Shown here: positions 1 through 64,000 of the stretch, in pieces
Layout of the letters: the number at the start of each line of letters is the position of its first letter
How positions within the stretch are numbered: position 1 is the first letter of the stretch
Virus record (IMG/VR): IMGVR_UViG_3300028654_000001
Span: 310,001-374,000 of that record
Length of the DNA: 64,000 bases
Strand: one strand, 5' to 3'
Translations under genes and position numbers: made by a program
The notes under the pieces: generated by a model
Told to the model about the DNA's origin: nothing
The model's database searches: none
Seen by the model: only the letters and a program-made list of their open reading frames with translations

Positions 1-3000
1 TGAAGTGGATTCCGTAGTTTCCGGAATTACTTGGACCAAGAATGAGATCCGTATTGGTGAAGCTTGCTACGGTAACGAGAGGTCCTATCCTAACAGAAAC
101 GGTGCCATTAGTGATAGTTCCGAGACCTGCTGATACAGTAACATCACCACCATTACCAACACCCGCAGTTCCACCTCGTATAGCGACGTTACCTCCGTTC
201 CCGTCGAAAGTGGTACCTCCTGCTAGAGTAACCCCCCCACCATTACCTGAAGAACCAGTGGAAGAACCCCCCACTAGAACGAGTCCACCAGCGGTCCCAG
301 AACCACTTGAAGTCCCAGAAGCAACTGTGAGGTTACCTGTGCTTGCAGTCCCAGTACCGTCTCCGGTACTGATAATTAGGGTACTTGTAGTACCAGAAGA
401 CCGATTAGAAGTACTAATGTGTGAGGCATTGGTGAATGTGAGTGCATTGGATGATATTAGTACATCCCCAGCAATGCTAGCTGTACCGCCAACAGACAAG
501 TCATTGGTCAAGAATAGTGCTGTCAGGGTAGGAGCATTTGACCAGAAGTTGTAGGTCCCATTGCTGGCATAGACTGTGTTGGGAGCCCCCTTCGGGAACG
601 ATTCAATAGCTGGAGGATCAACAATCTGACTTATCGTCTTCCCAATTGGCAAGTCAATAGTGGTTGGATCCACATTGTAGAAAGTATGGTTGGCGAGAAG
701 CGGATGCCCTTCGATACGATACAGGTCAGCCCCTGATACCGATTCTCCGCTGCCATTTGTACCTAGTAAGATCATGGCTTCAGATGGAGTGGTATTGAGT
801 TCCATCACATTGGTAACAATGGCCATCATCAACTCATCTCCAGCGGATACCTGAGCTGATCCAACACTAGTAAGGGAGTTCCTAACTAAGAAGGCCCTAC
901 CGACAAGAGCCCTAGTCCCACTAACCGAACCCAGGATTCTCTCATAGGTGGCGAAGATCTCTCCACCAGGACGATCCCCAGAGCCGATGAAAGCAGACCC
1001 ACCCCTATTGGTTCTGAAGTTTGTGAGAGAACTATAGCTTTGACTACCATCCACAAGGATTATCACATCCCCTGGAAGACCAGCAGAGGTCTCCGATGGC
1101 ATACTTGAGGTTTCAGTCTGGTCCAATGTTGTAGAGCTGCCTAAGCCAGCTACGCCAGATCCCACACCCGTGTTGGAAGTGTAAATCAAAGGGGAGGCAA
1201 AGTCATCCGAGAACCGCCCTCCATGAAAATCCATGTCTCGGTATAGAGCTCCTAGAGGGAGTCGGGTAGTAAGACCCAGATAGTCCGGGTTTGCCTCAAG
1301 GTCACTGAAGATGGATGAGCTTCCAATAGCCCCAAGCTTGGTAATTGGTCGAGGTGTTGATGCTCCACCAGATGCTACTGTTGGAGGGTAGGGTCGAACA
1401 CCACTTGGGTCTACTGGATCTTCATAACCAACATTTCTAGGTTCATAGGTATTTGGCTGAACAAAGTCTCCGCTGAGCCTCCCAGTGCCCAAACTAGTAA
1501 TGAATCCGATCGAAGCAAGCACCTCAAGGGGTTTCTGATTTGGTCTAGTTAGGGTGCTGACTGTAAGAGAGGTCGAGGCTAACTCAAATGCTGTAGCTGA
1601 ATCAAGGGGTCCTCTTTGATACCCAATATCGAGTCCTGAAGAACTAGATGTTTGCCAGGGGTCCCCTTGGTAGACTGACCTGGAATAATTGACCAAAGCT
1701 GTGGCCGTAGCCGGTAACGGCCCAGGCAGAATTGTGTTAGGACCTGGTATTGGTTGAGCTGGGGTAACAGCGGATGAGAGTGCCAATCGGAAAGGCTGGT
1801 TAAGATCAAATGACCCAATACCAAACCCGAAGACACTAGCCTCAATTACATAATCTCCAACTGCAAATGAACTAGGTGGGTGGGGGGCTTTGGAAATATC
1901 AATGGCGTCTGAATTTAGGATGAAGGTGCTAACCCCATTGTTCAAATCATCTCGTTCAATCCAGAATACAGGCCCATCGAAGGACTGACGAAGCAGATTC
2001 TTAGCCCCACCAGAGGTAAGTGGTGTCCGATCTGTAGCAATATTAAAAGCTGACCCATTTGCGGTATAGTCACCCGCTTCATAGATTGCGAAAAGCCTAG
2101 AAATCCCATAGTAGATAGGCAACTCTAAGCCTTGACGACCTAACCCTCTTGCCGTCGACAGGGCACCACCAATAGTAGGATCATCATTGAAATGCCTCAT
2201 CCCTGCACGAAGCGGTGCCCCTGAAGCCGTGTTGTAAGGTACTAGAGTAGAGAATATCGCACAGGTAGTAGTGAGCGTTGTGTAGTTTATGTAGTCAGGG
2301 TTGTCAAAGGTTAACCCCTCTTTGGACATCAACATGAAGTTGATACCCTGACTGAAATCAGCACTATTACCCGGAAGGATTGGAGCATAAACTGCACCAA
2401 ATCCTGGTACTAAGTGACGAGGAAGGGTTACATAATTACTAGTTGAAAACAAACCTAACGGGTCTGACGCCATAGGGCCATACCCGCTAAGTAGTGGTGG
2501 CATTATATTGCCAGCTGTTAGGTAGAGAACACTACTCGGGAAAGAGATGCTCTGAAAAGGTTGGAGAACCACGCTCTTTGACCCAGGATCTATATATGAT
2601 CCTGTGGTGACTGGAAGCAGACTCTTGTAAGGATAATTCCTGAATTTGCTCCAAAGCAGTACCCAACTAGTACTCAGTTCATACTCATCCGAAACCTCAT
2701 ATGAGGGTTGAATGAGAACCTCAGGGTTAGCACTGGGATTAACTAGAACCACATTGTGGATCGAATCTGGCCTCCTAGCAATACCTCTACCCCCACCATA
2801 CTGAATGTTAGTGGTGATATAGAGCTGAGAAGCAGCTGATGAGGACGTGGTAGGGAATGGACTGCCAGCACCGATGAACCTAACCACCAAGTCATCAGTA
2901 GGTCCAGGGTTGTGGGGAGTAACCTCAAACCTATGTTGGGGTAGACTAGCAATTGATCCCTCAATACGAATCTGAACAGAACCAACTCCGCGGCGAATGA

Positions 3001-4936
3001 TATAAGTGATTGAACTAGCTGTTGGAATTGATATTGAACTGGTTAGAACCGAATTGGTAACATCAGTGATCGGGTAGGAACCCTTCGCGGCTCCGGTAAA
3101 TATAACTATAGTATCCCCAGGGTACACTAGGTTCAGGAAGTTTATACTCCCGTCAATGAACTGAAAGGAACCCATCGAAGTACCGCTGCTACTTGATACA
3201 GGTACTTCGTTTAGGAACCTGACCTGATCGGCATCTGATCCAGGAAGAGATGTTTTGAACTGAGTTACATCAACTTGTAGAGTATCCCCAGTCCCATCAC
3301 CATCTACTGTCTCAGAACTCCAAATGGAAGCCGCCTTTTGGCTTACTGCCATGACGGGGTTAGCTAGTTGGAGGTCCCAAGTTACCGCTTGGGTAGCAAA
3401 GGGTGGAGTAGGTGGGGCTAAGGGGAAAGTTGGACCTGCAGTAATGGGTTTGACTATGAACTCTACTGGCTGCTGTATAGCAGCATCACTGAATGCAAAC
3501 CGAATATGATCAGGAGCATCTAAGGCTGTGATGCTAGGGATAGCCGGTGGTGTTTGACTGATCTTATCTTCAAAATGTACATAAGTACCTCTAGGATCAG
3601 TCCCTGACCTCTTGTGGGTTGAGCGAAGTTTACCTCTGAGTAACTTATCGAGACTGGATTGTAGTAGAGCTTGGTAGTCAAATCCTGTAGAACTAACTAC
3701 ATGCCTCAAATCCAGTAGATCTGTCTCAGTGATTTGGTCTGCAAAAAGCCCATCTGGACGACTAGATATGACCCTGACAACAGTACCAGCTGGATGAGCC
3801 TCAGCAACTGTACCGTTGACTCCACGTACTACAGCAATAGTGGTAGAGGTTATGCTTGCATAGGTGAGAAGCTCATCACCAATCTGAATAACAACTGCTG
3901 AAGCTGGACTTGCTGGTAAAGGAATGTTGGCAATTGAGACAAGAGTGATGTTTGTTGCGGTTGCTGTGAGTAGCGATGCAAGAGTCGGAATGGTTGAGAA
4001 TGTAGTAGCTCCGAATCGATCAGTGGCTGAAGGATTTCGATTGAAGGATCCATTTAAGTTTGGGAAGGGGTCACCACTCCACAAGGTGGCTGATCTTCTG
4101 AAGATAATTGCAATCGGTATTGCGTAGGCAAAACCATCTACTGTACCGAGACTGTTACCTGGGTTTCCATCACCAGCGCGGTATAACCCATTATCACCCA
4201 ACAGCTCACGCATATTGGAGAAGGTATAAGTTGGAATCGGTGAGCTTGAAGCACCTTGCGCGAATACGACGGAGGGGTCAAAACCGTCAGGACTTATGGA
4301 GAGGTTGTTTAGACCACTGACCACTCTAATTCTGTATAAAATCTGTGTTCTGTCAGTAGTCGGCTCACCGATCTCTGGATCAATGAGATCGTCTGGGAGG
4401 TAGCTTTGGCCTCCTTCCAAATTTCCAAACCTATAGATAGCCGATGCATTAGGTTTGTTGAGTGTTGAGGGGTTTGGGCTAATGAGAGCTTTGTAACATT
4501 CTAAAAACACGAAGTCTGCTCTTGCAGACCCCGCCGACACCGGTGGTGGGGGGAGTAGTATCCGATTTAGGGTGCTAGAGTTGTTGGGCTGACCAGGGGG
4601 GCTTCCTGTTTGAGTTCCGCACACAGGTATCAACCACCCGTTCACCACAGCCCACATAATGGACTGTTGATCCCCTGCCCTCTGTGGTCCAAACTGAAAC
4701 CAGTTGGAATATGAGGGATCTGTGATGTACACCTTTGATTGGTTTACAGAATTCCCAAGCCACCCGCTAGGGGTGCCACGAAGGACAAGCTTCCTCTGCC
4801 AATCCTCAGCAAGTTGTCCAACTAAGTTGAGGTCCGCGTCACATAGGGCGGCCCCTTCAATAAAAACCACACCTTCAAATTGGGTAGCTGTTGGGTCTAG
4901 GGTTCGACTGACGCCGGTCCCGAAGTTATCAGACAT
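1..4936 (-). CDS. Large tail fibre / baseplate-attached fibre protein (>1640 aa, 3' end beyond window edge)
   Basis: Not in the ORF track, presumably because no stop lies in the window. Manual translation from ATG at 4936 gives MSDNFGTGVSRTLDPTATQFEGVVFIEG... The same frame was spot-checked at 3760 (SRPDGLFADQITETDLLDLRH, a motif typical of large-phage fibre/baseplate proteins), at 540-580 (NTVYASNGTYNFW) and at the left edge (Gly-rich GGTAGVGNGGDVTVSAG...GNYGIHF). It lies downstream of the baseplate genes. Not every codon was checked. Confidence 0.8.
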   Translation of the reverse strand, partial: MSDNFGTGVSRTLDPTATQFEGVVFIEGAALCDADLNLVGQLAEDWQRKLVLRGTPSGWLGNSVNQSKVYITDPSYSNWFQFGPQRAGDQQSIMWAVVNGWLIPVCGTQTGSPPGQPNNSSTLNRILLPPPPVSAGSARADFVFLECYKALISPNPSTLNKPNASAIYRFGNLEGGQSYLPDDLIDPEIGEPTTDRTQILYRIRVVSGLNNLSISPDGFDPSVVFAQGASSSPIPTYTFSNMRELLGDNGLYRAGDGNPGNSLGTVDGFAYAIPIAIIFRRSATLWSGDPFPNLNGSFNRNPSATDRFGATTFSTIPTLASLLTATATNITLVSIANIPLPASPASAVVIQIGDELLTYASITSTTIAVVRGVNGTVAEAHPAGTVVRVISSRPDGLFADQITETDLLDLRHVVSSTGFDYQALLQSSLDKLLRGKLRSTHKRSGTDPRGTYVHFEDKISQTPPAIPSITALDAPDHIRFAFSDAAIQQPVEFIVKPITAGPTFPLAPPTPPFATQAVTWDLQLANPVMAVSQKAASIWSSETVDGDGTGDTLQVDVTQFKTSLPGSDADQVRFLNEVPVSSSSGTSMGSFQFIDGSINFLNLVYPGDTIVIFTGAAKGSYPITDVTNSVLTSSISIPTASSITYIIRRGVGSVQIRIEGSIASLPQHRFEVTPHNPGPTDDLVVRFIGAGSPFPTTSSSAASQLYITTNIQYGGGRGIARRPDSIHNVVLVNPSANPEVLIQPSYEVSDEYELSTSWVLLWSKFRNYPYKSLLPVTTGSYIDPGSKSVVLQPFQSISFPSSVLYLTAGNIMPPLLSGYGPMASDPLGLFSTSNYVTLPRHLVPGFGAVYAPILPGNSADFSQGINFMLMSKEGLTFDNPDYINYTTLTTTCAIFSTLVPYNTASGAPLRAGMRHFNDDPTIGGALSTARGLGRQGLELPIYYGISRLFAIYEAGDYTANGSAFNIATDRTPLTSGGAKNLLRQSFDGPVFWIERDDLNNGVSTFILNSDAIDISKAPHPPSSFAVGDYVIEASVFGFGIGSFDLNQPFRLALSSAVTPAQPIPGPNTILPGPLPATATALVNYSRSVYQGDPWQTSSSSGLDIGYQRGPLDSATAFELASTSLTVSTLTRPNQKPLEVLASIGFITSLGTGRLSGDFVQPNTYEPRNVGYEDPVDPSGVRPYPPTVASGGASTPRPITKLGAIGSSSIFSDLEANPDYLGLTTRLPLGALYRDMDFHGGRFSDDFASPLIYTSNTGVGSGVAGLGSSTTLDQTETSSMPSETSAGLPGDVIILVDGSQSYSSLTNFRTNRGGSAFIGSGDRPGGEIFATYERILGSVSGTRALVGRAFLVRNSLTSVGSAQVSAGDELMMAIVTNVMELNTTPSEAMILLGTNGSGESVSGADLYRIEGHPLLANHTFYNVDPTTIDLPIGKTISQIVDPPAIESFPKGAPNTVYASNGTYNFWSNAPTLTALFLTNDLSVGGTASIAGDVLISSNALTFTNASHISTSNRSSGTTSTLIISTGDGTGTASTGNLTVASGTSSGSGTAGGLVLVGGSSTGSSGNGGGVTLAGGTTFDGNGGNVAIRGGTAGVGNGGDVTVSAGLGTITNGTVSVRIGPLVTVASFTNTDLILGPSNSGNYGIHF

Positions 4937-5075
4937 GATTTTGGGATCTCCCGTGCATGTGCATCTGCACAAGGAAAAGCCAAAAGAGGATTACCGATCC
5001 CATTCCAAAATTGAATTGACTTCCGGTAGGGCCAGGTAGCCAAAACTTCCAGCAACATGAAAATCAAGTATTTTA

Positions 5076-5105
5076 TTGAGATCCAAACCCATCAGACGTA
5101 ATACT
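5076..5105 (+). promoter_or_regulatory. Sigma70-like promoter for the lipoprotein gene
   Basis: TTGAGA (5076-5081), 17-nt spacer, TAATAC(T) (5099-5105), with AT-rich sequence upstream. GAGG at 5110-5113 lies 6 nt before ATG 5120. Confidence 0.5.
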
Positions 5106-5107
5106 AA

Positions 5108-6796
5108 ATGAGGCGAATCATGTTCAAGACCCTAAGTTCAATAACCCTGGCTCTAGTGCTTACCGCTTGCGGAAGCAACTCAGTCGAAACTCCTGACACC
5201 CTGAATACCATCCAAGCGACCGGTGGCTCAAGCTCTAGTACCTCTAGTTCGACGTCAGTGGCCGGAACAGCTGGACTTGACACTTCGAAGGCGACCGGTG
5301 GCTCAAGCTCGGTTGAGAGCTCTACCGTCCCTGAGGCGACCGGTGGCTCAAGCTCCACGATTGGGACTACAAGTGCTCCGACGGGCACCGGCGGGCAAGG
5401 CCTAGGTACCGGAGGAAGTTCGGCCAAGTCTACTGGTGGGAGTTCAGCCAAGTCTACTGGTGGGAAACCCAGCACGGGTGGAGCTTCCACGTCGGGTGGC
5501 TCCAAGGCCACTGGCGGTTCAAGCTCGACGGGTGGCTCCAAGACTACAGGTGGGAGCTCAACTCAAGCTACAGGTGGATCACCAAGCACAGGTGGGAGCT
5601 CAACTCAAGCTACAGGTGGATCACCAAGCACAGGCGGGAGCTCTGCTCAGGCCACAGGCGGATCACCAAGCACAGGGGGAAGCTCTGCTCAGGCCACAGG
5701 CGGATCACCAAGCACAGGGGGAAGCTCTGCTCAAGCTACAGGTGGACAGGAGAGTACTGGGGGCTCATCAAGTACCGGCGGCAACTCAGCTACCGGGGGT
5801 ACCACGAATACTAAACTTACAGCGAAGTCTGTTTCAGTTGGTTCTTTTGCTAACACTTGTGCTGTAATAAGTGATGGGTCAGTTGAATGCTGGGGTGCTG
5901 AAACTTACCTTAACCTAGGGAGCAACGCGACAACTAATGCATCAGTTCCTACCAATGTCAACGGGATCTCGAATGCTGTTTCTGTCTCTGTGGGTCCTGA
6001 CCATACTTGCGCTGTTCTAAGTAACGGAACAATTCAGTGCTGGGGGGTAAATACTGCTGGCCAACTAGGCAATGGAACCACAACAAACAACTCAGCCGTG
6101 GTAGCAGGGATCACCAATGCCACTGCAGTGGCTTGCGCCCAATTTTATACTTGTGCCCTACTAAGCAATGGTACGGTTCAGTGTTGGGGTAGTGGAAGTT
6201 GGTCTGGTACTGGGTCAACAGCTACTAACTTAGTTCCCGTACCGGTCCCAGGATTAGCTACCCAAGCTACTGGTATCAGCACTCTTTTCATTAGTGCTGG
6301 GGACTACCAAGCCTGTGCGGTATCAAACGGTGGGTGGATTAGTTGTTGGGGTCCAAGTCAGCTAACACCTGTCATGATGACTACCGTTACTGGAACCACT
6401 ATTGCTACTACGGGAACCACTATTTCTTCAGGTCATGATAGTTCCTGCGGAGTACTTGATGACAGTTCTGTATACTGTTGGGGGAACAACAGATATGGTC
6501 AGCTCGGTAATGGGTCAACAACTAGCAGTACTAAACCAGTCCGAGCAATCTGGTATGGTGTCCTAGCTGTTAGTGTAGGATCTCAACATGCATGTGCGAT
6601 AATGACTGATGGAACAACTCAATGCTGGGGGAGCATTGGACCCAATAACAACCATCTGACCCCTGGAGTCACCCCTGGAGTCACCGGAGCTACTTCTATC
6701 AGTGATGGAACTCTATACACCTGTGTTATATTGAATAACGGAACAGTTCAGTGTTGGGACAACTCAGAAAACCTGACCACATATTCGAACTTTTGA
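5108..6796 (+). CDS. RCC1-repeat (ATS1/BLIP-II-like beta-propeller) lipoprotein with Gly/Ser/Thr-rich linker
   Basis: Signal peptide with lipobox LALVLTAC, about 200 aa of TGGSS linker, then repeated HTCAVLSNGTIQCWGxN..GQLGNG RCC1 blades. True start is probably ATG 5120 (MFKTLSS). Confidence 0.9.
   Translation: MRRIMFKTLSSITLALVLTACGSNSVETPDTLNTIQATGGSSSSTSSSTSVAGTAGLDTSKATGGSSSVESSTVPEATGGSSSTIGTTSAPTGTGGQGLGTGGSSAKSTGGSSAKSTGGKPSTGGASTSGGSKATGGSSSTGGSKTTGGSSTQATGGSPSTGGSSTQATGGSPSTGGSSAQATGGSPSTGGSSAQATGGSPSTGGSSAQATGGQESTGGSSSTGGNSATGGTTNTKLTAKSVSVGSFANTCAVISDGSVECWGAETYLNLGSNATTNASVPTNVNGISNAVSVSVGPDHTCAVLSNGTIQCWGVNTAGQLGNGTTTNNSAVVAGITNATAVACAQFYTCALLSNGTVQCWGSGSWSGTGSTATNLVPVPVPGLATQATGISTLFISAGDYQACAVSNGGWISCWGPSQLTPVMMTTVTGTTIATTGTTISSGHDSSCGVLDDSSVYCWGNNRYGQLGNGSTTSSTKPVRAIWYGVLAVSVGSQHACAIMTDGTTQCWGSIGPNNNHLTPGVTPGVTGATSISDGTLYTCVILNNGTVQCWDNSENLTTYSNF
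5546..5746 (+). repeat. 42-nt coding tandem repeat (~4.8 copies; TGGSS[T/A]QATGGSPS)
   Basis: Units start at 5546, 5588, 5630, 5672 and 5714. Copies 1-2 are identical and copies 3-4 near-identical. Confidence 0.9.
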
Positions 6797-6812
6797 ACCC
6801 CTGAAATAAGAA

Positions 6813-6856
6813 TAAGTGCAAGAGAGGGAGCCCTTCGGATCCCTCTCTTGCACTTA
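6813..6856 (+). terminator. Strong hairpin, probable terminator after the lipoprotein gene
   Basis: Perfect 17-bp inverted repeat taagtgcaagagaggga / tccctctcttgcactta around a loop containing c(TTCG)g, 17 nt after the stop. The U-tract is weak. Confidence 0.75.
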
Positions 6857-6927
6857 ACCAGAGCTACCTAATAACCAGAAACTTTGGCCCATAAACCCAA
6901 TAATCTACTGGTGTACTTAGTTATACC

Positions 6928-7116
6928 ATGAACAAGGATGTCGCCATTGGGTTCAAAGCCTCGCCTGAGTTCGAGCAACGTCTCCGGAAGCTACAGGAGC
7001 GGCTACAGGAGCGGCTACCAGGGGTTGACCTATCTAGGTCCCAGTTCATTAGGAATCTCATTGAACGAGGCGCAGAGTCACTGGAAAAAGAACTTAACAG
7101 CAGGGAGCCTCTGTGA
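6928..7116 (+). CDS. Ribbon-helix-helix (CopG/Arc-like) DNA-binding protein
   Basis: 62 aa with beta-strand VAIGFKA, helix PEFEQRLRKL and the typical LSRSQFIRNLIERG second helix. Contains a 12-nt duplication (LQER x2, 6990-7013). Confidence 0.75.
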   Translation: MNKDVAIGFKASPEFEQRLRKLQERLQERLPGVDLSRSQFIRNLIERGAESLEKELNSREPL

Positions 7117-8003
7117 TGTCTTCTTGGCAGGTTAGGAGTCAACTTTGCTCAACATGTGGGAAAACAGGTAAGTTTAAGGACGGGCGCCGTCAATGTTTAG
7201 CCTGCTATTATAGAGTAAGAAGAATTTGGAATAGAAACCACAAGGATAAGATAAGAAAATGGGGTACCGCCAGGTGGGGAAAGTACTTCTGTGTCTCCTT
7301 CGTTAATACCGATAAAAAACTAGTTGAGTGGCTTCACACTACTTGGAAGACTGCTACAAGAATAAACGAGTCCCTCAGAGGGTCCAATAAAACAGTTTAC
7401 CGAACTAGTGTACATAGTAAACATATGTGTGAGAAACTCATTCAATTAGGTATATTCCCTAGGAAGTCTAAAGTTCCTTGCCGTCTACCAAAGGTTCCTA
7501 CTGAATTTCAAGTCCCCTTTATACGTGGGTTGATTGATGGGGATGGAAGCGTAAATTTAACTAGGAACAAGGGTGTCGGTGGGGTCGTATTAAGGGTTTC
7601 ATTTGTGGACGCCTGGAACGAAGTAATCCAAGACCTAGCTGAGATTCTTAGGAGTAGGGGGATCAACCCCTTGGTCTATGAGAAGGAAAGGATAAGTCAC
7701 AGTGTGGCCCAACTACTAGCTCAAGGGAAACAAGCTGAAAAGCTTTGTCTCCTTCTCTATTCTGATTCGAGTTTTTGTATAGATCACAAGAGAAAAGTTT
7801 GGGAGTCCTACTTAGGGATACGGCAAGAATATGGTGGTTTAGTCATGGATCATATTCACTATAGTCAGAAGAAGCAACGGCCTTGGCTTGACTCGCTAGG
7901 TACCTGTCCTGACAATGAAGTAGCTAGAAAGTTTAACTTATCCTATGCGTGGGTGGCTAAAGTTCGTAGGTCTCTAGGAATCCCAGCGCACATCTCAACC
8001 TAA
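7113..8003 (+). CDS. LAGLIDADG-family endonuclease-like protein with N-terminal Cys4 zinc finger and C-terminal HTH-like domain
   Basis: FIRGLIDGDGSV LAGLIDADG motif preceded by LIQLGIFPRKS, typical of intein-type double LAGLIDADG proteins. N-terminal CSTC..CLAC; C-terminal PDNEVARKFNLSYAWVAKVRRSLGIP. TGATG overlap with the RHH gene. Confidence 0.8.
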   Translation: MMSSWQVRSQLCSTCGKTGKFKDGRRQCLACYYRVRRIWNRNHKDKIRKWGTARWGKYFCVSFVNTDKKLVEWLHTTWKTATRINESLRGSNKTVYRTSVHSKHMCEKLIQLGIFPRKSKVPCRLPKVPTEFQVPFIRGLIDGDGSVNLTRNKGVGGVVLRVSFVDAWNEVIQDLAEILRSRGINPLVYEKERISHSVAQLLAQGKQAEKLCLLLYSDSSFCIDHKRKVWESYLGIRQEYGGLVMDHIHYSQKKQRPWLDSLGTCPDNEVARKFNLSYAWVAKVRRSLGIPAHIST

Positions 8004-8142
8004 GGGTCAGAGGGTAGGGGATCTTCTTAAATGGGCGCACGAGATCATTCAGATCTACGGACAACCCAAGACTAAACCGGAAGAACCAAAGGAAGAACCC
8101 TTTCTGGCACCGACTCGGTTCGAGCGCGAAGAAGTGATCTGA
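7978..8142 (+). pseudogene. Start-less ORF remnant (...QRVGDLLKWAHEIIQIYGQPKTKPEEPKEEPFLAPTRFEREEVI*)
   Basis: Protein-like open frame between TAG 7975-7977 and TGA 8140-8142 with no usable start codon. Confidence 0.4.
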
Positions 8143-8146
8143 AATC

Positions 8147-8341
8147 CTAGCCCAACCGTTTGAAAACATGGCGACCATTCTGCTTGAGCATAAGGACGAA
8201 CCCTGACCGTTCCGAGATGAGATCGAAGTCTACGACCGCCTTCGAGATGAGTTTAGCTGTTTGATTGGTCTTGTAGTCTCGCGCCGGATCAACGAACGGA
8301 AGAGCTTCTAAACCGATCGGATGATAGGTGTGTAGGCCCAC
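8147..8341 (-). CDS. Small hypothetical protein
   Basis: 64-aa GTG-start ORF filling the gap between plus-strand ORFs; no motif recognised. Confidence 0.35.
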   Translation of the reverse strand: MGLHTYHPIGLEALPFVDPARDYKTNQTAKLISKAVVDFDLISERSGFVLMLKQNGRHVFKRLG

Positions 8342-8398
8342 TGACCTAGTAAACCCACGTAAGTTGTCTCTGTTATTCTAATGGTGTAGGCTCCTCCC

Positions 8399-8758
8399 AT
8401 GTCCAACGAAGATTGTCCGAACTGCACTGGCCACACCAAACTGAACTGCATCCAAGATCAATTTGGTTCCAAACTAGCAAAACTACTGCAAGATACCTTG
8501 AAAGAAGTTCAGGCCCAAGTCTCTGAGGACTCCCCAGAGGTCAACGGCCGCAAAGAAGCATTCCCTCTCGAGCTTGCTGATCATCTTCTATGGCTCGCCG
8601 CCTCAGTCTACGTTGGGGAGGGATCCCCGGGTTCAGAAGCCATCTACGAGCTGGCAAAGGCTCTTGAAGAGGTTGGATCTGAACCTGATGAGGACGAAGA
8701 TCCAACGGGAGTTGAACCCCCAGGGCCACACTTGGTGTCAGGACATGACGTTAACTAG
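8399..8758 (+). CDS. Hypothetical acidic protein with N-terminal CxxC
   Basis: 119-aa ORF with protein-like composition, preceded by the GGTGTA motif 10 nt upstream. Confidence 0.7.
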   Translation: MSNEDCPNCTGHTKLNCIQDQFGSKLAKLLQDTLKEVQAQVSEDSPEVNGRKEAFPLELADHLLWLAASVYVGEGSPGSEAIYELAKALEEVGSEPDEDEDPTGVEPPGPHLVSGHDVN

Positions 8759-8769
8759 AGACGAATGAT

Positions 8770-9468
8770 TCAAGTAGTAAATCTCCACACCACCGTCATC
8801 GTACTAGTGGAGGGCTTATTTTGTACAGGAAAATTGAATACATTGCATAAAGTCTCAAACTGAGTCAAGTCCACCGTCGGGTCATAAGGGCCATTTGAAG
8901 GTGACACTGGGTTCTTGATCGACATGTCAGAGTTGATAGCCCCTCCAAGGATTCCCATCTCCACGAGAGGCCCGACAGCTTCTGATTCTGTGAAGGTGGT
9001 CGTGAAGTCCACTACATTGGTAGGAATCGAACTAGGATTCCCCAGAGAATCAACAAAGTTGGTAGAAGCGAACCTCTTGCGGGTGAGTTCAGCATAGAGT
9101 GCTCGTTGGGTTCTAGTTGGAGCTGGGGGGTGCATAGGATCCCACCCACTATCACCAGTCCCAACAGCCAAGGCAAAGGCTCCATTGAGCCCTGTTTCAC
9201 TGTTGTTTTTTAAGAGTCGGGCCACCAAAGTCGAGGCGTCAGCTGTAACCAGGTTCTTAAAGTTCCTAACACATTGAACTTTCCCGGTCCCCCCATCCCG
9301 AAGGGTCATGATCACATCACCACGTTTGATAGGTGAGATGTGCTCCTCATATTTTGCAGAGGTTAGCATACGAACTGCTGACTTGATCCGAGAGAACATA
9401 TCGATATTAGTCACCATTTGAGCACCAAAACTGCTTTCACAGACGTTAGGGAAGAACTGGTTAACCAA
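8770..9468 (-). CDS. Baseplate / tail-fibre attachment protein (tail-collar-fibre N-terminal-like fold)
   Basis: NLVT..A..LVARLL, ALAVGTG, TQRALYAELTRK, FTTTFTESEAVGPLVEMGI, KPSTSTMTVVWRF pattern of myophage baseplate proteins. Likely start is ATG 9417, overlapping the upstream stop. Confidence 0.75.
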   Translation of the reverse strand: MVNQFFPNVCESSFGAQMVTNIDMFSRIKSAVRMLTSAKYEEHISPIKRGDVIMTLRDGGTGKVQCVRNFKNLVTADASTLVARLLKNNSETGLNGAFALAVGTGDSGWDPMHPPAPTRTQRALYAELTRKRFASTNFVDSLGNPSSIPTNVVDFTTTFTESEAVGPLVEMGILGGAINSDMSIKNPVSPSNGPYDPTVDLTQFETLCNVFNFPVQNKPSTSTMTVVWRFTT

Positions 9469-12400
9469 GAGTCACCGGTGAGATGAGCCGATATAGAAAC
9501 TGGGTTCGGAGTCATAACGATGTAAACCTCATCAGAGAAAGCTGATAGGAGGTCCGACTCACCAGAGGTTTTTTCTATTACCTCAAGGTTATTGTAGAGA
9601 GCCCCGGTTGAAGCTGGAATAGTGATTGTTTTTAATGGTAGATTACCTGACCCAAACGAATCAGATCCAAAAGCTGAATCTCCAAATCCACTAGGTGGAA
9701 CTGAGATTGTAACGGTTCTTGACTTCTTGAAAGTCTGAGTCAACGGAACTAGAGGCGTTCCTTCATTCAACTTAGTAAAGGCCCGCACACTTGGATCATT
9801 AACGTAGGCCTCCCATTGATAGGGTACCCCAGTTGAAGCTGATGAGTATTGAGTATGAGCGTGCGGTAGAGTCCCAAACAAGTGCTCCGGAGAAGCCATC
9901 ACGTTTCTCTGATTGGAGACTTGGTGAGGCGGGACAATCTTGACTTCTATCGGAGAGGTTGTGATGGCGTAATGCACGAAGTCCCAAGCTGTCTGAGAGA
10001 GGTTAGTCGAGTCAAAAGCTCCCCAACTCACCGATGGCAGGCCTCTGTTGATCACACTTGGCAACCCAACCGAACTCGGAGGGAGGGTCACGTGGCCATA
10101 CTCCACTCGAATGAGTGGTACTGAACTAGCATCTTGGAACAACCCAACGAACCCAGTGGGATCTCGAAGGATTTGATAGGTGTGGTCAGTAGTCCAATCA
10201 GTCTCTTGAGGGATTCTGTACCTGACAACCGTAGACCCGGTTTGAGGTAATGGAGTTACCGAGTCATCAATGGTGATCGAGGTACTTCCAACACTAGCTA
10301 TCTTGTAGACCCCCCTATTGATGTCGTCATCAATGATCAAATCATTCCCCGATTGAACCAAGTCAGCTATGAAGTCGGCTGTCAGATCCTCTAGTACGTT
10401 GCCGTTAGTATTTGCTCGACCAGAGGACTTCGTCGGCAAGTAGTACCCTAAGAGGCTATTAGGGTCAGAACCTTTCCAGATTCCCACATAGTGTCTTGGG
10501 AGGTAATCTGGGGGAGTTGCAGTAAGCGGCTGCCCTCTCCACCCATTCACGTAGTACCAATCGACAACCGACTTGGATTGAAATACACTAGCTTGTGTAG
10601 TAGACCCAAAGGATAAAGTTGGAGTACCAGTGGCAACCGAGAAACTCGTGTAGGCTGTTGATCCTATAAGTGTGTTATCAGCAAATAGAACCACTAAGTT
10701 ACCGGCTGTATTCTTAGTAACACGATAGGTGTGCGGCTTCCCATCCATCCAATTGAACGAAAATGATGCAAAAGAGATTAGGACACCATCTGAGTGAAAC
10801 GAAACTAGAGGGTTACCGGATCCATCCTCATTGAGCATAACTCCGATGGTTCGATTACCGTCAAAGACATCCGTGGTAACCCCACAGAAGTGTTCTGGGG
10901 TACCGTCTTGAACAAATGAGATGACACCACAGTGGAACTCAAACAAGTAGTCAAGGGGTGCGTCAAAGATTCTGCTTGTTGATCCTGTTGGTGCAAGGTC
11001 ATTGATTGAAAACAACCTCCCGTCACTAACACTGGTGTCCTCAATGCGAAGAGTTCTTCCGATCAGGTATGCATGGGCTCCGCCTAAAGATGTCCAAGGC
11101 TCTGGAGTGGCATCCTGGGGCATTGATCGTCCAGGATAGCTGACCTTCGGCTGTGCTTGTGTGGGGAAGAAACAAACCTGAACCAGGAACTTCCCATCGT
11201 CAATGGCAGCCATTACTGCATTGGGAGTGATACCGTGGGTATACGTTCTCAGACTCACACCAAAGTCTAGGACCACGCTCGAGGAAACACCAAGGAGAGG
11301 CTCTATCCTAGTAAATCCTCTGAAATCCCCACCAATGAGACTTGATTGACTTGATGTATAAGAGGTTGAGTCTAGAAGCAGGTCAACATTTGGACCGATA
11401 GTAATCAAGTTCTCATTGCCATGGTACCCTATCGGAGTCCAAGGCTTCGAGAAGTCCTCGGGGAGAACGGTGAGTGGCGGTGGTTGCCCATAAGAGACAT
11501 CAACGAAGGGAGCACTCTGAGTAGCATCTGTGGGCAAGATCAAGTAACGAACGAATTGCCAAGTGCTCTGGTTAGTAGCTTCTCGGCTCAACGAGCCGAA
11601 GAATATATTCTGGACTTGGTTGAAGGTAGCGTCCAACTCCTCCAATAGGGGGAGCTGATCCTCAGTTATCTGAAGAGACTCAACTGCCTCCCCATCGACG
11701 AATAGATTGATGGTCCCACTGATGTCCTTCAGAAATCTGTATGAATGGTAAATAGACCAATCGAATGCAACAGGAAGATCAGTTGGGTTTCCACTTGAAC
11801 CCATACCCCCAGTCCAAGAGTCGATCAAAGATAGGGTGTTACCAGAACCTCTCTTGAGAAAACCAATCTTACGAACCCCACCCTCAAGCAGGTACCCTAG
11901 AATAACAGCTCTGTAGTTGTCGGACCAACCCGTGGAGACCCCGGTGAAAACACCATCTGGTACCGTTGCGTCAATCTTCATTCGCCAAGTAGCGGCGTAG
12001 ACATTCTTAAATGATAGGTCGACTCCACGAGCCCAATACAAGGTCTGTCCAGTCGGGTAAGGCCCACTGGTATTGTCTATCACTACCAGATTACCATTGA
12101 CTATCGAAGCTGTCCCAACTCCGTTGCGAACCCAAGGAGCTACAGGGTCTGATTCAGGAAGAATGTTCCCATCATAGGTGACGGAGACCTCTGATAGTTT
12201 ACGAGTTAGAGATGAGTAGGCAATCCTATTCTTTGGAGTATTGAGTCGAAGGAGATCTGGGTTATTCAAGGATGCGGTGTACTTCCGTTCATAGGCTCGG
12301 TAGAACACATCCCGAAGCAATGGCTGAGGTAAGGGAGCTCGAATATCATCAGTCAAGATCCTGTTATTTGCACCGGTGGATCTCTGAAGGACATTACTGT

Positions 12401-13637
12401 AAAGGTAGGGCCTCCCAGTCAAAAGTGCCCTATTGTTACCGTTGTTAGATCTAAACTCTCTCGAGTTGAGCCTTCTGACTTCAACGGTTGGATCATACAT
12501 CCATTCATAATCGACTGCTATTGCACTCAAGTGAGCAGGTGGGACTGTCAACACAATCTGTCCCAAAAGCCCTATAACGAGGTCAACTGTAACCGGCACC
12601 CCATTGACCCGAACCACCACATCGTTGGGGTCGTCCGCTAGGAACCCAGTTCTAGGATCATAGAGAGTCCAAGTATTCAAAGGTGAGTTATTATTAGGAT
12701 CAGAACTGGGGGTCCTAAAACTCGCCTGAACTTGTAGTCTTGTAGCGCTAACCACCTTGAGAATCTTGTATGAGCCCCCGTTGATGGTTGACCCCTTCAA
12801 CTTCAAGTAGAGTCCCACGTGGCTCGAATCAAAGGCCCCACCAGGCAGGACAACCTCACCCATAGTCACTGCACCTAACAACTCTACGGGTGCCAAGTCA
12901 GCATGGTCAACAGCGGAGCTGGACTTCCTTCCCCTGACTACGGTGAACTCAGTGTCAGAAGTGGCTGTGACCGCCAAGTACTCTGAGTCGATCTTGAGAC
13001 TGTAGTTTATTGGATTTCCGTAGAACCCCAAGAGGCTCGACACTATTAGGTGGCTGTCTGTACTTGTGATAGATCCATTGAGGGTTGTTCGATATACAAT
13101 TCCGGAGAAATTGGAGGGGGCTGTCTGCACCGACCACTGACTACCCTTCTGTATTGTAAGTGGCGGCTTGACTATTGGCCCATTATCTGTGTAGATAGAC
13201 CTAGCCGAGTATGGGATTTGAGCTTGGAACCCTGCTACGGTGTCAAGTAGAGTATTCCCGTCAGTAGATTGGATAAGTGAGGATACTGTCAGGGTGTAAA
13301 CCCCTGTGATAAGTCCTGAAGTTGTGAGCGCTATGGTACTCTTGTCAACCATATACACATGGTTTACTGAGACAGATGACGGACCCGCTATATTGTAGGA
13401 CGCTGGATCGATCAAAACACTGTCTATTGACAGATCCTTATTGAAGTGTGCTATCAGGGTACCGTCAACAACTGTGAAGATTACCACAGTTACAGCAAAG
13501 TCCGAGGTGCTGCTAAGGTTTGCAAGGATTGATGAATCACCAGTGAGGTTTGCAGCTAGGTCCCCGCCTGAAAGCGTCCCTAATAGGATACTTCCAAGTG
13601 TGCTATCTAGTGTTCCTAAGCTAGAGGTGAAAGGCAT
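9411..13637 (-). CDS. Large baseplate wedge / fibre-like virion protein with repeated lectin (ConA-like) beta-sandwich domains
   Basis: 1408 aa, beta-rich, with repeated P..W...G / FDW...H.YR..K....V.LF.D modules. Directly follows the gpI-like wedge gene. Confidence 0.7.
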   Translation of the reverse strand: MPFTSSLGTLDSTLGSILLGTLSGGDLAANLTGDSSILANLSSTSDFAVTVVIFTVVDGTLIAHFNKDLSIDSVLIDPASYNIAGPSSVSVNHVYMVDKSTIALTTSGLITGVYTLTVSSLIQSTDGNTLLDTVAGFQAQIPYSARSIYTDNGPIVKPPLTIQKGSQWSVQTAPSNFSGIVYRTTLNGSITSTDSHLIVSSLLGFYGNPINYSLKIDSEYLAVTATSDTEFTVVRGRKSSSAVDHADLAPVELLGAVTMGEVVLPGGAFDSSHVGLYLKLKGSTINGGSYKILKVVSATRLQVQASFRTPSSDPNNNSPLNTWTLYDPRTGFLADDPNDVVVRVNGVPVTVDLVIGLLGQIVLTVPPAHLSAIAVDYEWMYDPTVEVRRLNSREFRSNNGNNRALLTGRPYLYSNVLQRSTGANNRILTDDIRAPLPQPLLRDVFYRAYERKYTASLNNPDLLRLNTPKNRIAYSSLTRKLSEVSVTYDGNILPESDPVAPWVRNGVGTASIVNGNLVVIDNTSGPYPTGQTLYWARGVDLSFKNVYAATWRMKIDATVPDGVFTGVSTGWSDNYRAVILGYLLEGGVRKIGFLKRGSGNTLSLIDSWTGGMGSSGNPTDLPVAFDWSIYHSYRFLKDISGTINLFVDGEAVESLQITEDQLPLLEELDATFNQVQNIFFGSLSREATNQSTWQFVRYLILPTDATQSAPFVDVSYGQPPPLTVLPEDFSKPWTPIGYHGNENLITIGPNVDLLLDSTSYTSSQSSLIGGDFRGFTRIEPLLGVSSSVVLDFGVSLRTYTHGITPNAVMAAIDDGKFLVQVCFFPTQAQPKVSYPGRSMPQDATPEPWTSLGGAHAYLIGRTLRIEDTSVSDGRLFSINDLAPTGSTSRIFDAPLDYLFEFHCGVISFVQDGTPEHFCGVTTDVFDGNRTIGVMLNEDGSGNPLVSFHSDGVLISFASFSFNWMDGKPHTYRVTKNTAGNLVVLFADNTLIGSTAYTSFSVATGTPTLSFGSTTQASVFQSKSVVDWYYVNGWRGQPLTATPPDYLPRHYVGIWKGSDPNSLLGYYLPTKSSGRANTNGNVLEDLTADFIADLVQSGNDLIIDDDINRGVYKIASVGSTSITIDDSVTPLPQTGSTVVRYRIPQETDWTTDHTYQILRDPTGFVGLFQDASSVPLIRVEYGHVTLPPSSVGLPSVINRGLPSVSWGAFDSTNLSQTAWDFVHYAITTSPIEVKIVPPHQVSNQRNVMASPEHLFGTLPHAHTQYSSASTGVPYQWEAYVNDPSVRAFTKLNEGTPLVPLTQTFKKSRTVTISVPPSGFGDSAFGSDSFGSGNLPLKTITIPASTGALYNNLEVIEKTSGESDLLSAFSDEVYIVMTPNPVSISAHLTGDSWLTSSSLTSVKAVLVLKW

Positions 13638-14452
13638 CAGAAGTCACCCGAATGATTTTCAGCAACCACAACTCGGTTGATCTTTACACCGAGCCTATCG
13701 ATATCAAACAAACCTCGTGAGTACACTCGCAGATCTTCATAGCAGTAACTGGACATGTCTCCTCTACTGGCATCAAGGATCACACCCCCTTGAGTTGGGT
13801 TTGGGTTATAGGTATCAGTAAAGATGTACCTAATTGTGTACAGTGTATGTGCAGGTCTAATAATGTCCAGGAGTAGCCTAGTGTTTGAGTCAAGAGCAAA
13901 CACATTAACTGGGAAACCTGTAGTAGTGTCCGTTACATCGACCTGAAAACCAAATTCATCTGAGATATCAAGACCGGAGTTTGGATCCCTGGCAATCAGG
14001 AAGTTTTCGAACAGTAGAGGACCGCCAGAGAAGAACAGATCTACAGCTTCTAGCATCGCCGGTGGAATGGCCCCCTCGAAGTAGATTGCAATCACATTGA
14101 GTAGGAATGTTCGGAACTCCAAGTCATCATAGTTTGTATCTGGCAACTTGTTGTTCAAGAAAACCATGTACCCAATGATACTGTACAGAAAGTCTGTACG
14201 GGTCTTGGTAAAGTCCTGATCCGAGTTGACATCCTCCAAAGAGAGCTCGATGCGAGCCAGCTCAGTAGCTACTGCCGAAAGCTCTACTGAGTAATTTGGG
14301 CCTTTAATGGTGCTGATGTACGAACTGGGCAGGAAATCCATCAAGTTAGTGAAGATCGTCTGAGCTCGTTGAATGAGCCTCAGGTTGTACTCCTTCCCAG
14401 ATTGACTAGTTGTGAGGTTTAGCCTATCTGGATCTGTAACGAATCTGGGCAT
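13637..14452 (-). CDS. Baseplate wedge protein (P2 gpI / Mu gp48-like)
   Basis: LLLDIIRPAHTLY motif (xKPAH-like); immediately downstream of baseplate J. Confidence 0.75.
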   Translation of the reverse strand: MPRFVTDPDRLNLTTSQSGKEYNLRLIQRAQTIFTNLMDFLPSSYISTIKGPNYSVELSAVATELARIELSLEDVNSDQDFTKTRTDFLYSIIGYMVFLNNKLPDTNYDDLEFRTFLLNVIAIYFEGAIPPAMLEAVDLFFSGGPLLFENFLIARDPNSGLDISDEFGFQVDVTDTTTGFPVNVFALDSNTRLLLDIIRPAHTLYTIRYIFTDTYNPNPTQGGVILDASRGDMSSYCYEDLRVYSRGLFDIDRLGVKINRVVVAENHSGDF

Positions 14453-17400
14453 TAGGTGCTCGATGCGTAGGTGATGGTAAAGTTACCGAGTTCTACGAAC
14501 TCAACGTCAGCTGCCTCAATGTCATGGGATCCTGAATCCCCACGAACCACATAAGAAACTGTGTAAGTGTGATCAACAGGGAGGTCTACCGGACTCCCAG
14601 ATCCCGACAGGGAGATCACCACATGGTTCGCAGTCCTCCTCAGTAGCTCAGCTTGTTGAGTAGCTGCTGTTGTGAAACCGGCGGCTACCAGAGTAGCTGT
14701 ATCGGTATACCCTAGGATAACAGCACCCCCAGATCCGATGATGTAAGCTTGGTTAGCAGCCGAAGCCAAAGTGGAGAGCACTCCAACCAAGGTCATAGCC
14801 TCATCGTCTTCAAATACACCCTTGTGCTCTGTAATTAGACCCCCACCATCCGTGGTAGGTGAGGTCAAAGCATTGGTTAGGATGTAAACTACATTTGCTC
14901 CAATATCTAAGGATGGGAGATGCAAGTAGGCTGAGGTTATAGCCTCACGGAGCTTGCGTGACCCGTCCGCATAGGCCATCAAAGCCATGGGCAACACTAA
15001 GAAGCCGACACCCGGGGTCCCCTGGATAGCCCCAACGATACTGGACTGAGCCAGACCCTGTCCAATTAGTCTCGTGTTGGAGTCGTTGCTGACGTCAGAG
15101 CGAACAGCAGGATCAGTAGTATCTTTGGTTGACCCAGATTTTAGCTCCACCGTAACTTCTAGATCGACTAGATTCTCAATGGCCTCTTTGATGATTACAT
15201 CAGCCGTAATGTGACGAGTAGAGTTGACTGTCCTCTGGAGTTGTTGCAGAAGATCATTGATTACGTAGTTAACTGTGAAGTTCTCATCGTGGACATAGTC
15301 AACAGAGACTGTGGCCCCATTGACGATATCCGATGTGGCTGTCCTTTGGATAGCCGCTGGGGTAGTCGGAGTTCCTGCAATGACTTCATAGTCCGGGATA
15401 GTAGCTGTTGGGCCTTCGTATTCTATTGATCGATCAACACTAAAGACTCGAATAGTATCAGTATTTATCCCGATGCTTCCGAGAGGTATTGCTTGAGACC
15501 CTACCAATACATGGGATTCAGCATTCACTTGAATTGTATTGCCTGAGGGGACCCCATTAACTTGATTGATGGATAGGTAGTCGTTGGAGATCGTGCTTTC
15601 ACCATCAATGAGTGGGTCATCAACCTTGTAGAGAGCGTATCCAAGAGAGTTATCCAAAGCACCGGATACCTCTCCTATAACCGACACTACTCGCCGAACA
15701 GGTTGAAAGCTGAATATGAATCGATTATCAACACGGAAGCGGTAGTCAGCTGTCACCACATCATCGAAGTTCGTTACAACTTGACCTGATAGTGTGGGGT
15801 TCAACTTAAAGGTCCTGTAGTCGATGAGTTGGACTCCAACAAGGAGGTAGTCCAACCCTTGGGTCACATTCCTGACTCCGAGACCTTGTGTCAAGTTATC
15901 CAGGATCTCTGTGATCGGATTGTTCAGGGTGACTCGACTATCCTGAACCTGAAAGATCAAGTTAGTAGCATCAATGATGGTACATCGAATGTTGGTAGCT
16001 ACTTCGAAAGTGAAGGCAAACTTCTCAGTAATTTGTCGTTCCTTGAGACCTTGCGTCCAGATATCAACCTTGCCCCCAATGTGCTTGTGACGGACAGAAT
16101 CATAATCCCTCATCATGAGGGGGTCCCCGCTCTTGACTATCTTTGCCTTGACTATTCCAATTTGCTCTGCAGAAGTTGAGGCATACCCACCAGAGGTTCC
16201 ACTATCTACTGAATATCCAAGGAGGCATCTGGTAGTAAGATCCGCATTACTTTCGAGGTCAGACCCGAAGACGGTGGCATCGTTGTTGATAACTTGGAAA
16301 CCTGGAGCTCCAGATACGTTGGTGATCTGCCCAGCTGGTCGGTTACCATCTGAACCGGTTGTCTGAGCAACTATGTCAACGGTTATCTCGTAACGCTTGG
16401 TATCGAAGTTGAAGTAGGAGTCGGCTTGAGCAGCCAACATGATATAAGAGCCACCAACAACGAAGTTGACGGAAGGGATCCCAAGAGAGGAGTCCGCATT
16501 AGTCGATACAATGGTCCCAGTGGGTACCGGGAGGTCAAATGAGGGGCGCGTATATGTGTAGAAGGTTTCTTGTCCAACTGACGGCCTTCCAGGAAGCCTC
16601 TTCTTACTGATATTTCCAGCTAGCTTGTCGAACCCTGAGTCGATGATACTCTGAACTGCATCATCAGTTGTATACCCCAAGGCAAACTTAAGAGCTGTCT
16701 TGTAGGCACTCCCGGAGACAGGATCCGAAACTCCATCCCCATTGGCGTCATCGATCTGAAGAAGAGTAAGGAAACTTTGAGTACGGTGAACGAAGTCCAC
16801 CAAGAAGTAAAGACGCTCGGCTTCTGAGGTAAAAGGGTCAATCGAAACATCCCTTGTTGTCGACCCTGGGATCAAACTCACAAGAGCATCAACCCTCTGA
16901 ATCGAGTTGACGAAATCAGTCAGAACCTGAAACTGAGTCCTACCAGGAAGAGTTCTAATCGACGTGTCCAGGATGAGTGGTGTCCCCAAAACTTCTTGAG
17001 AGAAGGCACTCTCTATCTCGTTTCCAGTTAATGGATCATAATACACGCCAGTTACGACATAGTACAATGGATCTGTATCGGAAACAGCCGAGAACTGGTC
17101 ATCATTAATACTATCTGAAGTTCCCGATCGATTGTGCTGGAAGACGATGTACTCAATAAGTTGGTAGTCTTCGAGGGTAGACTTGAATCGGATGCTCTCT
17201 GTATAAGCCGATGTATTGTATGTAGTATCGAGTTGGGTTGCTAGTTCAGTACCAAACTCATCCTTTTGAGTCAGCTTGACCTCTAGAAATTGGCTACCAT
17301 TAGGGAATATCGTTTGATTAGCAGCAAATTGTGTAACCTTCTCATCAAAGGTTGTTGACTTATTTGTAACGGTTGCTGAATTGATTCGGTAGTATCCGGT

Positions 17401-17898
17401 AGTCCCACCTGCTGCTGTAGAGGCGTAGTAATTGTAACCTATGAAGTTGCTTGGAAGTGGGACACCGCTGGTACTAAATCTCTGTGCTGGCAAGGCGACA
17501 AATATGTTGACAACATCCTTAACCCTACTCACCTTGATTCCAGATGGGGTCTCCACCTGAAGGACATTCTCTTGCAGAACAAGGGTGACAGAGATAGTTG
17601 AGGCAACACTAACCCCACCAGCAATGTCTATTGTTCTAACTAGGATAGTGTTGGATCCAGGAGTCAATACCAAACCATCAGGGTAGCTAGATTGATTTGG
17701 AATAGTGAAGTTTGGGAGATCGAAGTTTACGAGGGTTGGATCTGAAACGAATGGAGCCCCGTTGATAGAAACCTGAATGTCTGAGGTTAGGTTGTCTACT
17801 GTCCCAGTGATGACAATAGCCTCTTGATTCGTTGAAAACACTAGGTTGGTAGTGAATCCAGAACCATCTCTATATGCAATCTGTGGAGCTTTGGCCAT
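14452..17898 (-). CDS. Baseplate J-like wedge protein (T4 gp6-like), extended
   Basis: VPTGTIVST, IVAQTTGSDGNRPAGQIT, VINNDATVFGSDLESNADL and GGKVDIW motifs of Baseplate_J. Confidence 0.9.
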   Translation of the reverse strand: MAKAPQIAYRDGSGFTTNLVFSTNQEAIVITGTVDNLTSDIQVSINGAPFVSDPTLVNFDLPNFTIPNQSSYPDGLVLTPGSNTILVRTIDIAGGVSVASTISVTLVLQENVLQVETPSGIKVSRVKDVVNIFVALPAQRFSTSGVPLPSNFIGYNYYASTAAGGTTGYYRINSATVTNKSTTFDEKVTQFAANQTIFPNGSQFLEVKLTQKDEFGTELATQLDTTYNTSAYTESIRFKSTLEDYQLIEYIVFQHNRSGTSDSINDDQFSAVSDTDPLYYVVTGVYYDPLTGNEIESAFSQEVLGTPLILDTSIRTLPGRTQFQVLTDFVNSIQRVDALVSLIPGSTTRDVSIDPFTSEAERLYFLVDFVHRTQSFLTLLQIDDANGDGVSDPVSGSAYKTALKFALGYTTDDAVQSIIDSGFDKLAGNISKKRLPGRPSVGQETFYTYTRPSFDLPVPTGTIVSTNADSSLGIPSVNFVVGGSYIMLAAQADSYFNFDTKRYEITVDIVAQTTGSDGNRPAGQITNVSGAPGFQVINNDATVFGSDLESNADLTTRCLLGYSVDSGTSGGYASTSAEQIGIVKAKIVKSGDPLMMRDYDSVRHKHIGGKVDIWTQGLKERQITEKFAFTFEVATNIRCTIIDATNLIFQVQDSRVTLNNPITEILDNLTQGLGVRNVTQGLDYLLVGVQLIDYRTFKLNPTLSGQVVTNFDDVVTADYRFRVDNRFIFSFQPVRRVVSVIGEVSGALDNSLGYALYKVDDPLIDGESTISNDYLSINQVNGVPSGNTIQVNAESHVLVGSQAIPLGSIGINTDTIRVFSVDRSIEYEGPTATIPDYEVIAGTPTTPAAIQRTATSDIVNGATVSVDYVHDENFTVNYVINDLLQQLQRTVNSTRHITADVIIKEAIENLVDLEVTVELKSGSTKDTTDPAVRSDVSNDSNTRLIGQGLAQSSIVGAIQGTPGVGFLVLPMALMAYADGSRKLREAITSAYLHLPSLDIGANVVYILTNALTSPTTDGGGLITEHKGVFEDDEAMTLVGVLSTLASAANQAYIIGSGGAVILGYTDTATLVAAGFTTAATQQAELLRRTANHVVISLSGSGSPVDLPVDHTYTVSYVVRGDSGSHDIEAADVEFVELGNFTITYASST

Positions 17899-17901
17899 AA
17901 C

Positions 17902-19032
17902 TTATTGAACCAATTGGTAGTTCGTGAGGCCTTGTAGGATGGCCTGCTGTTGAGTAGACCCAAGCAGATTATCTGGTTGAGGTATCCTGAGGCCTCGCAC
18001 AATCTCAATAGACTTGAAAGAGCGGTTCACCACAACTACAGTAACGAATATTACCGTAGGGTCCTGCTGACTTTGCTCAAGAGTCACACTACGAAGCTGG
18101 AAGGGGTATTCCTCATCAGAGACATACTGACCCACTTTCTCTTCCTGTTGCTTCTTAATGGACTGCCACCTATTGAATGCTGTGTAGATATCCGATGTGA
18201 TCTTGTTCTGAAGTACCCCACCGATGACAATCTTGCTTCCTATAGCCTCGATGATCGAAGTACCATACCAAGTGTTGAACGGATTAGTCCCAAGTACTGT
18301 GTAGATTATCTTCTGGACTTCCTGAAGAAGTAGTATCTCGTCTTGAACTACCGTTACATCCCCAGTAACCCCGTAGCGCCAATCATTCTCGATCCCGAGA
18401 CCACCGCACCTTCTACACTCACTACGAATAGTGGTGTAGCTAACCTCAAGGTAATTCAGGTCAGCTCGAAGTGGAGTGTCAAAAACAATCTGTCTGCTAG
18501 GTGTAAGGGTGAGGTTGTTGTTGACGAGACTCCAACCAGGGAACACCATCTTCCCGCGGTACTGGCGATTGGTCTTGATCCCGAGAGCGGTCGCCAGAGG
18601 ACTGGCACTGTCAATGTATATTGTAGCCGCCGGGCCTTGAAGATTAGTTTGGAACCCAACCTGGTTCCCAGTGGCAGTAAACTGAACCCCACTGACCCTA
18701 GTGGACAGCTGTAGAGCTACTTGGTTAGCCGAGATACGAACCCCTCCTGGAATGGTCACAACCTGCCAAGGCCCGGTATCCACTTTGAGCTTGATTGTGT
18801 TGTTAACCCCGGGGTTTATTGTAAAGGGAGCTCGAAGAGAGCCGACCGATTGGGCTGGAATGTAGACCCCAGTCGAAGGGACTTCGGCCACCCCATTAAC
18901 TCTGATTACTACAGAATTGATTGAGGAGATGGGTCTCAAGGGAACCGCTACCTGCAAGTCCCCTCTCATAAGCAGGTATTCCTCAACCACTAAATGAGGG
19001 CATACCTGATCAAGTTGACGATCATAGCTCAT
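17902..19032 (-). CDS. gp25/GpW-like baseplate wedge (sheath initiator) with N-terminal extension
   Basis: C-terminal LLQEVQKIIYTVLGTNPFNTWYGTSIIEAIG matches the gp25-like pattern. Upstream of baseplate J; contains CRRC. Confidence 0.8.
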   Translation of the reverse strand: MSYDRQLDQVCPHLVVEEYLLMRGDLQVAVPLRPISSINSVVIRVNGVAEVPSTGVYIPAQSVGSLRAPFTINPGVNNTIKLKVDTGPWQVVTIPGGVRISANQVALQLSTRVSGVQFTATGNQVGFQTNLQGPAATIYIDSASPLATALGIKTNRQYRGKMVFPGWSLVNNNLTLTPSRQIVFDTPLRADLNYLEVSYTTIRSECRRCGGLGIENDWRYGVTGDVTVVQDEILLLQEVQKIIYTVLGTNPFNTWYGTSIIEAIGSKIVIGGVLQNKITSDIYTAFNRWQSIKKQQEEKVGQYVSDEEYPFQLRSVTLEQSQQDPTVIFVTVVVVNRSFKSIEIVRGLRIPQPDNLLGSTQQQAILQGLTNYQLVQ

Positions 19033-19793
19033 GCCGTACCCCCACCAGAAGTTGTGTACCCGTCGCTGCCTCTTTCAATGACCAGACCCTCTGATGGAGC
19101 TCGAGTACCGCCTTGGTCATACGATGACATGGGCGCATATACAACCTTCCCGAATGGATCTTTTCCTTTATCATCAGCTATTGCCCGATAGCTAGGATCA
19201 GTGAATAACTGATTAACTAGAGCGATGAGGTTCTCAAGCGAACCATCAACCTCAACCGCGTTTGTTATGGAGGTCAGATTATCGATCTCAATTTGTAGTT
19301 GATCCGAGTAGTCAATAGCTCGCCTAACTTTCCTTTCTATTCTTTCTAGACGATCTAAATTTTCTGAAGCCCAATCCCTCATAGATCTCACTGCATTACC
19401 GGATACAGCATCAGCAAGGCCTAGAGAGGGTACAGGCTCCCCGTTCGAAAGTACCTTCGAGCTGTAGGTCTCGGTACCTTTCGTATAGTAAACTGGATCA
19501 CCCATACTCCTAACTTGCAGGTCGTAGAATGGGTCTCCACCCAAAACCTCATAAGCCGACATGAGCTTCCCGATATAGGTGGTGAACCCTGGCTGACCAG
19601 TAGCGTAACCGGTTGGTTGCCCTGCAGAGTCATAGGTGAACTGAAGAAATCCTATTCTCTGCTTTTCGACGGTAAGGTGATTTACCCTGGATTTTACATA
19701 GGTTAATTGAGCTCTAGTATATGTAACTAGTCTTTGAAACTGTGACCTATTGAATGTTCCCAACCAGTCCATCATAGTTAGCCTACCGATCAA
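19029..19793 (-). CDS. Hypothetical virion (baseplate-region) protein, coiled-coil
   Basis: 254-aa ORF tightly packed in the baseplate operon. Confidence 0.7.
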   Translation of the reverse strand: MIGRLTMMDWLGTFNRSQFQRLVTYTRAQLTYVKSRVNHLTVEKQRIGFLQFTYDSAGQPTGYATGQPGFTTYIGKLMSAYEVLGGDPFYDLQVRSMGDPVYYTKGTETYSSKVLSNGEPVPSLGLADAVSGNAVRSMRDWASENLDRLERIERKVRRAIDYSDQLQIEIDNLTSITNAVEVDGSLENLIALVNQLFTDPSYRAIADDKGKDPFGKVVYAPMSSYDQGGTRAPSEGLVIERGSDGYTTSGGGTA

Positions 19794-21961
19794 AAGATGA
19801 GGCTGAAGGCAGTCACAAACGCATCAATATTGGTTCCCGCATATGCCAGAGAGACTCCAGCAGAGTACCCACCTGGACCTGAAGGGGGTTTTGTACCACC
19901 CGCATTATCGATAGCCGAGATCCACCCGGGGATACCAGCGGATGTGCTAGGAACACTTAGGAAGTAGAAGCCAGCTGAAAAACTATCCAAATAGTTGAGA
20001 ATCTCGATCAAGTACTTGATGAAACGCTCTAGGATATCTATCTTACGTGCAACGGTATCGATGAATGCCTTGATCTCATCAATGGCTGACTTGAAAGCAT
20101 CGAGTAAAGCGTCGATACGGTTCAACAGATCATAGATGAACTGCCCACTCCACGGAACGATATCTCTGAGAAGGCTGACTGAAACCCAGTCAGGAGGGGT
20201 TCCACCAAGGGTGAATGACTTAATGAAAGTAACTACCTTTAGTAAGTTGAGACGTGTATTGACGTCCTTGAAGGCTGCATTCGACGTCACATAGATCTCT
20301 GGGTGATTAGATGATGGGAAGTCTTCTGGGATGAGGTTGAAGGCAGTGACCATCTGCTCAAGGGTACTGTTGCTACCCTTAAGGTTTCCAGTAGAGGGGA
20401 TGGGTAATGGAATGGCACCTTGGTACAGATCTCTCATTGGATTGAGCATCGCACTGTTCTCTAACAGGGAAGCCCCAACCAACTGAGCCAATCGGGCAGC
20501 CTGAAACTTCACCGAGAGGTAGTTTTGGACAACGTTAGGGTACTCCTCAGTTACAGAATTCTTCTCAATCGAGCTCAGAGCTGTGGGTATGATGTCTGAA
20601 AGAGCTCCACCAAGATTCATGAGAGATCCCTGTCCGACTTTGGTTGCAGGAGTACTTCCCGTGGGTCTTCCATTCGCGTCAAAGGTAGCTGTTGGGTCCA
20701 ATGGATTATGAAACCCAAGAGCAAAAGCCATCCTAAAGGTATTATCGAGAACGGTAATTACATCGAAGTTGGCTGGAATGTTCGGAAGTCTGCAAGTGAG
20801 TATCCCACTTGGACGCCCCATGATGACCGGATTGTTTGGATCACTACTAGGCCATCGCTGAATGTACTCACCAGTGTTTGCCTTTTGCTCTGGTGCTGGA
20901 AAGTCGATAGTATTGTTGACGGATACAACCAAGGGGCCACTGAATGCTCTAATTCGATAGTAGTAGGTCTTATCCTTATCTACAATACTATCCAAGTAAC
21001 GGAACTTTCCTAGCTGCCCAAGGATAAACGTTGAGGTTGCTTGGGTTGGATCAATGACAAGGTACTTCTCGAATACTCGGAAGTAGTCTCCATTCTCATC
21101 CCTGACAGGGATGGTCCTCTTGATGGCCTTCCCATGCTTATCTTCGAAGTTGGTCTCAGCATTCAGCGTTAGGGTAACTGGACCACCAGAGTTACTTGTC
21201 TTCTCGATGAGCCAGCTCTGAGGGATCAATTCACTTGAGACCGTAGCAAGCAAGTCCCCGTAACCTGGATCTGGGGGGTATTGATTGGTAGCTAAAGTCC
21301 ACTCAATGGAAAAACCCCTGAGTACTGCCCCGAATACTGATGCAACCTGCAGGATAGGATCGAAGTTGTTCTGTGAAGTTGTACCCCCTGCAACAGAACC
21401 TGCCCCTGAAACAGAGGAGGGTAAGGTTCCAGCAGGAAAGATCCTTACATTAGCCGGAGCAGCATACTTAGCGGATGCAACCTCTTTCCCAAAGAACCTT
21501 AGTAGGATCTTGATAAGCCGGAGCATCCCAAAAACTGTAGTAGCATCAGCGACAATAAGCACGAACCCGCTAAGCGTCTGCCCAGCTGCAGGTTGAGGCC
21601 GGAAAGGATCCTTTGAGTCAAATAAGGAGGCCTTGAACCTCTCCACAAAGGCCTGATATCCTCCCTTGAACCTATCGAAGTTAGGATCCTGAGTTGTAAT
21701 CGGAACATCATAGAGTGCAAACAGACCTGTCTGTTTCAAACTGTTGAATAATTCTTGGATCAACGTGAGAAGTGCTTGGACAATGGCGCGAATAGGATTC
21801 CCAAAGTCAATAAGAAATAGGCTGATTGTCTCAAGGAGAGCTTTAATGATCTCCATGAACGTAACAAGAGCTTCAAGAGAACTACGGACGTCCTCCATCA
21901 AGTCCTTGCCAGGAATTTTGATCTGTAGTGCCTCCCAGTCAGCCATATGATTTACCCACAA
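19790..21961 (-). CDS. Hypothetical virion protein with amphipathic helical termini and central FN3-like motif
   Basis: 723-aa ORF with YLDSIVDKDKTYYYRIRAF. Probable start ATG 21946 (MADW). Confidence 0.7.
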   Translation of the reverse strand: MWVNHMADWEALQIKIPGKDLMEDVRSSLEALVTFMEIIKALLETISLFLIDFGNPIRAIVQALLTLIQELFNSLKQTGLFALYDVPITTQDPNFDRFKGGYQAFVERFKASLFDSKDPFRPQPAAGQTLSGFVLIVADATTVFGMLRLIKILLRFFGKEVASAKYAAPANVRIFPAGTLPSSVSGAGSVAGGTTSQNNFDPILQVASVFGAVLRGFSIEWTLATNQYPPDPGYGDLLATVSSELIPQSWLIEKTSNSGGPVTLTLNAETNFEDKHGKAIKRTIPVRDENGDYFRVFEKYLVIDPTQATSTFILGQLGKFRYLDSIVDKDKTYYYRIRAFSGPLVVSVNNTIDFPAPEQKANTGEYIQRWPSSDPNNPVIMGRPSGILTCRLPNIPANFDVITVLDNTFRMAFALGFHNPLDPTATFDANGRPTGSTPATKVGQGSLMNLGGALSDIIPTALSSIEKNSVTEEYPNVVQNYLSVKFQAARLAQLVGASLLENSAMLNPMRDLYQGAIPLPIPSTGNLKGSNSTLEQMVTAFNLIPEDFPSSNHPEIYVTSNAAFKDVNTRLNLLKVVTFIKSFTLGGTPPDWVSVSLLRDIVPWSGQFIYDLLNRIDALLDAFKSAIDEIKAFIDTVARKIDILERFIKYLIEILNYLDSFSAGFYFLSVPSTSAGIPGWISAIDNAGGTKPPSGPGGYSAGVSLAYAGTNIDAFVTAFSLIF

Positions 21962-22073
21962 TAGAGCGCAACCATGAGGCTATGCACTCTAACTCTGTAT
22001 AAGTTGTGTCACTCTTTAGTCGATTCGCCCGATGACTAATAACTGCGATTACAGTCTGAAGTTTAGGATCCAT
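21939..22073 (-). pseudogene. 44-aa mini-ORF, remnant of an HNH-type homing endonuclease (C-terminal stub)
   Basis: Manual translation MDPKLQTVIAVISHRANRLKSDTTYTELECIASWLRSIVGKSYG* resembles the VISxRANxxKxDxTxxELxxIxxWL tail of phage HNH endonucleases. Overlaps both neighbouring genes. Confidence 0.65.
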
Positions 22074-22236
22074 AATGTAAACGTTCCAACTTGCGCCTAA
22101 GAAGAGCTAGCTCACTCTCCGTTGCAACCTTGGTTAGTTTGATGGCCTCGCGCATCTTGGTAACAATCCCGAACTCCTCCCGATACTCCCAGTTGGCTTG
22201 TGAAGGGACTTCAGGTTCTTTCTTTTCTTCAGTCAT
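22063..22236 (-). CDS. Small coiled-coil protein (57 aa)
   Basis: Below ORF-track cutoff. MTEEKKEPEVPSQANWEYREEFGIVTKMREAIKLTKVATESELALLRRKLERLHYGS*, with TGATG overlap with the upstream gene. Confidence 0.7.
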   Translation of the reverse strand: MTEEKKEPEVPSQANWEYREEFGIVTKMREAIKLTKVATESELALLRRKLERLHYGS

Positions 22237-25200
22237 CACTGCACCGCCAAAAGTTTGAGCATTGCGTTTAGAGTATCCTGTTGGGCCTTGATTCTGTTTT
22301 CTACGGCCCGTTTTTGCTTCACAAGGATCCCAGTCTCCAAGTTAATCCGTGAGTTTATCCACGTATATCTATAATCATAGAGTCTATCGCTCGTAGCCAA
22401 TACTGCTGTGATCTTACTGATGGCATCCAATACTTGGGACTTTCGGGCCGTAACTGTAGTGTACCGATCTTGAACTTGACTCCTATCAGTTAAACCCTGC
22501 ACCCAAGCTAGAGTGTCAGGGGTAACACTCAATGGTTCGAGTAGGGTTATCCAAGACGAGGTAGTTATAGCAAAGGCTATGACCTCATTAAGTAGTCCCG
22601 TTAGATCAGCAATCGATTGTGGTGTGATACCAAGTGCATTGGCGAAAAAGGTATTGAATCCAGCAACTTCATCCTGTGCAGTATTCCAAAGGGTGTAGGC
22701 AAGACCCTGAAGATCAGAACCTCCAAAAGTGTTGAGTGATCTACAAATTCGATACGTATTGGACCCCGATAGATCTGACCCAAAAGCAAAGTCCAGGGTG
22801 AGTTGAGTCTCAGAGTCCACAGAGGTCACCTGACGTCGCTGGTAGGTTGGACCTTGGGAAGCAACTACTGTGTAACCAGGAGTGACCCCAGAACTTATGA
22901 AGTTCGCACTCGAGTCAACCAGAACTACTCCAGACGTTGTAGCCGTGAAAGTAGGCCCGACCACATTGTCCGATGCAGTAACCCTAAAGTTGAACGGACC
23001 ACTACTTAACCCTGGGAAAGGTTGACTAACTACAAGATAATCAGGACCTACACTGTCTATGACGTGAAAGCTGGTGCTCAAGGCACTAATCTGAATCAAA
23101 TCCCCAGGGTGTAGAAGTGCCAACGGGAACGGGTTAGAGGTTAACGTAGTCCTACCAAAGTTCAACGTCCCAGAATCTGTATAAGGAGCGTGAAGAGAAG
23201 CCCCCGATTGAACATAACCCAACTCAGTATCCAAGTACCCAGAGAACCCAGTTCCGCTTTCACATAGGAACGAAGGATTGTGTAATGGATACCCCTGATC
23301 TCCATCGTCATCAAGAGTCTGTCCATATAGAGCTGGGAACTTCTTAGGAGAAGTGGTAAGGTTTGCAAAAACCACTGAACCCTGAAGGAGCTCCCCCCCA
23401 ATCGGAGCTTTACCTATCACCGGGATAGGGTTCAGGTAGATAAGATACCCGTTAGTGGTATCGAGAGTAACATCGATTCCAACTCGATAACTCTTCGGTG
23501 GATACGTCAGATCTGTAGTGCTTAAGTAAACGGTAGCCCCGGCTGGGATATGAACAGGGATGGTAGAGACACCAAGTGAAGTTGGTGAAACTGAGGTGAC
23601 TTCTAAGGACGTTGAATCAGAGATGTAGACATTTGTTGGGTCAGCTACACTTACTAGGAGCCCAACTTCGAAGGCTGGACGAAGTGGTGGATCTGTAACC
23701 CCAGCCGTAGTGTCAACATAGAGAACGGTGTCCCCAACTTCAGCATCTCTGATAATTAGGGCTCGATGAAATCTCTTGAAGAAGACCTGACTTGATCCGG
23801 TGAGGGGCTTGACCCCAAAGTTCATGATCGGATCCCCGGTCTTGGTTCCTTGCAGGATCACCTGAGAAACTTCAGCCACGGTTGGGTAGAACCTACTGTG
23901 AGTTCCAGATTGGTAGGCTCGAATGGTATCCCCAAAGGCCATACTAACGATATCGTCAATCTGGTTATTTGCAGTTAGGATGCTCGAAGCTAGGTTTCCA
24001 GTAGACCCATCGAACTTGAACAACCCATCGACATCCCCAACAACCCTACCGTCCATGTCACGAAGGACTTGCTCAAGGGCGTTGACAGAGTTGTTGTAGA
24101 GTAGAAGTGTGGCCCGAGCCACTATATCTTCATTGGCTAACTCACCTTCCTCGAAGTAAACAGAAGCGTTGCCTTGATCGAATAACTGAGGCTGAGAGGC
24201 ATTATCTACTCGAGGGCCACTTGAGGGAGCTGAAGAGCTCGCATCCGACTTATACTGCTCTGCGAGCTGCCCCCTGAAGTTGGTCATTGTCTCAACTCGA
24301 ACATAGAACGAGTCGGGAATGTAGGTTGTGAGTGAATCAACCAGTATCTGATTGAGCAAGCCATTATCTTGCGTTGGTACAATGGTATAGGTATAGGATG
24401 CCTGCAGGTAACCAGGGCCTACAACTCTATGTTTTGTATAGAGTATGTTGAGGGACTCCCCAGATGCCAGTGGGTTGGTAAAGTCGATCTTTCCAGAATC
24501 ATCGATCTTGAAGTCCGCGGGTGCTGTCAAGACAGTTCCGGGTTGCCCGTCAACCTTTCGATACACAATCACAGTATCAAGCAAGGTAAGAGGTGGGGTC
24601 TGAACTGGAATCGCTGGAGCACCACTCGTTTGGAGACTCTTCACGTTGGCTTCGTAGATCGGACGAATAGACCTGCGTAAAACGTAAGAACCACTGTACT
24701 CTCGAGCTGTAGTCTGAGTTATAGAAACCGTTGTGGTAGTACCATCAAAAGAGGAACCGGAAACTAGATAGAAGTCATTGAAGTGCCCGTCAGAAAAGTA
24801 TAGGATTATTCCAGATATATAGACACCAGACTGATCCCCAGATACCTGAAAGCTGTTCATTCCACGAGAGATTTGACTCGAAGGGACTCCTGGAGTGAAG
24901 TATTGTTGAATCGAGCCCGTCGATATGAATAGGTTTGGGTTAGTTGAGGAGTCGCCGAATACTTGAGGGGCTAGAAGATTGACTGTGGTACGATCGGTTA
25001 CAGGGTCATAACTAGGAGCTGAAAGATAGTATACCTCACTCTGCTCAATACGAATCAGATACCCATCTGGAAATACCAATCTTTGATCCCCGCTGACTGT
25101 AAAAGAAGTGGATCCATCGACTATCTGAACCGGAATCATGATTAGGTTAGGCTTGAGGACGGAAACAGTATTCTCCCCACCAAGAGCCTGCGTTATGTAA

Positions 25201-27269
25201 TAGTCAATGTAGACATTCTCATCTGGATTTACTATTGATCCATGGGGTAACGCATCAGTCACCCTTGTAAATCCAGAAGGAGTGGGTAGTATGTCAGGAA
25301 GAAAAGTGATAGTCGAGTTGATGAAGTCGATCTTGTACTGACTTGAGTCCTGAGGGCGACCCCCGCGAAAAACCGTTGGTGCTGGGTTCTGGGCAACAAC
25401 CCTACTAGTTTGGTTGAAGTTGAGTACTGATTGGTTAGTAGTGTGACTAGCTAGCTCTTTACGCACCAAGAATGTTGCAGTCTCCGTGGTCAAGACCAAA
25501 GGGACCACCGTCGGGTCCAGGTTATCCTGACTCGAGGGGTAGGTAATGAGGAGCTGATCCAAAGCTAGGAGACGAAACGTGGTCTGAAAAGTTCCTAGAT
25601 CAGCACTGACTCGATAATCACTCCCAGGGGTTAGTAGTTTTGTGATATTGTTCCGAACCAGAGACAGGGTAACGTTCGGGTCCCTTAGTTGTACAGAATT
25701 GAAGAATCGATCGGCTAGAACTTCTTGTGAAGTCCTAACCTCATAGGTTAGTCCTGTGGATCCTAAGGTAATTGGAGCATCAATACTCAGACTTGTTGTA
25801 GATGGTATCGAGAGGATATTGTAGACCCCAGGATTAGGTCCGTTTGAGACGATGAGAGGGTAGCCCGCTTGAACCGAGCTGAAGTCGGCTGATGTATCAA
25901 CGAACACGGTCGAGGAGTCCGGCGTGGCTCCTCCGATACCACTGGTGACTAGAGTACCTGTCTGACTCACAAAGGTTAGGATACCGGCTGTAGCATCCAG
26001 AAGGGCTTCTGATCCCAGAGCTAACGGTGGGCCACCGTTCAAAGAGAAGACAGCATTCGAGGCAACTACCCCAGGGTTAATCTGTACTGCTGCCGTTGGA
26101 GCAGCTAATGGAATGGAATACAGGTCCACTCTCTGAGCAAAGTTCAGTTGCTTATTGTCAAAATCAATTGTGTAACCTATCCCAGAAGGTGGAGAAGGGA
26201 TGTCAAGGCGCGGGAGGGTCCCGATAAAGGTTCCAGTACCCTGCTGTACTGCAACGCTGAATGGGTAGTTAACGGGTTCGTCAATCGGAAGCACAGGAAG
26301 AAACACAAAAGGGGACCCAATAATTGGACTCGCTAGCTTGGCATTGGTAACCGGATAGAATGCTGTGAGATCCCTTACCTCAGTCCCAGACCCACCAGGG
26401 TTTACTGGAGAACGGAAAAATCGAAATGAAACTCCATGTGCAGCATCAATCAGCACATCCCCATTGACCACCCAAGCCTGGTAGGCCCCGTAGTTTATTG
26501 CGTCACTCAAGTAAAACTTAATGGCAGATCCATTACTGAGAACTTGAACCTGGTCTGACTTCCCAGTTGTAAAGCTGTCGACAACGACAAAAGCTGAAAA
26601 CTGATGAACAACCTGGTCTCCGTTCATAGCCACGAACACTAGGTCATTCCCAGAAAGCGGTAGGTTGGGTGAGACCACAATCGGGGAAGTCGAGAAGCTC
26701 CCAATGAGTTGTCTTGGGAACTTCAAGTTATTGTTGAGTAGGACCCCATCAAAGTATACTGGTGACCCAGCATTATCGATAACGTCTGTTGGATAGAAAC
26801 GAATCAAACCAGTGTCTGTTGCCCAATTGAAGTGACCTGAAGCGGTTGGTAGCGGGAGGGTTGCCTCAGGGGCAGAGACATCTTGCTGCAGTGAAAGTCC
26901 AAACCCGATCTTAACAATGGGAAACTCAGTCGCTCCTGGTATAGGGTTCAGGTGAATTCTAGGGTCTGTCCCGAGAACCCCCATTCTTCCGTATTGAATG
27001 GGCTTGAAGGTTCCAACCGTCCCGTCGTAATCAAACCGTTGAACTCCACCCTGGTTCTGTGTGAAACCTAGAGTGACCTTAGGATCAGCTAGGTTACCAT
27101 CAACAAGAACGAGGGTTAGATAGTCAATTGGCCCAGGGTTGCTTTCGTCAGAACCGAAGGAGGATAGGTCTGAGGGGACAGCATAGTCATCAGGGCTCGC
27201 GGTGAAGGAACTGTTTGCCGATCCAACACGAGGCTTCTGTAGTAAGTAATGCTGTGTACTGACTGGCAT
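22236..27269 (-). CDS. Very large virion structural protein (baseplate/fibre region)
   Basis: 1677 aa, beta-rich repeats (DYRVSADLGTF, YKIDFINSTITF, FKIDDSGKIDF) and a helical C-terminus; lies in the baseplate operon. Confidence 0.75.
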   Translation of the reverse strand: MPVSTQHYLLQKPRVGSANSSFTASPDDYAVPSDLSSFGSDESNPGPIDYLTLVLVDGNLADPKVTLGFTQNQGGVQRFDYDGTVGTFKPIQYGRMGVLGTDPRIHLNPIPGATEFPIVKIGFGLSLQQDVSAPEATLPLPTASGHFNWATDTGLIRFYPTDVIDNAGSPVYFDGVLLNNNLKFPRQLIGSFSTSPIVVSPNLPLSGNDLVFVAMNGDQVVHQFSAFVVVDSFTTGKSDQVQVLSNGSAIKFYLSDAINYGAYQAWVVNGDVLIDAAHGVSFRFFRSPVNPGGSGTEVRDLTAFYPVTNAKLASPIIGSPFVFLPVLPIDEPVNYPFSVAVQQGTGTFIGTLPRLDIPSPPSGIGYTIDFDNKQLNFAQRVDLYSIPLAAPTAAVQINPGVVASNAVFSLNGGPPLALGSEALLDATAGILTFVSQTGTLVTSGIGGATPDSSTVFVDTSADFSSVQAGYPLIVSNGPNPGVYNILSIPSTTSLSIDAPITLGSTGLTYEVRTSQEVLADRFFNSVQLRDPNVTLSLVRNNITKLLTPGSDYRVSADLGTFQTTFRLLALDQLLITYPSSQDNLDPTVVPLVLTTETATFLVRKELASHTTNQSVLNFNQTSRVVAQNPAPTVFRGGRPQDSSQYKIDFINSTITFLPDILPTPSGFTRVTDALPHGSIVNPDENVYIDYYITQALGGENTVSVLKPNLIMIPVQIVDGSTSFTVSGDQRLVFPDGYLIRIEQSEVYYLSAPSYDPVTDRTTVNLLAPQVFGDSSTNPNLFISTGSIQQYFTPGVPSSQISRGMNSFQVSGDQSGVYISGIILYFSDGHFNDFYLVSGSSFDGTTTTVSITQTTAREYSGSYVLRRSIRPIYEANVKSLQTSGAPAIPVQTPPLTLLDTVIVYRKVDGQPGTVLTAPADFKIDDSGKIDFTNPLASGESLNILYTKHRVVGPGYLQASYTYTIVPTQDNGLLNQILVDSLTTYIPDSFYVRVETMTNFRGQLAEQYKSDASSSAPSSGPRVDNASQPQLFDQGNASVYFEEGELANEDIVARATLLLYNNSVNALEQVLRDMDGRVVGDVDGLFKFDGSTGNLASSILTANNQIDDIVSMAFGDTIRAYQSGTHSRFYPTVAEVSQVILQGTKTGDPIMNFGVKPLTGSSQVFFKRFHRALIIRDAEVGDTVLYVDTTAGVTDPPLRPAFEVGLLVSVADPTNVYISDSTSLEVTSVSPTSLGVSTIPVHIPAGATVYLSTTDLTYPPKSYRVGIDVTLDTTNGYLIYLNPIPVIGKAPIGGELLQGSVVFANLTTSPKKFPALYGQTLDDDGDQGYPLHNPSFLCESGTGFSGYLDTELGYVQSGASLHAPYTDSGTLNFGRTTLTSNPFPLALLHPGDLIQISALSTSFHVIDSVGPDYLVVSQPFPGLSSGPFNFRVTASDNVVGPTFTATTSGVVLVDSSANFISSGVTPGYTVVASQGPTYQRRQVTSVDSETQLTLDFAFGSDLSGSNTYRICRSLNTFGGSDLQGLAYTLWNTAQDEVAGFNTFFANALGITPQSIADLTGLLNEVIAFAITTSSWITLLEPLSVTPDTLAWVQGLTDRSQVQDRYTTVTARKSQVLDAISKITAVLATSDRLYDYRYTWINSRINLETGILVKQKRAVENRIKAQQDTLNAMLKLLAVQ

Positions 27270-27288
27270 CTAATCCTCATTTGCATTT

Positions 27289-27858
27289 TCAGACGATCTT
27301 ACCCGAACCTGATCCAGAAGACGGTGAAAGACCGCCGGCACCCACGATTGGAACCGGGAGTACAAGACCCTGAAGAGTGATCATGAGAGCTGTTGAGATC
27401 GCATTCGCTTTTTTGGCGGCTCCAGAACCGGTGATACCGACACTACTAAAGCCCTGCATCAAAGAAGAATAAGCGGACGAACCACTGACACGAGCTACCG
27501 CCGCACCAGCTCCAACTGAAGGATGATTCGTAATCACCGAACCCTGAAGCAAACCCAAAGAGATCCCAGTAGCCAACCCTGTTGCTTCGAGTGGAGCCAT
27601 TGGCCCTAGTTGACCGTTAACAGCATAGGCCCCTAATAAACTTGCTAAGAAGATGGGTTGAGGGAATAGAAAGGGGAGTAATCCAGTTCCAACCCCTACT
27701 AGACCTGCATCAACAGTTTTGACCGATAGCTTCTGAACCCAAAGTGAAATCCCCATTGCAACCCCAGAGGCAAACTTAGGGGTTGCAATACCAAGCATCC
27801 CACATCCGAGAAGAGCGGTAGTAATAGTAACGGTAAGTGCTGGAGCAACAATAGGCAT
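27289..27858 (-). CDS. Hydrophobic Gly/Ala-rich virion protein next to the spike
   Basis: 189 aa, two similar halves each ending in a Gly-rich strand; downstream of the spike gene. Confidence 0.65.
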   Translation of the reverse strand: MPIVAPALTVTITTALLGCGMLGIATPKFASGVAMGISLWVQKLSVKTVDAGLVGVGTGLLPFLFPQPIFLASLLGAYAVNGQLGPMAPLEATGLATGISLGLLQGSVITNHPSVGAGAAVARVSGSSAYSSLMQGFSSVGITGSGAAKKANAISTALMITLQGLVLPVPIVGAGGLSPSSGSGSGKIV

Positions 27859-27939
27859 CTACCCAGCCTTTTTGAGGACTGGTTCCTGAGCCCTCTCAAG
27901 ATAATCAGCGATACGACGGAATAATCGTTGACTTCGCAT
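27859..27939 (-). pseudogene. 26-aa mini-ORF, possible endonuclease VII-type homing endonuclease C-terminal stub
   Basis: MRSQRLFRRIADYLERAQEPVLKKAG* resembles the terminal L..A.xYL helix of EndoVII-family proteins. It fills the whole gap and its TAG abuts the next ATG. Confidence 0.45.
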
Positions 27940-27945
27940 GGCACT

Positions 27946-30132
27946 CTAAATAGATCCAATCAAAAGACTACCTTGTAGTGGTAGGCCGGTCAACCAATCC
28001 AAAGACGGGCTGCCCGGCGGCATCATAGGAACCCCTCTTGCTACACCAAGGACTGCTGCTGGGCCTCCAAGCATTACCTTTGGAGCGGTGAGGGCAATGA
28101 TAGTTGCAGCAGTGAGGTTCATTGCAAGACCAGCCGTAATTGCAATAGCACCCAGGCCTGCACTCATTGAAATAGCTCCAGCTGCTGTAGAGATAGCTAC
28201 TGCCCCAGCCGCCGTCGTAATAGAGATGGCTCCCGTACCAACCGTTACTGAGTAGGCACCAGCGGGACAATTGACAGCTACTGCCCCAGCCGCCACGGTG
28301 GTGGTCTTCGCTCCTACCAGAATGTTCTCTACGTGACCCCCAGCGAGGATTGTGCATACCTTCCCACCAAGAGCTACTGTCTCCTGATACAGCAAAGCGT
28401 AGTAATTCTGAGTCTTACCAGAGACAGTTGCATTCCAACCCCCCACATTCGCATTAAGACCATTGAGGCCGTGTAGGTTAATCGTACTAGCCTTGATAGT
28501 ATGACTACCATCAACTGTTTTCTGGTAGGACCCCTTGACTACTTGGAGATCAGTACCAGAGATATGAGTCTCATTGTTCCCTTGGACATCCACACTATGT
28601 GCCACATCATCCACAGAGTTACTGCCACCTCGGAAGATGTTCTTGATTGCCCCTCGGAAGTTGGTGGTAATGCACTCACCGTTGGCATTTGACCCAACAT
28701 CCAGGAATATCCCACCATCACAGGTTAGATGAATTGAATAACGATCAGGAGTACAAGCTCCAATACGAGCCTTAATGGCTCCTTCTAAGTTAGCCTCAAC
28801 AGATACATTCTTTGTCGAATAGTTCTCGCTCGAAGATCCTGGGACATTTATGAATAGTTTCCCCTGCTTAGAGACGGATACAGCAAACTGGTTCTTGGAT
28901 GCTGCACGAGGAGGCGAAATCCGGAACAAGTAGGCTGCGGCCATCGAGAGAGCCTCGTCGACCGTGGTGCTCGGCGGACGAAGGCACTCGTCCAAAGAAA
29001 ACCCGGTAGGGGCCGCAGTCTGGTCGAAGTCCTCGAATATCTTAGGTTTTAGTACCTTTCCGTACTGTCTCTGACCCAAGGTGGAGAACGGGTCATTCCC
29101 AACCACCGTCCCAAACACCTGTTCGATGTAGGCTCGAGGGCGATCAACTCCGAACCCATCGAGCTCCTCAAGTACCTCGGACTCAAGATCGGTATCGTGC
29201 CGAATCTCCATCCTACGTTCGGTAAAAGCCCTAAGAGTCCCACCATTTGTAGAATCTTCAAAGTTGGTTGCCGCATTCCCTGAAGCGTAGAAGACCTGCC
29301 TGCTGTTCGAGTATACGATGGGTGGGAATTCAGTGTTATCGTTGATTCTGTCGAGGGCCGCAAAGGTGGTCGGGTTGACGAAGGTGGATCCAGATACCCC
29401 AGCCGCAATCAAATCATCTCGTCCGAAGTACCTCGTGCTCTGATCTCGAACAATATTGGTATGGTTACCCTTGGAGTCAGTCTGAAATATCTCTAGGGGG
29501 AGGTTCATTGCCCCCCGGCGCACCGCTCCCGAGAATAGATAGGCCGCTGAGTCAGACTCAACCCTGTGAATAGATTGGGTGACTAGAGTTCGGTCTACAT
29601 CACGGAGCTCAAAACTGTCCCCTGCACGATTGAAGAGCCGAACATCCCTGGACATCAGGAACTCGGCGCCCGCCGCGGACATCCCGATGATGTCCCCAGG
29701 CTTCCCTTTAGCTCTCTTGTATCGAATGGTGGGTCCGTACATCTTCTCGACGTCATCCACATCCTCAGCGTCCACCTCTCCTGGGGGTATCGCTGCGAAC
29801 GGGTCGAACTTCAAACCCATAAGGGTTCCGACCGGGATGTACCCTAGGATGACTGCTCGGTAGAACTGCTTGCTAATCTTACGGTAACCAATGACAACAA
29901 CGGAACCCACTTCTGGGATCCCACCGAAGAAACTCCTCGGGCCTGCCATTGGCTGAATGAGATCCAATTCGAAGCGTACTTCAGACCCACTGATGACCTT
30001 CACGTCTGCTTTGAGGTGGATCTCATCTACTCGAGTGATGATCCCAGCCTTCAGCCCTGTGAAGTCGTTGTTGGCGAAGTCCGATTCAGGAATACTACCA
30101 GCAGGATGAGTCTTGCCCTTCATAAGTGTCAC
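27946..30132 (-). CDS. Baseplate central spike (gp5/gpV/VgrG-like)
   Basis: N-terminal OB-fold pattern (GIITRVD...GGIPEVGSVVVIGY...AVILGY) and C-terminal beta-helix repeats (SVTVGTGAISITTAAGAVAISTAAGAIS). Confidence 0.85.
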   Translation of the reverse strand: MTLMKGKTHPAGSIPESDFANNDFTGLKAGIITRVDEIHLKADVKVISGSEVRFELDLIQPMAGPRSFFGGIPEVGSVVVIGYRKISKQFYRAVILGYIPVGTLMGLKFDPFAAIPPGEVDAEDVDDVEKMYGPTIRYKRAKGKPGDIIGMSAAGAEFLMSRDVRLFNRAGDSFELRDVDRTLVTQSIHRVESDSAAYLFSGAVRRGAMNLPLEIFQTDSKGNHTNIVRDQSTRYFGRDDLIAAGVSGSTFVNPTTFAALDRINDNTEFPPIVYSNSRQVFYASGNAATNFEDSTNGGTLRAFTERRMEIRHDTDLESEVLEELDGFGVDRPRAYIEQVFGTVVGNDPFSTLGQRQYGKVLKPKIFEDFDQTAAPTGFSLDECLRPPSTTVDEALSMAAAYLFRISPPRAASKNQFAVSVSKQGKLFINVPGSSSENYSTKNVSVEANLEGAIKARIGACTPDRYSIHLTCDGGIFLDVGSNANGECITTNFRGAIKNIFRGGSNSVDDVAHSVDVQGNNETHISGTDLQVVKGSYQKTVDGSHTIKASTINLHGLNGLNANVGGWNATVSGKTQNYYALLYQETVALGGKVCTILAGGHVENILVGAKTTTVAAGAVAVNCPAGAYSVTVGTGAISITTAAGAVAISTAAGAISMSAGLGAIAITAGLAMNLTAATIIALTAPKVMLGGPAAVLGVARGVPMMPPGSPSLDWLTGLPLQGSLLIGSI

Positions 30133-33100
30133 CCGAGCAGAGCAAGTTGTGTCTGCTTGTTATGTAGATCCTGGGTTACTGAGTTGATCTGCTGTTGAAG
30201 TTTCATTGCTGAGTCCTCCCCCAACACCTGTACTACACCAGGGATCTGAGATGAGGATAATCTGGAGTTCAAGTTCGCTAGTTGTGAGCTGAGATTAGAG
30301 ATCTCCTGTGACAGCTTGGCCTTCTGGGTATTCTTCTTCAAGTCTGAGCTAAAGTTGGAGAAGGTCTGAGCTAGGTCTTTCTTTGAGGACTCGGCCTGTT
30401 GAGCCGTAGCAAGTGGGTCTCCTAACGCAGCCCTGTTTGGGGAAGAGAATGGAGGGGTGAAGTTCCCGAATGTCTGATCCTGTGGGCTATCCATGAATAA
30501 TGAGGGTTGTTTTCTGATATCTGGTTCGAGTCCCGATGGATCCCCACGAAGTTGATTCTCGAGTCTTTGATGGGGCTCATCCAAAGTTTTGTACAGATTG
30601 AAGAGGTACGTCTCAACCCTATCTATGAGATTCTGCTGTTTCAACCAACTTGGCAGAGGATTGGTTTGGTTATTCAAGCTAAGGTTGTTTGAGCTGTCCT
30701 GGAACCCACCAATGGGGTTACCATCCTCGCCAGTAACTGTGTTGCTTACGGTGTTGGTTCCGTAGAGGGTTTCACCGGAGGTACTAGTTGCTGGTGTGAC
30801 TGGGGATACCTGGTAGCCAACGCTGATGAAGGTCAAAGAGGCTCGGCCTGTTTGACATTGACACTGCTTGTTGCCGGCGTAGTCGTTTGACTTAACCGTC
30901 ATCTCGGCGAGGGTTAGTGCCCTAGAGAGTTGGGATGCTTCTACACTGGTAGGAAAGCCCCGGGCCTCAGGGGATGATAGTGGGGCCGTGTCCACGAAAT
31001 TGTTGCCTACGTCAGAGAAGGCTGGGGTCTTGGCTCCATTTACCCCAGGAACGAGCGAGGCTGCCGTCTGGAGGTCTTCTGGGATGAGACGTGCAACAGT
31101 GTCAGCTGGATTCGAATAGGAGGTTGTGATTGATGTGAGGCCCTGGGATTGGGCAGTTAATGTCGAGAACAAGTCCCCACCGAGGGCCAGCTGAGTTCCG
31201 ACATTGACGCCGGTATTGTGAGCACCCTCGTTGAGAATCAAGGATCCATCCCTGAGGGATACCCCGCGCCCGTACCTAAAGTGACCGATGACCTCAAAAC
31301 CCCTCTCATCCGAAACAGGGCGTACCATGGTGTTCGGGTTCTTAAGTTTAATACTGGTATCGAGAAACTTACCAGGAGCCCCACCCTGAGTAACCGAGAT
31401 GTTGTTGTAGGGCAACAAAGCAAACTGAGTGATCACCTTGTCTACATCTTGAGCATAAACGTAGACACCCGCCGAGTTTAGTCCGTACGAGAATCGATTA
31501 TGGTCATACTTGTTTGATAGATTCAGGGCCGTGTCAGGGTCGTGCTCTGCTTCTGCAATCGTCTTGTTTACAGCCTGTCGTTGAGCAACCATGTTCTGGT
31601 TGTTCTTTGGAACCATGGGGTTCTTGTCTTTTTCACCAGCGATATTCGAGAAGGCTGCCTTAGGGTCATAGGGTCTGGTGTAGACCATCACAACATTTGG
31701 ATAACCAACGATGTTACCTGTCTTTGGATGCCGAAGAACCAGTGGTTGATAGGGATCGAGGGTTCTAGGGTCATTGGGATCAAACTTGATCGGGGGAATT
31801 GTTGCCGCCTCACCCAGGTCAAGATTGAATGAGGTCTGAGCTAACTTTCGTACTGTTAGTGGTTCAGTGGCCTTCCCAGTAGAGGTCGCGGGTACTGCCT
31901 TCTTTGAGGAATTCTTGGTGCCAGCCTTGACAGAACTGATGTCGTGGGTTCCACCTCTCTTGAGAGATGAGATCCCCTTTGGAGCGATGAACTTTCCACG
32001 TTTTGCTGTCAGATTCAATGAGGTCGTTGCACGACCACCAAAGGAGATGTTGTGATTGATCCCTTTCACATACCAGATCTGATCCAAATGGGATAGGTAG
32101 ACAGGAAACCCAAGCCTGAGCTCAGGACGGTGAGGTATGGTAACCGACATCTGAACTCTGTCCGAGTTGATTCGATCAAGAATATCCAGACCGTGGTAGA
32201 ACATCCTGGTGGTGTCACCCATGAACTCTGAGTTGTAGGGCCTCGAGCGCCAGCCATACTTCCTCAAGAGATGGTAGTCGGTAACGCTGGTGAAGGGTGT
32301 TGTTTCTGGCCCTAGTCCATAATCGGTATTGCCCCCAAAGTTACCCTGGACAATGAGTTGAGTGATGACCCCTGACTCAGAATCGGTAATATCGTAGTCG
32401 ATGATATCGATCGGTTGAATCCAAGAGATGGGCTTGTTGGCTAAGATATCAAGGTTGAAAAACGGTGGCTTGAATACTATGTCCCCAGTCACATCCATAT
32501 AGAACTCGAAACCAACCGCCGTCTTACATGCGTTGGCAATCTCGAGCTTGCTCTGAAAGTCTGACTGCCAGAACTCAACCTCACCCGCTGAGCTGAACTG
32601 GGTTCGGAAAGCCGTTACCCCAGGGTCGGTTGGATCGAAAACAAGCTGTGCAGCTTTATCCCCTCCATTGGCAGAGCGTACGCAACTAGCAATGGTCTGC
32701 ACACCCTTCTTGAACTTCCCAGAGTCATATCCGTGAGCAATCGAGTCCCCACGGACAGCAATCCCGTTCACCCCATAGAGGAGTAGACTTGATCGAATCT
32801 TGCTGAACCGGCTTGACCAATACAGCATAATGTCACCAAGAGCTGCATTGAAGGTGGACTTCTGAGTATTCTCTTTGTTCAAAGAATTGAGAGACCCTGT
32901 AGCGACGATGATGTCACCAAACGCCATATTGGACAGCGTGTAGATGAGGTCGTAGACATTGGTACCGTAGAGGGTGTTACCGTAAATGGATCTCCCCAAT
33001 TGAGGGCTAGCCGCGGTGAAGGCCGGGCTAATGTTCATCATGCAGATCTCCCACCACTTCAGGATATCTGCGCATTGAATAGTGACCGTATGCTCACCAG

Positions 33101-33479
33101 AAGAGTACCCGGCTCCAACTTCGGTGACGAGTCCCCAGAATATTGGGTAGTATTGAGGGATCCCCTCGAGAAGGTAGTAACCCTTCGAATAGATCTCGAC
33201 CTCCATCATGGGGGTGATAACCGGGTTTCCATCGAAATAGAAGTCATCCACCACGTGAGTGGGGATCGTCATGGTGATACTGGCGTTACCGGGTACCGTA
33301 TCAACACCAAGGCTCACCGAAATTTGGGTAATGTACTTACCAAGGTCAAACTTACGCTTGCAACTTTGGCACCCGATAATATCTGTCTCCCCGTTGATAA
33401 ATACCATGGCATCCGGAGCCGTGATGATGGTCGGCTTAGAGTTGGGGGCAAAGGTTCCTTGAAAAGGGCCGCGAGCCAT
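30129..33479 (-). CDS. Baseplate hub protein (gp27/GpD-like) with long C-terminal extension
   Basis: GNASITM, IFWGLVTEV, FEFYMDVTGDIVFKPPF and RPELRLGFPVYL...WYVKGINHNISFGG..TTSLNL hub motifs; sits between tube initiators and spike. Confidence 0.85.
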   Translation of the reverse strand: MARGPFQGTFAPNSKPTIITAPDAMVFINGETDIIGCQSCKRKFDLGKYITQISVSLGVDTVPGNASITMTIPTHVVDDFYFDGNPVITPMMEVEIYSKGYYLLEGIPQYYPIFWGLVTEVGAGYSSGEHTVTIQCADILKWWEICMMNISPAFTAASPQLGRSIYGNTLYGTNVYDLIYTLSNMAFGDIIVATGSLNSLNKENTQKSTFNAALGDIMLYWSSRFSKIRSSLLLYGVNGIAVRGDSIAHGYDSGKFKKGVQTIASCVRSANGGDKAAQLVFDPTDPGVTAFRTQFSSAGEVEFWQSDFQSKLEIANACKTAVGFEFYMDVTGDIVFKPPFFNLDILANKPISWIQPIDIIDYDITDSESGVITQLIVQGNFGGNTDYGLGPETTPFTSVTDYHLLRKYGWRSRPYNSEFMGDTTRMFYHGLDILDRINSDRVQMSVTIPHRPELRLGFPVYLSHLDQIWYVKGINHNISFGGRATTSLNLTAKRGKFIAPKGISSLKRGGTHDISSVKAGTKNSSKKAVPATSTGKATEPLTVRKLAQTSFNLDLGEAATIPPIKFDPNDPRTLDPYQPLVLRHPKTGNIVGYPNVVMVYTRPYDPKAAFSNIAGEKDKNPMVPKNNQNMVAQRQAVNKTIAEAEHDPDTALNLSNKYDHNRFSYGLNSAGVYVYAQDVDKVITQFALLPYNNISVTQGGAPGKFLDTSIKLKNPNTMVRPVSDERGFEVIGHFRYGRGVSLRDGSLILNEGAHNTGVNVGTQLALGGDLFSTLTAQSQGLTSITTSYSNPADTVARLIPEDLQTAASLVPGVNGAKTPAFSDVGNNFVDTAPLSSPEARGFPTSVEASQLSRALTLAEMTVKSNDYAGNKQCQCQTGRASLTFISVGYQVSPVTPATSTSGETLYGTNTVSNTVTGEDGNPIGGFQDSSNNLSLNNQTNPLPSWLKQQNLIDRVETYLFNLYKTLDEPHQRLENQLRGDPSGLEPDIRKQPSLFMDSPQDQTFGNFTPPFSSPNRAALGDPLATAQQAESSKKDLAQTFSNFSSDLKKNTQKAKLSQEISNLSSQLANLNSRLSSSQIPGVVQVLGEDSAMKLQQQINSVTQDLHNKQTQLALLG

Positions 33480-33481
33480 AG

Positions 33482-34834
33482 TTATTTACCAGGGGGTAGG
33501 TTGTTGAAGTAAGTTTTGAAGGACTCCCTTTGCTTACTGCTAGCATTCAACAAGGTTAGATCATACTCATCGTCACTCAGTGCAGATGCTACATTAGGAT
33601 CAATGGAGTTAATCCCAGTACCACCCTTTTGACTCTGAGCGATAGCAGCAAAGAATGAGTCTTGTCTGCTTTGCTCTACAGCTTGTTCCGGGGTGAATCC
33701 TTGGGGTGGAGCTACATCCCCACCCCCAGTATCCTCAGGTGAGACATTCTTAACCTGACTGGCATTTGAAGCCAACGCGGGATCAGATTGGGACAGCTTC
33801 TGAACCTGGTAGTTGTTCTCAGTTGGACTATCCAACATGAAAGCAGACCTGACCGTGAACTGGAAGCTGTACTCGAGGGAGTAGGGGTTTGTATCGATTT
33901 CGGTAATGCTGAAGTTGTCAAACGAACCGATGTACAGAACACTGTCGTAGTAGATGTAGATCGACCCGACCAAAGAGAGTCTAGTCATCAAGTTACCCTC
34001 GAGACCAGAGACGTACAACCCACCATTGTTTCTGTATAGCAGATAGAGGCTCAGTAAGTTCTGGTAGCTGGCTGAATAGTTTCTAGCTACTCGGGTGAGA
34101 CCCGGGCCGCCACCGGTTGGGCCACTCGCAGCAGGTGGGTTGGCGTCAACCGCCATAAAGGCTGCAATCTTCCCAGAGGCTTCGAGCTTGTCTTGTTGAT
34201 CTCCCCAGTGTTCAACAATTGGGCCTTCCCTGGTGAAACCACCATCGGAGATGACCTTTTCGGAACTAAGCTTGAAAGTTTGTGGGTTGACAAGTAGCTG
34301 CAGTGGAGGTGTCTTCTTGATCCTATCCAAGGCTAGTAGAGTTGCACGAATCTCACTATGCTGAGCCGCTTGGAACTTCTGACCGAGATTACTCTTGTTT
34401 AGAGCTTCAAGGTTGACAGTCTTACTCGAACCCTTCCGTGAAGCACTTGCATTAGCAGCGCCCTTACTCTTCCAGTTACCATTGGTTTCAGTCTGGACTG
34501 AGGGGTCATTTACTATAGAAGCTGACCTATCAAGGGTTGTACCGTCATCCACGATGACTACAGACGGTGGAAGGATACCAACAACGAATAGCTTGGGGTT
34601 GGTCTTGGTCTGCGAAACTGGTATGAAGTCTAGGTTTTTGTCGTCGCTGAGTTCCAAGGATGAGTAGAACCCGAGCTGCTGGTAGATCATCGGTCCATAG
34701 TAGTCAGCAGCCTGTAGTATCTGATTCTGGACACTATTGGCATCACCTATAATGATGGGGCTCGGTTTGGCAATTGAGTTCCCGTTATCAACTACCGAAG
34801 AAAGTCCAGTACCCTGTGAGTTCGTATTAGCCAT
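33482..34834 (-). CDS. Tail tube initiator-like baseplate protein
   Basis: LQLLVNPQTFKLS...VEHWGDQ...YIGSFDNFSITE...PYSLEYSFQFTV; paralogous to the N-terminal part of 34846-35961. Confidence 0.75.
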   Translation of the reverse strand: MANTNSQGTGLSSVVDNGNSIAKPSPIIIGDANSVQNQILQAADYYGPMIYQQLGFYSSLELSDDKNLDFIPVSQTKTNPKLFVVGILPPSVVIVDDGTTLDRSASIVNDPSVQTETNGNWKSKGAANASASRKGSSKTVNLEALNKSNLGQKFQAAQHSEIRATLLALDRIKKTPPLQLLVNPQTFKLSSEKVISDGGFTREGPIVEHWGDQQDKLEASGKIAAFMAVDANPPAASGPTGGGPGLTRVARNYSASYQNLLSLYLLYRNNGGLYVSGLEGNLMTRLSLVGSIYIYYDSVLYIGSFDNFSITEIDTNPYSLEYSFQFTVRSAFMLDSPTENNYQVQKLSQSDPALASNASQVKNVSPEDTGGGDVAPPQGFTPEQAVEQSRQDSFFAAIAQSQKGGTGINSIDPNVASALSDDEYDLTLLNASSKQRESFKTYFNNLPPGK

Positions 34835-34845
34835 AACTCAACACC

Positions 34846-35961
34846 CTATGCTGTACCTGAGCCTGTGGAGTGATTGTACGGGGGCACTGGGAAGTACGTT
34901 GCTGGGTCTTGTATCTGGCCGTTACTCCAAACTTGAAGGTGTATGTGAGGCCCGGTAGATTGAGCGTGAGCATCACCCGAGTTGCCTACTGTTCCTATCT
35001 GCGTACCACTATCTACAGAATCTCCAGCCTTAACGTTAGTCGTGTCACAATGTGCATAGTAAGTAGAGATACCGTCAGGACTCTTTATGACAATGGAGTT
35101 GCCACCTTTCGGATCAAAGTAAACCTTGTCAACCGTACCTGGGGTCATCGGATAGAAAGGCGTGCCCTTCGGTGCGGATAGGTCAAGACCTTGATGACCA
35201 TTCTTGGCAAAGCCTCCTAGGTTCTTCCACTCCTGATCCTTGAGTGGGCACTGGGTTTGCCCTTCAACCAGCAGCGTTGGGGGTGGGGCATCTTCTGTCT
35301 TACTACCAACCAAAACATTGGCAGTTGAAGCATTCTGCGATTGAAATGCCACTGACCGCTGATTGATCCTATTGGAATTCTGGGGAATCTGTTGAAGGAT
35401 CTTCTCCACTTTGAAAGACCAGGAGAGCTTGAACGCAAATGGACTATCGTCGGTTTCTTCCATTGAAAAGGATCGGAAGGTACCTACGAAGGTACCCCGA
35501 TCGTAGATCAACAAGATCCAACCCTGAAGTACAATGTTCCCGTATGGATCGTAAACACTCCCATTGTTCCTGAACAAATCGTAAAGATCTTGATAACGAT
35601 CCCAGGCAATGGTCCTCTGACGAAGCACCGAAGAGAGTCCAGTATACAGATTGATGAAGGCACCCGTTGACTGGTCCCCTGAGATCTCAGATAGATCATC
35701 ACCCCAGTGCTGCTCAACAAAACCACCTAGGGTTTGGATCCTCTCAATCTTTTTGTTGAAGGACTCAGCAAAGCTTGATGGGTTGACATGCATGATCAAG
35801 GCATGCGGGAGTAATGCCTTATGATAGTCGTAAGGGCTTGTAACCTGAAAGGCGAGCGGTATGAAGTGATTGCGAGTATCCGCCCCGTGCACATAGTTAG
35901 GAGGCCCCGGGTTGGTGATCGGTGCAAAGTTAGACTGATTGGCAGATGGTATGTAAGCCAT
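34846..35961 (-). CDS. Tail tube initiator-like protein fused to a C-terminal M23 peptidase
   Basis: N-terminal MHVNPSSF...EQHWGDD...GTFRSFSMEE..SPFAFKLSWSF. C-terminal HQGLDL (HxxxD), YYAH and TGPHIHLQV (HxH) M23 motifs. Confidence 0.88.
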   Translation of the reverse strand: MAYIPSANQSNFAPITNPGPPNYVHGADTRNHFIPLAFQVTSPYDYHKALLPHALIMHVNPSSFAESFNKKIERIQTLGGFVEQHWGDDLSEISGDQSTGAFINLYTGLSSVLRQRTIAWDRYQDLYDLFRNNGSVYDPYGNIVLQGWILLIYDRGTFVGTFRSFSMEETDDSPFAFKLSWSFKVEKILQQIPQNSNRINQRSVAFQSQNASTANVLVGSKTEDAPPPTLLVEGQTQCPLKDQEWKNLGGFAKNGHQGLDLSAPKGTPFYPMTPGTVDKVYFDPKGGNSIVIKSPDGISTYYAHCDTTNVKAGDSVDSGTQIGTVGNSGDAHAQSTGPHIHLQVWSNGQIQDPATYFPVPPYNHSTGSGTA

Positions 35962-38900
35962 CAGGTGAACTTTTCCCTACGCTTGTATTCGTGGATACCC
36001 TGAGTAATCTTTTCCTTGAGGAAGTTGGCCAGATCCTGCCCCCCAAGTCCATTTACAGTGAGAGAGATTGAAGCACCACCGCCTCCACCGGCACCAGCTG
36101 GAAGTATCCTCTCACCACGGCCGATAGAGGTGAGCCCTTCACCAGCTGCTGGACTGATCTGGGCCATTCCACCGCTGATTCCGGTAACAAGACCACCTGC
36201 TGCATGAGGGGCTTCTCTAGCCTTTTTGGCATCATCCATCTGACCTTCAAGAGTAGTAGCCAACTTTCCAACCCCCTGGAAGCCAGAGTCCTTCATCTTC
36301 TTAAGGACCCCACTCGGGTCACTTGCTGTATACAAGGCATACTCAGCTAGGGCATCCTGAGCTCCGAGATAGGTTCCCTTGTGGATGACGTCTTGATACA
36401 GCCCCTCGAGCTGGGTCCTATCAAACTTGATACCCTTCATACGAAGAGCGTTCCAGAGATCTTGAAGGCTATTGACGACAGATGCTCCGGTGAAGTCCAT
36501 CTGGTCGAGTACAGCGTCATTCATATGCTGTTCGTCTGGAAGAGTTGGTATCTTGTTTGGTCCCTGACCAACCCCTCCAGGGGTTGCCGCTGGTCCAGCT
36601 CCGGGAGCTGTGGGTGCTGGCGGGGATGGGGGTGCTACTGATGCTACTGAACCACCCCCTTGCCCAGGGTTAGCCGCCGCTGCAGTGGCTTGCTGTTGAG
36701 CAGGAACTTCAGGAGCGGGAGGAGGGCCCCCAGATCTCAAACCAGAAGCTTGATCAATTAGCGTAGTTCTACCAGTGGCCCCGGTGAACCAAAGAGCCAT
36801 CTTTGAGTAGAGGTCAGCTTCAGCCTTGTCACTTAAACCACCAGCAGAGATAGATGCACCAACGCTCTTACCACTTCTTTGGGCACTCAAAATCTTTTCA
36901 GCATCACTCCCACCTATCCCAGCTTCTTTAAGTGCGCTTGCAAGGTCGTCCGCAACCTTACCTGTTAAGGAATCTACACTAAAAGCACCAGCTATACTTG
37001 ACTTCTGAGCCTCCTTCTTTGCTGAGTCATCTGGATTAGTAGAGTGAAGAAGAGTATCAATGCCCTTGGCTGTCTTTGAACCTGACAGAGCACCCATGTA
37101 CTTACCAACATCACCGCTAGATCTACCCCAAGCACCAACTATCTCAGAGTTTTTTGACCCTAAAGCTTGTTCTCTGATGGCTGACTTAGCACCCCATTTT
37201 GTATTGAAGAGGTTGGAGATATCCATCAACACCCCATAGATCTGGTTGTACAAAGCATCAAATATATTCCCTAAAGCATCGAGTATCCCCTGAGTCCTAG
37301 TACCTTGTTCCTTACCCATCTGAAGCATAACCTCAGCATCTTTTTCAGCCTGAGACTTACCAGCTTCAGCGTTCTTCTTGTCCAAGGATTTCCAGACATC
37401 ACTCTCCTTCATCTCCTTGACCTTCTTCTTCAGCATGATGGCATTATTCTTGACGTCGTCATCACTCGCTTTCTGGTCAATCACACCCATATTCTTGAGT
37501 TCAGAAATGAGCTCCTTGTTACCCTCAGGGTTGTCAACAGCATTAACCAAGTCCTCCCGCTGTTGCTCTAACCCACGCTCCATTCCTCGAAGTGCCTCTA
37601 GAGCATCCTCACCACCGGCAACCTGGGCACCCCAAGCTTCACCCTTCAACCCAACAGCACCCTCAATATTCTTAGATCCAGATTGCCTAAGGATAGCTTG
37701 CCTCTGCATATCAAAAGACCCGAACCCGGACATGTTCTTGGCAGCAGCCGCAGCACCATAGGTCCCCAACTTAGCTGACTTCTCATTCCTCACAGCATTC
37801 TTGTAGGCCTCTCGCATAGTGCCTACGTCCTTGACTTTTCCAGCAGCTCCCATCTCCGTGAGAGTCCCCTTACCGGTTCTACCACCCTCGAGAAGCTTCT
37901 TGGCATCCTCTGGGCTCACACCAGCCTCACCCGCAAGTTTGGAGATGATGTCTTTCTTCTGGTCTTGGATATCCTGTTGGATAGCCTTTACGGCACCCCC
38001 ACCCCCCAAGAGGACGAGCTTCAACCGATCTTGAATTGACTTACCAGATAGACCTTGTGAAAAGGTCTTGAGGAACTTATCAGCTGTCCTAGGACTCATC
38101 ACCTTACCGAGTTGCCCGAGCATCTTGGTAGCTTCTCCGATGCGAACCCCATATAGGCCTAAGTCTGAAGAAACACTTCGAAGGATGGCAAAGAACTTGT
38201 TAGCGGCTATTCCAGAGGCATCCGCTGCATTACCAATCTTGTCGAACTCCTTCCCAACATCATTGAGCGAGACACCAAGGTCTCTCATCATCTCACCTTG
38301 AAATTGAGCTATCTCATCTAAAGAGACACCAAACAAACGTGAGTAGCTGATAGCCATTGACGAGATGTCTGTGTACTTCGTCAAACTCTTGCTTACATCG
38401 TCAACTCGAGTCTTGTTATTCTCGAGAGTGCTATCAATGCGTTGTAGAGATATGCCTTCTCTGCTTAGGGTGTTGATGAATTGCTGATGATCCTTAGATG
38501 TTGTCCCCATCTTTGCATTCATCATAACATCTGTTGTTTGATCTCTGACCTTCCTAAGTACAGTATCTAGATGTCCCATCCCCTTTTCAACATCCTTGCC
38601 TTGAGAGGCGTACAGATCCCAAGTAGAAGCACCGTCTAGAACGGTTTTGTTCATCTCCTTGACCGCCGCATCAGCGTCTAGGAACAACTTAACCAGACCC
38701 ATTACAGCGCCACCAACCAAACCAAGCATGGGAACGATCTTTGACAGAGTACCAAGGAGTGGACCTATGCCCTCCATAGCCTTGCCAACGCCCTTCATGG
38801 CGCCGCCCATCAACCCACCTCGAGCCTCACCCTTGGCAGCAACACCAGCCCCATGAGCCATCGATAACTTGGCTGCACCCTTCAGCATCCCAGCTGAAAC

Positions 38901-39548
38901 CTTGTAGCCAGCTTTCCCTATACCGAAAATGTCTTTACCCCTGAGAGCACTAACAGCATCCTTGAAGCCGTCAGCCATCTCTGCTCCGACTTTGGTCGAC
39001 TTGATGTTGTCAATAAACTCTCGAGTCTGCTTTGCACTCGAGGATCTCTTCTCGATATCTTTGGAGGCGCCTGTGGCAACTATACCCTCCCCAAGGGCCT
39101 TTCTCTTGTTGGCAAATCCAAGCTTAGCTTGACGAATGAGGGCCTGGGTGGTCTTCTTGGCAAGAGTTAGTTCAGCCTTTGCAGCCTCTCTATCCTCTTT
39201 TGACGAAGCCTTACTGAGCTTACTCTCAATCAGAGCTATCTTGGTTCTCTCAGTGCGGGTAACAGTCGCCAGTTTCTTATAGGCCTTCTCAACAGCCCTG
39301 AACTCACCATCCAGTCTCTTTCTGCTCCTTGGAGACATGGACATAGCAATGTCGTTCAGATCCTTAGCGGTCTTTCCAGCTTCCTTCCTGAAGTCTCTTA
39401 AGGACTTCGAATCAAAGTCCTTGATCTTCAGGCTGTTGTTGACCATGTTCCTGAGGGACTTATCAATCTTAGACACCTCCCCAAGAGCCTTTCGAGTCTC
39501 CATCTCGATATTGAACGCTAGCTCAATCTCTTCTCTGTTGGTGGGCAT
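35961..39548 (-). CDS. Tape measure protein
   Basis: 1195 aa, helical, Ala/Gly/Lys-rich with a hydrophobic segment; directly after two chaperone-like genes and the tube gene. Confidence 0.85.
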   Translation of the reverse strand: MPTNREEIELAFNIEMETRKALGEVSKIDKSLRNMVNNSLKIKDFDSKSLRDFRKEAGKTAKDLNDIAMSMSPRSRKRLDGEFRAVEKAYKKLATVTRTERTKIALIESKLSKASSKEDREAAKAELTLAKKTTQALIRQAKLGFANKRKALGEGIVATGASKDIEKRSSSAKQTREFIDNIKSTKVGAEMADGFKDAVSALRGKDIFGIGKAGYKVSAGMLKGAAKLSMAHGAGVAAKGEARGGLMGGAMKGVGKAMEGIGPLLGTLSKIVPMLGLVGGAVMGLVKLFLDADAAVKEMNKTVLDGASTWDLYASQGKDVEKGMGHLDTVLRKVRDQTTDVMMNAKMGTTSKDHQQFINTLSREGISLQRIDSTLENNKTRVDDVSKSLTKYTDISSMAISYSRLFGVSLDEIAQFQGEMMRDLGVSLNDVGKEFDKIGNAADASGIAANKFFAILRSVSSDLGLYGVRIGEATKMLGQLGKVMSPRTADKFLKTFSQGLSGKSIQDRLKLVLLGGGGAVKAIQQDIQDQKKDIISKLAGEAGVSPEDAKKLLEGGRTGKGTLTEMGAAGKVKDVGTMREAYKNAVRNEKSAKLGTYGAAAAAKNMSGFGSFDMQRQAILRQSGSKNIEGAVGLKGEAWGAQVAGGEDALEALRGMERGLEQQREDLVNAVDNPEGNKELISELKNMGVIDQKASDDDVKNNAIMLKKKVKEMKESDVWKSLDKKNAEAGKSQAEKDAEVMLQMGKEQGTRTQGILDALGNIFDALYNQIYGVLMDISNLFNTKWGAKSAIREQALGSKNSEIVGAWGRSSGDVGKYMGALSGSKTAKGIDTLLHSTNPDDSAKKEAQKSSIAGAFSVDSLTGKVADDLASALKEAGIGGSDAEKILSAQRSGKSVGASISAGGLSDKAEADLYSKMALWFTGATGRTTLIDQASGLRSGGPPPAPEVPAQQQATAAAANPGQGGGSVASVAPPSPPAPTAPGAGPAATPGGVGQGPNKIPTLPDEQHMNDAVLDQMDFTGASVVNSLQDLWNALRMKGIKFDRTQLEGLYQDVIHKGTYLGAQDALAEYALYTASDPSGVLKKMKDSGFQGVGKLATTLEGQMDDAKKAREAPHAAGGLVTGISGGMAQISPAAGEGLTSIGRGERILPAGAGGGGGASISLTVNGLGGQDLANFLKEKITQGIHEYKRREKFT

Positions 39549-39551
39549 GGA

Positions 39552-40859
39552 TCACTTCCGAAAAGGGGTTGATCTGGGTCTAGGTGGTGGAAGGGGTCTG
39601 ATCTCAGAGACGTCGCGATTAGTAACCCCAATCGTCGACCTCACTCCAGACGCCTGATAAGTAGAGTCATCAGGATCCACATACTTTTCAAGGAAGCTTC
39701 CCATTCGCTCATCCATCATTTCAGGGAAAACCATACGGGATGCTGCCTGTTGAGCTTGTAATTGCTTACTTCTTGCTATACGTTGTTGTACTTCCTCAAG
39801 GGAAAGTCCTTCCAAAGTAGTTGACGCCATGTAAGGCAAAATTCCCTCTTTATCCTTTTCGTGAAAGAGAGTCTGTAGTTTCTTCTGTCTATCTTGGATC
39901 TGAGCCTTGATCCTCGCTTCTTCTCGAGCAACAACCTCATCATGCCAGTCTTTCTCACCACGAAGATCCTTCTCAAGTTGATTTGCCAACTCTGCAGTTG
40001 ACCTTGCAATGGTCATTGAGTAACGACCATTAACTTCAGCCTCATCGGGCTTCTCACGAAGGATCACTTGCCGAAGGATCTTGTCTCGCTTTCTAATTCG
40101 CTCCTCACGCTCTTTTTGCCGGCGATCCTTATCCTGATTGTAGATCTTCTTGATCTCTTTACCAGCAAAGCATGAACCAATGAACTTGGCGTTGTCCCAC
40201 TCGCGCTCAGCCGTTTCCTTTAGATCTTCATAGTAATTCAGAGCTCTCCACACAAGTTGAGCATAGTTAAGGCCAAGCTTATCAGTACCCTCAACACCTG
40301 TGCAAGATGAACCCATAAGGTCAATACCCTTGAGTTGTGCCCACTTGAACCTTGAGATCTTCTCAATATGGTAAGCTTCCGTCATTGTGATGGCATTCGC
40401 AGCTTTTCTATTAACCTCAGATAGATAGCGAATGATCTTGGTCCTCACTTGAGGTGAGAAGGAGTTAAAGGACTCCTCAATTTGGGGCACCCATTGTTCC
40501 CTATTAGGTAGGATATTCTGACCACCAATCATGAATATCCCATAGGATATGAACGAACTGTAATACCGTTCGATGGACTTACCAGTAGTATCCCCTGCAC
40601 CTGCTATCCAACTGAGGTACTCAAACTCGTGGTGGTTCATTGACTTAAATATGAACTGAACCCCATTAATCACAGCAGGGATAACTAGGAACCCGTGAAA
40701 CAGTAGGCTCTCTACATCACGATAGACTTCTGGATTAACCTCCGGCTCTGTAGGAGCCGTGATTCGAATATCATCCGGGTCAACTTCCTCTGCGGCTAGA
40801 TCTTCTTCTACGCCCTCTACCAGTTGGTTGATCCGATCATTGAGTGAGGGGCGGCCCAT
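39552..40859 (-). CDS. Tail assembly chaperone-like protein 2
   Basis: Located between chaperone 1 and the tape measure; charged coiled-coil C-terminal half. Confidence 0.6.
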   Translation of the reverse strand: MGRPSLNDRINQLVEGVEEDLAAEEVDPDDIRITAPTEPEVNPEVYRDVESLLFHGFLVIPAVINGVQFIFKSMNHHEFEYLSWIAGAGDTTGKSIERYYSSFISYGIFMIGGQNILPNREQWVPQIEESFNSFSPQVRTKIIRYLSEVNRKAANAITMTEAYHIEKISRFKWAQLKGIDLMGSSCTGVEGTDKLGLNYAQLVWRALNYYEDLKETAEREWDNAKFIGSCFAGKEIKKIYNQDKDRRQKEREERIRKRDKILRQVILREKPDEAEVNGRYSMTIARSTAELANQLEKDLRGEKDWHDEVVAREEARIKAQIQDRQKKLQTLFHEKDKEGILPYMASTTLEGLSLEEVQQRIARSKQLQAQQAASRMVFPEMMDERMGSFLEKYVDPDDSTYQASGVRSTIGVTNRDVSEIRPLPPPRPRSTPFRK

Positions 40860-40864
40860 GTCCC

Positions 40865-41974
40865 TCAGAACCTATTCGGTGGGCGATACCTAGGATTAAG
40901 AGCACCCTGAGCAGGTTTATTCAAGATTGAGAGTACGCCCTGTTCAGTAGTTTTCTGAGCTTGCTCACCCAAGACTGGGATACCTTCAACGTTGGTGCCC
41001 ACAATCTGGGATCCTCCTTGAATACCTAGAGGGATATCGTTTGGATCAAATCCCTCTAGAGATGCAATATCTCTAGACTTACTAAGCACAGCAGAGGATG
41101 GGGGGATTGCTTGACCAGGGATCATTCTAGGCTGAATAGGTGCTTGAGGCTCCGACACCGGTGGGGCTTCAATAGGAGCTGACTGAGCTACTGGGACAGG
41201 TACTGTCACTGACCTCTGATTCAACGGGGTCCTAGACTGCAGCACCGACTTCAGATCCGTCTTTGGAGCCACAGGTTCTACCCTAGGTGCCTGTGTAACA
41301 GAGGCATTCTGTGATGCCTGTGAGGGTTCCTCTTGAGGTTCAACCTTAGCCTTTGATAGAACCTCATCTACCTTTTCGCGCTCTTCCTTAGAGGTTACTG
41401 CCATGTAACCAATCTCTTCAAGGATACGCTTAGATAACTCAAACGGAAGCTGTCCTTCTAGATCCTTTACCTCAACAAGCATCCGACGGAACTTCTCGTC
41501 AGGGGTCTCATCTGGAAGAATGAACTCTACGCCTTCAGCAGCTTCAACCTCAGACTTCTTAGTAACATCCAGAAACTTCCTGTAGGCAACATCAATCACC
41601 TCTCTTGACCACGTAGCTATAACGTAGTCATATACAAACTTGTATCTCTCAAGGATGATTGTTTTCTGTACAAGTTGCTTAGTAATGGGGTCTGGTTCTT
41701 CAGCCTCAACCTCAACTAAGTCATACTCTCGAAGTGACTCACCGTTGATCTCAATCAGAGATCTACAGATATGCCCCTTCTTGAAGGAGTTGACGTAATC
41801 TAGACCCTCCTCTAGTTCATCGGTATCAGCTACAACAGCTGCGAACTCTTCAGGGCGTAGGTTTCGGAGAACCACCTCACACCCGGCAACTGTGAACCGC
41901 TCTTCAACCTCACCAACCCGCTGAGCCTTTTGGAGAGCTTCTGTGATCTTCTTTGCTTGTAATTTCTTTGCCAT
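40865..41974 (-). CDS. Tail assembly chaperone-like protein 1
   Basis: Follows the tube gene; FTVAGCEVVLRNLRPEE...ICRSLIEING pattern of myophage tail chaperones; Pro-rich tail. Confidence 0.65.
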   Translation of the reverse strand: MAKKLQAKKITEALQKAQRVGEVEERFTVAGCEVVLRNLRPEEFAAVVADTDELEEGLDYVNSFKKGHICRSLIEINGESLREYDLVEVEAEEPDPITKQLVQKTIILERYKFVYDYVIATWSREVIDVAYRKFLDVTKKSEVEAAEGVEFILPDETPDEKFRRMLVEVKDLEGQLPFELSKRILEEIGYMAVTSKEEREKVDEVLSKAKVEPQEEPSQASQNASVTQAPRVEPVAPKTDLKSVLQSRTPLNQRSVTVPVPVAQSAPIEAPPVSEPQAPIQPRMIPGQAIPPSSAVLSKSRDIASLEGFDPNDIPLGIQGGSQIVGTNVEGIPVLGEQAQKTTEQGVLSILNKPAQGALNPRYRPPNRF

Positions 41975-42162
41975 TCCCGCACCTTTCAGAAAAATGGTGT
42001 GAGAAGGACTTCGCGGGTACGGCAGAATATGGTGTGTACATTTACATTCCGTCTCGGGGATCTAATTTACGCTCCAATAAAAGGAGTCCGAGGGAGGTTT
42101 GATCTGGATTTAATCTAAATAATCTGCATTTACATCCGTGGCCGCTTGTCCAATCTCATCTG

Positions 42163-42186
42163 AGGCCCTCCGACAAGGGAGGGCCT
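42163..42186 (-). terminator. Hairpin immediately after the tail tube gene (terminator or mRNA-stabilising stem)
   Basis: 9-bp stem aggccctcc / ggagggcct with a 6-nt loop; no U-tract on the minus strand. Confidence 0.5.
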
Positions 42187-42196
42187 AACTCAAAAA

Positions 42197-42922
42197 TTAG
42201 GCTCCTATGAGGTTAGTAGCCGGCTGTGCCCCACCCGAGAAACGGAGCGAGAACCCAGCACCAGCAGTACCACCACCAGCAGGAGACAATCCGGAATCAA
42301 TGAACTCACCGTAGTTCGAGATACCGTCGATGATATCAGTTACTGTGACAGAGCTATTCTCCGCCACAATAGCTGCATCTGAAGTGAAAGAAGCTGAGTA
42401 ACTAGTTAGCCAGCACCCTTCAAAGAAGGTGAATAAGGCCTTAATGTCGGAAGAGTAGATGTTAGCAACACCTTGGGGCTGAGTCGTAGCAGACTTCGGC
42501 GCCAGAGGGATACCAGCTATATCTTCCTTGGAGCTGATCTCACTGAAGACCAGTTCCTGCTTGATATCGAACGGCCACCGGTGATGCCGCAGGGATCGAA
42601 CCAAACCCTCAATGCCACCCTTGTAACCGAGAACCTGGAAGATGTTCACAGTGTACAAGAGGGTTCGGTTCAGGGTGAGGGTCATTGGCTCCGTGACTCC
42701 AGGAACCAACTCGGCTACCATGTCACCAAAGCCAACTCCACGCACGGGGTCGATAGTCCTGGACTCGTCAAACCCAAACTCCGAGATCACACCGATCTGC
42801 TGGAACTTGTTCTTGCCCACCATATAGCTATAAACTTTATTCTTTTGACTTACAGCTACACGAGTATTGGGGGCCGTTCCCATTCTGTATATGAAGGTAT
42901 CAAGTTCGCGAGGAGATCCCAT
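42197..42922 (-). CDS. Tail tube protein
   Basis: IGVISEFGFDESRTIDPVRGVG...ELVPG...TLTLNRTLLY...PFDIKQ...FEGCWLTSYSASF pattern of large-myophage tubes; upstream of chaperones and tape measure. Confidence 0.85.
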   Translation of the reverse strand: MGSPRELDTFIYRMGTAPNTRVAVSQKNKVYSYMVGKNKFQQIGVISEFGFDESRTIDPVRGVGFGDMVAELVPGVTEPMTLTLNRTLLYTVNIFQVLGYKGGIEGLVRSLRHHRWPFDIKQELVFSEISSKEDIAGIPLAPKSATTQPQGVANIYSSDIKALFTFFEGCWLTSYSASFTSDAAIVAENSSVTVTDIIDGISNYGEFIDSGLSPAGGGTAGAGFSLRFSGGAQPATNLIGA

Positions 42923-43009
42923 TGTTATGCTCCAGTTTCAGTATCTTTATGGGCCTGAGCCCGTTGAACTACAAATTTGAAAAGGGAGGGGTCTTTTGCA
43001 CCCTTATGG

Positions 43010-44638
43010 TCAGCTAAAGTGTGAGTTGATTTTATCTGTCATTACCGACAGCTCTTTGAGAGCCGCACAGAGTGAAGGATCCGATAGGTCTGACCCCGTG
43101 ATAAGACGAGAAAGCATACTAGAGATCCTATCCAAATCACCCTTGGCAACATGAGTGTTGTTCTTGGTACTGGCTTCGACCACACCAAGAGTACTCTCAA
43201 TCTTTGTCATAACAGAGTTAGCTAAGGCCTCGTTGATGATCGGGACGTCTTTGGATGCTAGCTTGTAATAGGTGGAGTCCCCACCATCAATCTCAGAAGA
43301 AGCGTCCTTATCCTTACCTTTTTGTAACCAAGGCGGGAGATCCTTCTTCTTATCCTTGTCTTCTCCACCCTTGTCAGCATCGTCCTTTTTGGACTCACCC
43401 TTACCGTGCTCTTCGTTGTACTTCTTCAGGGCAGGAGGAAGCTCACCAGCTTCCTTATCCTTCAGCCAAGGCGGGAGATCCTTCTTCTTGTCCTTGTCTT
43501 CTCCACCCTTATCAGAATTGTCCTTTTTGGACTCGCCTTTGCCGTGCTCTTCGTTGTACTTCTTCAAAGCTGGGGGAAGCTCACCAGCTTCTTTACCTTC
43601 ACCCTTGTCAGCATTATCCTTTTTGGACTCACCCTTACCGTGCTCCTCATTGTACTTTTTCAGGGCAGGAGGAAGCTCACCAGCAGTCTTTAGGTGATCA
43701 TAATCACCAAAGTCAATCCTACCCTTCTCGTGCTCTTCGAGGTCTGAAGCTAACTCCTTACGAAGTGCCGGTGGGAAGTACTTGGCATCATCTTCCTTGA
43801 TCCGGAACTCCCTCATGTAACGAGGAACTACCTTTGCATCAATGAAATGAGCCCACAATCTCGCCGCGGCGGACTTGTCGTAATTATCTTGATCCAGCCT
43901 ATGAATGAGATTTCGGACAATGACCATCCTATCTTGATAGAGAGCCCCCTCATTTTGGAGGTAGAGGTTCAGCTCTTCTTTAAGATCTGGGTCAACTGCA
44001 GCAGCGGTTTTCCCCAATACTGCTTCCAACATGTTCGCAGTAACCGCCTGAATCACAGTAATATCAGCCTCAGAGGCTGTAGTCCCTTCTTGATCCAGAG
44101 CGGTCAAAACCTTGGCTAGATCATCCATAGAGGCGTAGAAGTAGCCATTTGTACTCTGACCACTAGGCTTCTTCCCCAATTCGGAGACCATCCTAGAGAG
44201 GGAGTCAATGGCTCCATTGACTTGCTCATCACTGAGTGATCCAGAAGCGTGTTCTTTTGCAGTTTGCTCTAAAAGCTTGATATGCTCTTCGATCTCTGCA
44301 ATTTGCTGGGTGATCGCTTCAGCTTGTGTTGTCTCTTGGGTCATACCGGCGCCTCGAAAAGGTTGTCGAAAAACAATTGGGATAAACAGATCATCATGGC
44401 AGGCCCATCGAGACCGCTTGGGTTTCAGAAGCTCCTCTAAATCCTCTAGCTCTACTGAGATAATGGTCTTCCCATTTTTCAGGTAAGCATCCAAGGCCTT
44501 GCGGCACCTGTTGACACCGCGGACTAAGGTAGCCACAAGCTTCAAAACTGAAACGGATCCAAGATTGAGTTCTCGCCCATCAGGGAGGGTAGCGTAATCT
44601 CGAAACCCATCGGTAGAGACCGTGACCAGTTTAGCCAT
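43010..44638 (-). CDS. Modular probable internal head protein with Lys/Asp/Glu-rich repeats
   Basis: 542 aa: coiled coil, a discrete ELNLYLQNEGALY...YD..AA..LW domain, 3x AGELPPALKKYNEEHGKGESKKD and 2x DKDKKKDLPPWL. Confidence 0.7.
   Translation of the reverse strand: MAKLVTVSTDGFRDYATLPDGRELNLGSVSVLKLVATLVRGVNRCRKALDAYLKNGKTIISVELEDLEELLKPKRSRWACHDDLFIPIVFRQPFRGAGMTQETTQAEAITQQIAEIEEHIKLLEQTAKEHASGSLSDEQVNGAIDSLSRMVSELGKKPSGQSTNGYFYASMDDLAKVLTALDQEGTTASEADITVIQAVTANMLEAVLGKTAAAVDPDLKEELNLYLQNEGALYQDRMVIVRNLIHRLDQDNYDKSAAARLWAHFIDAKVVPRYMREFRIKEDDAKYFPPALRKELASDLEEHEKGRIDFGDYDHLKTAGELPPALKKYNEEHGKGESKKDNADKGEGKEAGELPPALKKYNEEHGKGESKKDNSDKGGEDKDKKKDLPPWLKDKEAGELPPALKKYNEEHGKGESKKDDADKGGEDKDKKKDLPPWLQKGKDKDASSEIDGGDSTYYKLASKDVPIINEALANSVMTKIESTLGVVEASTKNNTHVAKGDLDRISSMLSRLITGSDLSDPSLCAALKELSVMTDKINSHFS
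43325..43690 (-). repeat. Coding repeats (3 x ~23 aa plus 2 x ~15 aa)
   Basis: Near-identical nucleotide copies differing at synonymous sites. Confidence 0.85.
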
Positions 44639-44675
44639 CTGCTACGTAGAGGGCCTACAACAAGATTCACGAAAC

Positions 44676-44834
44676 CTATTCGCCTTCATCTTCATCCCAA
44701 GCAGTGGGTGGTGGACAGGGGATGGTATCCCTATCCATTCTGAAGTTTGGTACTAGAGGTGCACTCGGGATGATGGGATCCTTTAAGTCAGGTGCCCGTT
44801 CACCTGATCCCTCACTGGTAGCTATAGGGTTCAC
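44676..44834 (-). CDS. Small Pro-rich acidic protein (52 aa)
   Basis: Below ORF-track cutoff. GTG start 6 nt after the upstream stop; MNPIATSEGSGERAPDLKDPIIPSAPLVPNFRMDRDTIPCPPPTAWDEDEGE*. Confidence 0.5.
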   Translation of the reverse strand: MNPIATSEGSGERAPDLKDPIIPSAPLVPNFRMDRDTIPCPPPTAWDEDEGE

Positions 44835-44840
44835 ACCTAT

Positions 44841-45686
44841 TCAGATTCTCAAAAACACTTCTAACAGGTGAGATACTAGAATCTTAGTACCTACAGCGGG
44901 TGAGTGCACAAAGTCCCCCTCGAACTGCCACTCTGGAACACCACCAGAAATTGCATCCAAGTCATTCAAGAATGGAATGCAGTAAGAAAGATTGGGCCAT
45001 GCTCTTTCATTCTTTCTGGAAACCAAAATGGGAGTTGAGTCTCCAACAGGTGCCCCTATAAGAATTCCTCGTAGGTGCCCCAATCGATACAGGACTTCCC
45101 AAGATTCTATGGTTGGCCTACTCGTTTCTGCAATAACAAACCCATTGGTTCCAATGTCTAAGACCCTAACTTCAGGCAAAGGTGCCCCAATTGATGGAAT
45201 CCTCCCATCAATTAGATACTCCCTTATCCACTGCACCGCAGTCCCTATCCTCTCACCACGATCTATCTTCGATAGTGTATCAGGGAAGAACTTGTTGAAT
45301 GAGCGTATGAAGCCAGCAATTGTCGGGTCAAGGTGGGCCAACATGGAAGACCCCAACCTATGAACTAGATCAATCCCATACACGAGACCTAAGGTAGCCG
45401 GGTTGAGGGCTAAGTCCCGATTCAAGAATAGAGTGATGGCCAGGATGGTATCTGGCCCCCTTACTTCATGAGTAGTGAAGCTCAGCGGGAGTGGGGTTCC
45501 ACAAATCAAATCCTCGAAGAACTGGGTGAGCGCCCCTGGGGACCTTGGGTTGAAGTCCTCACCGTGGTGCTCATAAACCATTGGCCCAAGTTGAGATCTA
45601 CGCGCCCCCGTCTCAAAGCAAATGGTGTCGTCAACTAAAGCAGGTTGTCCAGGATCAACAGTGACCTGGAACTGAAGTTGTTCCAT
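44841..45686 (-). CDS. Hypothetical protein, possibly a degenerate DHH-like phosphoesterase fold
   Basis: 281 aa; VYEHHG and THEVRGPDTILAITL loosely recall DHH-superfamily motifs. GGTGTA motif 10 nt upstream. Confidence 0.5.
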   Translation of the reverse strand: MEQLQFQVTVDPGQPALVDDTICFETGARRSQLGPMVYEHHGEDFNPRSPGALTQFFEDLICGTPLPLSFTTHEVRGPDTILAITLFLNRDLALNPATLGLVYGIDLVHRLGSSMLAHLDPTIAGFIRSFNKFFPDTLSKIDRGERIGTAVQWIREYLIDGRIPSIGAPLPEVRVLDIGTNGFVIAETSRPTIESWEVLYRLGHLRGILIGAPVGDSTPILVSRKNERAWPNLSYCIPFLNDLDAISGGVPEWQFEGDFVHSPAVGTKILVSHLLEVFLRI

Positions 45687-45705
45687 CCTCGGTGACTACA
45701 CCGAG

Positions 45706-46500
45706 TTATGAGAAGTCGTAATTGTACTCTGAGGGGTTGCTCTTGGCTCCACAGGTACAAGCACCCTCGCACTTGCACTCAGTACCGCAGGTTCCATCAC
45801 AGGCCCCATCACAACCAGACTTCTGGACAGCTGCTCGAACGATGTCTCGAACATTAGAGATGGGTACCCCAGCAATGCGATCCGGAACTGGGATGTCCGC
45901 CACCTCACCAGAGCTATATCCTGAATAGATCTGCTCACTCGCAAACCGAGCTCCAAGTCCGTGACTTAAAAGAATGGTGATGACATTGCTGGCTTCCTTT
46001 GAGGTAAGATCTTTGATTGCATCCTGATCCACCGGCCACGAGAGCCCAGTATCATCCCATTGGACCTCCTCAGCTCGAGAAGCCATGCTCAGGATGAACT
46101 TGATCTGCTTATCTGAAGCTGGCGGCCCCTTTGAACCAGGTGCAGCATTACCACGCTGATCCCAGTATTCAGCCTTCTCCTCGTACAACTCCAGGTATTC
46201 TTCAATCTTGTCCTGTAAGGAGTTACGCCAGTTATTGGTTCTCTTTACAAGAAATGAACCTCCAACAAGTGGCTTGTCAATTTTAACTCCGAGGAATACG
46301 ACTCTAATAGAGTCATCCCCTGCTCCCGCTGAGTAACCACTCTTCATGATTGAAGTGTAGATTCGAATAACTACTGAAGGGCTCAATGACAAGTCATATA
46401 TAACCTGCCCTCGAAATGATCCCTCCTCAGGCCTCAATGCTCGGAAACCCCTTTTGAGGAAAGTTTCCATCTCCTTCAGAGTTACTTCAACGTAAGCCAT
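45706..46500 (-). CDS. Hypothetical protein with ASDKQ...EAS..I helical motif and Cys-rich tail
   Basis: 264 aa; PASDKQIKFI...LTSKEASNVITILL (DUF3072-like) and C-terminal CDGACDGTCGTECKCEGACTCG. Confidence 0.65.
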   Translation of the reverse strand: MAYVEVTLKEMETFLKRGFRALRPEEGSFRGQVIYDLSLSPSVVIRIYTSIMKSGYSAGAGDDSIRVVFLGVKIDKPLVGGSFLVKRTNNWRNSLQDKIEEYLELYEEKAEYWDQRGNAAPGSKGPPASDKQIKFILSMASRAEEVQWDDTGLSWPVDQDAIKDLTSKEASNVITILLSHGLGARFASEQIYSGYSSGEVADIPVPDRIAGVPISNVRDIVRAAVQKSGCDGACDGTCGTECKCEGACTCGAKSNPSEYNYDFS

Positions 46501-46501
46501 C

Positions 46502-49500
46502 TCAAAGCTCCTCAGAGTAAATGGAGTCTACTGGATCAGCAGAGGATTCCTTAGCCACCTCTTGCGGCTCAACACCTGGTTTGGATACGTTCTCACCAGG
46601 TGCCAGACCTGCATCAAAAACAAAGGGGCTCATCCCTTTCGGACAGGTAATCTCAAGATTGACTGCTGCTCGAGTCAAGGCCACATAGGCTAGGTTGCGT
46701 TCAGCCTTCATCCGAGACGCTTCCTGAACTGGATCCGGAGGTGGATCATCGGGCTTAGGTTTTCTCTCCATTGGAAAGAGCCCTTTGGGCATGACCACTG
46801 CCACATTCTGCCACTGAGCCCCCTTTACCGAATTATGTACGATTGCCCCACCACTCACGTAATACTCGTGAGGTAGTACCCGAAGACTGAACACCTCTCC
46901 GTGATAGGGCTCTCTTTCAACCTGAAGAACACTCCAGCAAGGTTTGGTCCAAGCCTTCTTAGTCCCAACACCTGTAACGAACTCCGATGATACCACCGGA
47001 AGTTCCATGTAACCACTCAAGAGGTTACATGCTCTAATCAAGAATGCAACACTATAATTGTTCTTCTTCTCTGGACCAAGACCCCTAACATAGAGTGGGT
47101 ACTTGATATCAAGACCATACTCTCTGAGCAAGTTCAAAGCCCTTGGAGCAACGTAGGATTTGGTGCTCTCATGTATAGCATGAAGCTGACCCGAAGAAAG
47201 AATTCGTCCATTTCCTTTTGTATCCTGGTAGGCTTCGAAGGTCACCCCTGGGATCCCATAAATGCCTTGGATAAGGCATTCCATCTTCATGGCTTCCGCC
47301 TTTGTAGAAAACACACCTAAAATCCAACCTGCATCAGCTTTCTCTGTACCTAAACGACCACCAACCCCACCAGCCTTATAGGGGCGTGTAGCAGAAACAC
47401 AGTGTCCAACTCTCCACCAATCCCCACGACGCATTAGATACACAACGTATTTATTCATGAAGCTGTTCGATAGCTTCACCAACAAACGATGATTAGGGGT
47501 TACTCTTGTCGTACTACTATCAGTCACAACCTTGATAAGATCCCCACTATAAGGACGACTACCCCTAACAAAAGCATAACCTTCATGGTGGGTAGTTGTC
47601 TTACTCCTCGGCCCTCGTTTACCCGAACGACCCCAAAAAAGTTGGTTACACCCCTTCATATATGAAGCTAAGCGATGCTTAGACTGGTTTAACTCCCCTA
47701 TCGGAACCCAGCCATCGGTGGTTAGAATCAACTCATCAGGGGGTGAGCAATGAACCGTAGAGAGCGTGATAGCCGGAGGCTTTTCCTTCCTTAGTCCTGG
47801 AGGTAACTCCTGTTGCTTCTTCTCCCACTTGGCAGGATCTACTCTAAGGGTAGCCGCGAGCTTCGAGTACCTAGCCAGCTTTTTGATGTAGCCATGGGCT
47901 AAGGCTGGATCAGTTGCTTCTTTCTGGTCGTTCTCATTGGGATGAGCCAATGAGAACAGGAACTGGACAGCCCCAAGCCCCTTACCTTGATTAGACTTCT
48001 CTTTAACCTTAAGAAGCCCCTCCTCGCCTAACTCATTATGGACGTCAGTTTCCTTGTCATCCTCATCTTCTACGTCCTGTTCATCATCGGAATAGATAGC
48101 GGCATCCTCAGAGATTTGCTCTCGCAAAGTTGCGGTTGCAAAGGATTCTGTTCTGGTTGCGGAATCCCAACTCTTGACCGTTGAGCTGGTATTATCCAAG
48201 ATGTAATTGAGGAGCTCCTCCGTCGTGTGGTTACCCTCAATGTACTCCTGAAGGTCTCTGATACCAGGAGCTATCCCACGTAGGGCATCTGCTAGGTCAT
48301 CAACTATACGACCATAGGCATATTCTGCAGTACTTATACTCTTCCCCTTACGTACCATAGAATCTACGATGGCTGCCCTATAGGGCATCTTAAGACGGTC
48401 AGCCAATACTCGTACATAACGAGAGTCCAGCAAGATGTCAGGTCTGACATTCCTCACGTCTACCCTCTGCTTGCGAGCTACCTCATCAAGGGCTTCGTCT
48501 ACTGCTTTCTCTAGGTCACTGTGACTTAGGCGCACCCCACGATCAGGCTTGGTAAGAATAGAGATGAGAGAGTCCCTCATCTTCTCATAGTCATTCCCGG
48601 TTGCTAGATCAATGTACCCAAGTACCGCTTTGGATTCGGGTGCCTCAAGAAAACCCCTTCCACCTCTACGAATGTAGGGGATCTCATTGATGATGCAAGC
48701 TGTTTCGAAGTCGTTGAGTTCAGCATTAGTCCTAGCTAATACTGCGAAGTCCTCTGTAGCAGCTCCCTCGTCGATATCCTTTCGGTACCGCCCAATGGTG
48801 TCAATAGCAGCTTCAACATTGGAATCCGGAACATTCACTTGAATAGAAGCTTGGCCCGGACTCTTTCTCGGATCAGACTTAGAAGCTATCACCGTTCCGT
48901 CACTGTCACGCTCGATGAGTCTGTTGGCAGCTTCCACAATCTCAGGTTGGCACCGGTAGTTGGTTCGAATGGTGCGAAGAGTCCAACCCTCATCTAAGTT
49001 CTGGAATAGCTCTGGTTTGGCCCCACGGAACTGGTAGATTGCCTGTTTCTCATCACCAACCATCCAAATTGACTTGTCCTTGGAGTCTTGTGGAATATGC
49101 TCAGAGAGCATACCAAAGATCTGGTGCTGAACCGTATTGAGGTCTTGAGCTTCATCCACGAGGATATGATCGAACATACCCTGCATGACTTCCTTAGCCT
49201 TCGGATCACGTCTCAAGATGTCCCTCAGGATCTTGAGCATGTCATCCATATCCCCTAGGCGCTCCTTGCCCCTACGGTTCTTCGACATGAAACTCTCGTA
49301 CGGCTTGGATGGGTTACACGGGGGAAGCCAACCAGGGATATCCCCCTTAAGCCCTAAGTACATCTCGTACCAGATCACAGCCTGAGCTTCAGCTTGTGAG
49401 TTGACGGATGCCTTAGCCTGCTCGAGAGTCACATCATTCCCACGCCAAGCGTTGAGGAGTAACCCTGCCTTCTTTGCCTGAGGTGGATTCTCTACCCACT

Positions 49501-50914
49501 TCCTGGGGTACCCGTAGCGAGATACCAAAGCATCTGGACCACACTCCATCCACATATTTCGGATGGTTAATGAAAGGCTAGAAGGGTTGATGGTTTTCTG
49601 CTTACCCCAAGGAGGGGCTACTAATCTCGGAGGAGTAAGCATCGCTTTCTCCTCTGGGGTCCCAAACCCAGGCTTCCCAGTAGTACCGATTAGGTTCTTG
49701 AACAAGGCGTGCATAGTCCCAACCTGCACCCCAGTGGTACCAACCACACCACTGAGCTTGCCCTTGATCTTGTCCTCCAACTCAACTGCTGCCTTTTTGT
49801 TGAAAGAACAAGCCATGATTCGAGCAGGGTTGACCCTTCCGTCCTTCACTAGATACTCGATACGAGATACCAGGGTCGTCGACTTCCCACTACCGGCGCC
49901 AGCCGCTACTCGAACCCTTCCACCGGTGAGAGCTGCTGCCCTCTGCTCATCATCCAGATGCTGCAATGGTACTGGTATGTTTTGGAGAATATTTGGGTCA
50001 CTGATGGCAGCCACTGCAACCGCAGTGGCAATACCAACAACCTCGGACTGCTTTGGAGGCTCATCAGGTTTTTGATTAATATCAAGAGATTTCTTGGCCG
50101 CAGCGGTAGCATTTACCTGAACAGTAGCCAACATTGCCGATCGGGAGTCTTGGGTGATCTGAGTCTCTTGTGCTCCAACCGCAGCCGATTCCTTGATACT
50201 CGTAGTTGTGAGAGCTATGGAGTCTTGGATCTCATTAGAAGCACTGTCCACCGGCTCTGGAGCAAACTGACCTGACCCTGCCTGCTTAGCCGCATCATCA
50301 ATCCAGTCCCTCATCCGAATGTTCAACATCGGAATTGCAGCAAATATGTCGAGAGCCTTGTCTGCATCGTCCAACATGGAGGCGGCAATGGATTGCTTGA
50401 CCTGTCGAACGTACTTGGGGTTCTCCAAGATCCCCTTCACAGTTGCAGTACCCCCTCGAGTAAGGAGGGTCCTGAACTGCAAGGCCCTTCGAGCGGCTCC
50501 CGCTGGGTTGAAGGCTTTCAGGTTCAGAGCTCTCCGAAGCATTGCCTTCTGTGATGGTTTTTCTAAGTGACTCTCGAGGAAGTCCCCGTAAGCATCAAGT
50601 TGGGTATCCGCCATCCGAAGGATGTGAAGACCCTTCTTGATGAGAGCATCTTCGGTATTATCAACCCCAGAGGTCTCTTCTGCGTACCTCTCGTACGTAT
50701 CCAGAGCCAACAGGAAGATGATGTACTCGGCGACCTGAAACTCACCAACGGGCTCATCTTCACCATCAGCAGGCGGCGCAGCAGCTCTCACCGTTGAGGC
50801 TATCGGAACCAACAGAGGGTTATTCCGAGCCCTAGCAAACAAGTTGGCTTGGGCTGGGCTCTCATCAATAGTCTGGGTCATCAGATTCTCCGGATCTACG
50901 TAGATGGCTTTCAA
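46502..50914 (-). CDS. uvrD: UvrD/PcrA/Rep SF1 helicase with ~310-aa N-terminal extension and an intein
   Basis: Motifs VAAGAGSGKST, SFNKKAA, GTMHA, ILVDEAQD, VGDEKQAIYQFRGA, TNYRC, AVLARTN, STVH|SVKGAQW and ERNLAYVALTRA. Confidence 0.95.
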   Translation of the reverse strand: MKAIYVDPENLMTQTIDESPAQANLFARARNNPLLVPIASTVRAAAPPADGEDEPVGEFQVAEYIIFLLALDTYERYAEETSGVDNTEDALIKKGLHILRMADTQLDAYGDFLESHLEKPSQKAMLRRALNLKAFNPAGAARRALQFRTLLTRGGTATVKGILENPKYVRQVKQSIAASMLDDADKALDIFAAIPMLNIRMRDWIDDAAKQAGSGQFAPEPVDSASNEIQDSIALTTTSIKESAAVGAQETQITQDSRSAMLATVQVNATAAAKKSLDINQKPDEPPKQSEVVGIATAVAVAAISDPNILQNIPVPLQHLDDEQRAAALTGGRVRVAAGAGSGKSTTLVSRIEYLVKDGRVNPARIMACSFNKKAAVELEDKIKGKLSGVVGTTGVQVGTMHALFKNLIGTTGKPGFGTPEEKAMLTPPRLVAPPWGKQKTINPSSLSLTIRNMWMECGPDALVSRYGYPRKWVENPPQAKKAGLLLNAWRGNDVTLEQAKASVNSQAEAQAVIWYEMYLGLKGDIPGWLPPCNPSKPYESFMSKNRRGKERLGDMDDMLKILRDILRRDPKAKEVMQGMFDHILVDEAQDLNTVQHQIFGMLSEHIPQDSKDKSIWMVGDEKQAIYQFRGAKPELFQNLDEGWTLRTIRTNYRCQPEIVEAANRLIERDSDGTVIASKSDPRKSPGQASIQVNVPDSNVEAAIDTIGRYRKDIDEGAATEDFAVLARTNAELNDFETACIINEIPYIRRGGRGFLEAPESKAVLGYIDLATGNDYEKMRDSLISILTKPDRGVRLSHSDLEKAVDEALDEVARKQRVDVRNVRPDILLDSRYVRVLADRLKMPYRAAIVDSMVRKGKSISTAEYAYGRIVDDLADALRGIAPGIRDLQEYIEGNHTTEELLNYILDNTSSTVKSWDSATRTESFATATLREQISEDAAIYSDDEQDVEDEDDKETDVHNELGEEGLLKVKEKSNQGKGLGAVQFLFSLAHPNENDQKEATDPALAHGYIKKLARYSKLAATLRVDPAKWEKKQQELPPGLRKEKPPAITLSTVHCSPPDELILTTDGWVPIGELNQSKHRLASYMKGCNQLFWGRSGKRGPRSKTTTHHEGYAFVRGSRPYSGDLIKVVTDSSTTRVTPNHRLLVKLSNSFMNKYVVYLMRRGDWWRVGHCVSATRPYKAGGVGGRLGTEKADAGWILGVFSTKAEAMKMECLIQGIYGIPGVTFEAYQDTKGNGRILSSGQLHAIHESTKSYVAPRALNLLREYGLDIKYPLYVRGLGPEKKNNYSVAFLIRACNLLSGYMELPVVSSEFVTGVGTKKAWTKPCWSVLQVEREPYHGEVFSLRVLPHEYYVSGGAIVHNSVKGAQWQNVAVVMPKGLFPMERKPKPDDPPPDPVQEASRMKAERNLAYVALTRAAVNLEITCPKGMSPFVFDAGLAPGENVSKPGVEPQEVAKESSADPVDSIYSEEL
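46832..47749 (-). mobile_element. Intein (306 aa) in helicase motif V
   Basis: Begins CSPPDELILTTDGWVPIGEL, has block B TRVTPNHRLLV, ends VFSLRVLPHEYYVSGGAIVHN followed by Ser. Removal restores LSTVHSVKGAQW. Confidence 0.93.
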
Positions 50915-50931
50915 TAGAAAGGCAAACGGTT

Positions 50932-52842
50932 TTACTTACCGGGCTCCAAAAACCCCTCGTCAATCAACCTTCCTCGAATATATTCGGGGTCTGCATAGGG
51001 TTCGTCCTCCCGAACCAAGAAGTACCTGAGCACTGGGTCGGATTGAATCAGGTTCTCCTTGATCCTATCGCGCTCTTGGAGTGCGAAGAAGAGCTCCTCT
51101 CGTTTGATATACACCGATGGGAATACCCAATGTTGCCACCCATGAAATTCCACTATCAAGTTATGAGATGGGAAGTAACCGTCAAAACGAAAACGATGAC
51201 CTGATGGTGGGTTTACGAATCTCCAAGACTTCCACTCTTGTTCGAATGGTACGCCACCTAAAGCTTTTGACACCGCATCAAGACAGATAGTTTGACGAAT
51301 ACTATGACTAAATGTCTCCAAACCATGTCGTGTGCACTCGCGCTTTACAACCTTGTAGTCCTTCTTGAGTCCAACCATAGCGGAGGCTACAACTACTTTC
51401 CCATTCTTCAACCTAAAAGGTATTAAGTCTTCTTTTTCCAACCTAATGATCTGCCGCTCCACTCTAGCGTCTACATACTTAGTAGAGCTACGAAGTCCAA
51501 TAACATCCATGTATTTTCTCAAAGTTGGGTCACAAATATCGAGATCTTCTGCCATGGTCTTAAGATCCACAGCACCAACTTCATCAAGATACGGAGTAAA
51601 GTCAATCAAGGCTAGGTCCAACCTTGTTGCATCATTCGGAACCCCAGTTTTGATAAGTGAGAGCTTATTTGAGGTGCTTTGGAGACTAGGGTGATCCTCT
51701 TTAGTGAGACCCTTGCTCCATGAAGCCCGACCCTTCATGGCTTCTGCTGCATTAGCCACACGTACATCAGTCTCTTTGGTCAAACCACGATTCCATCCGG
51801 CACTAGCAGACATCTTAGCCTTCACCTCATCGGATAGTTTTCGCCCTCTAAGAGCTGAAGGACCGTGAACTTTAGAACTTAGAGCTATGAGTTTGAAGTT
51901 TGGGTGAATAGCCTCATACCGCCCGACTAGCTCTCGATGCTCACTGTTAACGTGAGAGGTTAGGTTCTCTGCTTGGTAACCGCAGACTTGACAAGTCACA
52001 TAATCTTCCGGTTCTGACTTACCATCCCATTTGGATAAGTCTGCTGCTTCAAGATCAGCTTGTTTACATTCTGGGCATCGAGAATCATGAGTAGAGTAGG
52101 CAAAAAATGCTGAAACTTCAATCTCTTGGTCACAACCTGAACATAATATGGTTTTCGTCTTCCCTTTTGTAGGGAATTTTTCATGAGATTCTCTCGCTGA
52201 CACCCCACGGAGTACTGTCAAAGCTTCAGAACGAATAAGGGCCTCTGGGAACTGCATCCTGTATTGACCAGCATTAATCTTATGTGCTGCCAACAAGTGG
52301 CGAGCTAGGGTTACTGACTTGTGTCCGCAAAGAAGGCAGGTCACGTAATCCTTACTTTCAATCTTCCCCTCCCAAGTCAGGTCCTCTTGAACTTGTAGGT
52401 ACTCCTGGTGATTCACATCAGCAACTTGAGCTAGATGCATTGAAAGTCCTTTTGAACCAGAACACCCAAGACCACACACCGGGCACTGACGGTCAACCCC
52501 TCGTTCTCTATCGGAACAGGTAGGGCAAGTAACTCTGCTTAGTCTAGACCTTGAAAGTATGGTTACTGAAGTAGGGGTACCACATTCCGCACAAGGTTCC
52601 ACTACCTCTTTCATCTTATGGGTTGACCCAGCCCTACTACGCCCACAAGCGACTGCTGCTGCTGATTGTAACTTATTCCCACGAGAATCAAAAGCTTCCT
52701 GCCCAAACTTTTCAACCCACCACTTTCGTAGAGTGTTGGGAGAGACCTCGAGACGTTTTGCTATTGCCTTGAAACCCTCAGTAGACTCAAACAGTGAGTA
52801 GGTATCTAAGGGGGTGGTAGAAGAGTGTTTACCAACGGGCAT
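50932..52842 (-). CDS. Free-standing homing endonuclease-like protein: HTH, multiple zinc fingers, NUMOD3-like repeats, C-terminal PD-(D/E)XK/Vsr-like nuclease
   Basis: Two DYVTC..CG.....L..H Ros/MucR-like fingers, WNRGLTKETD / WSKGLTKED repeats, and RFRFDGYFPSHNLIVEFHGWQHW...RDRIKE nuclease motif. Confidence 0.8.
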   Translation of the reverse strand: MPVGKHSSTTPLDTYSLFESTEGFKAIAKRLEVSPNTLRKWWVEKFGQEAFDSRGNKLQSAAAVACGRSRAGSTHKMKEVVEPCAECGTPTSVTILSRSRLSRVTCPTCSDRERGVDRQCPVCGLGCSGSKGLSMHLAQVADVNHQEYLQVQEDLTWEGKIESKDYVTCLLCGHKSVTLARHLLAAHKINAGQYRMQFPEALIRSEALTVLRGVSARESHEKFPTKGKTKTILCSGCDQEIEVSAFFAYSTHDSRCPECKQADLEAADLSKWDGKSEPEDYVTCQVCGYQAENLTSHVNSEHRELVGRYEAIHPNFKLIALSSKVHGPSALRGRKLSDEVKAKMSASAGWNRGLTKETDVRVANAAEAMKGRASWSKGLTKEDHPSLQSTSNKLSLIKTGVPNDATRLDLALIDFTPYLDEVGAVDLKTMAEDLDICDPTLRKYMDVIGLRSSTKYVDARVERQIIRLEKEDLIPFRLKNGKVVVASAMVGLKKDYKVVKRECTRHGLETFSHSIRQTICLDAVSKALGGVPFEQEWKSWRFVNPPSGHRFRFDGYFPSHNLIVEFHGWQHWVFPSVYIKREELFFALQERDRIKENLIQSDPVLRYFLVREDEPYADPEYIRGRLIDEGFLEPGK

Positions 52843-52846
52843 GACT

Positions 52847-52890
52847 AAACCTCACTTCGGTATGGATACCACCAAAGTGAGGTCTGTCAA
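52847..52890 (-). promoter_or_regulatory. TTGACA promoter plus RBS-sequestering hairpin upstream of the endonuclease gene
   Basis: Minus strand reads TTGACAgacctcactttggtggTATCCATaccgaagtGAGGtttagtcATG. acctcactttggt pairs with accgaagtgaggt (13 bp, one G-U) and covers the GAGG RBS. Confidence 0.65.
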
Positions 52891-52945
52891 TATTATGTCT
52901 TGAACTACCTTGTAAGTGCTTGAATCAATAAAGGTTTCTTGGGAC

Positions 52946-55900
52946 CTAGATCCTAGCTCTAAGGTTGAATGTTAAGACGATATAGAGCAAGGGAAAAATT
53001 GGAGCATAATATGCTACAGCATTCAATATCGTTGGATCATTAGGATCTACCGTAGCGGCGATACCGGTGAAGGCCGAGACGATCTCCTGCTGGATCAACT
53101 GCTTGAAGAGGGAGGTCATCGAGACCTCGACTTCATTGGTTCGACTCGACAGGAACTTGGTACCTACGTACGCGTCAAGGACTGACCTGGAACTGATCGA
53201 GACGTAGTCAGCGATCTGGGTTACCGTGGGCAACCGGGTCAGGATGTTCGTCATGTTGGTCGTGAGACCCTGACGGATCCGGATGATCGGCTGCAGATCT
53301 TCCAGGATTGTGATACCAGCCGTGGCCGTTTGATTGGCTTCGACCGGATCCATGATCCTGGGAATCTGGGTGAACCCTTGGAGCTGACGCCTCGTGTACG
53401 GGGTAGCAACATCCACAGCCGGGGAGCACACAGCACCGGCGACGGCCGCCGCGAAGAAGGTCCCATCCACCAGAGACTGGTAGGTGTTCCCGAGCTCGTC
53501 GGTGAAGGTGACTACTACCGAATCCGGGTAGAGAGCCACGATTCTCGAACTGAACAAGGACTTCGCAATGGTCTGAGCCACGGTGGGGGTTGTTCCACTG
53601 GCAAATCCGATCATACCCATCCGCTCACTCTGGTTGCGAATGTTTGACATGACTTCACAGTGCTGAGTCAGGTACGAGTACACTGCTGTATCCGTGCTGA
53701 GGGGCACAATGACGTCAGGCTTGACGTTACCGGGAAGAGGAGCAGCCAACCCTTGAATAGCCGTTATGAAGGACTGTGCAGAGGCCTGGTTCGTATTTGG
53801 AACCTTGAGAACCTGCTTGATCCCGACAAGAACAGCACCATTGAGGATGGCCAAGTAGGCACCCAGAGTAACCCTGTTCTCAGCATTGAGTGGGCCGTAA
53901 ACACCCTCAATAGTCTTGAACTGAGAGTACAGCTTCGTCGAGAAGTCCTGCTTCATGTAGTAGTAACTAATGAAGTAGAAATCCCCGTTGGCGGGCTCAA
54001 CCCCAGAAGGATTGAACGTCTCGATGTTAGCTGTGTCATTCACTCCAATCCCAACCGTATTGGCCACGATGGTCTCGAGGCCCGGAATTGAATAGAATGG
54101 CGCTCCTGGATTCACAGAGAATGTCTGTGAAGCAATCAGGGTGAAGTGGCCTGCACTGTCGTAGTGCCCAGTGGTAGACGGTAGAATCGTGAACCTAAGG
54201 CCTGTACGAGCATCCGTATAGGTCTGACCTGGGTACCCTATACCAGATGATCCATTGACCGTATCCGAAGAGGTAACCGCAAATTTGTCGGTGGCATCCT
54301 CACCATCGTCCCCAGAGATCCCAGGAACAATTCCAGTCCCAGTGAGGGTATTGAAGGCCGTAGAGGCTACGAACCCAATGCTGCTGGTGATGCCCGTCGT
54401 CAGGGACTCAATGGTGACATAAGTCTGGCCATTGAGGGTTGACGGATAGGCAACTGCACCAGTATCGAACCCAGATGTGCCCATGAGGGAGTCAACTACC
54501 TCTTGAGCCGATACCAAAGTCTGGCTCGCGAAAGATCCTTGGCTGAACCCAAGGAGGGTATTCGCTGTACCATCACCAATCAGAACTGCAGACTGAGTCT
54601 GATTGGTGTTACTTGTGATCCGGATCTTACCAGCATTTGCTAGAGTACCGTCAGTAGCCGAACCTTGTGAGGTTACTACGGCATTGATCTGTTTAGCAAT
54701 TACACTCGCTGACATTGACTCGATGTCAATCGAAATCGTACCATCGAAGGTAGCTGTTGGGATAATGCTCAACGAACCAGTGCTGGTAGCTGTAACCGAA
54801 ATCACAGTTGTGTCCGCTACCCCTGCAGTTGTGACACCACCAAAGACTACGTCAACTGTACCAGCTGTTGACGTGATGGTAATGGTAATGGTGTAGACTG
54901 CACTAATTATAGCAGCTAGTGGGTTAACCAAAGCTGCTACATTACCAACACCAGCCGTATGGGTGAAGGTATTGTAGGTTGTCGTCCAATTAGTCCCAGT
55001 GTACCCCGTGGTTGGTGTAATCCCATTAGAGAGGGTTGTTGTGAAGTCAACCCCATTGAGCCTCACCTGGAAGGTGTCATTCACACCGGCAACAACTGTA
55101 AAGGGTTCTGCAACTGCTCCCAAGATGGTTGCAGGCTTGTTGACGGATCCTGTAGTTCCAAGAGCCTGTTCAAAGGTCTTGAACCCAAGTAGGGTCTCTG
55201 CCGTGCCTTGAGCAACATAAACTGAGCTGACAGAATCAAACCCACCGGGAAGTGCCCCAGGGGTCGTGTTGCTCTTGATCAGGAAGAAGGTTGAGGTTCC
55301 GCCGAATGCCGGTATAGCTGTTGCAGTGGCGGGAGTGATAACACCACTAATAGCCGATGCAACTGTTGATGGGGTTCCTGATGTCAGGGTTACTGTATGA
55401 GCAACCCCATCAATCACTAGGTTCAGGACATCATCTACCCCAGTGGTGAATACAACATCACCGCCGGTGAGGACAACTGCCTGACTAACCAGAGTAGCAG
55501 GTCTTGTTGTAAGTAGATTGGTGCTTACCGGAGTACTATTGACATTGGTGATCCAAGTCGCTGAAGCTGAGTAGAACGAGTAAGGCTGGGCCCCTTCGTT
55601 CGTGTAGACAGCATTGCGTGCCGGAGCCTGACCAAAGGTCACTGTAACGGTCTCTGAAACTGGTGCCCCAGCTCCCGTGTAGAGTGCATCCGGGATATAT
55701 TCAACACCACGGGGCCACTGCACGATCTCTGAGAGTCCACCCTTGGTTCCGAATCGAACCTGGTATAGGTTCGTATTCAAGAGTGAGGAGAACACGGTGT
55801 ACTGCCCAACCCCTACCGGGCCGGCAACCGTATTGGTCAGGATATAGGTATCATCTTCGATTCGGTTGTAATAGAACGTCGCGTAGACATTCCAATCAGC

Positions 55901-57463
55901 CGGAATAGAATCCCTCAGAGTGATCTTTCGGTTTGAACCGTCAACTGCAACTACGGTAGCTGCTGGATGACCTAAGGCATCCGAGAGGGTTCGACCTACT
56001 CGAGCAATGACCAAGTCGGGACGGTTCGTGACCACATCTTGTCGGCTATTGGTAACTGACGAGAAGAGGGCAGAGCCCAAAGTCGTGTCTCTACCGTTAC
56101 CTGTGGTGGGGATCTCAGGCAATAGAAACACTGTGTTACTGATCACAGCTGGGATGACCGAAGTATCTGCAAACCTAGTGCAAGGTGCCAGATACATCTT
56201 GTTATCAACAAGAGTCGGAATGATCTGAGTGTTGTCGAAAGGGGTTGCACCAGGAGTCTGCAACGTAGAGGATACCGAATAACTGGTACCCCAGTGGACA
56301 ATCGAGACATCCGGAGTCGGGTTCTTAATGACGAAGTCCGCACCCTGAATGTAGTCGGAACGTCCAGGACTGATGCCTGCCCTGATGACACTAGTCACCA
56401 ACGGGTTTGGCAAATAGTCGAAAGTATCCTGCCAGGTATTCGCCCAATAGTTGATCGTAACAACGGCTCCTGGAGGAGGCGCGAGAGTCAAAGTTACAAT
56501 ACCGTTGGTACCATCCACAGCTGAGGGGATTACCTGGACGTTGTTCACCTTTACGACAACCTTTGAGGTGTCAGTTGTGGTGATACCACCAGAGGTTCCG
56601 TCGACGATCGGGCGTTGGAACACCCTGAACTGAGTGTTACCACTCACAAGCTGATTACTCGAGAGACCAAGAATGCCATTTGCATTTCCTGAACCGATCT
56701 GAATCGAGGAGACCGCTGTGAGCTGTAGGTGAGTTGCATTTTGATTGTCAGTGAATACTGATGCAACTCCAACACCCAAGGCTGCTGTGATCTGAGTCAC
56801 TAAGCTTGCAGTAGAAGCAGTGGGAGAAGCCTGGAATACAACTGTCCGTAGGGATCCACCATTGAGGGCTACCTGAAGGGTGTCATTCACACCAGTGATA
56901 ATGTTGAACGGTCCAAAACCAGGGGTGATGATCGTCTGAGGGGCCTCACTAACCTGATAGGACACATTATCCGTAAAGGCCGTGTCAGAACGGTGGAAGA
57001 AGTATGTTACCCGAACGGTGTCCGATGGCTGAGGTGGTACTTGAAGGGTTAGGATACCAGCAGAGCCATTGACGGACCCCACCGCGACAGGAGAGCCATT
57101 GACGGTAACGGTCACATTTCGAACATCGTTTGTGACTCGACCGAAGCCCTCACCATCAACTATCGGAGTGTTCCGAACTCTGAACTGAGTTCGGGTACCA
57201 TCCTGAGCACCCAAAATCGGGTTACTTGGATTTGTAGTGTCCACAATCCATTCAGCGGAAACGTCTTCATTGACGATCTGCTCGTCAAGAGTAGAGGAAG
57301 ATCCTCTAACCATCTCGAGGTCGCTTACCTGGAGTTGTTCTTGACCTACACCGATTATGAAGGGAATACGAATGCCAGCTACGAGGGCTGCAACGTTTGC
57401 ATCGGTTAGTGTGCGGGAGTAAACACCTGGTTGAACATATGTCGAAAATGGTCCCAAACTCAT
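52946..57463 (-). CDS. Tail sheath protein with multiple inserted domains
   Basis: N-terminal YVQPGVYSRT; C-terminal sheath core (HCEVMSNIRNQSERMG, AAAVAG, GITILE...IRIRQGLTT, YYAPIFPLLYIVLTFNL). Confidence 0.93.
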   Translation of the reverse strand: MSLGPFSTYVQPGVYSRTLTDANVAALVAGIRIPFIIGVGQEQLQVSDLEMVRGSSSTLDEQIVNEDVSAEWIVDTTNPSNPILGAQDGTRTQFRVRNTPIVDGEGFGRVTNDVRNVTVTVNGSPVAVGSVNGSAGILTLQVPPQPSDTVRVTYFFHRSDTAFTDNVSYQVSEAPQTIITPGFGPFNIITGVNDTLQVALNGGSLRTVVFQASPTASTASLVTQITAALGVGVASVFTDNQNATHLQLTAVSSIQIGSGNANGILGLSSNQLVSGNTQFRVFQRPIVDGTSGGITTTDTSKVVVKVNNVQVIPSAVDGTNGIVTLTLAPPPGAVVTINYWANTWQDTFDYLPNPLVTSVIRAGISPGRSDYIQGADFVIKNPTPDVSIVHWGTSYSVSSTLQTPGATPFDNTQIIPTLVDNKMYLAPCTRFADTSVIPAVISNTVFLLPEIPTTGNGRDTTLGSALFSSVTNSRQDVVTNRPDLVIARVGRTLSDALGHPAATVVAVDGSNRKITLRDSIPADWNVYATFYYNRIEDDTYILTNTVAGPVGVGQYTVFSSLLNTNLYQVRFGTKGGLSEIVQWPRGVEYIPDALYTGAGAPVSETVTVTFGQAPARNAVYTNEGAQPYSFYSASATWITNVNSTPVSTNLLTTRPATLVSQAVVLTGGDVVFTTGVDDVLNLVIDGVAHTVTLTSGTPSTVASAISGVITPATATAIPAFGGTSTFFLIKSNTTPGALPGGFDSVSSVYVAQGTAETLLGFKTFEQALGTTGSVNKPATILGAVAEPFTVVAGVNDTFQVRLNGVDFTTTLSNGITPTTGYTGTNWTTTYNTFTHTAGVGNVAALVNPLAAIISAVYTITITITSTAGTVDVVFGGVTTAGVADTTVISVTATSTGSLSIIPTATFDGTISIDIESMSASVIAKQINAVVTSQGSATDGTLANAGKIRITSNTNQTQSAVLIGDGTANTLLGFSQGSFASQTLVSAQEVVDSLMGTSGFDTGAVAYPSTLNGQTYVTIESLTTGITSSIGFVASTAFNTLTGTGIVPGISGDDGEDATDKFAVTSSDTVNGSSGIGYPGQTYTDARTGLRFTILPSTTGHYDSAGHFTLIASQTFSVNPGAPFYSIPGLETIVANTVGIGVNDTANIETFNPSGVEPANGDFYFISYYYMKQDFSTKLYSQFKTIEGVYGPLNAENRVTLGAYLAILNGAVLVGIKQVLKVPNTNQASAQSFITAIQGLAAPLPGNVKPDVIVPLSTDTAVYSYLTQHCEVMSNIRNQSERMGMIGFASGTTPTVAQTIAKSLFSSRIVALYPDSVVVTFTDELGNTYQSLVDGTFFAAAVAGAVCSPAVDVATPYTRRQLQGFTQIPRIMDPVEANQTATAGITILEDLQPIIRIRQGLTTNMTNILTRLPTVTQIADYVSISSRSVLDAYVGTKFLSSRTNEVEVSMTSLFKQLIQQEIVSAFTGIAATVDPNDPTILNAVAYYAPIFPLLYIVLTFNLRARI

Positions 57464-57561
57464 GGTAAATCTCCTAACTAGAACGATTGATCTACATTTG
57501 GTACGATTTAATCTAGTTGGATCTGATAAAGGGTCTTTACTTGATGCTCATTTGATTTGAT

Positions 57562-58308
57562 CTAGTCTGGGACTACACTAACACTACAGGGAGATAAGTG
57601 ATTTAGGTGGTACCACTTCTTAGAATTCACTCTAGCCTTCTGGCGTGACTCTTCCAAGTGTTCAGAACTCCATAACCAACGAGTTATCGTTTGACGTGGG
57701 ATTCCAAACTTCCTCTCAGCAGCATGAAAACCAATGATTTTAGCCTCTGAAGTAACAGTAGCTACTATACTATCTGTATACTTGCGCTTAGATTCACTAA
57801 GTTTTGCTCTAGACTCAGCAGACAATGTGCGATGAGTGCTGGCCAAGGAGATCTTGGTTCTGGTTTCATCAGACATAGCCATGCTCTTTCTTACAGAACT
57901 GACTTTAGCCCTGAGCCGAGCAGCAGAGGGATCATCCGATTGGTGCCAAGACTTGAGCTTATCGGATATCTTCTTTTTAGCAATATCAGAAGGGGTTAGG
58001 CCCCATGAACCCTCTCCACCAGAAGTCAGGTTATACCCAACTTCTCTATCTGTGGTGTCAAAAAACTGAATCAGGAACTTCTCAATCTCACAAGCTTTCT
58101 CCCAAGTTGAAACTGAGGTGATCTCGTGCCAAGTAAAACTCCCCGGGCCATACTTGCGGATAGCTCTATGAAGTCTGCAGTTAGAGGCACCTCGACTGGC
58201 ACTACTGATATGTCGACTCACCCGGCGTTTAAGATAATTTGAGGTGATCCCGAAGTAAAACTTCGCACTGGGATTGCACACTGCTATGTAGACCAAGATC
58301 TCAGGCAT
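57562..58308 (-). CDS. GIY-YIG homing endonuclease with NUMOD3 repeats and HTH
   Basis: LVYIAVCNPSAKFYFGIT...RRVSRH, LHRAIRKYG, EKFLI, GYNLTSGGEG; MSDETRTKIS / LSAESRAKLS; C-terminal AERKFGIPRQTITRW. Confidence 0.92.
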   Translation of the reverse strand: MPEILVYIAVCNPSAKFYFGITSNYLKRRVSRHISSASRGASNCRLHRAIRKYGPGSFTWHEITSVSTWEKACEIEKFLIQFFDTTDREVGYNLTSGGEGSWGLTPSDIAKKKISDKLKSWHQSDDPSAARLRAKVSSVRKSMAMSDETRTKISLASTHRTLSAESRAKLSESKRKYTDSIVATVTSEAKIIGFHAAERKFGIPRQTITRWLWSSEHLEESRQKARVNSKKWYHLNHLSPCSVSVVPD

Positions 58309-58402
58309 TGTCGAGTCTTTGGCCTTAAAGAGGTTACAAGTGAAATATTTAGCAGTTAGCCAATATTAGAAACAGAAAAGAGGCAGCAGCGAAGTTGAGC
58401 CT

Positions 58403-58840
58403 TTATATGCTAGTTTTAGCTTCAGGTTGCTTCTCCATTGTTACTGCATAGTCCACAAGTCTACCCCTGGCCTCCCTTTCAGCTGGGCCCATTGCAAGGT
58501 ACTCGGTATAACCTTCACCATCAACTCTAGATAGTGCAGGACTCTCACCTACCGTGCGGACTTCTCGCTTGACACGATCCCGATTTCTATAGGTTGACCA
58601 ACGTTCCTCAGCACTACGCCCAACAATCTTGTCAGCAGTAGGGTAATCTTGGTCATGAACTCCAGAGTTAGCCGGAGCTGAACCCCCTGGTGCGAAGCCA
58701 AACCCGAAACTACTTCCATCGAATAGCCTTGGGGCATCGTCAGCACAAGATGGGCACTCGTGAGTCGGATGTGCACCCATCTTCAGGGTCCGATCAAATC
58801 TTGTTCCGCATATCTGACATTCAAATGTGTACTTTGGCAT
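58403..58840 (-). CDS. FmdB-family zinc-ribbon protein
   Basis: MPKYTFECQICG...ECPSCADDAPRL matches the MPxYxYxCxxCG...CPxC FmdB signature. Confidence 0.88.
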   Translation of the reverse strand: MPKYTFECQICGTRFDRTLKMGAHPTHECPSCADDAPRLFDGSSFGFGFAPGGSAPANSGVHDQDYPTADKIVGRSAEERWSTYRNRDRVKREVRTVGESPALSRVDGEGYTEYLAMGPAEREARGRLVDYAVTMEKQPEAKTSI

Positions 58841-58852
58841 CGTGGTCTCATT

Positions 58853-60019
58853 TCATGTAATTCGTTCATAGTTTGCATTTCTACCAACGATGATGGGTAC
58901 CGTTGAAAAGAAAAGATCAGTATCAGAAATAACCTTAATCCCAGAGGTCCCATCCGGTTGAGTTGCAGCCGAAGCCCCACTGATCGTGAAAGGTAGCGGA
59001 ATGTGAACTTCCCAGTCTGACTGGACCTGGATACTCATCGAGGCTGTATAGTAAAAGGTGTCGGACACCTCATCATAAGCCTCTTCGGCTTCACCACCGA
59101 TCGATATTTCAGTGATCTCCAACCCCTCAAAGGATAGGTTGGGTCTCTTCTCACTCCAAAGAGACATGTGAGCATAGTCGGCCATCTCTTCCATCTGCAT
59201 GGGGTCCTGAGCTATGATATCGATGTCAAACGATACCTCGAACTTCCCACCATAGGCTGTCGCGGTGTCTACACGGTCATCATAGACAACAACCGCAACT
59301 TTGTCCCCCTTCTTACCTCGTTTTCCAAAGGCTAGGATAACTCCTGGAAGAGTCCTCCAGTCCGCGGTGTTCCACTTCCACTCAATAGGCCCAATTGACT
59401 CCACTGGATAACGATAATCAGCGGTCAAGATCTGACCTGGCAACAAATCCGCCGTAATGGTTATCTCACCTGTTGAGTAATCTACCGTGTAGTCTTTACC
59501 CTCATAGAACGGCAACTTTCTATTGATCCAGATCCGAAGTGTACCTTGGATCGGAGGAGGCTGAATAAGAGCATGGCTTTCAACCCCGGACACAACCTGA
59601 AGCAACGGAAAATCAGTCACGGTCAAAAGGGGGTCTATTACGAAGTGCCCTATCTCATTTGGGTTGGTCGGAGCGTCCAGGCACTCTATATAATAGACCC
59701 CCGCTGGAATCGGCATCGAACCCCCGTTGGCCTTTACTGTATTCACATCCTCCTTTACCCACTCCAAGATATAGGAGGGGGTATCGAAGTAGGACAGCAT
59801 GACGTGACTCTCAACAGTCCCTAACAGGTTTTGAGCAGACAACTTCAGGTTGTTTGCAGAGGACCCCTTAACAACGATACCGAATGCTGGTCGTTCGTCG
59901 AATGCATACTTATTTTGTATAAATGGAACTACCTTCTCATATACTGGATGACGAGAAAAGCTATCCTGAAGCTCAAGAATGAGCCTCCTCTTCAACGATG
60001 ATAATAAGTAATAGTAAAT
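58853..60019 (-). CDS. Neck / tail-terminator-like virion protein
   Basis: Upstream of the sheath; FEVSFDIDIIAQDPMQMEEMADY...YYTASMSIQVQSDW. The ORF track starts at TTG 59995, but the frame extends to ATT 60019 (IYYYLLSSLKRRL). Confidence 0.65.
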   Translation of the reverse strand: MYYYLLSSLKRRLILELQDSFSRHPVYEKVVPFIQNKYAFDERPAFGIVVKGSSANNLKLSAQNLLGTVESHVMLSYFDTPSYILEWVKEDVNTVKANGGSMPIPAGVYYIECLDAPTNPNEIGHFVIDPLLTVTDFPLLQVVSGVESHALIQPPPIQGTLRIWINRKLPFYEGKDYTVDYSTGEITITADLLPGQILTADYRYPVESIGPIEWKWNTADWRTLPGVILAFGKRGKKGDKVAVVVYDDRVDTATAYGGKFEVSFDIDIIAQDPMQMEEMADYAHMSLWSEKRPNLSFEGLEITEISIGGEAEEAYDEVSDTFYYTASMSIQVQSDWEVHIPLPFTISGASAATQPDGTSGIKVISDTDLFFSTVPIIVGRNANYERIT

Positions 60020-60034
60020 TGGACCCTGGCCTCT

Positions 60035-60205
60035 CTAGTGTGCGCACCTATCAACCTTATTAGATTGATAGGTTTTTTGGTTGTGGGCCCTCTTACCCTC
60101 TTCACTTAGATTGTGGTAGCGTTTATTAGAACGACGCTTAGAGCACACCATACAGTGACCCCACTTATCGCGTTCAGGGCTACCACATTTACTACAAGGT
60201 TTCAT
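60035..60205 (-). pseudogene. 56-aa zinc-finger mini-ORF, probable N-terminal stub of an HNH/EndoVII homing endonuclease
   Basis: MKPCSKCGSPERDKWGHCMVCSKRRSNKRYHNLSEEGKRAHNQKTYQSNKVDRCAH*: Cys4 finger plus basic helix, no nuclease domain. Confidence 0.6.
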
Positions 60206-60211
60206 AGTACA

Positions 60212-61231
60212 TCAGTCGTACTCTTGATTCGCGAGAACCAAGAGACCTTGTGCAACTGCATTCATTTGGTCGTTTGCTAGCCTAACTTCAGAAATCTTGA
60301 GTGGAAAACCCTTAACCTTTTCCTTCTCGAACTCTTCATTGAAGACATCCAAGAAACCCTTAGCTAGGGTTGTCCCACCTGCTAGTACGATTGGGATCGG
60401 GTCATCCAGTTCTACCCCACTCTGATCTTTTCTAACCTTCTTTGCTATATCCACTAGGCAGTTGTGGATCAGAGTTCTCACATACAGAGCAATAGCCTCA
60501 GCATCTTGGTTATCCTTGGGTGGATCCGATAGATTAAACTCACCACGCTCCTTAATTGAGCACATACGGGAAGCCGTTGATCCAACCGCCTTAGCCGAAT
60601 GTTCATCAATCCAATCACCACCCCCACGGGAAATTGAGAAGCTAGTGCCCATCACAGCTCTAAACGCAAGAGCCACGTTACACAAGCCTGCACCAAAAGA
60701 GATCGCTAACCCGGAGTAATTAGAGTTAGAGCACTGAGAGTAGATGATCGCCATGGCCTCATTCGTCGGATGAGCCTTGTACCCACTGACCTCCAAGATA
60801 TTTTTGAATACTTCGGTGTGGTAGGCAACATCCTGGCCAGGAAGATCCATGGGCTCCGCTGGCACGCTGTAGTAGCAGTGCTCTCCTGTAACTGAAGGCT
60901 CTTTGAGAATTGAGAAAATCAACTTGTTAAGGACCACATGAAGTTTGAGCTCACCGGGGGAAATCAACCCTTTAGAGAGAGGCCTGCGTACCTCCCTCTT
61001 GAATAGATTTGCCATCTGAAGAGCTGGTTCACCCAATACGATCAATTGATCTGGGAGCTCTATATGACTAACCCCACTCATCTTCAGGGTCTTCTTGGAA
61101 TCGAGATCCAAATCGATGAAGGCATCCCTCATCACCTGAATGTCAATTCCACCACTTGCAGTATTTCTGGCACAAATGAAGTTCATTGTGCCGACATCTA
61201 ACCCTACTCCGTACTTTGATCCATTTGACAT
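60212..61231 (-). CDS. Actin-like ATPase (MreB/MamK/ParM superfamily)
   Basis: Phosphate-1 VGLDVGT, connect-1 NEAMA, phosphate-2 ISFGAGLCNV, RGGGDWID, adenosine IVLAGGTT and connect-2 AVAQG. Confidence 0.9.
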   Translation of the reverse strand: MSNGSKYGVGLDVGTMNFICARNTASGGIDIQVMRDAFIDLDLDSKKTLKMSGVSHIELPDQLIVLGEPALQMANLFKREVRRPLSKGLISPGELKLHVVLNKLIFSILKEPSVTGEHCYYSVPAEPMDLPGQDVAYHTEVFKNILEVSGYKAHPTNEAMAIIYSQCSNSNYSGLAISFGAGLCNVALAFRAVMGTSFSISRGGGDWIDEHSAKAVGSTASRMCSIKERGEFNLSDPPKDNQDAEAIALYVRTLIHNCLVDIAKKVRKDQSGVELDDPIPIVLAGGTTLAKGFLDVFNEEFEKEKVKGFPLKISEVRLANDQMNAVAQGLLVLANQEYD

Positions 61232-61268
61232 AGGTCTACCTTTTCATCTGTTATCTGTCTGATTTAGC

Positions 61269-61964
61269 TCAGACCTTCCAAGGGTCTGAGATGAGTCTCT
61301 GCTTGAGAAGGTACACGTGTGACTCGTGCTTGTCCTCAACTCCTGCAAGAAGGTTGTCTGCCCCTCGAGTAAGCTCACCATGGTTCTTCATCTCGGCAGC
61401 GATAGCAGCCAAGCTTGAGATGAAGTGTTCCTCAGCCTTGAGGCTTGATTCCATGAAAACGTGTGGGTTAATCTCTTGTTGGGCAAGACCATCACCACAG
61501 AACATGTGCACGGTCTTGGCAATCAACGAAGCTTGAAGTCCCGGGTGCAGCTTGTCCTTAGGGCAACCCAATCCAACAGCCTTCTCGGCAATCTGATCTG
61601 CTTCCTCAGCAGTCTCGTTGTAGAGCCTTTCGAAGAGGAGGTGATCGGCGTAGTAAGTATCCCCATAAGTCAGCCAGTGGTGTCCTTGATGGATCTGAGC
61701 CAAAGCTCTCACGAACACGAGGGCTGTAGGCAACCCAAGACCTTCACCGTGGGCTAACTTGGAAGCAATGGTGTGTGCTGTCTTCATCGAGGCTGATTTG
61801 TCCATTCGAACTTTCATTCCGGGCAAGTAAGGTGGCCCATGAAAGAAGGGGTTGTATGACGATGGATCTTGCCAGATCACGAAAGTGGCATCATCCGGTG
61901 GGGTGTTGGTTGGACTAACACCTGGATGCTCTGGATTCGGACGAAAGAAGTCTGAATCAGTCAT
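61269..61964 (-). CDS. dps: Dps/ferritin-like protein with N-terminal extension
   Basis: HQGHHWLTYG..YYADHLLFERLY...EADQIAEK carries the Dps ferroxidase H, H, D, E pattern; C-terminal DNLLAGVEDKHESHVYLL. Confidence 0.85.
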   Translation of the reverse strand: MTDSDFFRPNPEHPGVSPTNTPPDDATFVIWQDPSSYNPFFHGPPYLPGMKVRMDKSASMKTAHTIASKLAHGEGLGLPTALVFVRALAQIHQGHHWLTYGDTYYADHLLFERLYNETAEEADQIAEKAVGLGCPKDKLHPGLQASLIAKTVHMFCGDGLAQQEINPHVFMESSLKAEEHFISSLAAIAAEMKNHGELTRGADNLLAGVEDKHESHVYLLKQRLISDPWKV

Positions 61965-63385
61965 GTCAGCCTATCTTCCAATTGCTTGGAGATGACAGCT
62001 GCAACAATGGCTAACCTCTTAACCTTTGGCTGTAGCCCAGCCAACAGGAGAGCCGGGTACTGAGTAGAACCCTCACCAGCCTCTTTGAGACTGAAAGCAC
62101 TCTTCTGAGCCTCACCTAGCGCAGCTAAAACCTCATTGAATGCGTTACCTATGGCCACGATAGCGGGGTGTTCATCACCAGCAGTGATGAAGTCCTCTGC
62201 AATGACTGAAGACTTTCTGAACCATAGGTGAGGGGCTAGGGTGTTGGCGGGAATTGACTTCTTCATATAACGAAGGATCTCTTCGTCATTCTTCACCTCA
62301 GGTCGACTATCATCGACCACGATCTTGTCCCCTTCCCACTTAGCGAAGTTCTTGCCTCCCAGTCCATTCTTTTCGAGTTCCTTGCCATCAGTGGTGAGCA
62401 TCCCACCATGAGCCGGTTTCCTCTCATAGAAGGCATCAACAACCTTCTTCTCGGCTGCAGTCAGGGCTGCGGTAACTTCTGTGGCGGCAAGTTTCACAAG
62501 AGCATGAGACCTCTCGAGACCATCGGGCTCCTTGAGTCTTTCAACCAACTCAAATGGCCCCACCCCCTCCGCTTGAAGAATGATAGCGTCCTTCGGGTCA
62601 TATCCCTTAGAGGCCAGCAAAGCTTGTAACTCTTGAAGCTCGGCCTCTCTGGGGTCATAAACTGGCTCTGTTGGCTCCCCAACCTCGCCCAACGCTAGCC
62701 TCTCGGGATCCGCAATGAACGACTTTCCGGTATAAGGAGACTTCATAGAACCCTTCCTACGAAGAGCCATGTAGAATTTCTGCCCATCCGAGTCCGTGTA
62801 CTGCCATATAACGTTGGTCTTGTTACCTTGAGCTCTAAGCTCTTTGGCAACCGCAGTGAGGTTAACTCGAACTGGATGGCCAGGGAAGGTACTCCCGCTA
62901 AAGGGATCTCGCATCATACCAGCCCTCTTCTCAGGAAGATAGAAAGTTACCCCATCGTCCCCCACATACTTCCACAAGACCGTGGAAGCTGCAGCTGTCT
63001 TCTCAGCTTTGTTGATCTCCCCAAAGTTCATCTTCTCACCCTTTGGGGTAAAGCTTCTTCCTGTGTAGGGAGACTTCAACGTTCCGGTGACCCGCTCCGG
63101 AAGGTAGAAGGTGGATCCGTCACCATCGGTATACTTCCAGAGAGCCCCCTTGACCTTGGCCTCATCCTCCTTGAGTTCCTTGCCAACATCCGAGAGGGAA
63201 GATCTTTCAGGATTAGCTGTAAAGGACTTACCAGTGTGCGGGGACTTTAACGTTCCAACTTTCTTCTCTGAGAGGTAGAAGTCCTTGCCCTCCTCGTCTG
63301 TGTACTTCCAGAGCACTGTAGCCGCGATCTTACTTTGAATGGAAGCCGCTCGTGCTAAAAGTGCCTGCTTGGGATCAGTCGTCAT
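61961..63385 (-). CDS. Modular probable internal head protein with four ~55-aa repeats
   Basis: 4x (V/A)LWKYTD.DG..FYL.....G.LKSP.TGKSF...PER followed by two or three unrelated short domains. Confidence 0.75.
   Translation of the reverse strand: MTTDPKQALLARAASIQSKIAATVLWKYTDEEGKDFYLSEKKVGTLKSPHTGKSFTANPERSSLSDVGKELKEDEAKVKGALWKYTDGDGSTFYLPERVTGTLKSPYTGRSFTPKGEKMNFGEINKAEKTAAASTVLWKYVGDDGVTFYLPEKRAGMMRDPFSGSTFPGHPVRVNLTAVAKELRAQGNKTNVIWQYTDSDGQKFYMALRRKGSMKSPYTGKSFIADPERLALGEVGEPTEPVYDPREAELQELQALLASKGYDPKDAIILQAEGVGPFELVERLKEPDGLERSHALVKLAATEVTAALTAAEKKVVDAFYERKPAHGGMLTTDGKELEKNGLGGKNFAKWEGDKIVVDDSRPEVKNDEEILRYMKKSIPANTLAPHLWFRKSSVIAEDFITAGDEHPAIVAIGNAFNEVLAALGEAQKSAFSLKEAGEGSTQYPALLLAGLQPKVKRLAIVAAVISKQLEDRLT
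62700..63320 (-). repeat. Four diverged coding domain repeats
   Basis: WKYTD/FYL/KSPYTGKSF units are visible in protein and DNA; boundaries approximate. Confidence 0.8.
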
Positions 63386-63426
63386 GGATATCTAGCCTCT
63401 CCGTAACTGGGAAGATTGAAAGAACT

Positions 63427-64000
63427 TTAACCACCCTGCTTCCGAAATTTCCTTAGGGCCTGACTAGCCTTCTCAACATCAACACCATCGGTATGTATGA
63501 CTTTAGGGGTGATACTACCTGGGATGCTCCGCGCATCTGGCAACGTAGGTATGTAGTAAGGGGTTTTCTCTTCAGTATTAGGCTCAGAATAACCACTTAG
63601 GTTTGGTTGAGCTTGAGAAACAATCTGAACCGTGGAAGAGGAAAGATTATCCAACTTTTCCAAAATGGTTTTCAACTTGTCGTCTTCAGTAGACTTTCTA
63701 TCACCCTCAGCTCTCAATCTAGCATTTTCAGCCTCCAACCTTCCAACCCTCTCCAAGAGTTCCAGCTGAGCTCTCTCTGATTCTTCCTGTACTTTTGAGA
63801 GTTCTGATTGTAGGTTGGTATTAGAGATAGGGGGCGCCACCAGTGGCTGGGGCTCAATGACAGAAGGCTGAGTTGACTTAGGTGCTACCTGTTGTTGAGG
63901 AGTACTTGGTCTATTATGCCAGAAGATCTTGCCACAACTTATGTGATCCCATAGCTCTCTAGACTTTAGAGCTAGTTCACCAGGTATCGACGTAACTTTA
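63427..64000 (-). CDS. Coiled-coil protein, 5' end beyond window edge
   Basis: The frame of ORF 63427..63840 stays open to the window end (KVTSIPGELALKSRELWDHISCGKIFW...); central coiled coil ELSKVQEESERAQLELLERVGRLEAENARLRAE. Confidence 0.75.
   Translation of the reverse strand, partial: KVTSIPGELALKSRELWDHISCGKIFWHNRPSTPQQQVAPKSTQPSVIEPQPLVAPPISNTNLQSELSKVQEESERAQLELLERVGRLEAENARLRAEGDRKSTEDDKLKTILEKLDNLSSSTVQIVSQAQPNLSGYSEPNTEEKTPYYIPTLPDARSIPGSITPKVIHTDGVDVEKASQALRKFRKQGG

What the first reader, a model, noticed from the sequence alone, without database searches (positions are those of the whole stretch)
5108..6856. Myxobacterial-style RCC1 lipoprotein moron in the tail region
Seen: opposite strand to the operon, with its own promoter-like sequence and hairpin, a lipobox, a long TGGSS linker with recent tandem expansions, and an RCC1 propeller. 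Established: lipobox + TGG-rich linker + RCC1 architectures are characteristic of Myxococcota, especially Polyangiales. Inference: a host-derived surface lipoprotein, possibly for superinfection exclusion or receptor masking (it sits beside the fibre gene) or for altering social cell contacts. It is also the best host clue in the window.
Basis: partly seen in the sequence, partly recalled or inferred. Interest (0 to 1): 0.65.

Follow-up and report, generated by a model that had tools for sequence, protein, structure and literature searches.

The report
Phage RCC1 lipoprotein paired with fibre
A half-megabase phage carries, beside its long tail-fibre gene, a separately transcribed gene for an exported, lipid-anchored beta-propeller protein copied from a protein family that is hugely expanded in Polyangiaceae-type myxobacteria; it probably changes the infected cell's surface to block further phage attachment, and it is the best clue to the phage's host.

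Summary
Window 5120(5108)-6796 (+) encodes a 558/562-aa protein with four parts: a lipoprotein signal peptide, a roughly 216-aa G/S/T linker with 42-bp x4.8 and 24-bp x2 tandem repeats, a seven-bladed RCC1 propeller (AF2 pLDDT 89, TM 0.90 to UVR8), and a strong hairpin after the stop codon. It lies antisense to the baseplate/fibre operon of a 512-kb phage.

New findings:
- Orthologues occur in six related phage contigs. They sit next to the long fibre gene (seen directly in four, inferred by synteny in two), at either end, always on the opposite strand.
- One contig keeps the scar of an older fibre+RCC1 pair.
- The gene has a conserved 29-nt promoter motif. This motif occurs 12 times in the genome (0 in shuffles) and otherwise precedes small ORFs.
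- The same architecture (lipobox, TGG linker, seven blades, C-terminal F) gives at least 200 matches per genome in three related MAGs. These belong to one family together with a genome NCBI labels Polyangiaceae (RpoB 86-98% and 89%), at GC 0.53-0.59.

The propeller alone is equidistant (35-41%) from many phyla. CRISPR spacers gave no host link.

The function is inferred, not shown: a receptor-masking or superinfection-exclusion lipoprotein that works like T5 Llp but is not a member of that family.

The parts
5076..5105 (+). Promoter motif: TTGAGA (-35-like), then 17-18 nt containing CCCATCA, then GTAATACT (-10-like).
   Evidence: One of 12 copies of a 29-nt motif in the 512-kb genome, against 0 in 10 Markov-1 shuffles. 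It is conserved upstream of the RCC1 orthologues in L013, L015, L017, L097 and L223. It is the only sigma-70-like hit in 4700-7300.
5110..5113 (+). Shine-Dalgarno-like GAGG, 6 nt before ATG 5120.
   Evidence: Invariant in five aligned orthologous loci, while the ATG at 5108 is not conserved.
5120..6796 (+). Coding sequence of the RCC1 lipoprotein: 558 aa, or 562 aa if read from the alternative ATG at 5108. The stop codon is included.
   Evidence: ORF list; start choice from the alignment; Pfam and PHROG RCC1 hits.
5120..5170 (+). Signal peptide with lipobox L-T-A-C. The lipidated Cys codon is 5168-5170, followed by G-S-N.
   Evidence: Read from the sequence and checked by hand against the PS51257 rule. 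It is conserved as LALV[LV]TAC in the orthologues. SignalP and LipoP were not available.
5171..5812 (+). Low-complexity xTGGxxS linker of about 216 residues.
   Evidence: Composition 26% S, 25% G, 19% T. It is the only G/S/T-rich stretch among 715 ORFs of the genome. Orthologues keep about 200-260 residues here.
5417..5465 (+). Tandem repeat, 24 bp x 2 (SSAKSTGG x 2).
   Evidence: TRF, 96% matches.
5546..5746 (+). Tandem repeat, 42 bp x 4.8 (TGGSS[TA]QATGGSPS units).
   Evidence: TRF, 93% matches, score 297.
5813..6793 (+). Seven-bladed RCC1-like beta-propeller. Each blade carries a C-x9-C-W-G pair, and the protein ends in Phe.
   Evidence: Pfam. AF2 pLDDT 89.1, pTM 0.87. Foldseek TMq 0.90 to UVR8 (4d9s), with RPGR, HERC2, RCC1 and BLIP-II also matched. 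Thirteen of the 14 Cys positions are invariant and one nearly so among 72 homologues.
6813..6856 (+). 19-bp GC-rich hairpin, 17 nt after the stop codon; a likely transcription stop or RNA-stability element.
   Evidence: -33 kcal/mol, z = -6.07. Hairpins stand at the same place in L013 (z = -2.9) and L017 (z = -3.2), with only a weak one in L015.
2..4936 (-). 5' part of the long tail-fibre-like gene (2134 aa in the genome). It starts 183 bp from the lipoprotein start and runs in the opposite direction.
   Evidence: PHROG 1101 'tail protein', 2.9e-8. It follows the baseplate genes. Full length comes from the genome.
6928..7116 (+). 62-aa ORF on the same strand as the lipoprotein gene; ribbon-helix-helix-like by eye.
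   Evidence: ORF list; no family hit; a partial match in L015.
7113..8003 (+). LAGLIDADG homing-endonuclease gene in the same + strand island.
   Evidence: PF14528, 2.6e-9; phrog_4645, 5.4e-21.
8399..8758 (+). 119-aa ORF of unknown function; the last gene of the + strand island.
   Evidence: ORF list; no hits.
8770..9468 (-). Baseplate-associated protein that precedes the fibre gene directly in relatives lacking the island.
   Evidence: phrog_5417, 1.4e-17; weak BW3TFN. In L002 its homologue is followed after 110 bp by the fibre gene.

Best explanation
The gene encodes a lipoprotein exported through the Sec/SPII pathway. After cleavage, its N-terminal Cys is lipid-anchored in the envelope of the infected cell. 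A flexible, roughly 216-residue G/S/T tether carries a compact seven-bladed RCC1 propeller that is probably disulfide-stapled and acts as a protein- or glycan-binding head.

It is transcribed on its own, from a phage-specific promoter that otherwise drives small ORFs elsewhere in the genome. Transcription ends at a strong hairpin, so its timing is uncoupled from the late tail operon around it.

Its ancestor came from the lipobox/TGG-linker/RCC1 family that is hugely expanded in Polyangiaceae-type myxobacteria, the likely hosts. It has since been kept as a partner of the long tail-fibre gene.

The most likely job is to occupy or mask the envelope structure that the fibre recognises. Infected cells and their debris would then stop adsorbing phage of the same specificity. 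That would be superinfection exclusion and protection of progeny, in the manner of T5 Llp or T1 Cor.

Shown: the anatomy, the fold, the promoter class, the conservation, the linkage to the fibre and the architectural kinship. Inferred: export and lipidation, the disulfides, the time of expression, the binding target and the exclusion phenotype.
For: - Anatomy and fold.
- Cys pairs: seven pairs, 13 of 14 positions invariant and one nearly so in 72 homologues, which fits an extracytoplasmic protein.
- Own transcription unit: a 29-nt motif occurs 12 times in the genome against 0 in shuffles. The other 11 copies precede 55-210-aa ORFs. The motif is conserved upstream of all six orthologues, and hairpins follow three of the four folded.
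- Linkage to the fibre: orthologues lie between the baseplate gene and the fibre 5' end in the window, L015 and L223. They lie at the fibre 3' end in L013, L017 and, by synteny, L097. They are always antisense, and the fibre is the only constant neighbour.
- Cassette scar: L015 keeps a truncated older fibre N-terminus fused tail-to-tail to a truncated older RCC1 copy, next to an intact new pair.
- Parallel case: a more distant relative (L006) has a non-homologous lipoprotein in the same divergent position. It has a lipobox, an acidic G/S linker, an MXAN_6577-like Cys-rich domain and a YWTD-like propeller.
- Pattern of divergence: the anchor and early linker are conserved, but the propellers have diverged to 37-50% identity. 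The fibre is likewise most divergent in its last ~230 residues.
- Host-family origin.
- Precedent: T5 Llp is a phage lipoprotein encoded next to the receptor-binding protein gene, and it blocks the receptor (PMC9586334). BLIP-II shows that a secreted bacterial RCC1-like propeller can be a tight protein binder.
Against:
- Regions flanking fibre genes are common landing sites for accessory genes, so adjacency alone could reflect permissive sites. A homing endonuclease sits in the same island.
- Relatives L003-L005, L007-L012 and L014 show no lipoprotein beside the fibre, so the partnership is not universal.
- The protein is about eight times larger than Llp or Cor and unrelated to them.
- The promoter's temporal class is unknown: the downstream ORFs have no known function.
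- The host is not shown. No CRISPR spacer matched and no phage fibre was found in 383 genomes of that family.
- The nearest cultured phage by baseplate protein infects an acidobacterium, at 29% identity.
Confidence: 0.45

Rival explanations
1. Surface mimicry unrelated to the phage's own receptor. The phage copy joins or competes with the host's many RCC1 lipoproteins to alter cell-cell contact, vesicle cargo, predation or the host's coat. For example, it could exclude unrelated phages or disturb kin recognition.
For: The host-type family is very large, with at least 200 matches per genome in G001-G003. An RCC1 repeat protein of M. xanthus (MXAN_0889) is specific to outer-membrane vesicles (PMC4158809). 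The phage protein keeps every architectural feature of the host family.
Against: This reading does not explain why the gene stays beside the fibre in six phage contigs at two different positions. It also does not explain why an old fibre+RCC1 pair was replaced by a new pair in L015.
Confidence: 0.2
2. The propeller binds the phage's own fibre tip. It would act as a tethered decoy that holds incoming phage away from the membrane, or it would neutralise fibres.
For: Both the propeller and the fibre tip are the fast-evolving parts of their proteins, and the two genes are linked.
Against: A cell-anchored binder of the phage's own fibre would trap progeny on debris, the opposite of what Llp achieves. 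There is no positive evidence.
Confidence: 0.1
3. A passenger with no role for the phage: a host gene fragment carried along by recombination or by the neighbouring homing endonuclease.
For: A LAGLIDADG endonuclease lies 320 bp downstream. The island is absent at this site in L002. The propeller's GC3 is at the 0.9th percentile of the genome.
Against: Five full-length orthologues stay intact at 37-50% identity, with conserved Cys pairs, signal peptide and promoter. L223 carries the gene without any endonuclease. The promoter is of the phage's own class.
Confidence: 0.07
4. A virion or fibre-associated RCC1 protein, as in Rak2-like jumbo phages.
For: RCC1-like proteins are virion components in phage GAP32 and are multi-copy in 121Q (PMC5259590). 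PHROG RCC1 families exist.
Against: A conserved SPII signal peptide and lipobox would send the protein out of the cytoplasm, where virions are assembled. It is antisense to the structural operon and has a different promoter. Identity to the phage RCC1 proteins in the reference set is only about 30%.
Confidence: 0.05

Closest known systems
T5 Llp (lytic conversion lipoprotein) and the T1/phi80/N15 Cor lipoproteins
   Same: Phage-encoded lipoproteins encoded next to the receptor-binding protein or tail genes. Llp binds the phage's receptor FhuA and abolishes further adsorption (PMC9586334).
   Different: Llp and Cor are small single-domain proteins of roughly 60-80 residues (size from my own knowledge). 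This protein has 558 residues, a 216-residue tether and an RCC1 propeller. No sequence relation was found; the PHROG hits were RCC1 families only. The target and phenotype are unknown here.
Lipobox/TGG-linker/RCC1 paralogue family of Polyangiaceae-type MAGs (G001-G003; uncharacterised)
   Same: Same order of parts: a lipobox (LTAC, VAC, SC types), xTGGxxS repeats, a 'KL[VIT]A' junction, seven Cys-paired blades and a C-terminal Phe. Local identity is 48-57%, and 46% over 307 alignment columns.
   Different: The bacterial genes occur in very large numbers per genome, with linkers from 0 to about 250 residues and GC3 of 0.53-0.69. The phage gene is single-copy, has GC3 of 0.36-0.49, a phage promoter and a fibre neighbour. 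The tree does not resolve nesting.
BLIP-II (beta-lactamase inhibitor protein II, Streptomyces)
   Same: A bacterial seven-bladed RCC1-like propeller that works by tight binding to another protein (title of 3qhy; Foldseek E 1.6e-13). That it is secreted is from my own knowledge.
   Different: It is not lipidated, has no tether, is not phage-borne, and its blades differ (TMq 0.61).
Ltp of Streptococcus phage TP-J34
   Same: A phage lipoprotein exposed on the host cell surface that mediates superinfection exclusion (PMC3952083).
   Different: From my own knowledge, not read here: Ltp comes from a prophage of a Gram-positive host and carries helix-turn-helix-like repeat domains that act at DNA injection. 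It has no propeller.
RCC1-like proteins of Rak2-like jumbo phages (GAP32 gp001, 121Q multi-copy)
   Same: An RCC1/BLIP-II-type domain in a very large phage (PMC5259590).
   Different: Those proteins are virion components. Whether they carry a lipoprotein signal was not checked. This one has a signal peptide and lipobox and is transcribed apart from the structural genes.

Membership tests
Bacterial lipoprotein (SPII substrate, PROSITE PS51257) | N-terminal K/R, an uncharged hydrophobic stretch, and a lipobox [LIVMFWSTAG]2-[LIVMFYSTAGCQ]-[AGS]-C with Cys at position 15-35. | tested here: met
   MFKTLSSITLALVLTAC has K3 and Cys17 (Cys21 from ATG 5108), checked by hand on the sequence. It is conserved in five orthologues.
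Bacterial lipoprotein (SPII substrate, PROSITE PS51257) | Cleavage by signal peptidase II and acylation of the Cys. | not testable with these tools
   Needs globomycin sensitivity, lipid labelling or mass spectrometry.
RCC1 / RCC1-like domain beta-propeller (PF00415, PF13540) | Repeat matches above the Pfam gathering score. | tested here: met
   RCC1_2 at 105.7 bits (cut-off 22) and RCC1 at 90.2 bits (cut-off 21.7).
RCC1 / RCC1-like domain beta-propeller (PF00415, PF13540) | Seven-bladed propeller fold. | tested here: met
   AF2 pLDDT 89.1; seven four-stranded blades; TMq 0.90 to UVR8 and 0.81 to human RCC1.
Polyangiaceae-type lipobox/TGG-linker/RCC1 family | The shared order of parts: lipobox, xTGGxxS linker, seven Cys-paired blades, C-terminal aromatic residue. 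| tested here: met
   Side-by-side reading of 12 fetched bacterial ORFs against the phage protein. Matches extend into the linker (query residues ~40-400).
Polyangiaceae-type lipobox/TGG-linker/RCC1 family | Phylogenetic nesting of the phage protein inside the bacterial family. | tested here: inconclusive
   The quick ML tree puts the window protein in a weakly supported (SH-aLRT 83) group with the G001-G003 and Polyangiaceae rows. Phage rows split in two, and by BLAST the propeller is 35-41% identical to many phyla.
Llp/Cor-type receptor-blocking phage lipoproteins | A phage lipoprotein encoded beside the receptor-binding protein gene. | tested here: met
   183 bp from the fibre start in the window. 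Adjacent to the fibre in L013, L015 and L017, and by synteny in L097 and L223.
Llp/Cor-type receptor-blocking phage lipoproteins | Sequence or structural homology to Llp or Cor (small single domain). | tested here: not met
   Only RCC1 families were hit in Pfam and PHROGs; the protein has 558 aa and a propeller fold. It is therefore not a member, only a possible functional analogue.
Llp/Cor-type receptor-blocking phage lipoproteins | Binds the phage's receptor and abolishes adsorption. | not testable with these tools
   The host and the receptor are unknown and the phage is uncultured.
Moron (autonomous accessory gene in a phage operon) | Own promoter and terminator, on the opposite strand or between conserved genes, and absent from some relatives at that site. 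| tested here: met
   Promoter motif; hairpin. L002 has 110 bp where the window has 3,833 bp.
Moron (autonomous accessory gene in a phage operon) | Recent foreign origin shown by base composition. | tested here: inconclusive
   Propeller GC3 is 0.36 against a genome mean of 0.51 +/- 0.06, the 0.9th percentile. This deviates away from the bacterial family (GC3 0.53-0.69), the codon-usage score is ordinary (61st percentile), and the neighbouring fibre has GC3 0.40.
Virion RCC1 proteins of jumbo phages | Incorporated in the particle. | not testable with these tools
   Presence in the particle needs a virion proteome. The conserved lipobox argues against assembly in the cytoplasm.

The most novel reading that the evidence does not exclude
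The fibre gene and the RCC1 lipoprotein gene form an exchangeable specificity cassette: the fibre recognises an envelope structure, and the tethered propeller, recruited from the host's own surface-protein family, shuts that structure off in infected cells. This would be a new structural class of receptor-masking protein. It would sit in a clade of 0.3-0.5-Mb phages that would be megaphages of Polyangia myxobacteria, which I did not find described in the held literature.
Probability: 0.25. Interest if true: 0.75.

Novelty: new variant of a known kind. Interest (0 to 1): 0.58.

Why it matters
- Host clue. It gives a concrete, testable host hypothesis for an uncultured clade of very large phages: a moderate-GC lineage of a Polyangiaceae-type family. 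Such hosts are hard to assign, and the myxobacterial virus groups singled out in the one survey I read are 33-62 kb.
- Possible new exclusion protein. If the function holds, the small Llp/Cor paradigm extends to a large, modular protein with a lipid anchor, a long tether and a propeller. Its binding head evolves as fast as the fibre tip.
- A handle on the host family. A huge family of myxobacterial RCC1 lipoproteins, for which I found no functional study beyond one vesicle proteome, would gain a functional lead through surface recognition by phages.
- Transcription. The promoter motif, often placed 4 nt before the ATG, offers a first view of the transcription programme of such a phage.

Tried and rejected
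- CRISPR host link: 47 spacers from a G002 array and 4 from G003 gave only 13-18-nt chance matches to the phage genome and 17 related contigs. Searching the repeat in 383 genomes of that family found almost no further arrays.
- Co-binned phage or prophage: the fibre N-terminus was not found in those 383 genomes.
- Complex prediction of three fibre-tip chains with the propeller gave no answer. This is not evidence either way.
- RCC1 relatives in IMG/VR by pattern: none found with the single protein. Orthologues came instead from fibre-based loci and the word search.
- Tree of propeller domains: unresolved, with many long branches, so no direction of transfer is claimed from it.
- Rejected early idea: that GC 0.49 rules out a myxobacterial host. 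The relevant MAGs have GC 0.53-0.59.
- Rejected: a spanin or lysis role. The protein is far larger than a spanin, and in the window it lies 6.4 kb from the holin-like cassette.
- The large representative search was not run, because the word search and family scans had settled the protein's identity.
Full report
**Setting.** The window is bases 310,001-374,000 of a 512,571-bp IMG/VR virus record with terminal repeats, rated complete. GC is 0.49, and the genome carries 42 tRNA genes and a tmRNA. Around the finding, the - strand carries a myovirus baseplate and fibre operon. It includes a Baseplate_J protein (14452-17898), wedge-like proteins, a phrog_5417 protein (8770-9468) and a 2134-aa 'tail protein' whose start is at 4936. 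So 'tail region, beside the fibre gene' is correct.

**The observation.** ORF 5108-6796 (+) has a signal peptide ending in the lipobox L-T-A-C and a linker of about 216 residues (26% S, 25% G, 19% T). The linker contains tandem DNA repeats of 42 bp x 4.8 (93%) and 24 bp x 2 (96%). RCC1 repeats score far above the Pfam cut-offs. A 19-bp hairpin (6813-6856; -33 kcal/mol; z = -6.07) follows the stop codon. An AlphaFold model of residues 236-562, built on 72 aligned homologues, has pLDDT 89 and is a seven-bladed propeller. It matches UVR8 (TMq 0.90), RPGR, HERC2, RCC1 and, more loosely, BLIP-II. Each blade has a C-x9-C-W-G pair; 13 of the 14 Cys positions are invariant and one nearly so across the 72 sequences. 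I read this, by inference, as disulfides of an exported protein.

**Transcription unit.**
- The generic promoter scan is not above chance. Its single hit, however, lies in a block that is invariant upstream of the orthologues while the flanks have diverged: TTGAGA, about 17 nt containing CC..TCA, then CGTAATACT (also L223).
- The 29-nt motif occurs 12 times in the genome and never in ten shuffles. Every copy sits 2-59 nt before an ORF on the same strand.
- The other eleven copies precede ORFs of 55-210 aa at 34-89 kb and 157-188 kb. Six of these have the ATG exactly 4 nt after the motif. Those ORFs have no known function.
- The gene therefore uses a promoter class of the phage itself, different from whatever drives the surrounding structural genes. 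Whether that class is 'early' is an inference.
- The same alignment shows that the ATG at 5108 is not conserved, whereas GAGG and the ATG at 5120 are. The protein most likely starts MFKTLSS.

**Relatives in other phages.** Fibre-based and word-based searches gave orthologues with the same signal peptide, linker and propeller in L013, L015 (P0207), L017/L018 (P0180), L223 (P0160) and L097.
- In the window, L015 and L223, the gene lies between the phrog_5417 baseplate gene and the fibre 5' end.
- In L013 and L017 it is convergent with the fibre 3' end; the 758-aa ORF in L017 is a fibre C-terminus.
- In L097 it lies before the holin-like gene that follows the fibre in the window's genome.
- It is always antisense to the operon, and the fibre is the only constant neighbour.
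- L002 has just 110 bp between the baseplate gene and the fibre. L223 has the RCC1 gene alone. The window has three more + strand ORFs, including a LAGLIDADG endonuclease.
- L015 keeps a scar. A fibre N-terminus (residues 1-275) is fused tail-to-tail to an RCC1 fragment (residues ~187-414 of the P0160 type, 63% identity), next to an intact RCC1-fibre pair. I read this as an old pair replaced by a new one.
- L006, a more distant relative, has a different lipoprotein at the divergent position. It has a lipobox, an acidic G/S linker, an MXAN_6577-like Cys-rich domain (1.6e-8) and a YWTD-like propeller. Its only taxon-named homologue is from a Polyangia bacterium.
- Other relatives show no such gene in the 10 kb on either side.

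**Pattern of divergence.** The signal peptide and early linker are well conserved. The propellers differ much more: the window propeller does not even list the other phage propellers among its 14 best BLAST hits, while L013, P0160 and P0207 are 45-50% identical to one another. The two complete fibres are 57% identical overall but only 32-41% over the last ~230 residues.

**Cellular relatives and the myxobacterial claim.**
- With the propeller alone, the best hits are 31-44% identical and come from many groups. These include Comamonadaceae, Gallionella, Chloroflexota, SAR324, Actinomycetota, Acidobacteriota, Bdellovibrionota and Myxococcota. The tree is unresolved.
- The whole architecture is another matter. 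Among the loci of the species-genome scan, I picked five genomes whose hits reached into the linker. Three of them give at least 200 matches each, reaching into the linker at 48-57% local identity: G001 and G002 (labelled 'uncultured delta proteobacterium') and G003 (labelled 'Myxococcales bacterium'). An Archangium and a SAR324 genome, searched alongside, give about 20 matches.
- The twelve ORFs fetched from those three genomes mostly show a lipobox (six by my rule, several more by eye), xTGGxxS repeats, a KL[VI]A junction and five to seven Cys-paired blades; seven end in GF.
- RpoB of G001 is 97% and of G002 86-98% identical to G003. A genome NCBI labels Polyangiaceae (G036) is 89% identical. 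Other Myxococcales and Polyangiales are 74-76%, Bdellovibrio 62% and SAR324 55%.
- G001, G002, G003 and G036 fall in one family of the genome collection, with 383 species and genomes of 1.8-16.3 Mb.
- Their GC is 0.53-0.59, compatible with phages of GC 0.46-0.52.
- The bacterial genes have GC3 of 0.53-0.69, the phage genes 0.36-0.53.
- Taken together, a large bacterial family, a single-copy phage gene and diverged phage orthologues favour an old capture from such bacteria. A recent import is unlikely.

**Host.** The architecture, the L006 lipoprotein and the base composition all point to Polyangia-type myxobacteria, but nothing direct does. Fifty-one spacers gave no match. The repeat is rare in the family. 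No phage fibre was found in the 383 genomes. The nearest cultured phage by baseplate protein infects an acidobacterium, at 29% identity. I put the host assignment at about even odds.

**Function.** The protein is built to leave the cytoplasm, stay lipid-anchored and present a rigid binding head on a long tether. It is expressed apart from the virion genes, and it travels with the fibre gene. The closest working model is T5 Llp, a lipoprotein encoded next to the receptor-binding protein that inactivates the receptor FhuA (PMC9586334). Cor and Ltp are further precedents, and BLIP-II shows an RCC1-like propeller acting as a tight binder. It is not a member of any of those families. Rival readings are surface mimicry for other ends, binding of the phage's own fibre, a passenger gene, and a virion protein as in Rak2-like phages (PMC5259590). 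These are scored in their own section. A complex prediction of fibre tip with propeller gave no answer.

**Verdict.** Its myxobacterial reading is supported at the level of architecture but not by propeller homology alone. Its functional guess is made more likely by conserved linkage to the fibre, but it remains untested. I rate it a new variant of a known kind (phage lipoproteins that modify the cell surface), of moderate to good interest.

Noticed in passing
G000 34446-34474, 67364-67392, 73411-73439, 74986-75014, 76658-76686, 87587-87615, 88765-88793, 157253-157281, 184177-184205, 187309-187337, 187950-187978; window 5077-5105: A phage promoter class: a 29-nt motif, TGAGAT(C)-N4-CCCCTCA-N3-GTAATACT. 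It occurs 12 times against 0 in shuffles, and six copies have the ATG 4 nt downstream, which suggests leaderless or very short-leader mRNAs for small ORFs.
   Followed up: partly
window 7113-8003 (with 6928-7116): A free-standing LAGLIDADG homing-endonuclease gene (PF14528 2.6e-9, phrog_4645 5e-21). Its start overlaps the end of a 62-aa ORF that looks ribbon-helix-helix-like by eye. Both lie in the same + strand island, inside the tail operon.
   Followed up: partly
L015 4832-6310: A recombination scar in a related phage: a truncated fibre N-terminus (residues 1-275) fused tail-to-tail to a truncated RCC1 lipoprotein copy, next to an intact RCC1-fibre pair.
   Followed up: yes
L006 8113-9411 (-): A different lipoprotein, divergent from the fibre gene of a more distant relative (GC 0.62). 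It has a lipobox, a D/G/S/M-rich linker, an MXAN_6577-like Cys-rich domain and a YWTD-like propeller. Its only taxon-named homologue is from a Polyangia bacterium.
   Followed up: partly
G000 306662-308374 (window coordinates -3338 to -1626): Directly downstream of the fibre lie a holin-like 155-aa membrane protein, a 194-aa protein and a 200-aa protein with a cleavable-looking signal peptide and paired Cys. All are conserved in relatives. This may be a lysis cassette.
   Followed up: no
G000 457935-479593 and 498602-498674: A block of 41 tRNA genes plus a tmRNA-like gene, and a separate tRNA with anticodon CTA (it reads TAG; ARAGORN calls it Pyl). This may be a suppressor tRNA. No stop-codon recoding was needed to read the genes studied here.
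   Followed up: no
G000 168067-168924 (+): The only other convincing lipobox ORF in the genome: 285 aa, with a signal peptide ending LLAISC.
   Followed up: no
G001-G003 (e.g. L179-L190): Three related Polyangiaceae-type MAGs each give at least 200 matches to the query, from a very large set of lipobox/TGG-linker/RCC1 genes. Some carry Cys-rich inserts in the linker, as does the phage orthologue P0180. The function of this family is unknown.
   Followed up: partly
L007 4881-7499 and 9998-14047; L008 4881-7508 and 9998-14053: Two relatives carry two fibre paralogues in tandem: a shorter one of about 870 aa right after the baseplate gene, and the long one 2.5 kb further on.
   Followed up: no

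What the first reader, a model, noticed from the sequence alone, without database searches (positions are those of the whole stretch)
21939..22073. Dead homing endonuclease shrunk to a 44-aa ORF that still bridges two baseplate-operon genes
Seen: an unannotated ORF MDPKLQTV-IAVISHRANRLKSDTTYTELECIASWLRSIVGKSYG starts inside the last codons of the upstream 57-aa gene, and its stop overlaps the ATG of the downstream gene (ATGGCTGA). From family knowledge, the tail matches the end of phage HNH endonucleases (..GNVxVISxRANxxKxxAT.EEL..I..WL), but the catalytic part is gone. Inference: an in-frame internal deletion removed the nuclease while selection kept start, stop and frame to preserve translational coupling. 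This would be a domesticated 'relay' scar.
Basis: partly seen in the sequence, partly recalled or inferred. Interest (0 to 1): 0.7.

Follow-up and report, generated by a model that had tools for sequence, protein, structure and literature searches.

The report
Dead homing-endonuclease scar between baseplate genes
A 44-codon reading frame wedged between two baseplate genes of a 512-kb soil phage is the leftover tail end of a selfish DNA-cutting gene (a homing endonuclease), and a second, even smaller leftover of the same gene family sits 5.8 kb away; this is an ordinary stage in the decay of such genes, with the unproven twist that both leftovers stay in frame with their neighbours.

Summary
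The ORF at 21939-22073 (-) starts 11 nt inside the conserved 57-aa gene, and its TGA overlaps the ATG of the 718-aa gene.

- **Homology:** residues 9-40 match the last 30 of 116 positions of a PacI-like HNH endonuclease domain (phrog_3322). The best hit has E 5.6e-9 against 1.84 billion proteins. The catalytic core is absent.
- **Insert is lineage-specific:** the roughly 113-nt insert occurs only in this genome. About 18 distinct relatives (25 loci) have 0-11 nt at this junction, and none carries an endonuclease there.
- **Insert is real:** a contig from an independent sample spans it without a difference.
- **Second scar:** a 26-codon ORF at 27859-27939 (-) sits at the hub|189-aa junction. 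Two relatives carry full-length genes of the same family (257 and 398 aa) at exactly that junction.
- **Operon context:** these two spacers are the only ones longer than 19 nt among 15 junctions of the operon.

Selection for a translational "relay" is not shown. Two in-frame scars have a 1/9 chance under neutrality, the fragment shows no sequence erosion (so it may simply be young), and no homologous short ORF exists elsewhere. Verdict: a decaying free-standing HEG, a new member of a known kind.

The parts
21939..22073 (-). 44-codon mini-ORF (the finding): a dead remnant of a PacI-like HNH homing endonuclease gene
   Evidence: Searches give the ORF. Searches give the homology of residues 9-40 to the C-terminal 30 positions of the domain.
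21954..22049 (-). Segment homologous to the endonuclease C-terminus (residues 9-40): the end of strand beta-2, the alpha helix of the beta-beta-alpha-metal motif (ANxxK) and the C-terminal helix (..IAxWL)
   Evidence: alignment A1. AF2 model of a full-length relative (strands 56-60 and 72-76, helices 77-85 and 88-101); top fold match is PacI.
21950..22062 (-). Insertion of about 113 nt, absent from every relative. It lies between the stop of the 57-aa gene and 3 nt before the ATG of the 718-aa gene.
   Evidence: relatives have 0-11 nt here; confirmed in an independent sample.
22063..22236 (-). Conserved 57-aa gene upstream. Its last codons (Tyr-Gly-Ser-stop) contain the mini-ORF's ATG.
19790..21946 (-). 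Conserved 718-aa structural gene downstream. Its codons 2-3 contain the mini-ORF's TGA.
27859..27939 (-). Second scar: a 26-codon ORF made of the first 6 and last 20 codons of a HEG of the same family. Its TAG directly abuts the ATG of the 189-aa gene.
   Evidence: (E 0.0058 among 23,584 frames of the genome)
27946..30132 (-). gp5-like baseplate hub gene, the upstream neighbour of the second scar
   Evidence: (phrog_694)
27289..27858 (-). 189-aa gene, the downstream neighbour of the second scar
22236..27269 (-). 1677-aa fibre-like gene lying between the two scars

Best explanation
The mini-ORF is what remains of a free-standing homing endonuclease gene (HEG) of a PacI-like HNH family (PHROG 3322). 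That gene once sat between the 57-aa and 718-aa genes of the baseplate operon of this 512-kb phage.

SHOWN: the insert exists only in this lineage. It encodes only the last ~32 residues of the nuclease domain: the end of strand beta-2, the ANxxK helix and the C-terminal helix. It lacks strand beta-1 with the SxDR catalytic segment and the CPxLG loop, so it cannot be a nuclease. HEGs of the same and of another HNH type occupy neighbouring gene junctions of this operon in relatives. A sister scar 5.8 kb upstream is an in-frame internal deletion of such a gene.

INFERRED: a HEG homed into the empty junction with its start overlapping the end of the upstream gene and its stop overlapping the downstream ATG. 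A later deletion inside the HEG then removed the core. Only deletions with both end points inside the HEG spare the two essential neighbours, which is why both ends survive.

Also inferred: the remnant inherits the HEG's stop-start overlaps, so ribosomes finishing the 57-aa gene can probably re-initiate on it and terminate on top of the next gene's ATG. This makes it a passive link in a chain of coupled genes. I judge it most likely a young, tolerated scar. An actual selective need for the frame is possible but unproven.
For: Homology: searches (best E 5.6e-9; every hit aligns the C-terminal end of the domain; profile positions 86-115 of 116 only; all six invariant columns of that region are kept), (full-length relatives hit phrog_3322 at 1e-33 to 1e-67, and also endonuclease VII and HNH phrogs).

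Fold: (pLDDT 92.7; PacI HNH enzyme 3ldy_A, probability 1.00, TM 0.61).

Presence/absence: 25 related loci, about 18 distinct, all with 0-11 nt at this junction; independent sample.

No donor copy in the genome.

Sister scar and full-length genes at that junction.

Third junction with an Endonuclease_7 HEG in the closest relative.

Operon packing: (15 junctions, spacers -4 to 19 nt, except the two scars at 87 and 116 nt).

Full-length family members end on the downstream ATG: G007 and G003 as TAATG, L037 as ATGCTAG, and 31 of 64 viral loci within -37 to +9 nt in a crude scan.

T4 precedent for HEG starts overlapping upstream ORFs (segF 11 bp, mobE UAAUGA): PMC2988022.
Against: No relative carries a full-length endonuclease at this exact junction, so the parent gene is unseen and the 5' break point is unknown. 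The ATG and the TGA lie in the flanking genes' own codons, so the ORF could be accidental: an in-frame start within the ~14 upstream codons is expected about half the time. There is no transcription or translation evidence, because no RNA run was listed. Divergence just upstream of the insert is raised (identity 0.60-0.69 versus 0.75-0.87 further upstream), but the relatives are too distant to call this a co-conversion tract.
Confidence: 0.85

Rival explanations
1. Selected translational relay. The scar is kept in frame because translation of the 718-aa gene depends on ribosomes that translate the mini-ORF and terminate on its ATG. Out-of-frame or complete-but-imprecise deletions are counter-selected.
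For: Both scars in this genome are in frame from a start at or inside the upstream gene's end to a stop on or next to the downstream ATG. The operon is built from stop-start overlaps with mostly weak Shine-Dalgarno pairing, -0.7 to -9.8 kcal/mol apart from one gene at -12.8. The insertion moved the ancestral GGGAG, carried in the Tyr-Gly-Ser codons, about 115 nt away from the 718-aa ATG. What remains pairs at only -5.0 kcal/mol, against -4.1 to -13.5 in relatives. Both scars keep more 3' than 5' sequence: 36 versus 8 codons and 20 versus 6 codons.
Against: Two of two in frame has a probability of 1/9 by chance. A Shine-Dalgarno pairing of -5.0 lies within the range of relatives that have no insert. 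The host's anti-SD sequence is unknown. No RNA structure masks the start (z -0.5). The fragment shows no erosion (56.3 bits versus 55.6 +/- 8.0 for intact domains), so an open frame is expected for a young scar without any selection. Only one lineage carries it, with no variants.
Confidence: 0.27
2. The 44-residue peptide has a function of its own. It could poison the dimerisation or DNA binding of incoming endonucleases of the same family (anti-homing immunity), or it could be an exapted small regulator in the way T4 Srd resembles this domain.
For: All six invariant residues of the retained region are intact and its profile score equals that of functional members. Full-length relatives also hit the PHROGs annotated 'Srd anti-sigma factor' and 'decoy of host sigma70', so the domain has been reused elsewhere.
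Against: No short homologue exists among 5.8e9 clustered proteins or among 1.84e9 representatives. The peptide is half of a beta-beta-alpha motif plus one helix and is unlikely to fold alone. Lack of erosion is explained equally well by youth. The second scar is much shorter and differs in what it retains.
Confidence: 0.04
3. The insert is not HEG-derived. It is a regulatory spacer (promoter, terminator or small RNA) or an assembly artefact, and the peptide match is fortuitous.
For: The ORF's start and stop are supplied by neighbouring genes, and 44-codon ORFs are common by chance.
Against: E 5.6e-9 in a library of 1.84e9 proteins, with all hits co-linear at the domain's C-terminus. There is no minus-strand promoter-like or terminator-like site in either scar, no Rfam match and no fold beyond shuffled controls. 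An independent-sample contig spans both junctions.
Confidence: 0.02

Closest known systems
Defunct I-TevIII of phage T4 (nrdB intron) versus the intact HNH enzyme in phage RB3
   Same: An HNH-family homing endonuclease gene that is intact in one phage and present as an inactive version in a relative (PMC1865063, PMC2790892). It is the textbook case of HEG decay in a phage.
   Different: I-TevIII is intron-encoded. The relic here is free-standing, lies between two structural genes and is reduced to 44 codons (26 at the sister site). No intact copy is known at its own site.
T4 free-standing HEGs whose starts overlap the upstream ORF (mobE UAAUGA; segF 11-bp, segC 20-bp, mobA 23-bp overlaps)
   Same: The same plug-in geometry: the HEG start lies inside or on the end of the upstream gene, interpreted as translational coupling (PMC2988022). 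The mini-ORF's 11-nt overlap equals that of segF.
   Different: Those genes are intact endonucleases, and coupling is discussed there as a way to limit HEG expression. Here the nuclease is gone and the question is whether the remnant passes ribosomes on to the next gene.
PacI restriction endonuclease (PDB 3ldy), a compact HNH / beta-beta-alpha-metal enzyme
   Same: Best structural match of a full-length relative's domain (Foldseek probability 1.00, TM 0.61, 21% identity).
   Different: PacI is a restriction enzyme. The relatives here are phage HEG-like proteins, often with the domain in tandem and with N-terminal zinc-ribbon or HTH regions. The mini-ORF keeps only the last third of the fold.
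Cyclical HEG life history: invasion, fixation, degeneration, loss (Goddard and Burt model, from my own knowledge; referred to in PMC2988022)
   Same: Empty, occupied and degenerate states of one junction are all seen among relatives at the hub|189-aa site.
   Different: The model does not predict that degenerate remnants stay in frame with their neighbours. That aspect is the only unusual one here.
HEG islands in ICP1-like vibriophages (PMC10055350)
   Same: Nuclease genes sit at junctions of essential structural genes, their content is unstable between relatives, and small fragment ORFs occur nearby.
   Different: The fragments described there are pieces of the cargo genes, not of the nuclease. 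I found no identity break between the two scars that would mark an exchanged cassette (75.8% inside versus 78-80% outside).

Membership tests
HNH / His-Me finger nucleases, PacI-like subgroup (PHROG 3322) | Significant sequence match to the family profile | tested here: met
   The match covers only the last 30 of 116 profile positions (E 3e-10); best E 5.6e-9; phrog_3322, E 0.0034.
HNH / His-Me finger nucleases, PacI-like subgroup (PHROG 3322) | Complete beta-beta-alpha-metal motif, including strand beta-1 with the catalytic SxDR(I) segment and the GN turn | tested here: not met
   Alignment A1: the ORF begins at the end of beta-2. Profile positions 1-85 are absent in every frame of the 113-nt insert. 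Full-length relatives do have the fold.
HNH / His-Me finger nucleases, PacI-like subgroup (PHROG 3322) | Conserved CPxLG loop and upstream helix of the domain | tested here: not met
   Absent from the ORF.
HNH / His-Me finger nucleases, PacI-like subgroup (PHROG 3322) | DNA cleavage activity | not testable with these tools
   Activity is expected to be absent because the catalytic strand is missing.
Free-standing homing endonuclease gene (HEG) | Presence/absence polymorphism at a fixed intergenic site among related genomes | tested here: met
   At site 1 the insert is present only in this genome and 25 related loci are empty. At the sister site there are two distinct full-length HEGs (three phage records), one relic and about eight empty junctions.
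Free-standing homing endonuclease gene (HEG) | Intact endonuclease ORF at the site in some genome | tested here: not met
   None of the 25 loci has one at the 57-aa|718-aa junction. This feature is met only at the sister junction (L034:305-1501, L024:5431-6204).
Free-standing homing endonuclease gene (HEG) | Co-conversion tract or target-site changes in the flanks | tested here: inconclusive
   the last ~60 nt of the 57-aa gene are 60-69% identical to the closest relatives, versus 75-87% further upstream. The changes include Thr to His and a Ser codon switch from AGT to TCC. Background divergence is too high to be sure.
Free-standing homing endonuclease gene (HEG) | Cleavage of the empty allele and gene conversion (homing) | not testable with these tools
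   The phage is uncultured and the element is dead.
Translationally coupled relay ORF | Start overlaps the upstream stop region and stop overlaps the downstream start | tested here: met
   an 11-nt overlap upstream and the 8-nt ATGGCTGA overlap downstream. The sister scar starts 6 nt after the upstream stop and ends TAG directly before ATG.
Translationally coupled relay ORF | Frame preserved more often than chance, or preserved across diverged lineages | tested here: inconclusive
   Two of two scars are in frame (P = 1/9). No second lineage carries either scar. Among 80 viral loci with this C-terminal motif only one clear pseudogene was found, and it is frameshifted (L122).
Translationally coupled relay ORF | Downstream translation depends on translation of the ORF | not testable with these tools
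   No RNA run was listed and the host is unknown.

The most novel reading that the evidence does not exclude
In operons whose genes are chained by stop-start overlaps, a homing endonuclease gene must splice itself into the chain of re-initiating ribosomes. When it dies it can be whittled down only to an in-frame mini-ORF that still hands ribosomes on. HEG scars would then be obligatory translational relays, kept by selection on frame alone rather than on peptide sequence. The two in-frame scars in this baseplate operon would be the first examples.
Probability: 0.25. Interest if true: 0.6.

Novelty: new member of a known kind. Interest (0 to 1): 0.4.

Why it matters
Degenerate homing endonuclease genes are expected from theory, but they are rarely caught at this late stage. 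This phage shows two scars in one operon. At one of them the empty, occupied and scarred states of the same junction are all visible among relatives, which gives a clean natural series for the decay path of free-standing HEGs in huge phages. It also shows that an unannotated mini-ORF between tightly packed genes can be read as a historical mark of mobile-element traffic. If the frame preservation proved to be selected, it would mean that translational coupling constrains how selfish genes can be purged from phage operons. That idea can be tested with a simple reporter construct and with a census of scars.

Tried and rejected
- **Domain libraries on the peptide and neighbours:** Pfam and NCBIfam gave no family for the peptide. 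Pfam also has no model for the full-length relatives. The PDB sequence search found nothing.
- **Phage DNA search:** blastn of 5 kb against INPHARED phages found no match.
- **Donor copy in the same genome:** phmmer, blastn, tblastn and a domain profile found none. The genome's seven classical HNH genes are unrelated to the fragment.
- **Context of the closest full-length protein (P0019):** it lies in an unrelated, higher-GC contig next to a helicase-like gene, so it is not the orthologous site.
- **Structured RNA, promoter or terminator in the inserts:** z-scores were -0.5, there was no minus-strand site and no Rfam hit.
- **Population variation to test selection:** contigs from four samples and one ENA assembly are all identical.
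- **RNA runs:** none was listed.
- **Short homologues of the peptide:** none were found in 5.8e9 clusters.
- **More scars in ten related genomes:** a search with the domain profile at E up to 10 found none.
- **Scars of the genome's own HNH genes:** nothing convincing was found.
- **Exchanged cassette between the two scars:** identity to the closest relative is flat across the region.
- **Shine-Dalgarno loss as evidence for dependence on coupling:** the window's value lies within the range of its relatives.
- **N-terminal resemblance:** MDPKLQT resembles the MMAKLCT-type N-termini of some family members. At 4 of 7 residues, three of them fixed by the overlap, this is too weak to use.
Full report
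**What is in the sequence.** The window is bases 310001-374000 of a 512,571-bp virus record with direct terminal repeats, assembled from a rhizosphere metagenome. On the minus strand, a long and tightly packed structural operon runs from about 41974 down to 9411. It includes a gp5-like hub (27946-30132, phrog_694), a gp6-like wedge protein (14452-17898, phrog_6, E 6e-16) and another wedge subunit (17902-19032, phrog_43). "Baseplate operon" is therefore a fair description.

- Its ATG lies in the Tyr-Gly codons at the end of a conserved 57-aa gene, with an 11-nt overlap with that gene's TAA.
- Its TGA lies in codons 2-3 of the 718-aa gene, giving the ATGGCTGA overlap.

**Is the endonuclease similarity real?** Yes.
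- A phmmer search of the 44 residues against 1.84 billion representative proteins gave 21 non-self hits below E 1e-3, the best at 5.6e-9. Every hit aligned residues 8/9 to 35-41 with the C-terminal end of a repeated domain.
- Those proteins are 141-411 aa long, apart from one of 1123 aa, and most carry the domain twice. Pfam does not cover them. They hit phrog_3322 "endonuclease" at 1e-33 to 1e-67, and more weakly the endonuclease VII and HNH PHROGs.
- An AlphaFold model of one domain has mean pLDDT 92.7 and a strand-strand-helix core. Its top PDB match is the HNH restriction enzyme PacI, with probability 1.00 and TM 0.61.
- A 116-position profile of the domain matches the mini-ORF only at positions 86-115.
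- In alignment A1 the ORF starts at the end of the second strand. It then carries the ANxxK helix and the C-terminal helix. The CPxLG loop and the SxDR strand are missing.

The "dead" part of the claim is therefore shown: no frame of the insert encodes the rest of the domain.

**Is it an insertion?** I fetched the junction from 13 IMG/VR loci and 12 metagenome loci whose 718-aa protein is 57-90% identical to the window's, about 18 distinct sequences. In all of them the 57-aa gene ends ...TYGS-stop and the next ATG follows after 0-11 nt.
- The window alone has about 113 extra nucleotides at 21950-22062.
- The insert is real. A 680-nt contig from another sample covers 21545-22224 with no difference, and an ENA assembly is identical over 4.2 kb.
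- No other copy of the fragment, and no full-length member of this family, exists in the 512-kb genome.

**A second scar supplies the missing comparison.** While looking for family members in relatives, I found a full-length 257-aa gene in a 380-kb relative (L024:5431-6204).
- Another relative has a 398-aa tandem-domain gene at the same junction (L034:305-1501).
- About eight other relatives, including the closest ones, have 1-17 nt there.
- The window has 87 nt there. They form a 26-codon ORF (27859-27939) that reads MRSQRL, then FRRIADYLE..., ending ...G-stop.
- The 398-aa gene begins MQSKRL and ends ...FRRIADYIEAAQRPLFRETG-stop. That is 13 of 18 nt identical at the start and 13 of 21 residues identical at the end.
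- Searched against all 23,584 frames of at least 12 codons in the genome, that gene's C-terminus picks out this spot at E 0.0058.

This scar is therefore a demonstrated in-frame internal deletion. It kept the parent's first 6 and last 20 codons, with its stop abutting the next gene's ATG.

Two further observations fit this picture.
- The closest relative carries a different HEG (Endonuclease_7, E 1e-18) at a third junction, 718-aa|254-aa, where the window has a 4-nt overlap. Junctions of this operon are evidently recurrent landing sites for such genes.
- Of the 15 junctions in the window's operon, 13 have spacers of -4 to 19 nt. The only exceptions are the two scars, at 87 and 116 nt.

**How it most likely came about.** The steps below are inferred.
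- A HEG of a W-type sublineage (..IAxWL) homed into the empty 57-aa|718-aa junction. The site-2 genes belong to a different sublineage (..IAxYL), so the two scars reflect independent invasions.
- Full-length members of the family typically end on the downstream start codon: TAATG twice, ATGCTAG once, and 31 of 64 viral loci within -37 to +9 nt in a crude scan.
- T4 free-standing HEGs often start inside the upstream ORF, and segF does so by the same 11 bp (PMC2988022).
- A later deletion within the HEG removed the core. Deletions that reach beyond either end of the HEG would damage an essential neighbour, so the ends survive.

**What is not shown.** The claim that selection keeps the start, stop and frame does not follow from the data.
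- The ATG is made by the upstream gene's own Tyr-Gly codons, and several relatives without the insert also have TAT-GG there. The TGA is made by the downstream gene's own codons.
- Given an open frame across the junction, an in-frame start within the roughly 14 available codons is expected about half the time.
- Two scars in frame have a probability of 1/9.
- The 30-residue fragment scores 56.3 bits on a C-terminal sub-profile. Intact domains left out in turn score 55.6 +/- 8.0 (n = 38). The fragment also keeps all six invariant residues. It has therefore not begun to erode. That fits a recent deletion, for which an open frame needs no explanation, as well as it fits purifying selection.
- There is no variation among samples, no short homologue anywhere and no listed RNA data.

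Arguments that keep the relay idea alive:
- The operon is built from stop-start overlaps with mostly weak Shine-Dalgarno pairing.
- The insertion displaced the ancestral GGGAG from in front of the 718-aa gene, although the remaining -5.0 kcal/mol lies within the range of relatives.
- Both scars keep more 3' than 5' sequence.

**Other readings excluded.** Neither spacer has a promoter-like or terminator-like site on the coding strand, an Rfam match, or a fold better than shuffled controls. Identity to the closest relative is flat across the 5.8 kb between the scars, so there is no sign of an exchanged cassette.

**Comparison with what is known.**
- The closest precedent for a dead HNH homing endonuclease in a phage is T4's defunct I-TevIII, which is intact in RB3 (PMC1865063, PMC2790892).
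- The overlap geometry matches T4's mobE and seg genes (PMC2988022).
- The empty, occupied and degenerate states at one junction fit the cyclical HEG life history.
- The enzyme fold is PacI-like HNH.
- The mini-ORF fails the defining features of a nuclease. It passes the presence/absence criterion of a HEG, so it should be filed as a HEG remnant and not as an endonuclease.

**Verdict.** The identification as a dead endonuclease remnant is supported with about 0.85 confidence. The in-frame deletion model is shown at the sister scar and is plausible here. The "domesticated relay" remains a hypothesis at about 0.25. This is a new member of a known kind, of moderate interest, mainly because two in-frame scars in one coupled operon make a testable case.

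Noticed in passing
window 27859-27939 (-): A second HEG scar: a 26-codon ORF in the 87-nt spacer between the hub gene and the 189-aa gene. It is made of the first 6 and last 20 codons of a gene that is full length (398 aa and 257 aa) at the same junction in two relatives.
   Followed up: yes
L008:6072-6755 (closest relative, IMGVR_UViG_3300037067_003807): An Endonuclease_7 (PF02945, E 1e-18) gene sits between the 718-aa and 254-aa genes, where the window has a 4-nt overlap (19790-19793). This is a third HEG landing site in the same operon.
   Followed up: partly
window 50932-52842 (-), 636-aa ORF: The N-terminal HTH-like region of the site-2 endonucleases of relatives (residues about 6-54 and 23-93 of the 257-aa gene) matches this window protein at two places, residues 12-60 and 432-503 (E 1e-9). 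The putative DNA-binding module is therefore shared with a large phage protein of unknown role.
   Followed up: no
proteins P0002, P0015, P0019, P0021 (full-length relatives): Besides the endonuclease PHROGs, they hit phrog_1400 'Srd anti-sigma factor' and phrog_4592 'decoy of host sigma70' (E down to 1e-13). This suggests that T4 Srd-like proteins derive from this nuclease domain.
   Followed up: no
protein P0021 (173 aa, metagenomic): Its first domain copy consists of an N-terminal MMKVCSKCG joined directly to GYVIGNIAVIS... That is an internal deletion of the core much like the window's scar, followed by a complete second domain.
   Followed up: no
L122:1045-1593: A viral locus in which only the C-terminal 36 positions of the domain are in frame, preceded by Arg-rich sequence that looks out of frame. 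It is probably a frameshifted pseudogene of the same family, and it was the only such case among 80 loci.
   Followed up: partly
window 22063-22085 (-), end of the 57-aa gene: The last codons differ from all close relatives far more than the rest of the gene does: Thr to His, Ser codon AGT to TCC, stop TGA to TAA, and loss of the GGGAG element. This could be a co-conversion or target-immunity footprint of the vanished HEG.
   Followed up: partly
window 22423-22707 (-), 3' part of the 1677-aa gene: A region with no DNA match to the closest relative, 284 nt here versus 512 nt there. The orthologue is 2059 aa in another relative, so this fibre-like gene is length-variable.
   Followed up: no
genome G000:C1:464203-464421 (-), outside the window: A 73-codon frame weakly similar (E 0.02) to the C-terminal part of a nearby classical HNH gene (466407-466904). 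It may be another nuclease fragment in a region dense with HNH genes (456-476 kb).
   Followed up: no

What the first reader, a model, noticed from the sequence alone, without database searches (positions are those of the whole stretch)
43010..63385. Candidate protease-processed capsid-cargo system: shared K/R-x-A-[A/G/S] motifs at domain borders of Dps, two polyproteins and neighbours
Seen: non-structural-looking genes are interleaved in the late structural operon, and short basic-x-Ala motifs fall at their module edges. In 43010-44638 a discrete domain is bracketed by LGKTAAA and HLKTAG, later repeats start after KEAG, and the block ends KDAS / KLAS. In 61961-63385 repeats 1 and 3 start after SKIAA and EKTAAA, and the next module follows VKLAA. 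In Dps, DKSAS-MKTAH-SKLAH sits just before the ferritin fold. 45706-46500 has ARFAS between domains, and UvrD has a weaker VRAAA in its extension. Established: T4 gp21 and phiKZ gp175 prohead proteases cut internal head proteins at short motifs ending in Glu. Inference: this phage uses an Ala-specific equivalent to release small cargo domains from packaged polyproteins, and may deliver Dps and a helicase along with its DNA.
Basis: partly seen in the sequence, partly recalled or inferred. Interest (0 to 1): 0.8.

Follow-up and report, generated by a model that had tools for sequence, protein, structure and literature searches.

The report
Ala-type head-protease sites on phage cargo
A short basic-x-Ala-small motif that marks module borders in three proteins of this huge soil phage also flanks the phage's own herpesvirus-like head protease, is packed into its scaffold protein and sits at the capsid protein's N-terminus, so it is most likely the protease's cutting site and would mark a Dps-like protein and two modular proteins as processed head cargo.

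Summary
The motif [KR]-x-A-[AGS] is enriched in the 542-aa protein (8 found, 1.7 expected) and the 474-aa protein (6 found, 1.8 expected). Tail proteins show no excess (17 vs 20.8), and reversed or permuted motifs show none either. An AlphaFold model of the 542-aa protein places the conserved motifs in the low-confidence gaps between confident domains. Homologues as low as 35% identical keep the motifs across large insertions and deletions.

The operon is a tail operon of a 512-kb phage related to Bacillus phage G. I walked about 30 kb beyond the window and found the phage's own head module. Its scaffold-like protein has 9 motifs against 0.9 expected. Its capsid protein starts with KTAA-GRA-KLAA-S. 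Its protease carries RKAS just before a core whose best structural matches are herpesvirus assemblins, which cut after Ala. All 46 distinct scaffold C-termini in the clade have the motif 21-27 residues from the end.

The Dps-like family has a conserved N-terminal peptide, then the motif, then the ferritin fold. The UvrD claim fails: its motifs lie in helicase core motifs or are not conserved.

Cleavage and packaging remain inferred. No virion mass spectrometry exists for this phage.

The parts
43010..44638 (-). 542-aa modular protein and candidate protease substrate: N-domain (res 1-74), helical region, helical-bundle domain (217-318), disordered ELPPALKKYNEE / LPPWL repeats (321-458), and a C-terminal three-helix domain (465-541).
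   Evidence: AF2 model. Alignment A1. The family of 46 homologues has 261 motifs vs 67.5 expected. It shares the 'K-x-A-G-ELPPAL' module with the scaffold-like protein of LR745208.1.
44000..44011 (-). KTAA (res 210-213), the junction before the 217-318 domain.
   Evidence: Lies inside the pLDDT<50 segment 209-213. Kept in L002 and in L003, where about 35 upstream residues are deleted, and across the family.
43679..43690 (-). KTAG (res 317-320), the junction after the 217-318 domain.
   Evidence: Borders the pLDDT<50 segment 319-323. Reads KNAG in L002 and KVAG in L003, and K[TKV]AS in distant homologues.
43265..43678 (-). Disordered repeat block holding KEAG (43583-43594 and 43445-43456) and KDAS (43298-43309). 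KLAS (43253-43264) follows it, just before the last domain.
   Evidence: Tandem DNA repeat at 43328-43692 with periods 138 and 96. pLDDT below 50. KEAS and YYKLA[AS] are conserved down to about 35% identity.
44345..44410 (-). Linker after the N-domain, with RWAC (res 77-80) and RGAG (res 95-98).
   Evidence: pLDDT<50 segment 75-101. Homologues read RWA[AG] and RGAS at these positions.
61961..63385 (-). 474-aa modular protein and candidate substrate: two pairs of about 35-aa LWKY repeats (possibly cysteine-less zinc-ribbon-like), then three further modules.
   Evidence: The family of 50 homologues has 180 motifs vs 68 expected. 39 of 101 repeats are preceded within 3-5 residues by the motif, against a 6% background. 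The zinc-ribbon likeness is a weak lead only.
63320..63331 (-). KIAA (res 19-22), before repeat pair 1.
   Evidence: Reads K/R-[IT]-[AS]-A in the family and PKTAAT in L011, about 36% identical.
62990..63001 (-). KTAA (res 129-132), before repeat pair 2.
   Evidence: Conserved in all four-repeat homologues.
62483..62494 (-). KLAA (res 298-301), after the 'KGYDPKDA...GLER' module.
   Evidence: In L012, an otherwise different protein, the same module is flanked by FKSAAS and KKKTAAS.
61269..61964 (-). Dps/ferritin-like protein with a 75-residue N-terminal extension: conserved peptide W-x-DP..Y....HGPPYLP (61821-61883), KSAS (61788-61799), ferritin core (61317-61703), and a C-terminal DPWKV (61272-61286).
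   Evidence: Pfam Ferritin E=2.6e-4 and PHROG 3636. In the family of 1293 hits, the 150 representatives show this architecture, with motif density 1.65 per 100 aa upstream vs 0.39 in the core.
45706..46500 (-). 264-aa protein of unknown function, a conserved neighbour of UvrD. Weak candidate only.
   Evidence: 3 motifs vs 0.62 expected, conserved only in close relatives. Adjacent to a UvrD-like gene in LR745208.1 as well.
46502..50914 (-). UvrD-family helicase. Not part of the system as far as the evidence goes.
   Evidence: Pfam UvrD E=9e-40. Its motifs fall in helicase core motifs or are not conserved.
52946..57463 (-). Tail sheath (context: shows this is a tail operon).
   Evidence: tblastn hits to the tail sheaths of Tunturi_5, phage G gp178 and actinophages. 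0 motifs vs 1.56 expected.
58853..59995 (-). Tail-terminator-like protein (context).
   Evidence: Matches Tunturi_5 gp324, annotated 'tail terminator'.
42197..42922 (-). Probable tail tube protein (context).
   Evidence: 50% identical to virion structural protein gp329 of Tunturi_5, which lies just downstream of that phage's sheath gene.

Best explanation
The window comes from a 512-kb phage of the Bacillus-phage-G lineage. Its head maturation protease has a herpesvirus-assemblin-like fold. The most likely reading is that this protease cuts at [K/R]-x-A followed by S, A or G. By analogy with assemblin the cut would fall after the Ala, but the exact bond is unknown.

On this reading the sites do several jobs:
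- trim the protease itself;
- cut the scaffold-like core protein into pieces and detach its conserved C-terminal peptide;
- probably remove about 25 residues from the capsid protein.

The same sites occur in three proteins encoded in the tail operon of the window. They sit at the linkers of the 542-aa and 474-aa modular proteins, and after a conserved N-terminal peptide of the Dps/ferritin-like protein. These three are therefore most likely co-assembled into the prohead and processed there, like the internal head proteins of T4 and phiKZ/SPN3US.

Shown: the motif, its enrichment, its position at module borders, its conservation, and its presence in the protease, scaffold and capsid proteins. 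Inferred: cleavage, the scissile bond, packaging and delivery.
For: Window statistics and controls.

Domain borders: AF2 model.

Conservation across insertions and deletions and across module shuffling.

The phage's own head module:
- scaffold-like protein 9 vs 0.9;
- neighbouring 243-aa protein 4 vs 0.53;
- capsid protein with KTAA..KLAAS at residues 16-27;
- protease with RKAS at residues 38-41.

Relatives:
- Tunturi_5 protease has KTAA at residue 33 and KVAS at residue 265. Its scaffold-like gp332 has 9 vs 2.4. Its capsid protein reads KSAAGRQKLAAS.
- LR745208.1 scaffold-like protein has 11 vs 3.1.
- Phage G protease gp19 has four motifs flanking its core against 0.64 expected.
- Across about 45 clade proteases, R-[VIT]-A-[SAG] is near-invariant at residues 24-27 while its flanks vary.
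- All 46 distinct scaffold C-termini have the motif 21-27 residues from the end, upstream of a conserved peptide.

Protease fold: the top five structural matches are herpesvirus proteases, with Z 10.4 to 7.9. Assemblins cut after Ala before Ser/Thr, and their M-site frees the scaffold C-terminus (PMC4498786).

Dps family architecture.

A ferritin-like protein, gp346, was reported in phage G particle proteomics (bioRxiv 10.1101/2024.12.16.628780), and it is weakly homologous to the window's Dps-like protein.
Against: - No mass spectrometry or N-terminal data exist for this phage or any motif-bearing relative that I could read.
- The three window genes lie in the tail operon, about 30 kb from the head module.
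- Phage G's capsid protein, scaffold candidates and ferritin-like gp346 lack the motif, so the rule is not lineage-wide.
- In many clade capsid proteins the first site reads KTP[AG]; only KLAAS is invariant. The conserved capsid N-terminus could be a structural helix that is kept rather than removed.
- The assemblin match is moderate (TM 0.3-0.4, and unrelated folds reach Z of about 7), and I did not map the catalytic residues.
- The phage G particle proteome lists over half of its nucleic-acid enzymes, so detection there is weak evidence.
Confidence: 0.6

Rival explanations
1. The motif is a conserved linker or module-junction signature that is not cut. It could be a helix-capping or flexible hinge sequence, or a short binding motif, spread by shuffling of small modules among these proteins.
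For: The motifs sit in disordered linkers. Modules such as 'KEAG-ELPPWLK' and 'SRFEEGKPADPTENMS...KFKSAA' move between the 474-aa and 542-aa families with the motif attached. Other short motifs (LPPxL, DPWK) recur in the same proteins.
Against: This does not explain several things: why the motif flanks the catalytic core of the protease in four distant phages, why it precedes the conserved scaffold C-terminal peptide in all 46 cases, or why it lies at the capsid-protein N-terminus. The reversed and permuted motifs are not enriched.
Confidence: 0.2
2. The sites are cut, but by a protease other than the prohead protease, or outside the prohead. In that case the window proteins are processed polyproteins that need not be head cargo; they could be neck or tail-associated factors, or intracellular ones.
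For: The genes lie between the connector/'minor tail' genes and the tail terminator, sheath and tube genes. That order is kept in L009 and L011. An M23 peptidase is encoded in the same operon.
Against: M23 enzymes are cell-wall hydrolases. Co-occurrence of the motif in protease, scaffold and capsid proteins points to the head protease. Tail proteins are not enriched.
Confidence: 0.12
3. Chance or composition: Lys- and Ala-rich low-complexity sequence, plus selection of the motif after the fact.
For: The motif was defined after looking. Three of the eight instances in the 542-aa protein are copies of one repeat. UvrD and the 264-aa protein are not convincing.
Against: Same-composition controls are flat. 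Proteins chosen by homology rather than by motif (scaffold, 243-aa, protease, capsid) give 16 vs 3.9. Three protein families from hundreds of metagenomic phages repeat the pattern.
Confidence: 0.03

Closest known systems
T4 gp21 prohead protease with internal proteins IPI-III, Alt and the scaffold gp22 (capsid targeting sequence system)
   Same: A head protease trims itself, the scaffold, the capsid protein and packaged internal proteins at a short three-residue motif. Cargo carries an N-terminal peptide that is removed (PMC9026906, PMC3012670; established knowledge).
   Different: The T4 motif is L/I-x-E, cut after Glu. Here it is K/R-x-A followed by a small residue. There is no sequence similarity to gp21. 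The cargo genes lie in a tail operon. Cleavage is not shown.
phiKZ gp175 / SPN3US gp245 protease and their inner-body or ejection proteins
   Same: Giant phages in which many head proteins, some with several sites in a propeptide, are cut at a three-residue motif, and enzymes are packaged and ejected (PMC10052503, PMC5694885).
   Different: Their motif is A/S/G-x-E. They belong to a different phage lineage (nucleus-forming chimalliviruses). The cargo here is a ferritin-like protein and small-module proteins, not RNA polymerase.
Herpesvirus assemblin (protease pUL26N / VP24) with its R- and M-sites
   Same: Best structural matches of the protease model. Assemblin cuts after Ala before Ser/Thr, for example YLQA-T and VQA-S. 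Its M-site detaches a short scaffold C-terminal peptide that binds the capsid protein (PMC4498786). That layout matches the scaffold C-termini seen here.
   Different: P3 is basic here, against V/L/Y-type residues in herpesviruses. The protease here has a Cys-rich insertion. There is no detectable sequence similarity. The catalytic triad was not verified.
P1 Dar system (DarB and others)
   Same: Large enzymes, including a helicase/methylase-type protein, are targeted to the capsid by an N-terminal signal and delivered with the DNA (PMC9024508).
   Different: No shared sequences. The helicase in this window shows no targeting or cleavage signature.
Encapsulin nanocompartments with ferritin-like cargo
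   Same: An HK97-fold shell that would enclose a ferritin-fold protein recruited by a short terminal peptide (established knowledge).
   Different: Here the shell is a DNA-filled virion. The proposed signal is N-terminal and would be removed by a protease. No homology to encapsulin targeting peptides was tested or seen.

Membership tests
Assemblin-like prohead proteases (herpesvirus / T4 gp21 / HK97-type fold) | Characteristic beta-barrel protease fold | tested here: met
   AF2 model of residues 1-320 has a core at 34-253 with pLDDT 77-95. The top five matches are VZV, PRV, HSV-2 and HCMV proteases, Z 10.4-7.9 and Foldseek probability 0.92. The margin over unrelated folds (Z about 7) is moderate.
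Assemblin-like prohead proteases (herpesvirus / T4 gp21 / HK97-type fold) | Ser-His-(His/Glu/Asp) catalytic residues in the right places | tested here: inconclusive
   His57, Ser63, Asp65 and Glu128 are invariant in 24 sequences. I did not superpose them on the assemblin triad.
Assemblin-like prohead proteases (herpesvirus / T4 gp21 / HK97-type fold) | Gene lies next to the scaffold and major capsid genes | tested here: met
   The order protease, scaffold-like, decoration-like, capsid protein is seen in L102, L020 and Tunturi_5. The Tunturi_5 homologue hits PHROG 18299, 'head maturation protease'.
Assemblin-like prohead proteases (herpesvirus / T4 gp21 / HK97-type fold) | Demonstrated cleavage of scaffold and capsid proteins | not testable with these tools
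   Needs virion mass spectrometry or an in-vitro assay.
Protease-processed internal head (cargo) proteins, T4 IP / phiKZ inner-body type | Carries the same short motif as the protease's known substrates (self, scaffold, capsid protein) | tested here: met
   Not met for UvrD.
Protease-processed internal head (cargo) proteins, T4 IP / phiKZ inner-body type | Motif lies in accessible linkers or after an N-terminal propeptide | tested here: met
   542-aa protein: AF2 low-confidence segments. Dps family: motif follows the conserved N-terminal peptide. 474-aa family: motif lies 3-5 residues before the repeat pairs.
Protease-processed internal head (cargo) proteins, T4 IP / phiKZ inner-body type | Protein present in purified heads in processed form | not testable with these tools
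   The only indirect hint is that phage G ferritin-like gp346 is listed in particle proteomics (bioRxiv 10.1101/2024.12.16.628780). It lacks the motif.
Dps / ferritin-like superfamily | Four-helix ferritin-like domain detectable by profile | tested here: met
   Pfam Ferritin, residues 88-216, E=2.6e-4, which is below the gathering score. PHROG 3636 E=2e-8. 1293 homologues found.
Dps / ferritin-like superfamily | Ferroxidase-centre residues and dodecamer assembly | not tested

The most novel reading that the evidence does not exclude
A whole clade of abundant huge soil phages uses an assemblin-like protease with herpesvirus-type 'after-Ala' specificity. These phages load their capsids with a Dps/ferritin-like protein and small-module proteins through short removable peptides, working like an encapsulin inside a virion. 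The recurring acidic-x-W-K motifs would be part of this. Examples are DPWKV at the Dps C-terminus, up to five DPWKA copies in relatives, and ILAWKV/A at other C-termini. They would mimic the conserved scaffold C-terminal peptide (..DLSKLWESAPD..) and tether cargo to the shell until the protease releases it.
Probability: 0.2. Interest if true: 0.85.

Novelty: new variant of a known kind. Interest (0 to 1): 0.66.

Why it matters
Protease-processed head cargo is known only from a few model phages, all of which cut after Glu. If confirmed, a basic-x-Ala rule would have several uses.
- It would give a sequence-only way to read the packaged proteome of a very abundant, almost uncultured clade of huge phages. 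Their capsid protein occurs on more than 2000 protein clusters.
- It would link phage and herpesvirus proteases by specificity as well as by fold.
- It would suggest that a DNA-protecting or iron-handling ferritin-like protein travels with the genome.
- It would provide targeting and release tags for loading foreign proteins into such capsids.

Tried and rejected
- **No near relatives by DNA.** megablast of the region against phages found nothing. tblastn of the 542-aa and 474-aa proteins against phages also found nothing.
- **281-aa protein as the protease; 369-aa and 435-aa proteins as the capsid protein.** I guessed this from gene order. BLASTP and hhalign against the Tunturi_5 protease and capsid protein rejected it. 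The Atlas hints (DHH-like, tail-chaperone-like) are weak.
- **542-aa protein vs Tunturi_5 gp332.** No detectable homology.
- **A shared C-terminal 'targeting domain' in the 474-aa and 542-aa families.** hhalign gives probability 1%.
- **Protease profile against PDB sequences.** Nothing found.
- **Fold search with the 542-aa model.** Only generic helical bundles.
- **Unbiased tripeptide enrichment.** It is swamped by internal repeats. K.AS or R.AS still reached the top ten in three unrelated scaffold-like proteins.
- **Finding our contig's capsid protein.** It did not appear among the best 120 proteins or the best 80 loci. Walking along the contig found it.
- **The phage G structure paper (PMC7316594).** Not held, so I could not check whether cleavage sites were already reported there.
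- **The Dps N-terminal peptide (GPPYLP) on other proteins.** Not found in the loci fetched.
- **Rfam.** No matches in the window.

Full report
**What the window is.** Almost all genes from 8770 to 63840 lie on the minus strand. The nearest records are LR745208.1 (an uncultured 485-kb phage), Tunturiibacter phage Tunturi_5, and more distantly Bacillus phage G.

The 'late structural operon' is a tail operon:
- 52946-57463 is the tail sheath.
- 58853-59995 is tail-terminator-like.
- 42197-42922 is 50% identical to a virion protein encoded just downstream of the Tunturi_5 sheath gene, and is probably the tube.
- Downstream come a long probable tape-measure protein, an M23 peptidase, baseplate J and large fibre-like proteins.

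The genes interleaved in this operon are the 474-aa protein, the Dps-like protein, an actin-fold protein, a zinc-ribbon protein, two homing endonucleases, UvrD, and the 264-, 281- and 542-aa proteins.

**The observation.** Per-protein shuffles give:
- 542-aa: 8 found vs 1.67 expected.
- 474-aa: 6 vs 1.77.
- 264-aa: 3 vs 0.62.
- UvrD: 8 vs 4.2.

Tail and baseplate proteins are at or below expectation. Three of the eight motifs in the 542-aa protein belong to one recently duplicated unit.

The candidate set totals 34 vs 8.3 for [KR]-x-A-[AGS]. The reversed motif, three permutations, an acidic version and a Leu version all stay near expectation (6-12 against 7-10 expected). Nineteen tail proteins give 17 vs 20.8, and the other interleaved genes give 9 vs 8.1. 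Composition therefore does not explain the excess.

**Module borders.** The AlphaFold model of the 542-aa protein was built on 41 homologues. It has confident domains at 1-74, 217-318 (pLDDT above 90) and 465-541. The segments with pLDDT below 50 are 75-101, 209-213, 319-323 and 334-459.
- KTAA (210-213) falls inside one of these gaps. KTAG (317-320) straddles the C-terminal edge of the 217-318 domain and runs into the next gap.
- RWAC/RGAG, the two KEAG motifs and KDAS lie in the other gaps. KLAS (459-462) begins at the last residue of the 334-459 gap and precedes the C-terminal domain.
- The one motif inside a domain (KSAA at 255) is also the one not conserved in L003.

In the 474-aa family the LWKY repeats come in pairs. 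39 of 101 repeats have the motif 3-5 residues upstream, against a 6% background.

**Conservation.** In L003, which aligns to the 542-aa protein at 37-57% identity, the motifs survive large deletions. The 542-aa family has 261 motifs vs 67.5 expected, and the 474-aa family has 180 vs 68.

Modules move between the two families with the motif attached. The KEAG-ELPPWLK unit of the 542-aa protein occurs in the 474-family protein of L011. The 'KGYDPKDA' module is followed by KLAA here, and is flanked by KSAAS and KTAAS in an otherwise different protein in L012.

The head module is not in the window. Tunturi_5 has a protease (gp331, PHROG 18299), a 528-aa protein (gp332) and the capsid protein (gp334, PHROG 2522). 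LR745208.1 has the same set.

Walking along our own contig reached its head module about 30-34 kb beyond the right end of the window. It contains:
- the protease, L102:1593-3263, 37% identical to gp331;
- a 479-aa Gln-rich scaffold-like protein;
- a decoration-like protein;
- the capsid protein, L102:5539-6408.

The motif results are:
- scaffold-like proteins: 9 vs 0.9 (own), 11 vs 3.1 (LR745208.1) and 9 vs 2.4 (Tunturi_5);
- all three capsid proteins carry K-[TS]-A-A-G-R-x-K-L-A-A-S at about residues 16-30;
- the proteases carry the motif at the edge of the core: RKAS at 38 in our phage, KTAA at 33 and KVAS at 265 in Tunturi_5, and four sites in phage G gp19 against 0.64 expected;
- in about 45 clade proteases, R-[VIT]-A-[SAG] at residues 24-27 is almost invariant while its neighbours vary;
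- all 46 distinct scaffold C-termini have [KR]-[VTS]-A-[SAG] 21-27 residues from the end, followed by a conserved peptide, with two more sites just upstream.

**The protease.** The AF2 model has a core at residues 34-253 and a disordered N-terminus. By Foldseek and by VIA-align it matches herpesvirus proteases best: VZV Z 10.4, PRV 8.9, HSV-2 8.5 and HCMV 7.9. Assemblins cut after Ala before Ser/Thr, and their M-site detaches the scaffold C-terminal peptide that binds the capsid protein (PMC4498786). The scaffold C-termini here have the same layout. The known phage examples cut after Glu instead: L/I-x-E in T4 and A-x-E in SPN3US (PMC10052503).

**Dps.** The search over 1.84 billion cluster representatives found 1293 relatives. 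Among the 150 best representatives the usual layout is W-x-DP..Y....HGPPYLP, a few residues, [KR]-x-A-[AS], about 30 residues, and then ferritin helix A. Motif density is 1.65 per 100 aa upstream against 0.39 in the core.

The LR745208.1 homologue lacks the extension and lies beside a GroEL-like gene, so the extension looks like an add-on. A phage G preprint lists a ferritin-like protein, gp346, in particle proteomics (10.1101/2024.12.16.628780). It is a weak homologue with a long N-terminal extension but no motif.

**What fails.** Five of the eight UvrD motifs lie in or beside helicase core motifs, VRAAA is not conserved, and UvrD with the 264-aa protein forms a pair found elsewhere in LR745208.1. 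Phage G's capsid protein and scaffold candidates lack the motif. The first capsid site is KTP[AG] in many clade members.

**Verdict.** The motif is real, specific and under selection at module borders. The best reading (about 0.6) is that it is the cutting site of an assemblin-like head protease, and that the 542-aa, 474-aa and Dps-like proteins are processed head proteins. Cleavage, the scissile bond and packaging are inferred. This is a new variant of a known kind of system.

Noticed in passing
window 60212-61231 (-): A 339-aa protein matches the Pfam Volactin family (actin fold, described in Haloferax) full-length with E=1.7e-61. It sits between the Dps-like and tail-terminator-like genes. 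A 47%-identical copy holds the same position in LR745208.1, and ORFs of similar size hold it in L009 and L011. An actin homologue conserved inside a phage tail gene cluster is unexplained.
   Followed up: partly
L004:4190-6548 (about window 66838-69196, beyond the right end): The head-tail connector homologue (Tunturi_5 gp319) is in pieces. A 253-aa N-part is followed by a 326-aa MucR/DUF559 endonuclease ORF, then a 210-aa ORF with intein splicing motifs whose end matches the connector C-terminus. This looks like an intein or homing-endonuclease invasion, with a stop codon between the parts.
   Followed up: partly
window 57562-58308 (-), 50932-52842 (-), 7113-8003 (+): Three homing-endonuclease-type genes (GIY-YIG, MucR+HNH, LAGLIDADG) are inserted among the structural genes. 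More lie near the capsid gene (two LAGLIDADG ORFs in L102). The UvrD homologue of LR745208.1 carries an intein.
   Followed up: no
L102:1593-2552 (protease), alignment A5: The head protease family has a conserved Cys cluster (C-x6-C-x2-C ... C-x-H) inserted in the core. It gives weak zinc-finger (MYND-type) matches. This is unusual for assemblin-like proteases.
   Followed up: no
window 61272-61286; L011:9968-11032; P0040, P0041, P0045: A second short motif, acidic-x-W-K-[AV], recurs: at the C-terminus of the Dps-like protein, at the C-termini of other modular proteins, and up to five times inside relatives. It often lies a few residues after a K-E-A-S site. It resembles the conserved LW in the scaffold C-terminal peptide.
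   Followed up: partly
The capsid protein is extremely conserved: at least 87% identity in the best 120 of 2094 protein clusters, with 491 IMG/VR loci. Neighbouring head proteins are only 25-50% identical. The clade is very abundant in metagenomes.
   Followed up: no
window 2-4990 (-) and 5108-6796 (+): An open reading frame of at least 1663 codons runs off the left end of the window on the minus strand. Next to it, on the plus strand, is an RCC1-repeat protein. Tunturi_5 also has RCC1-type giant tail-region proteins.
   Followed up: no
L016:2974-6735 (-), about window 74456-78217: A 1253-aa double glycosyltransferase-2 gene lies on the opposite strand, in the middle of the structural genes.
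   Followed up: no
L105:4341-5888 (LR745208.1): A GroEL-like chaperonin gene lies beside the extension-less Dps-like gene of LR745208.1.
   Followed up: no
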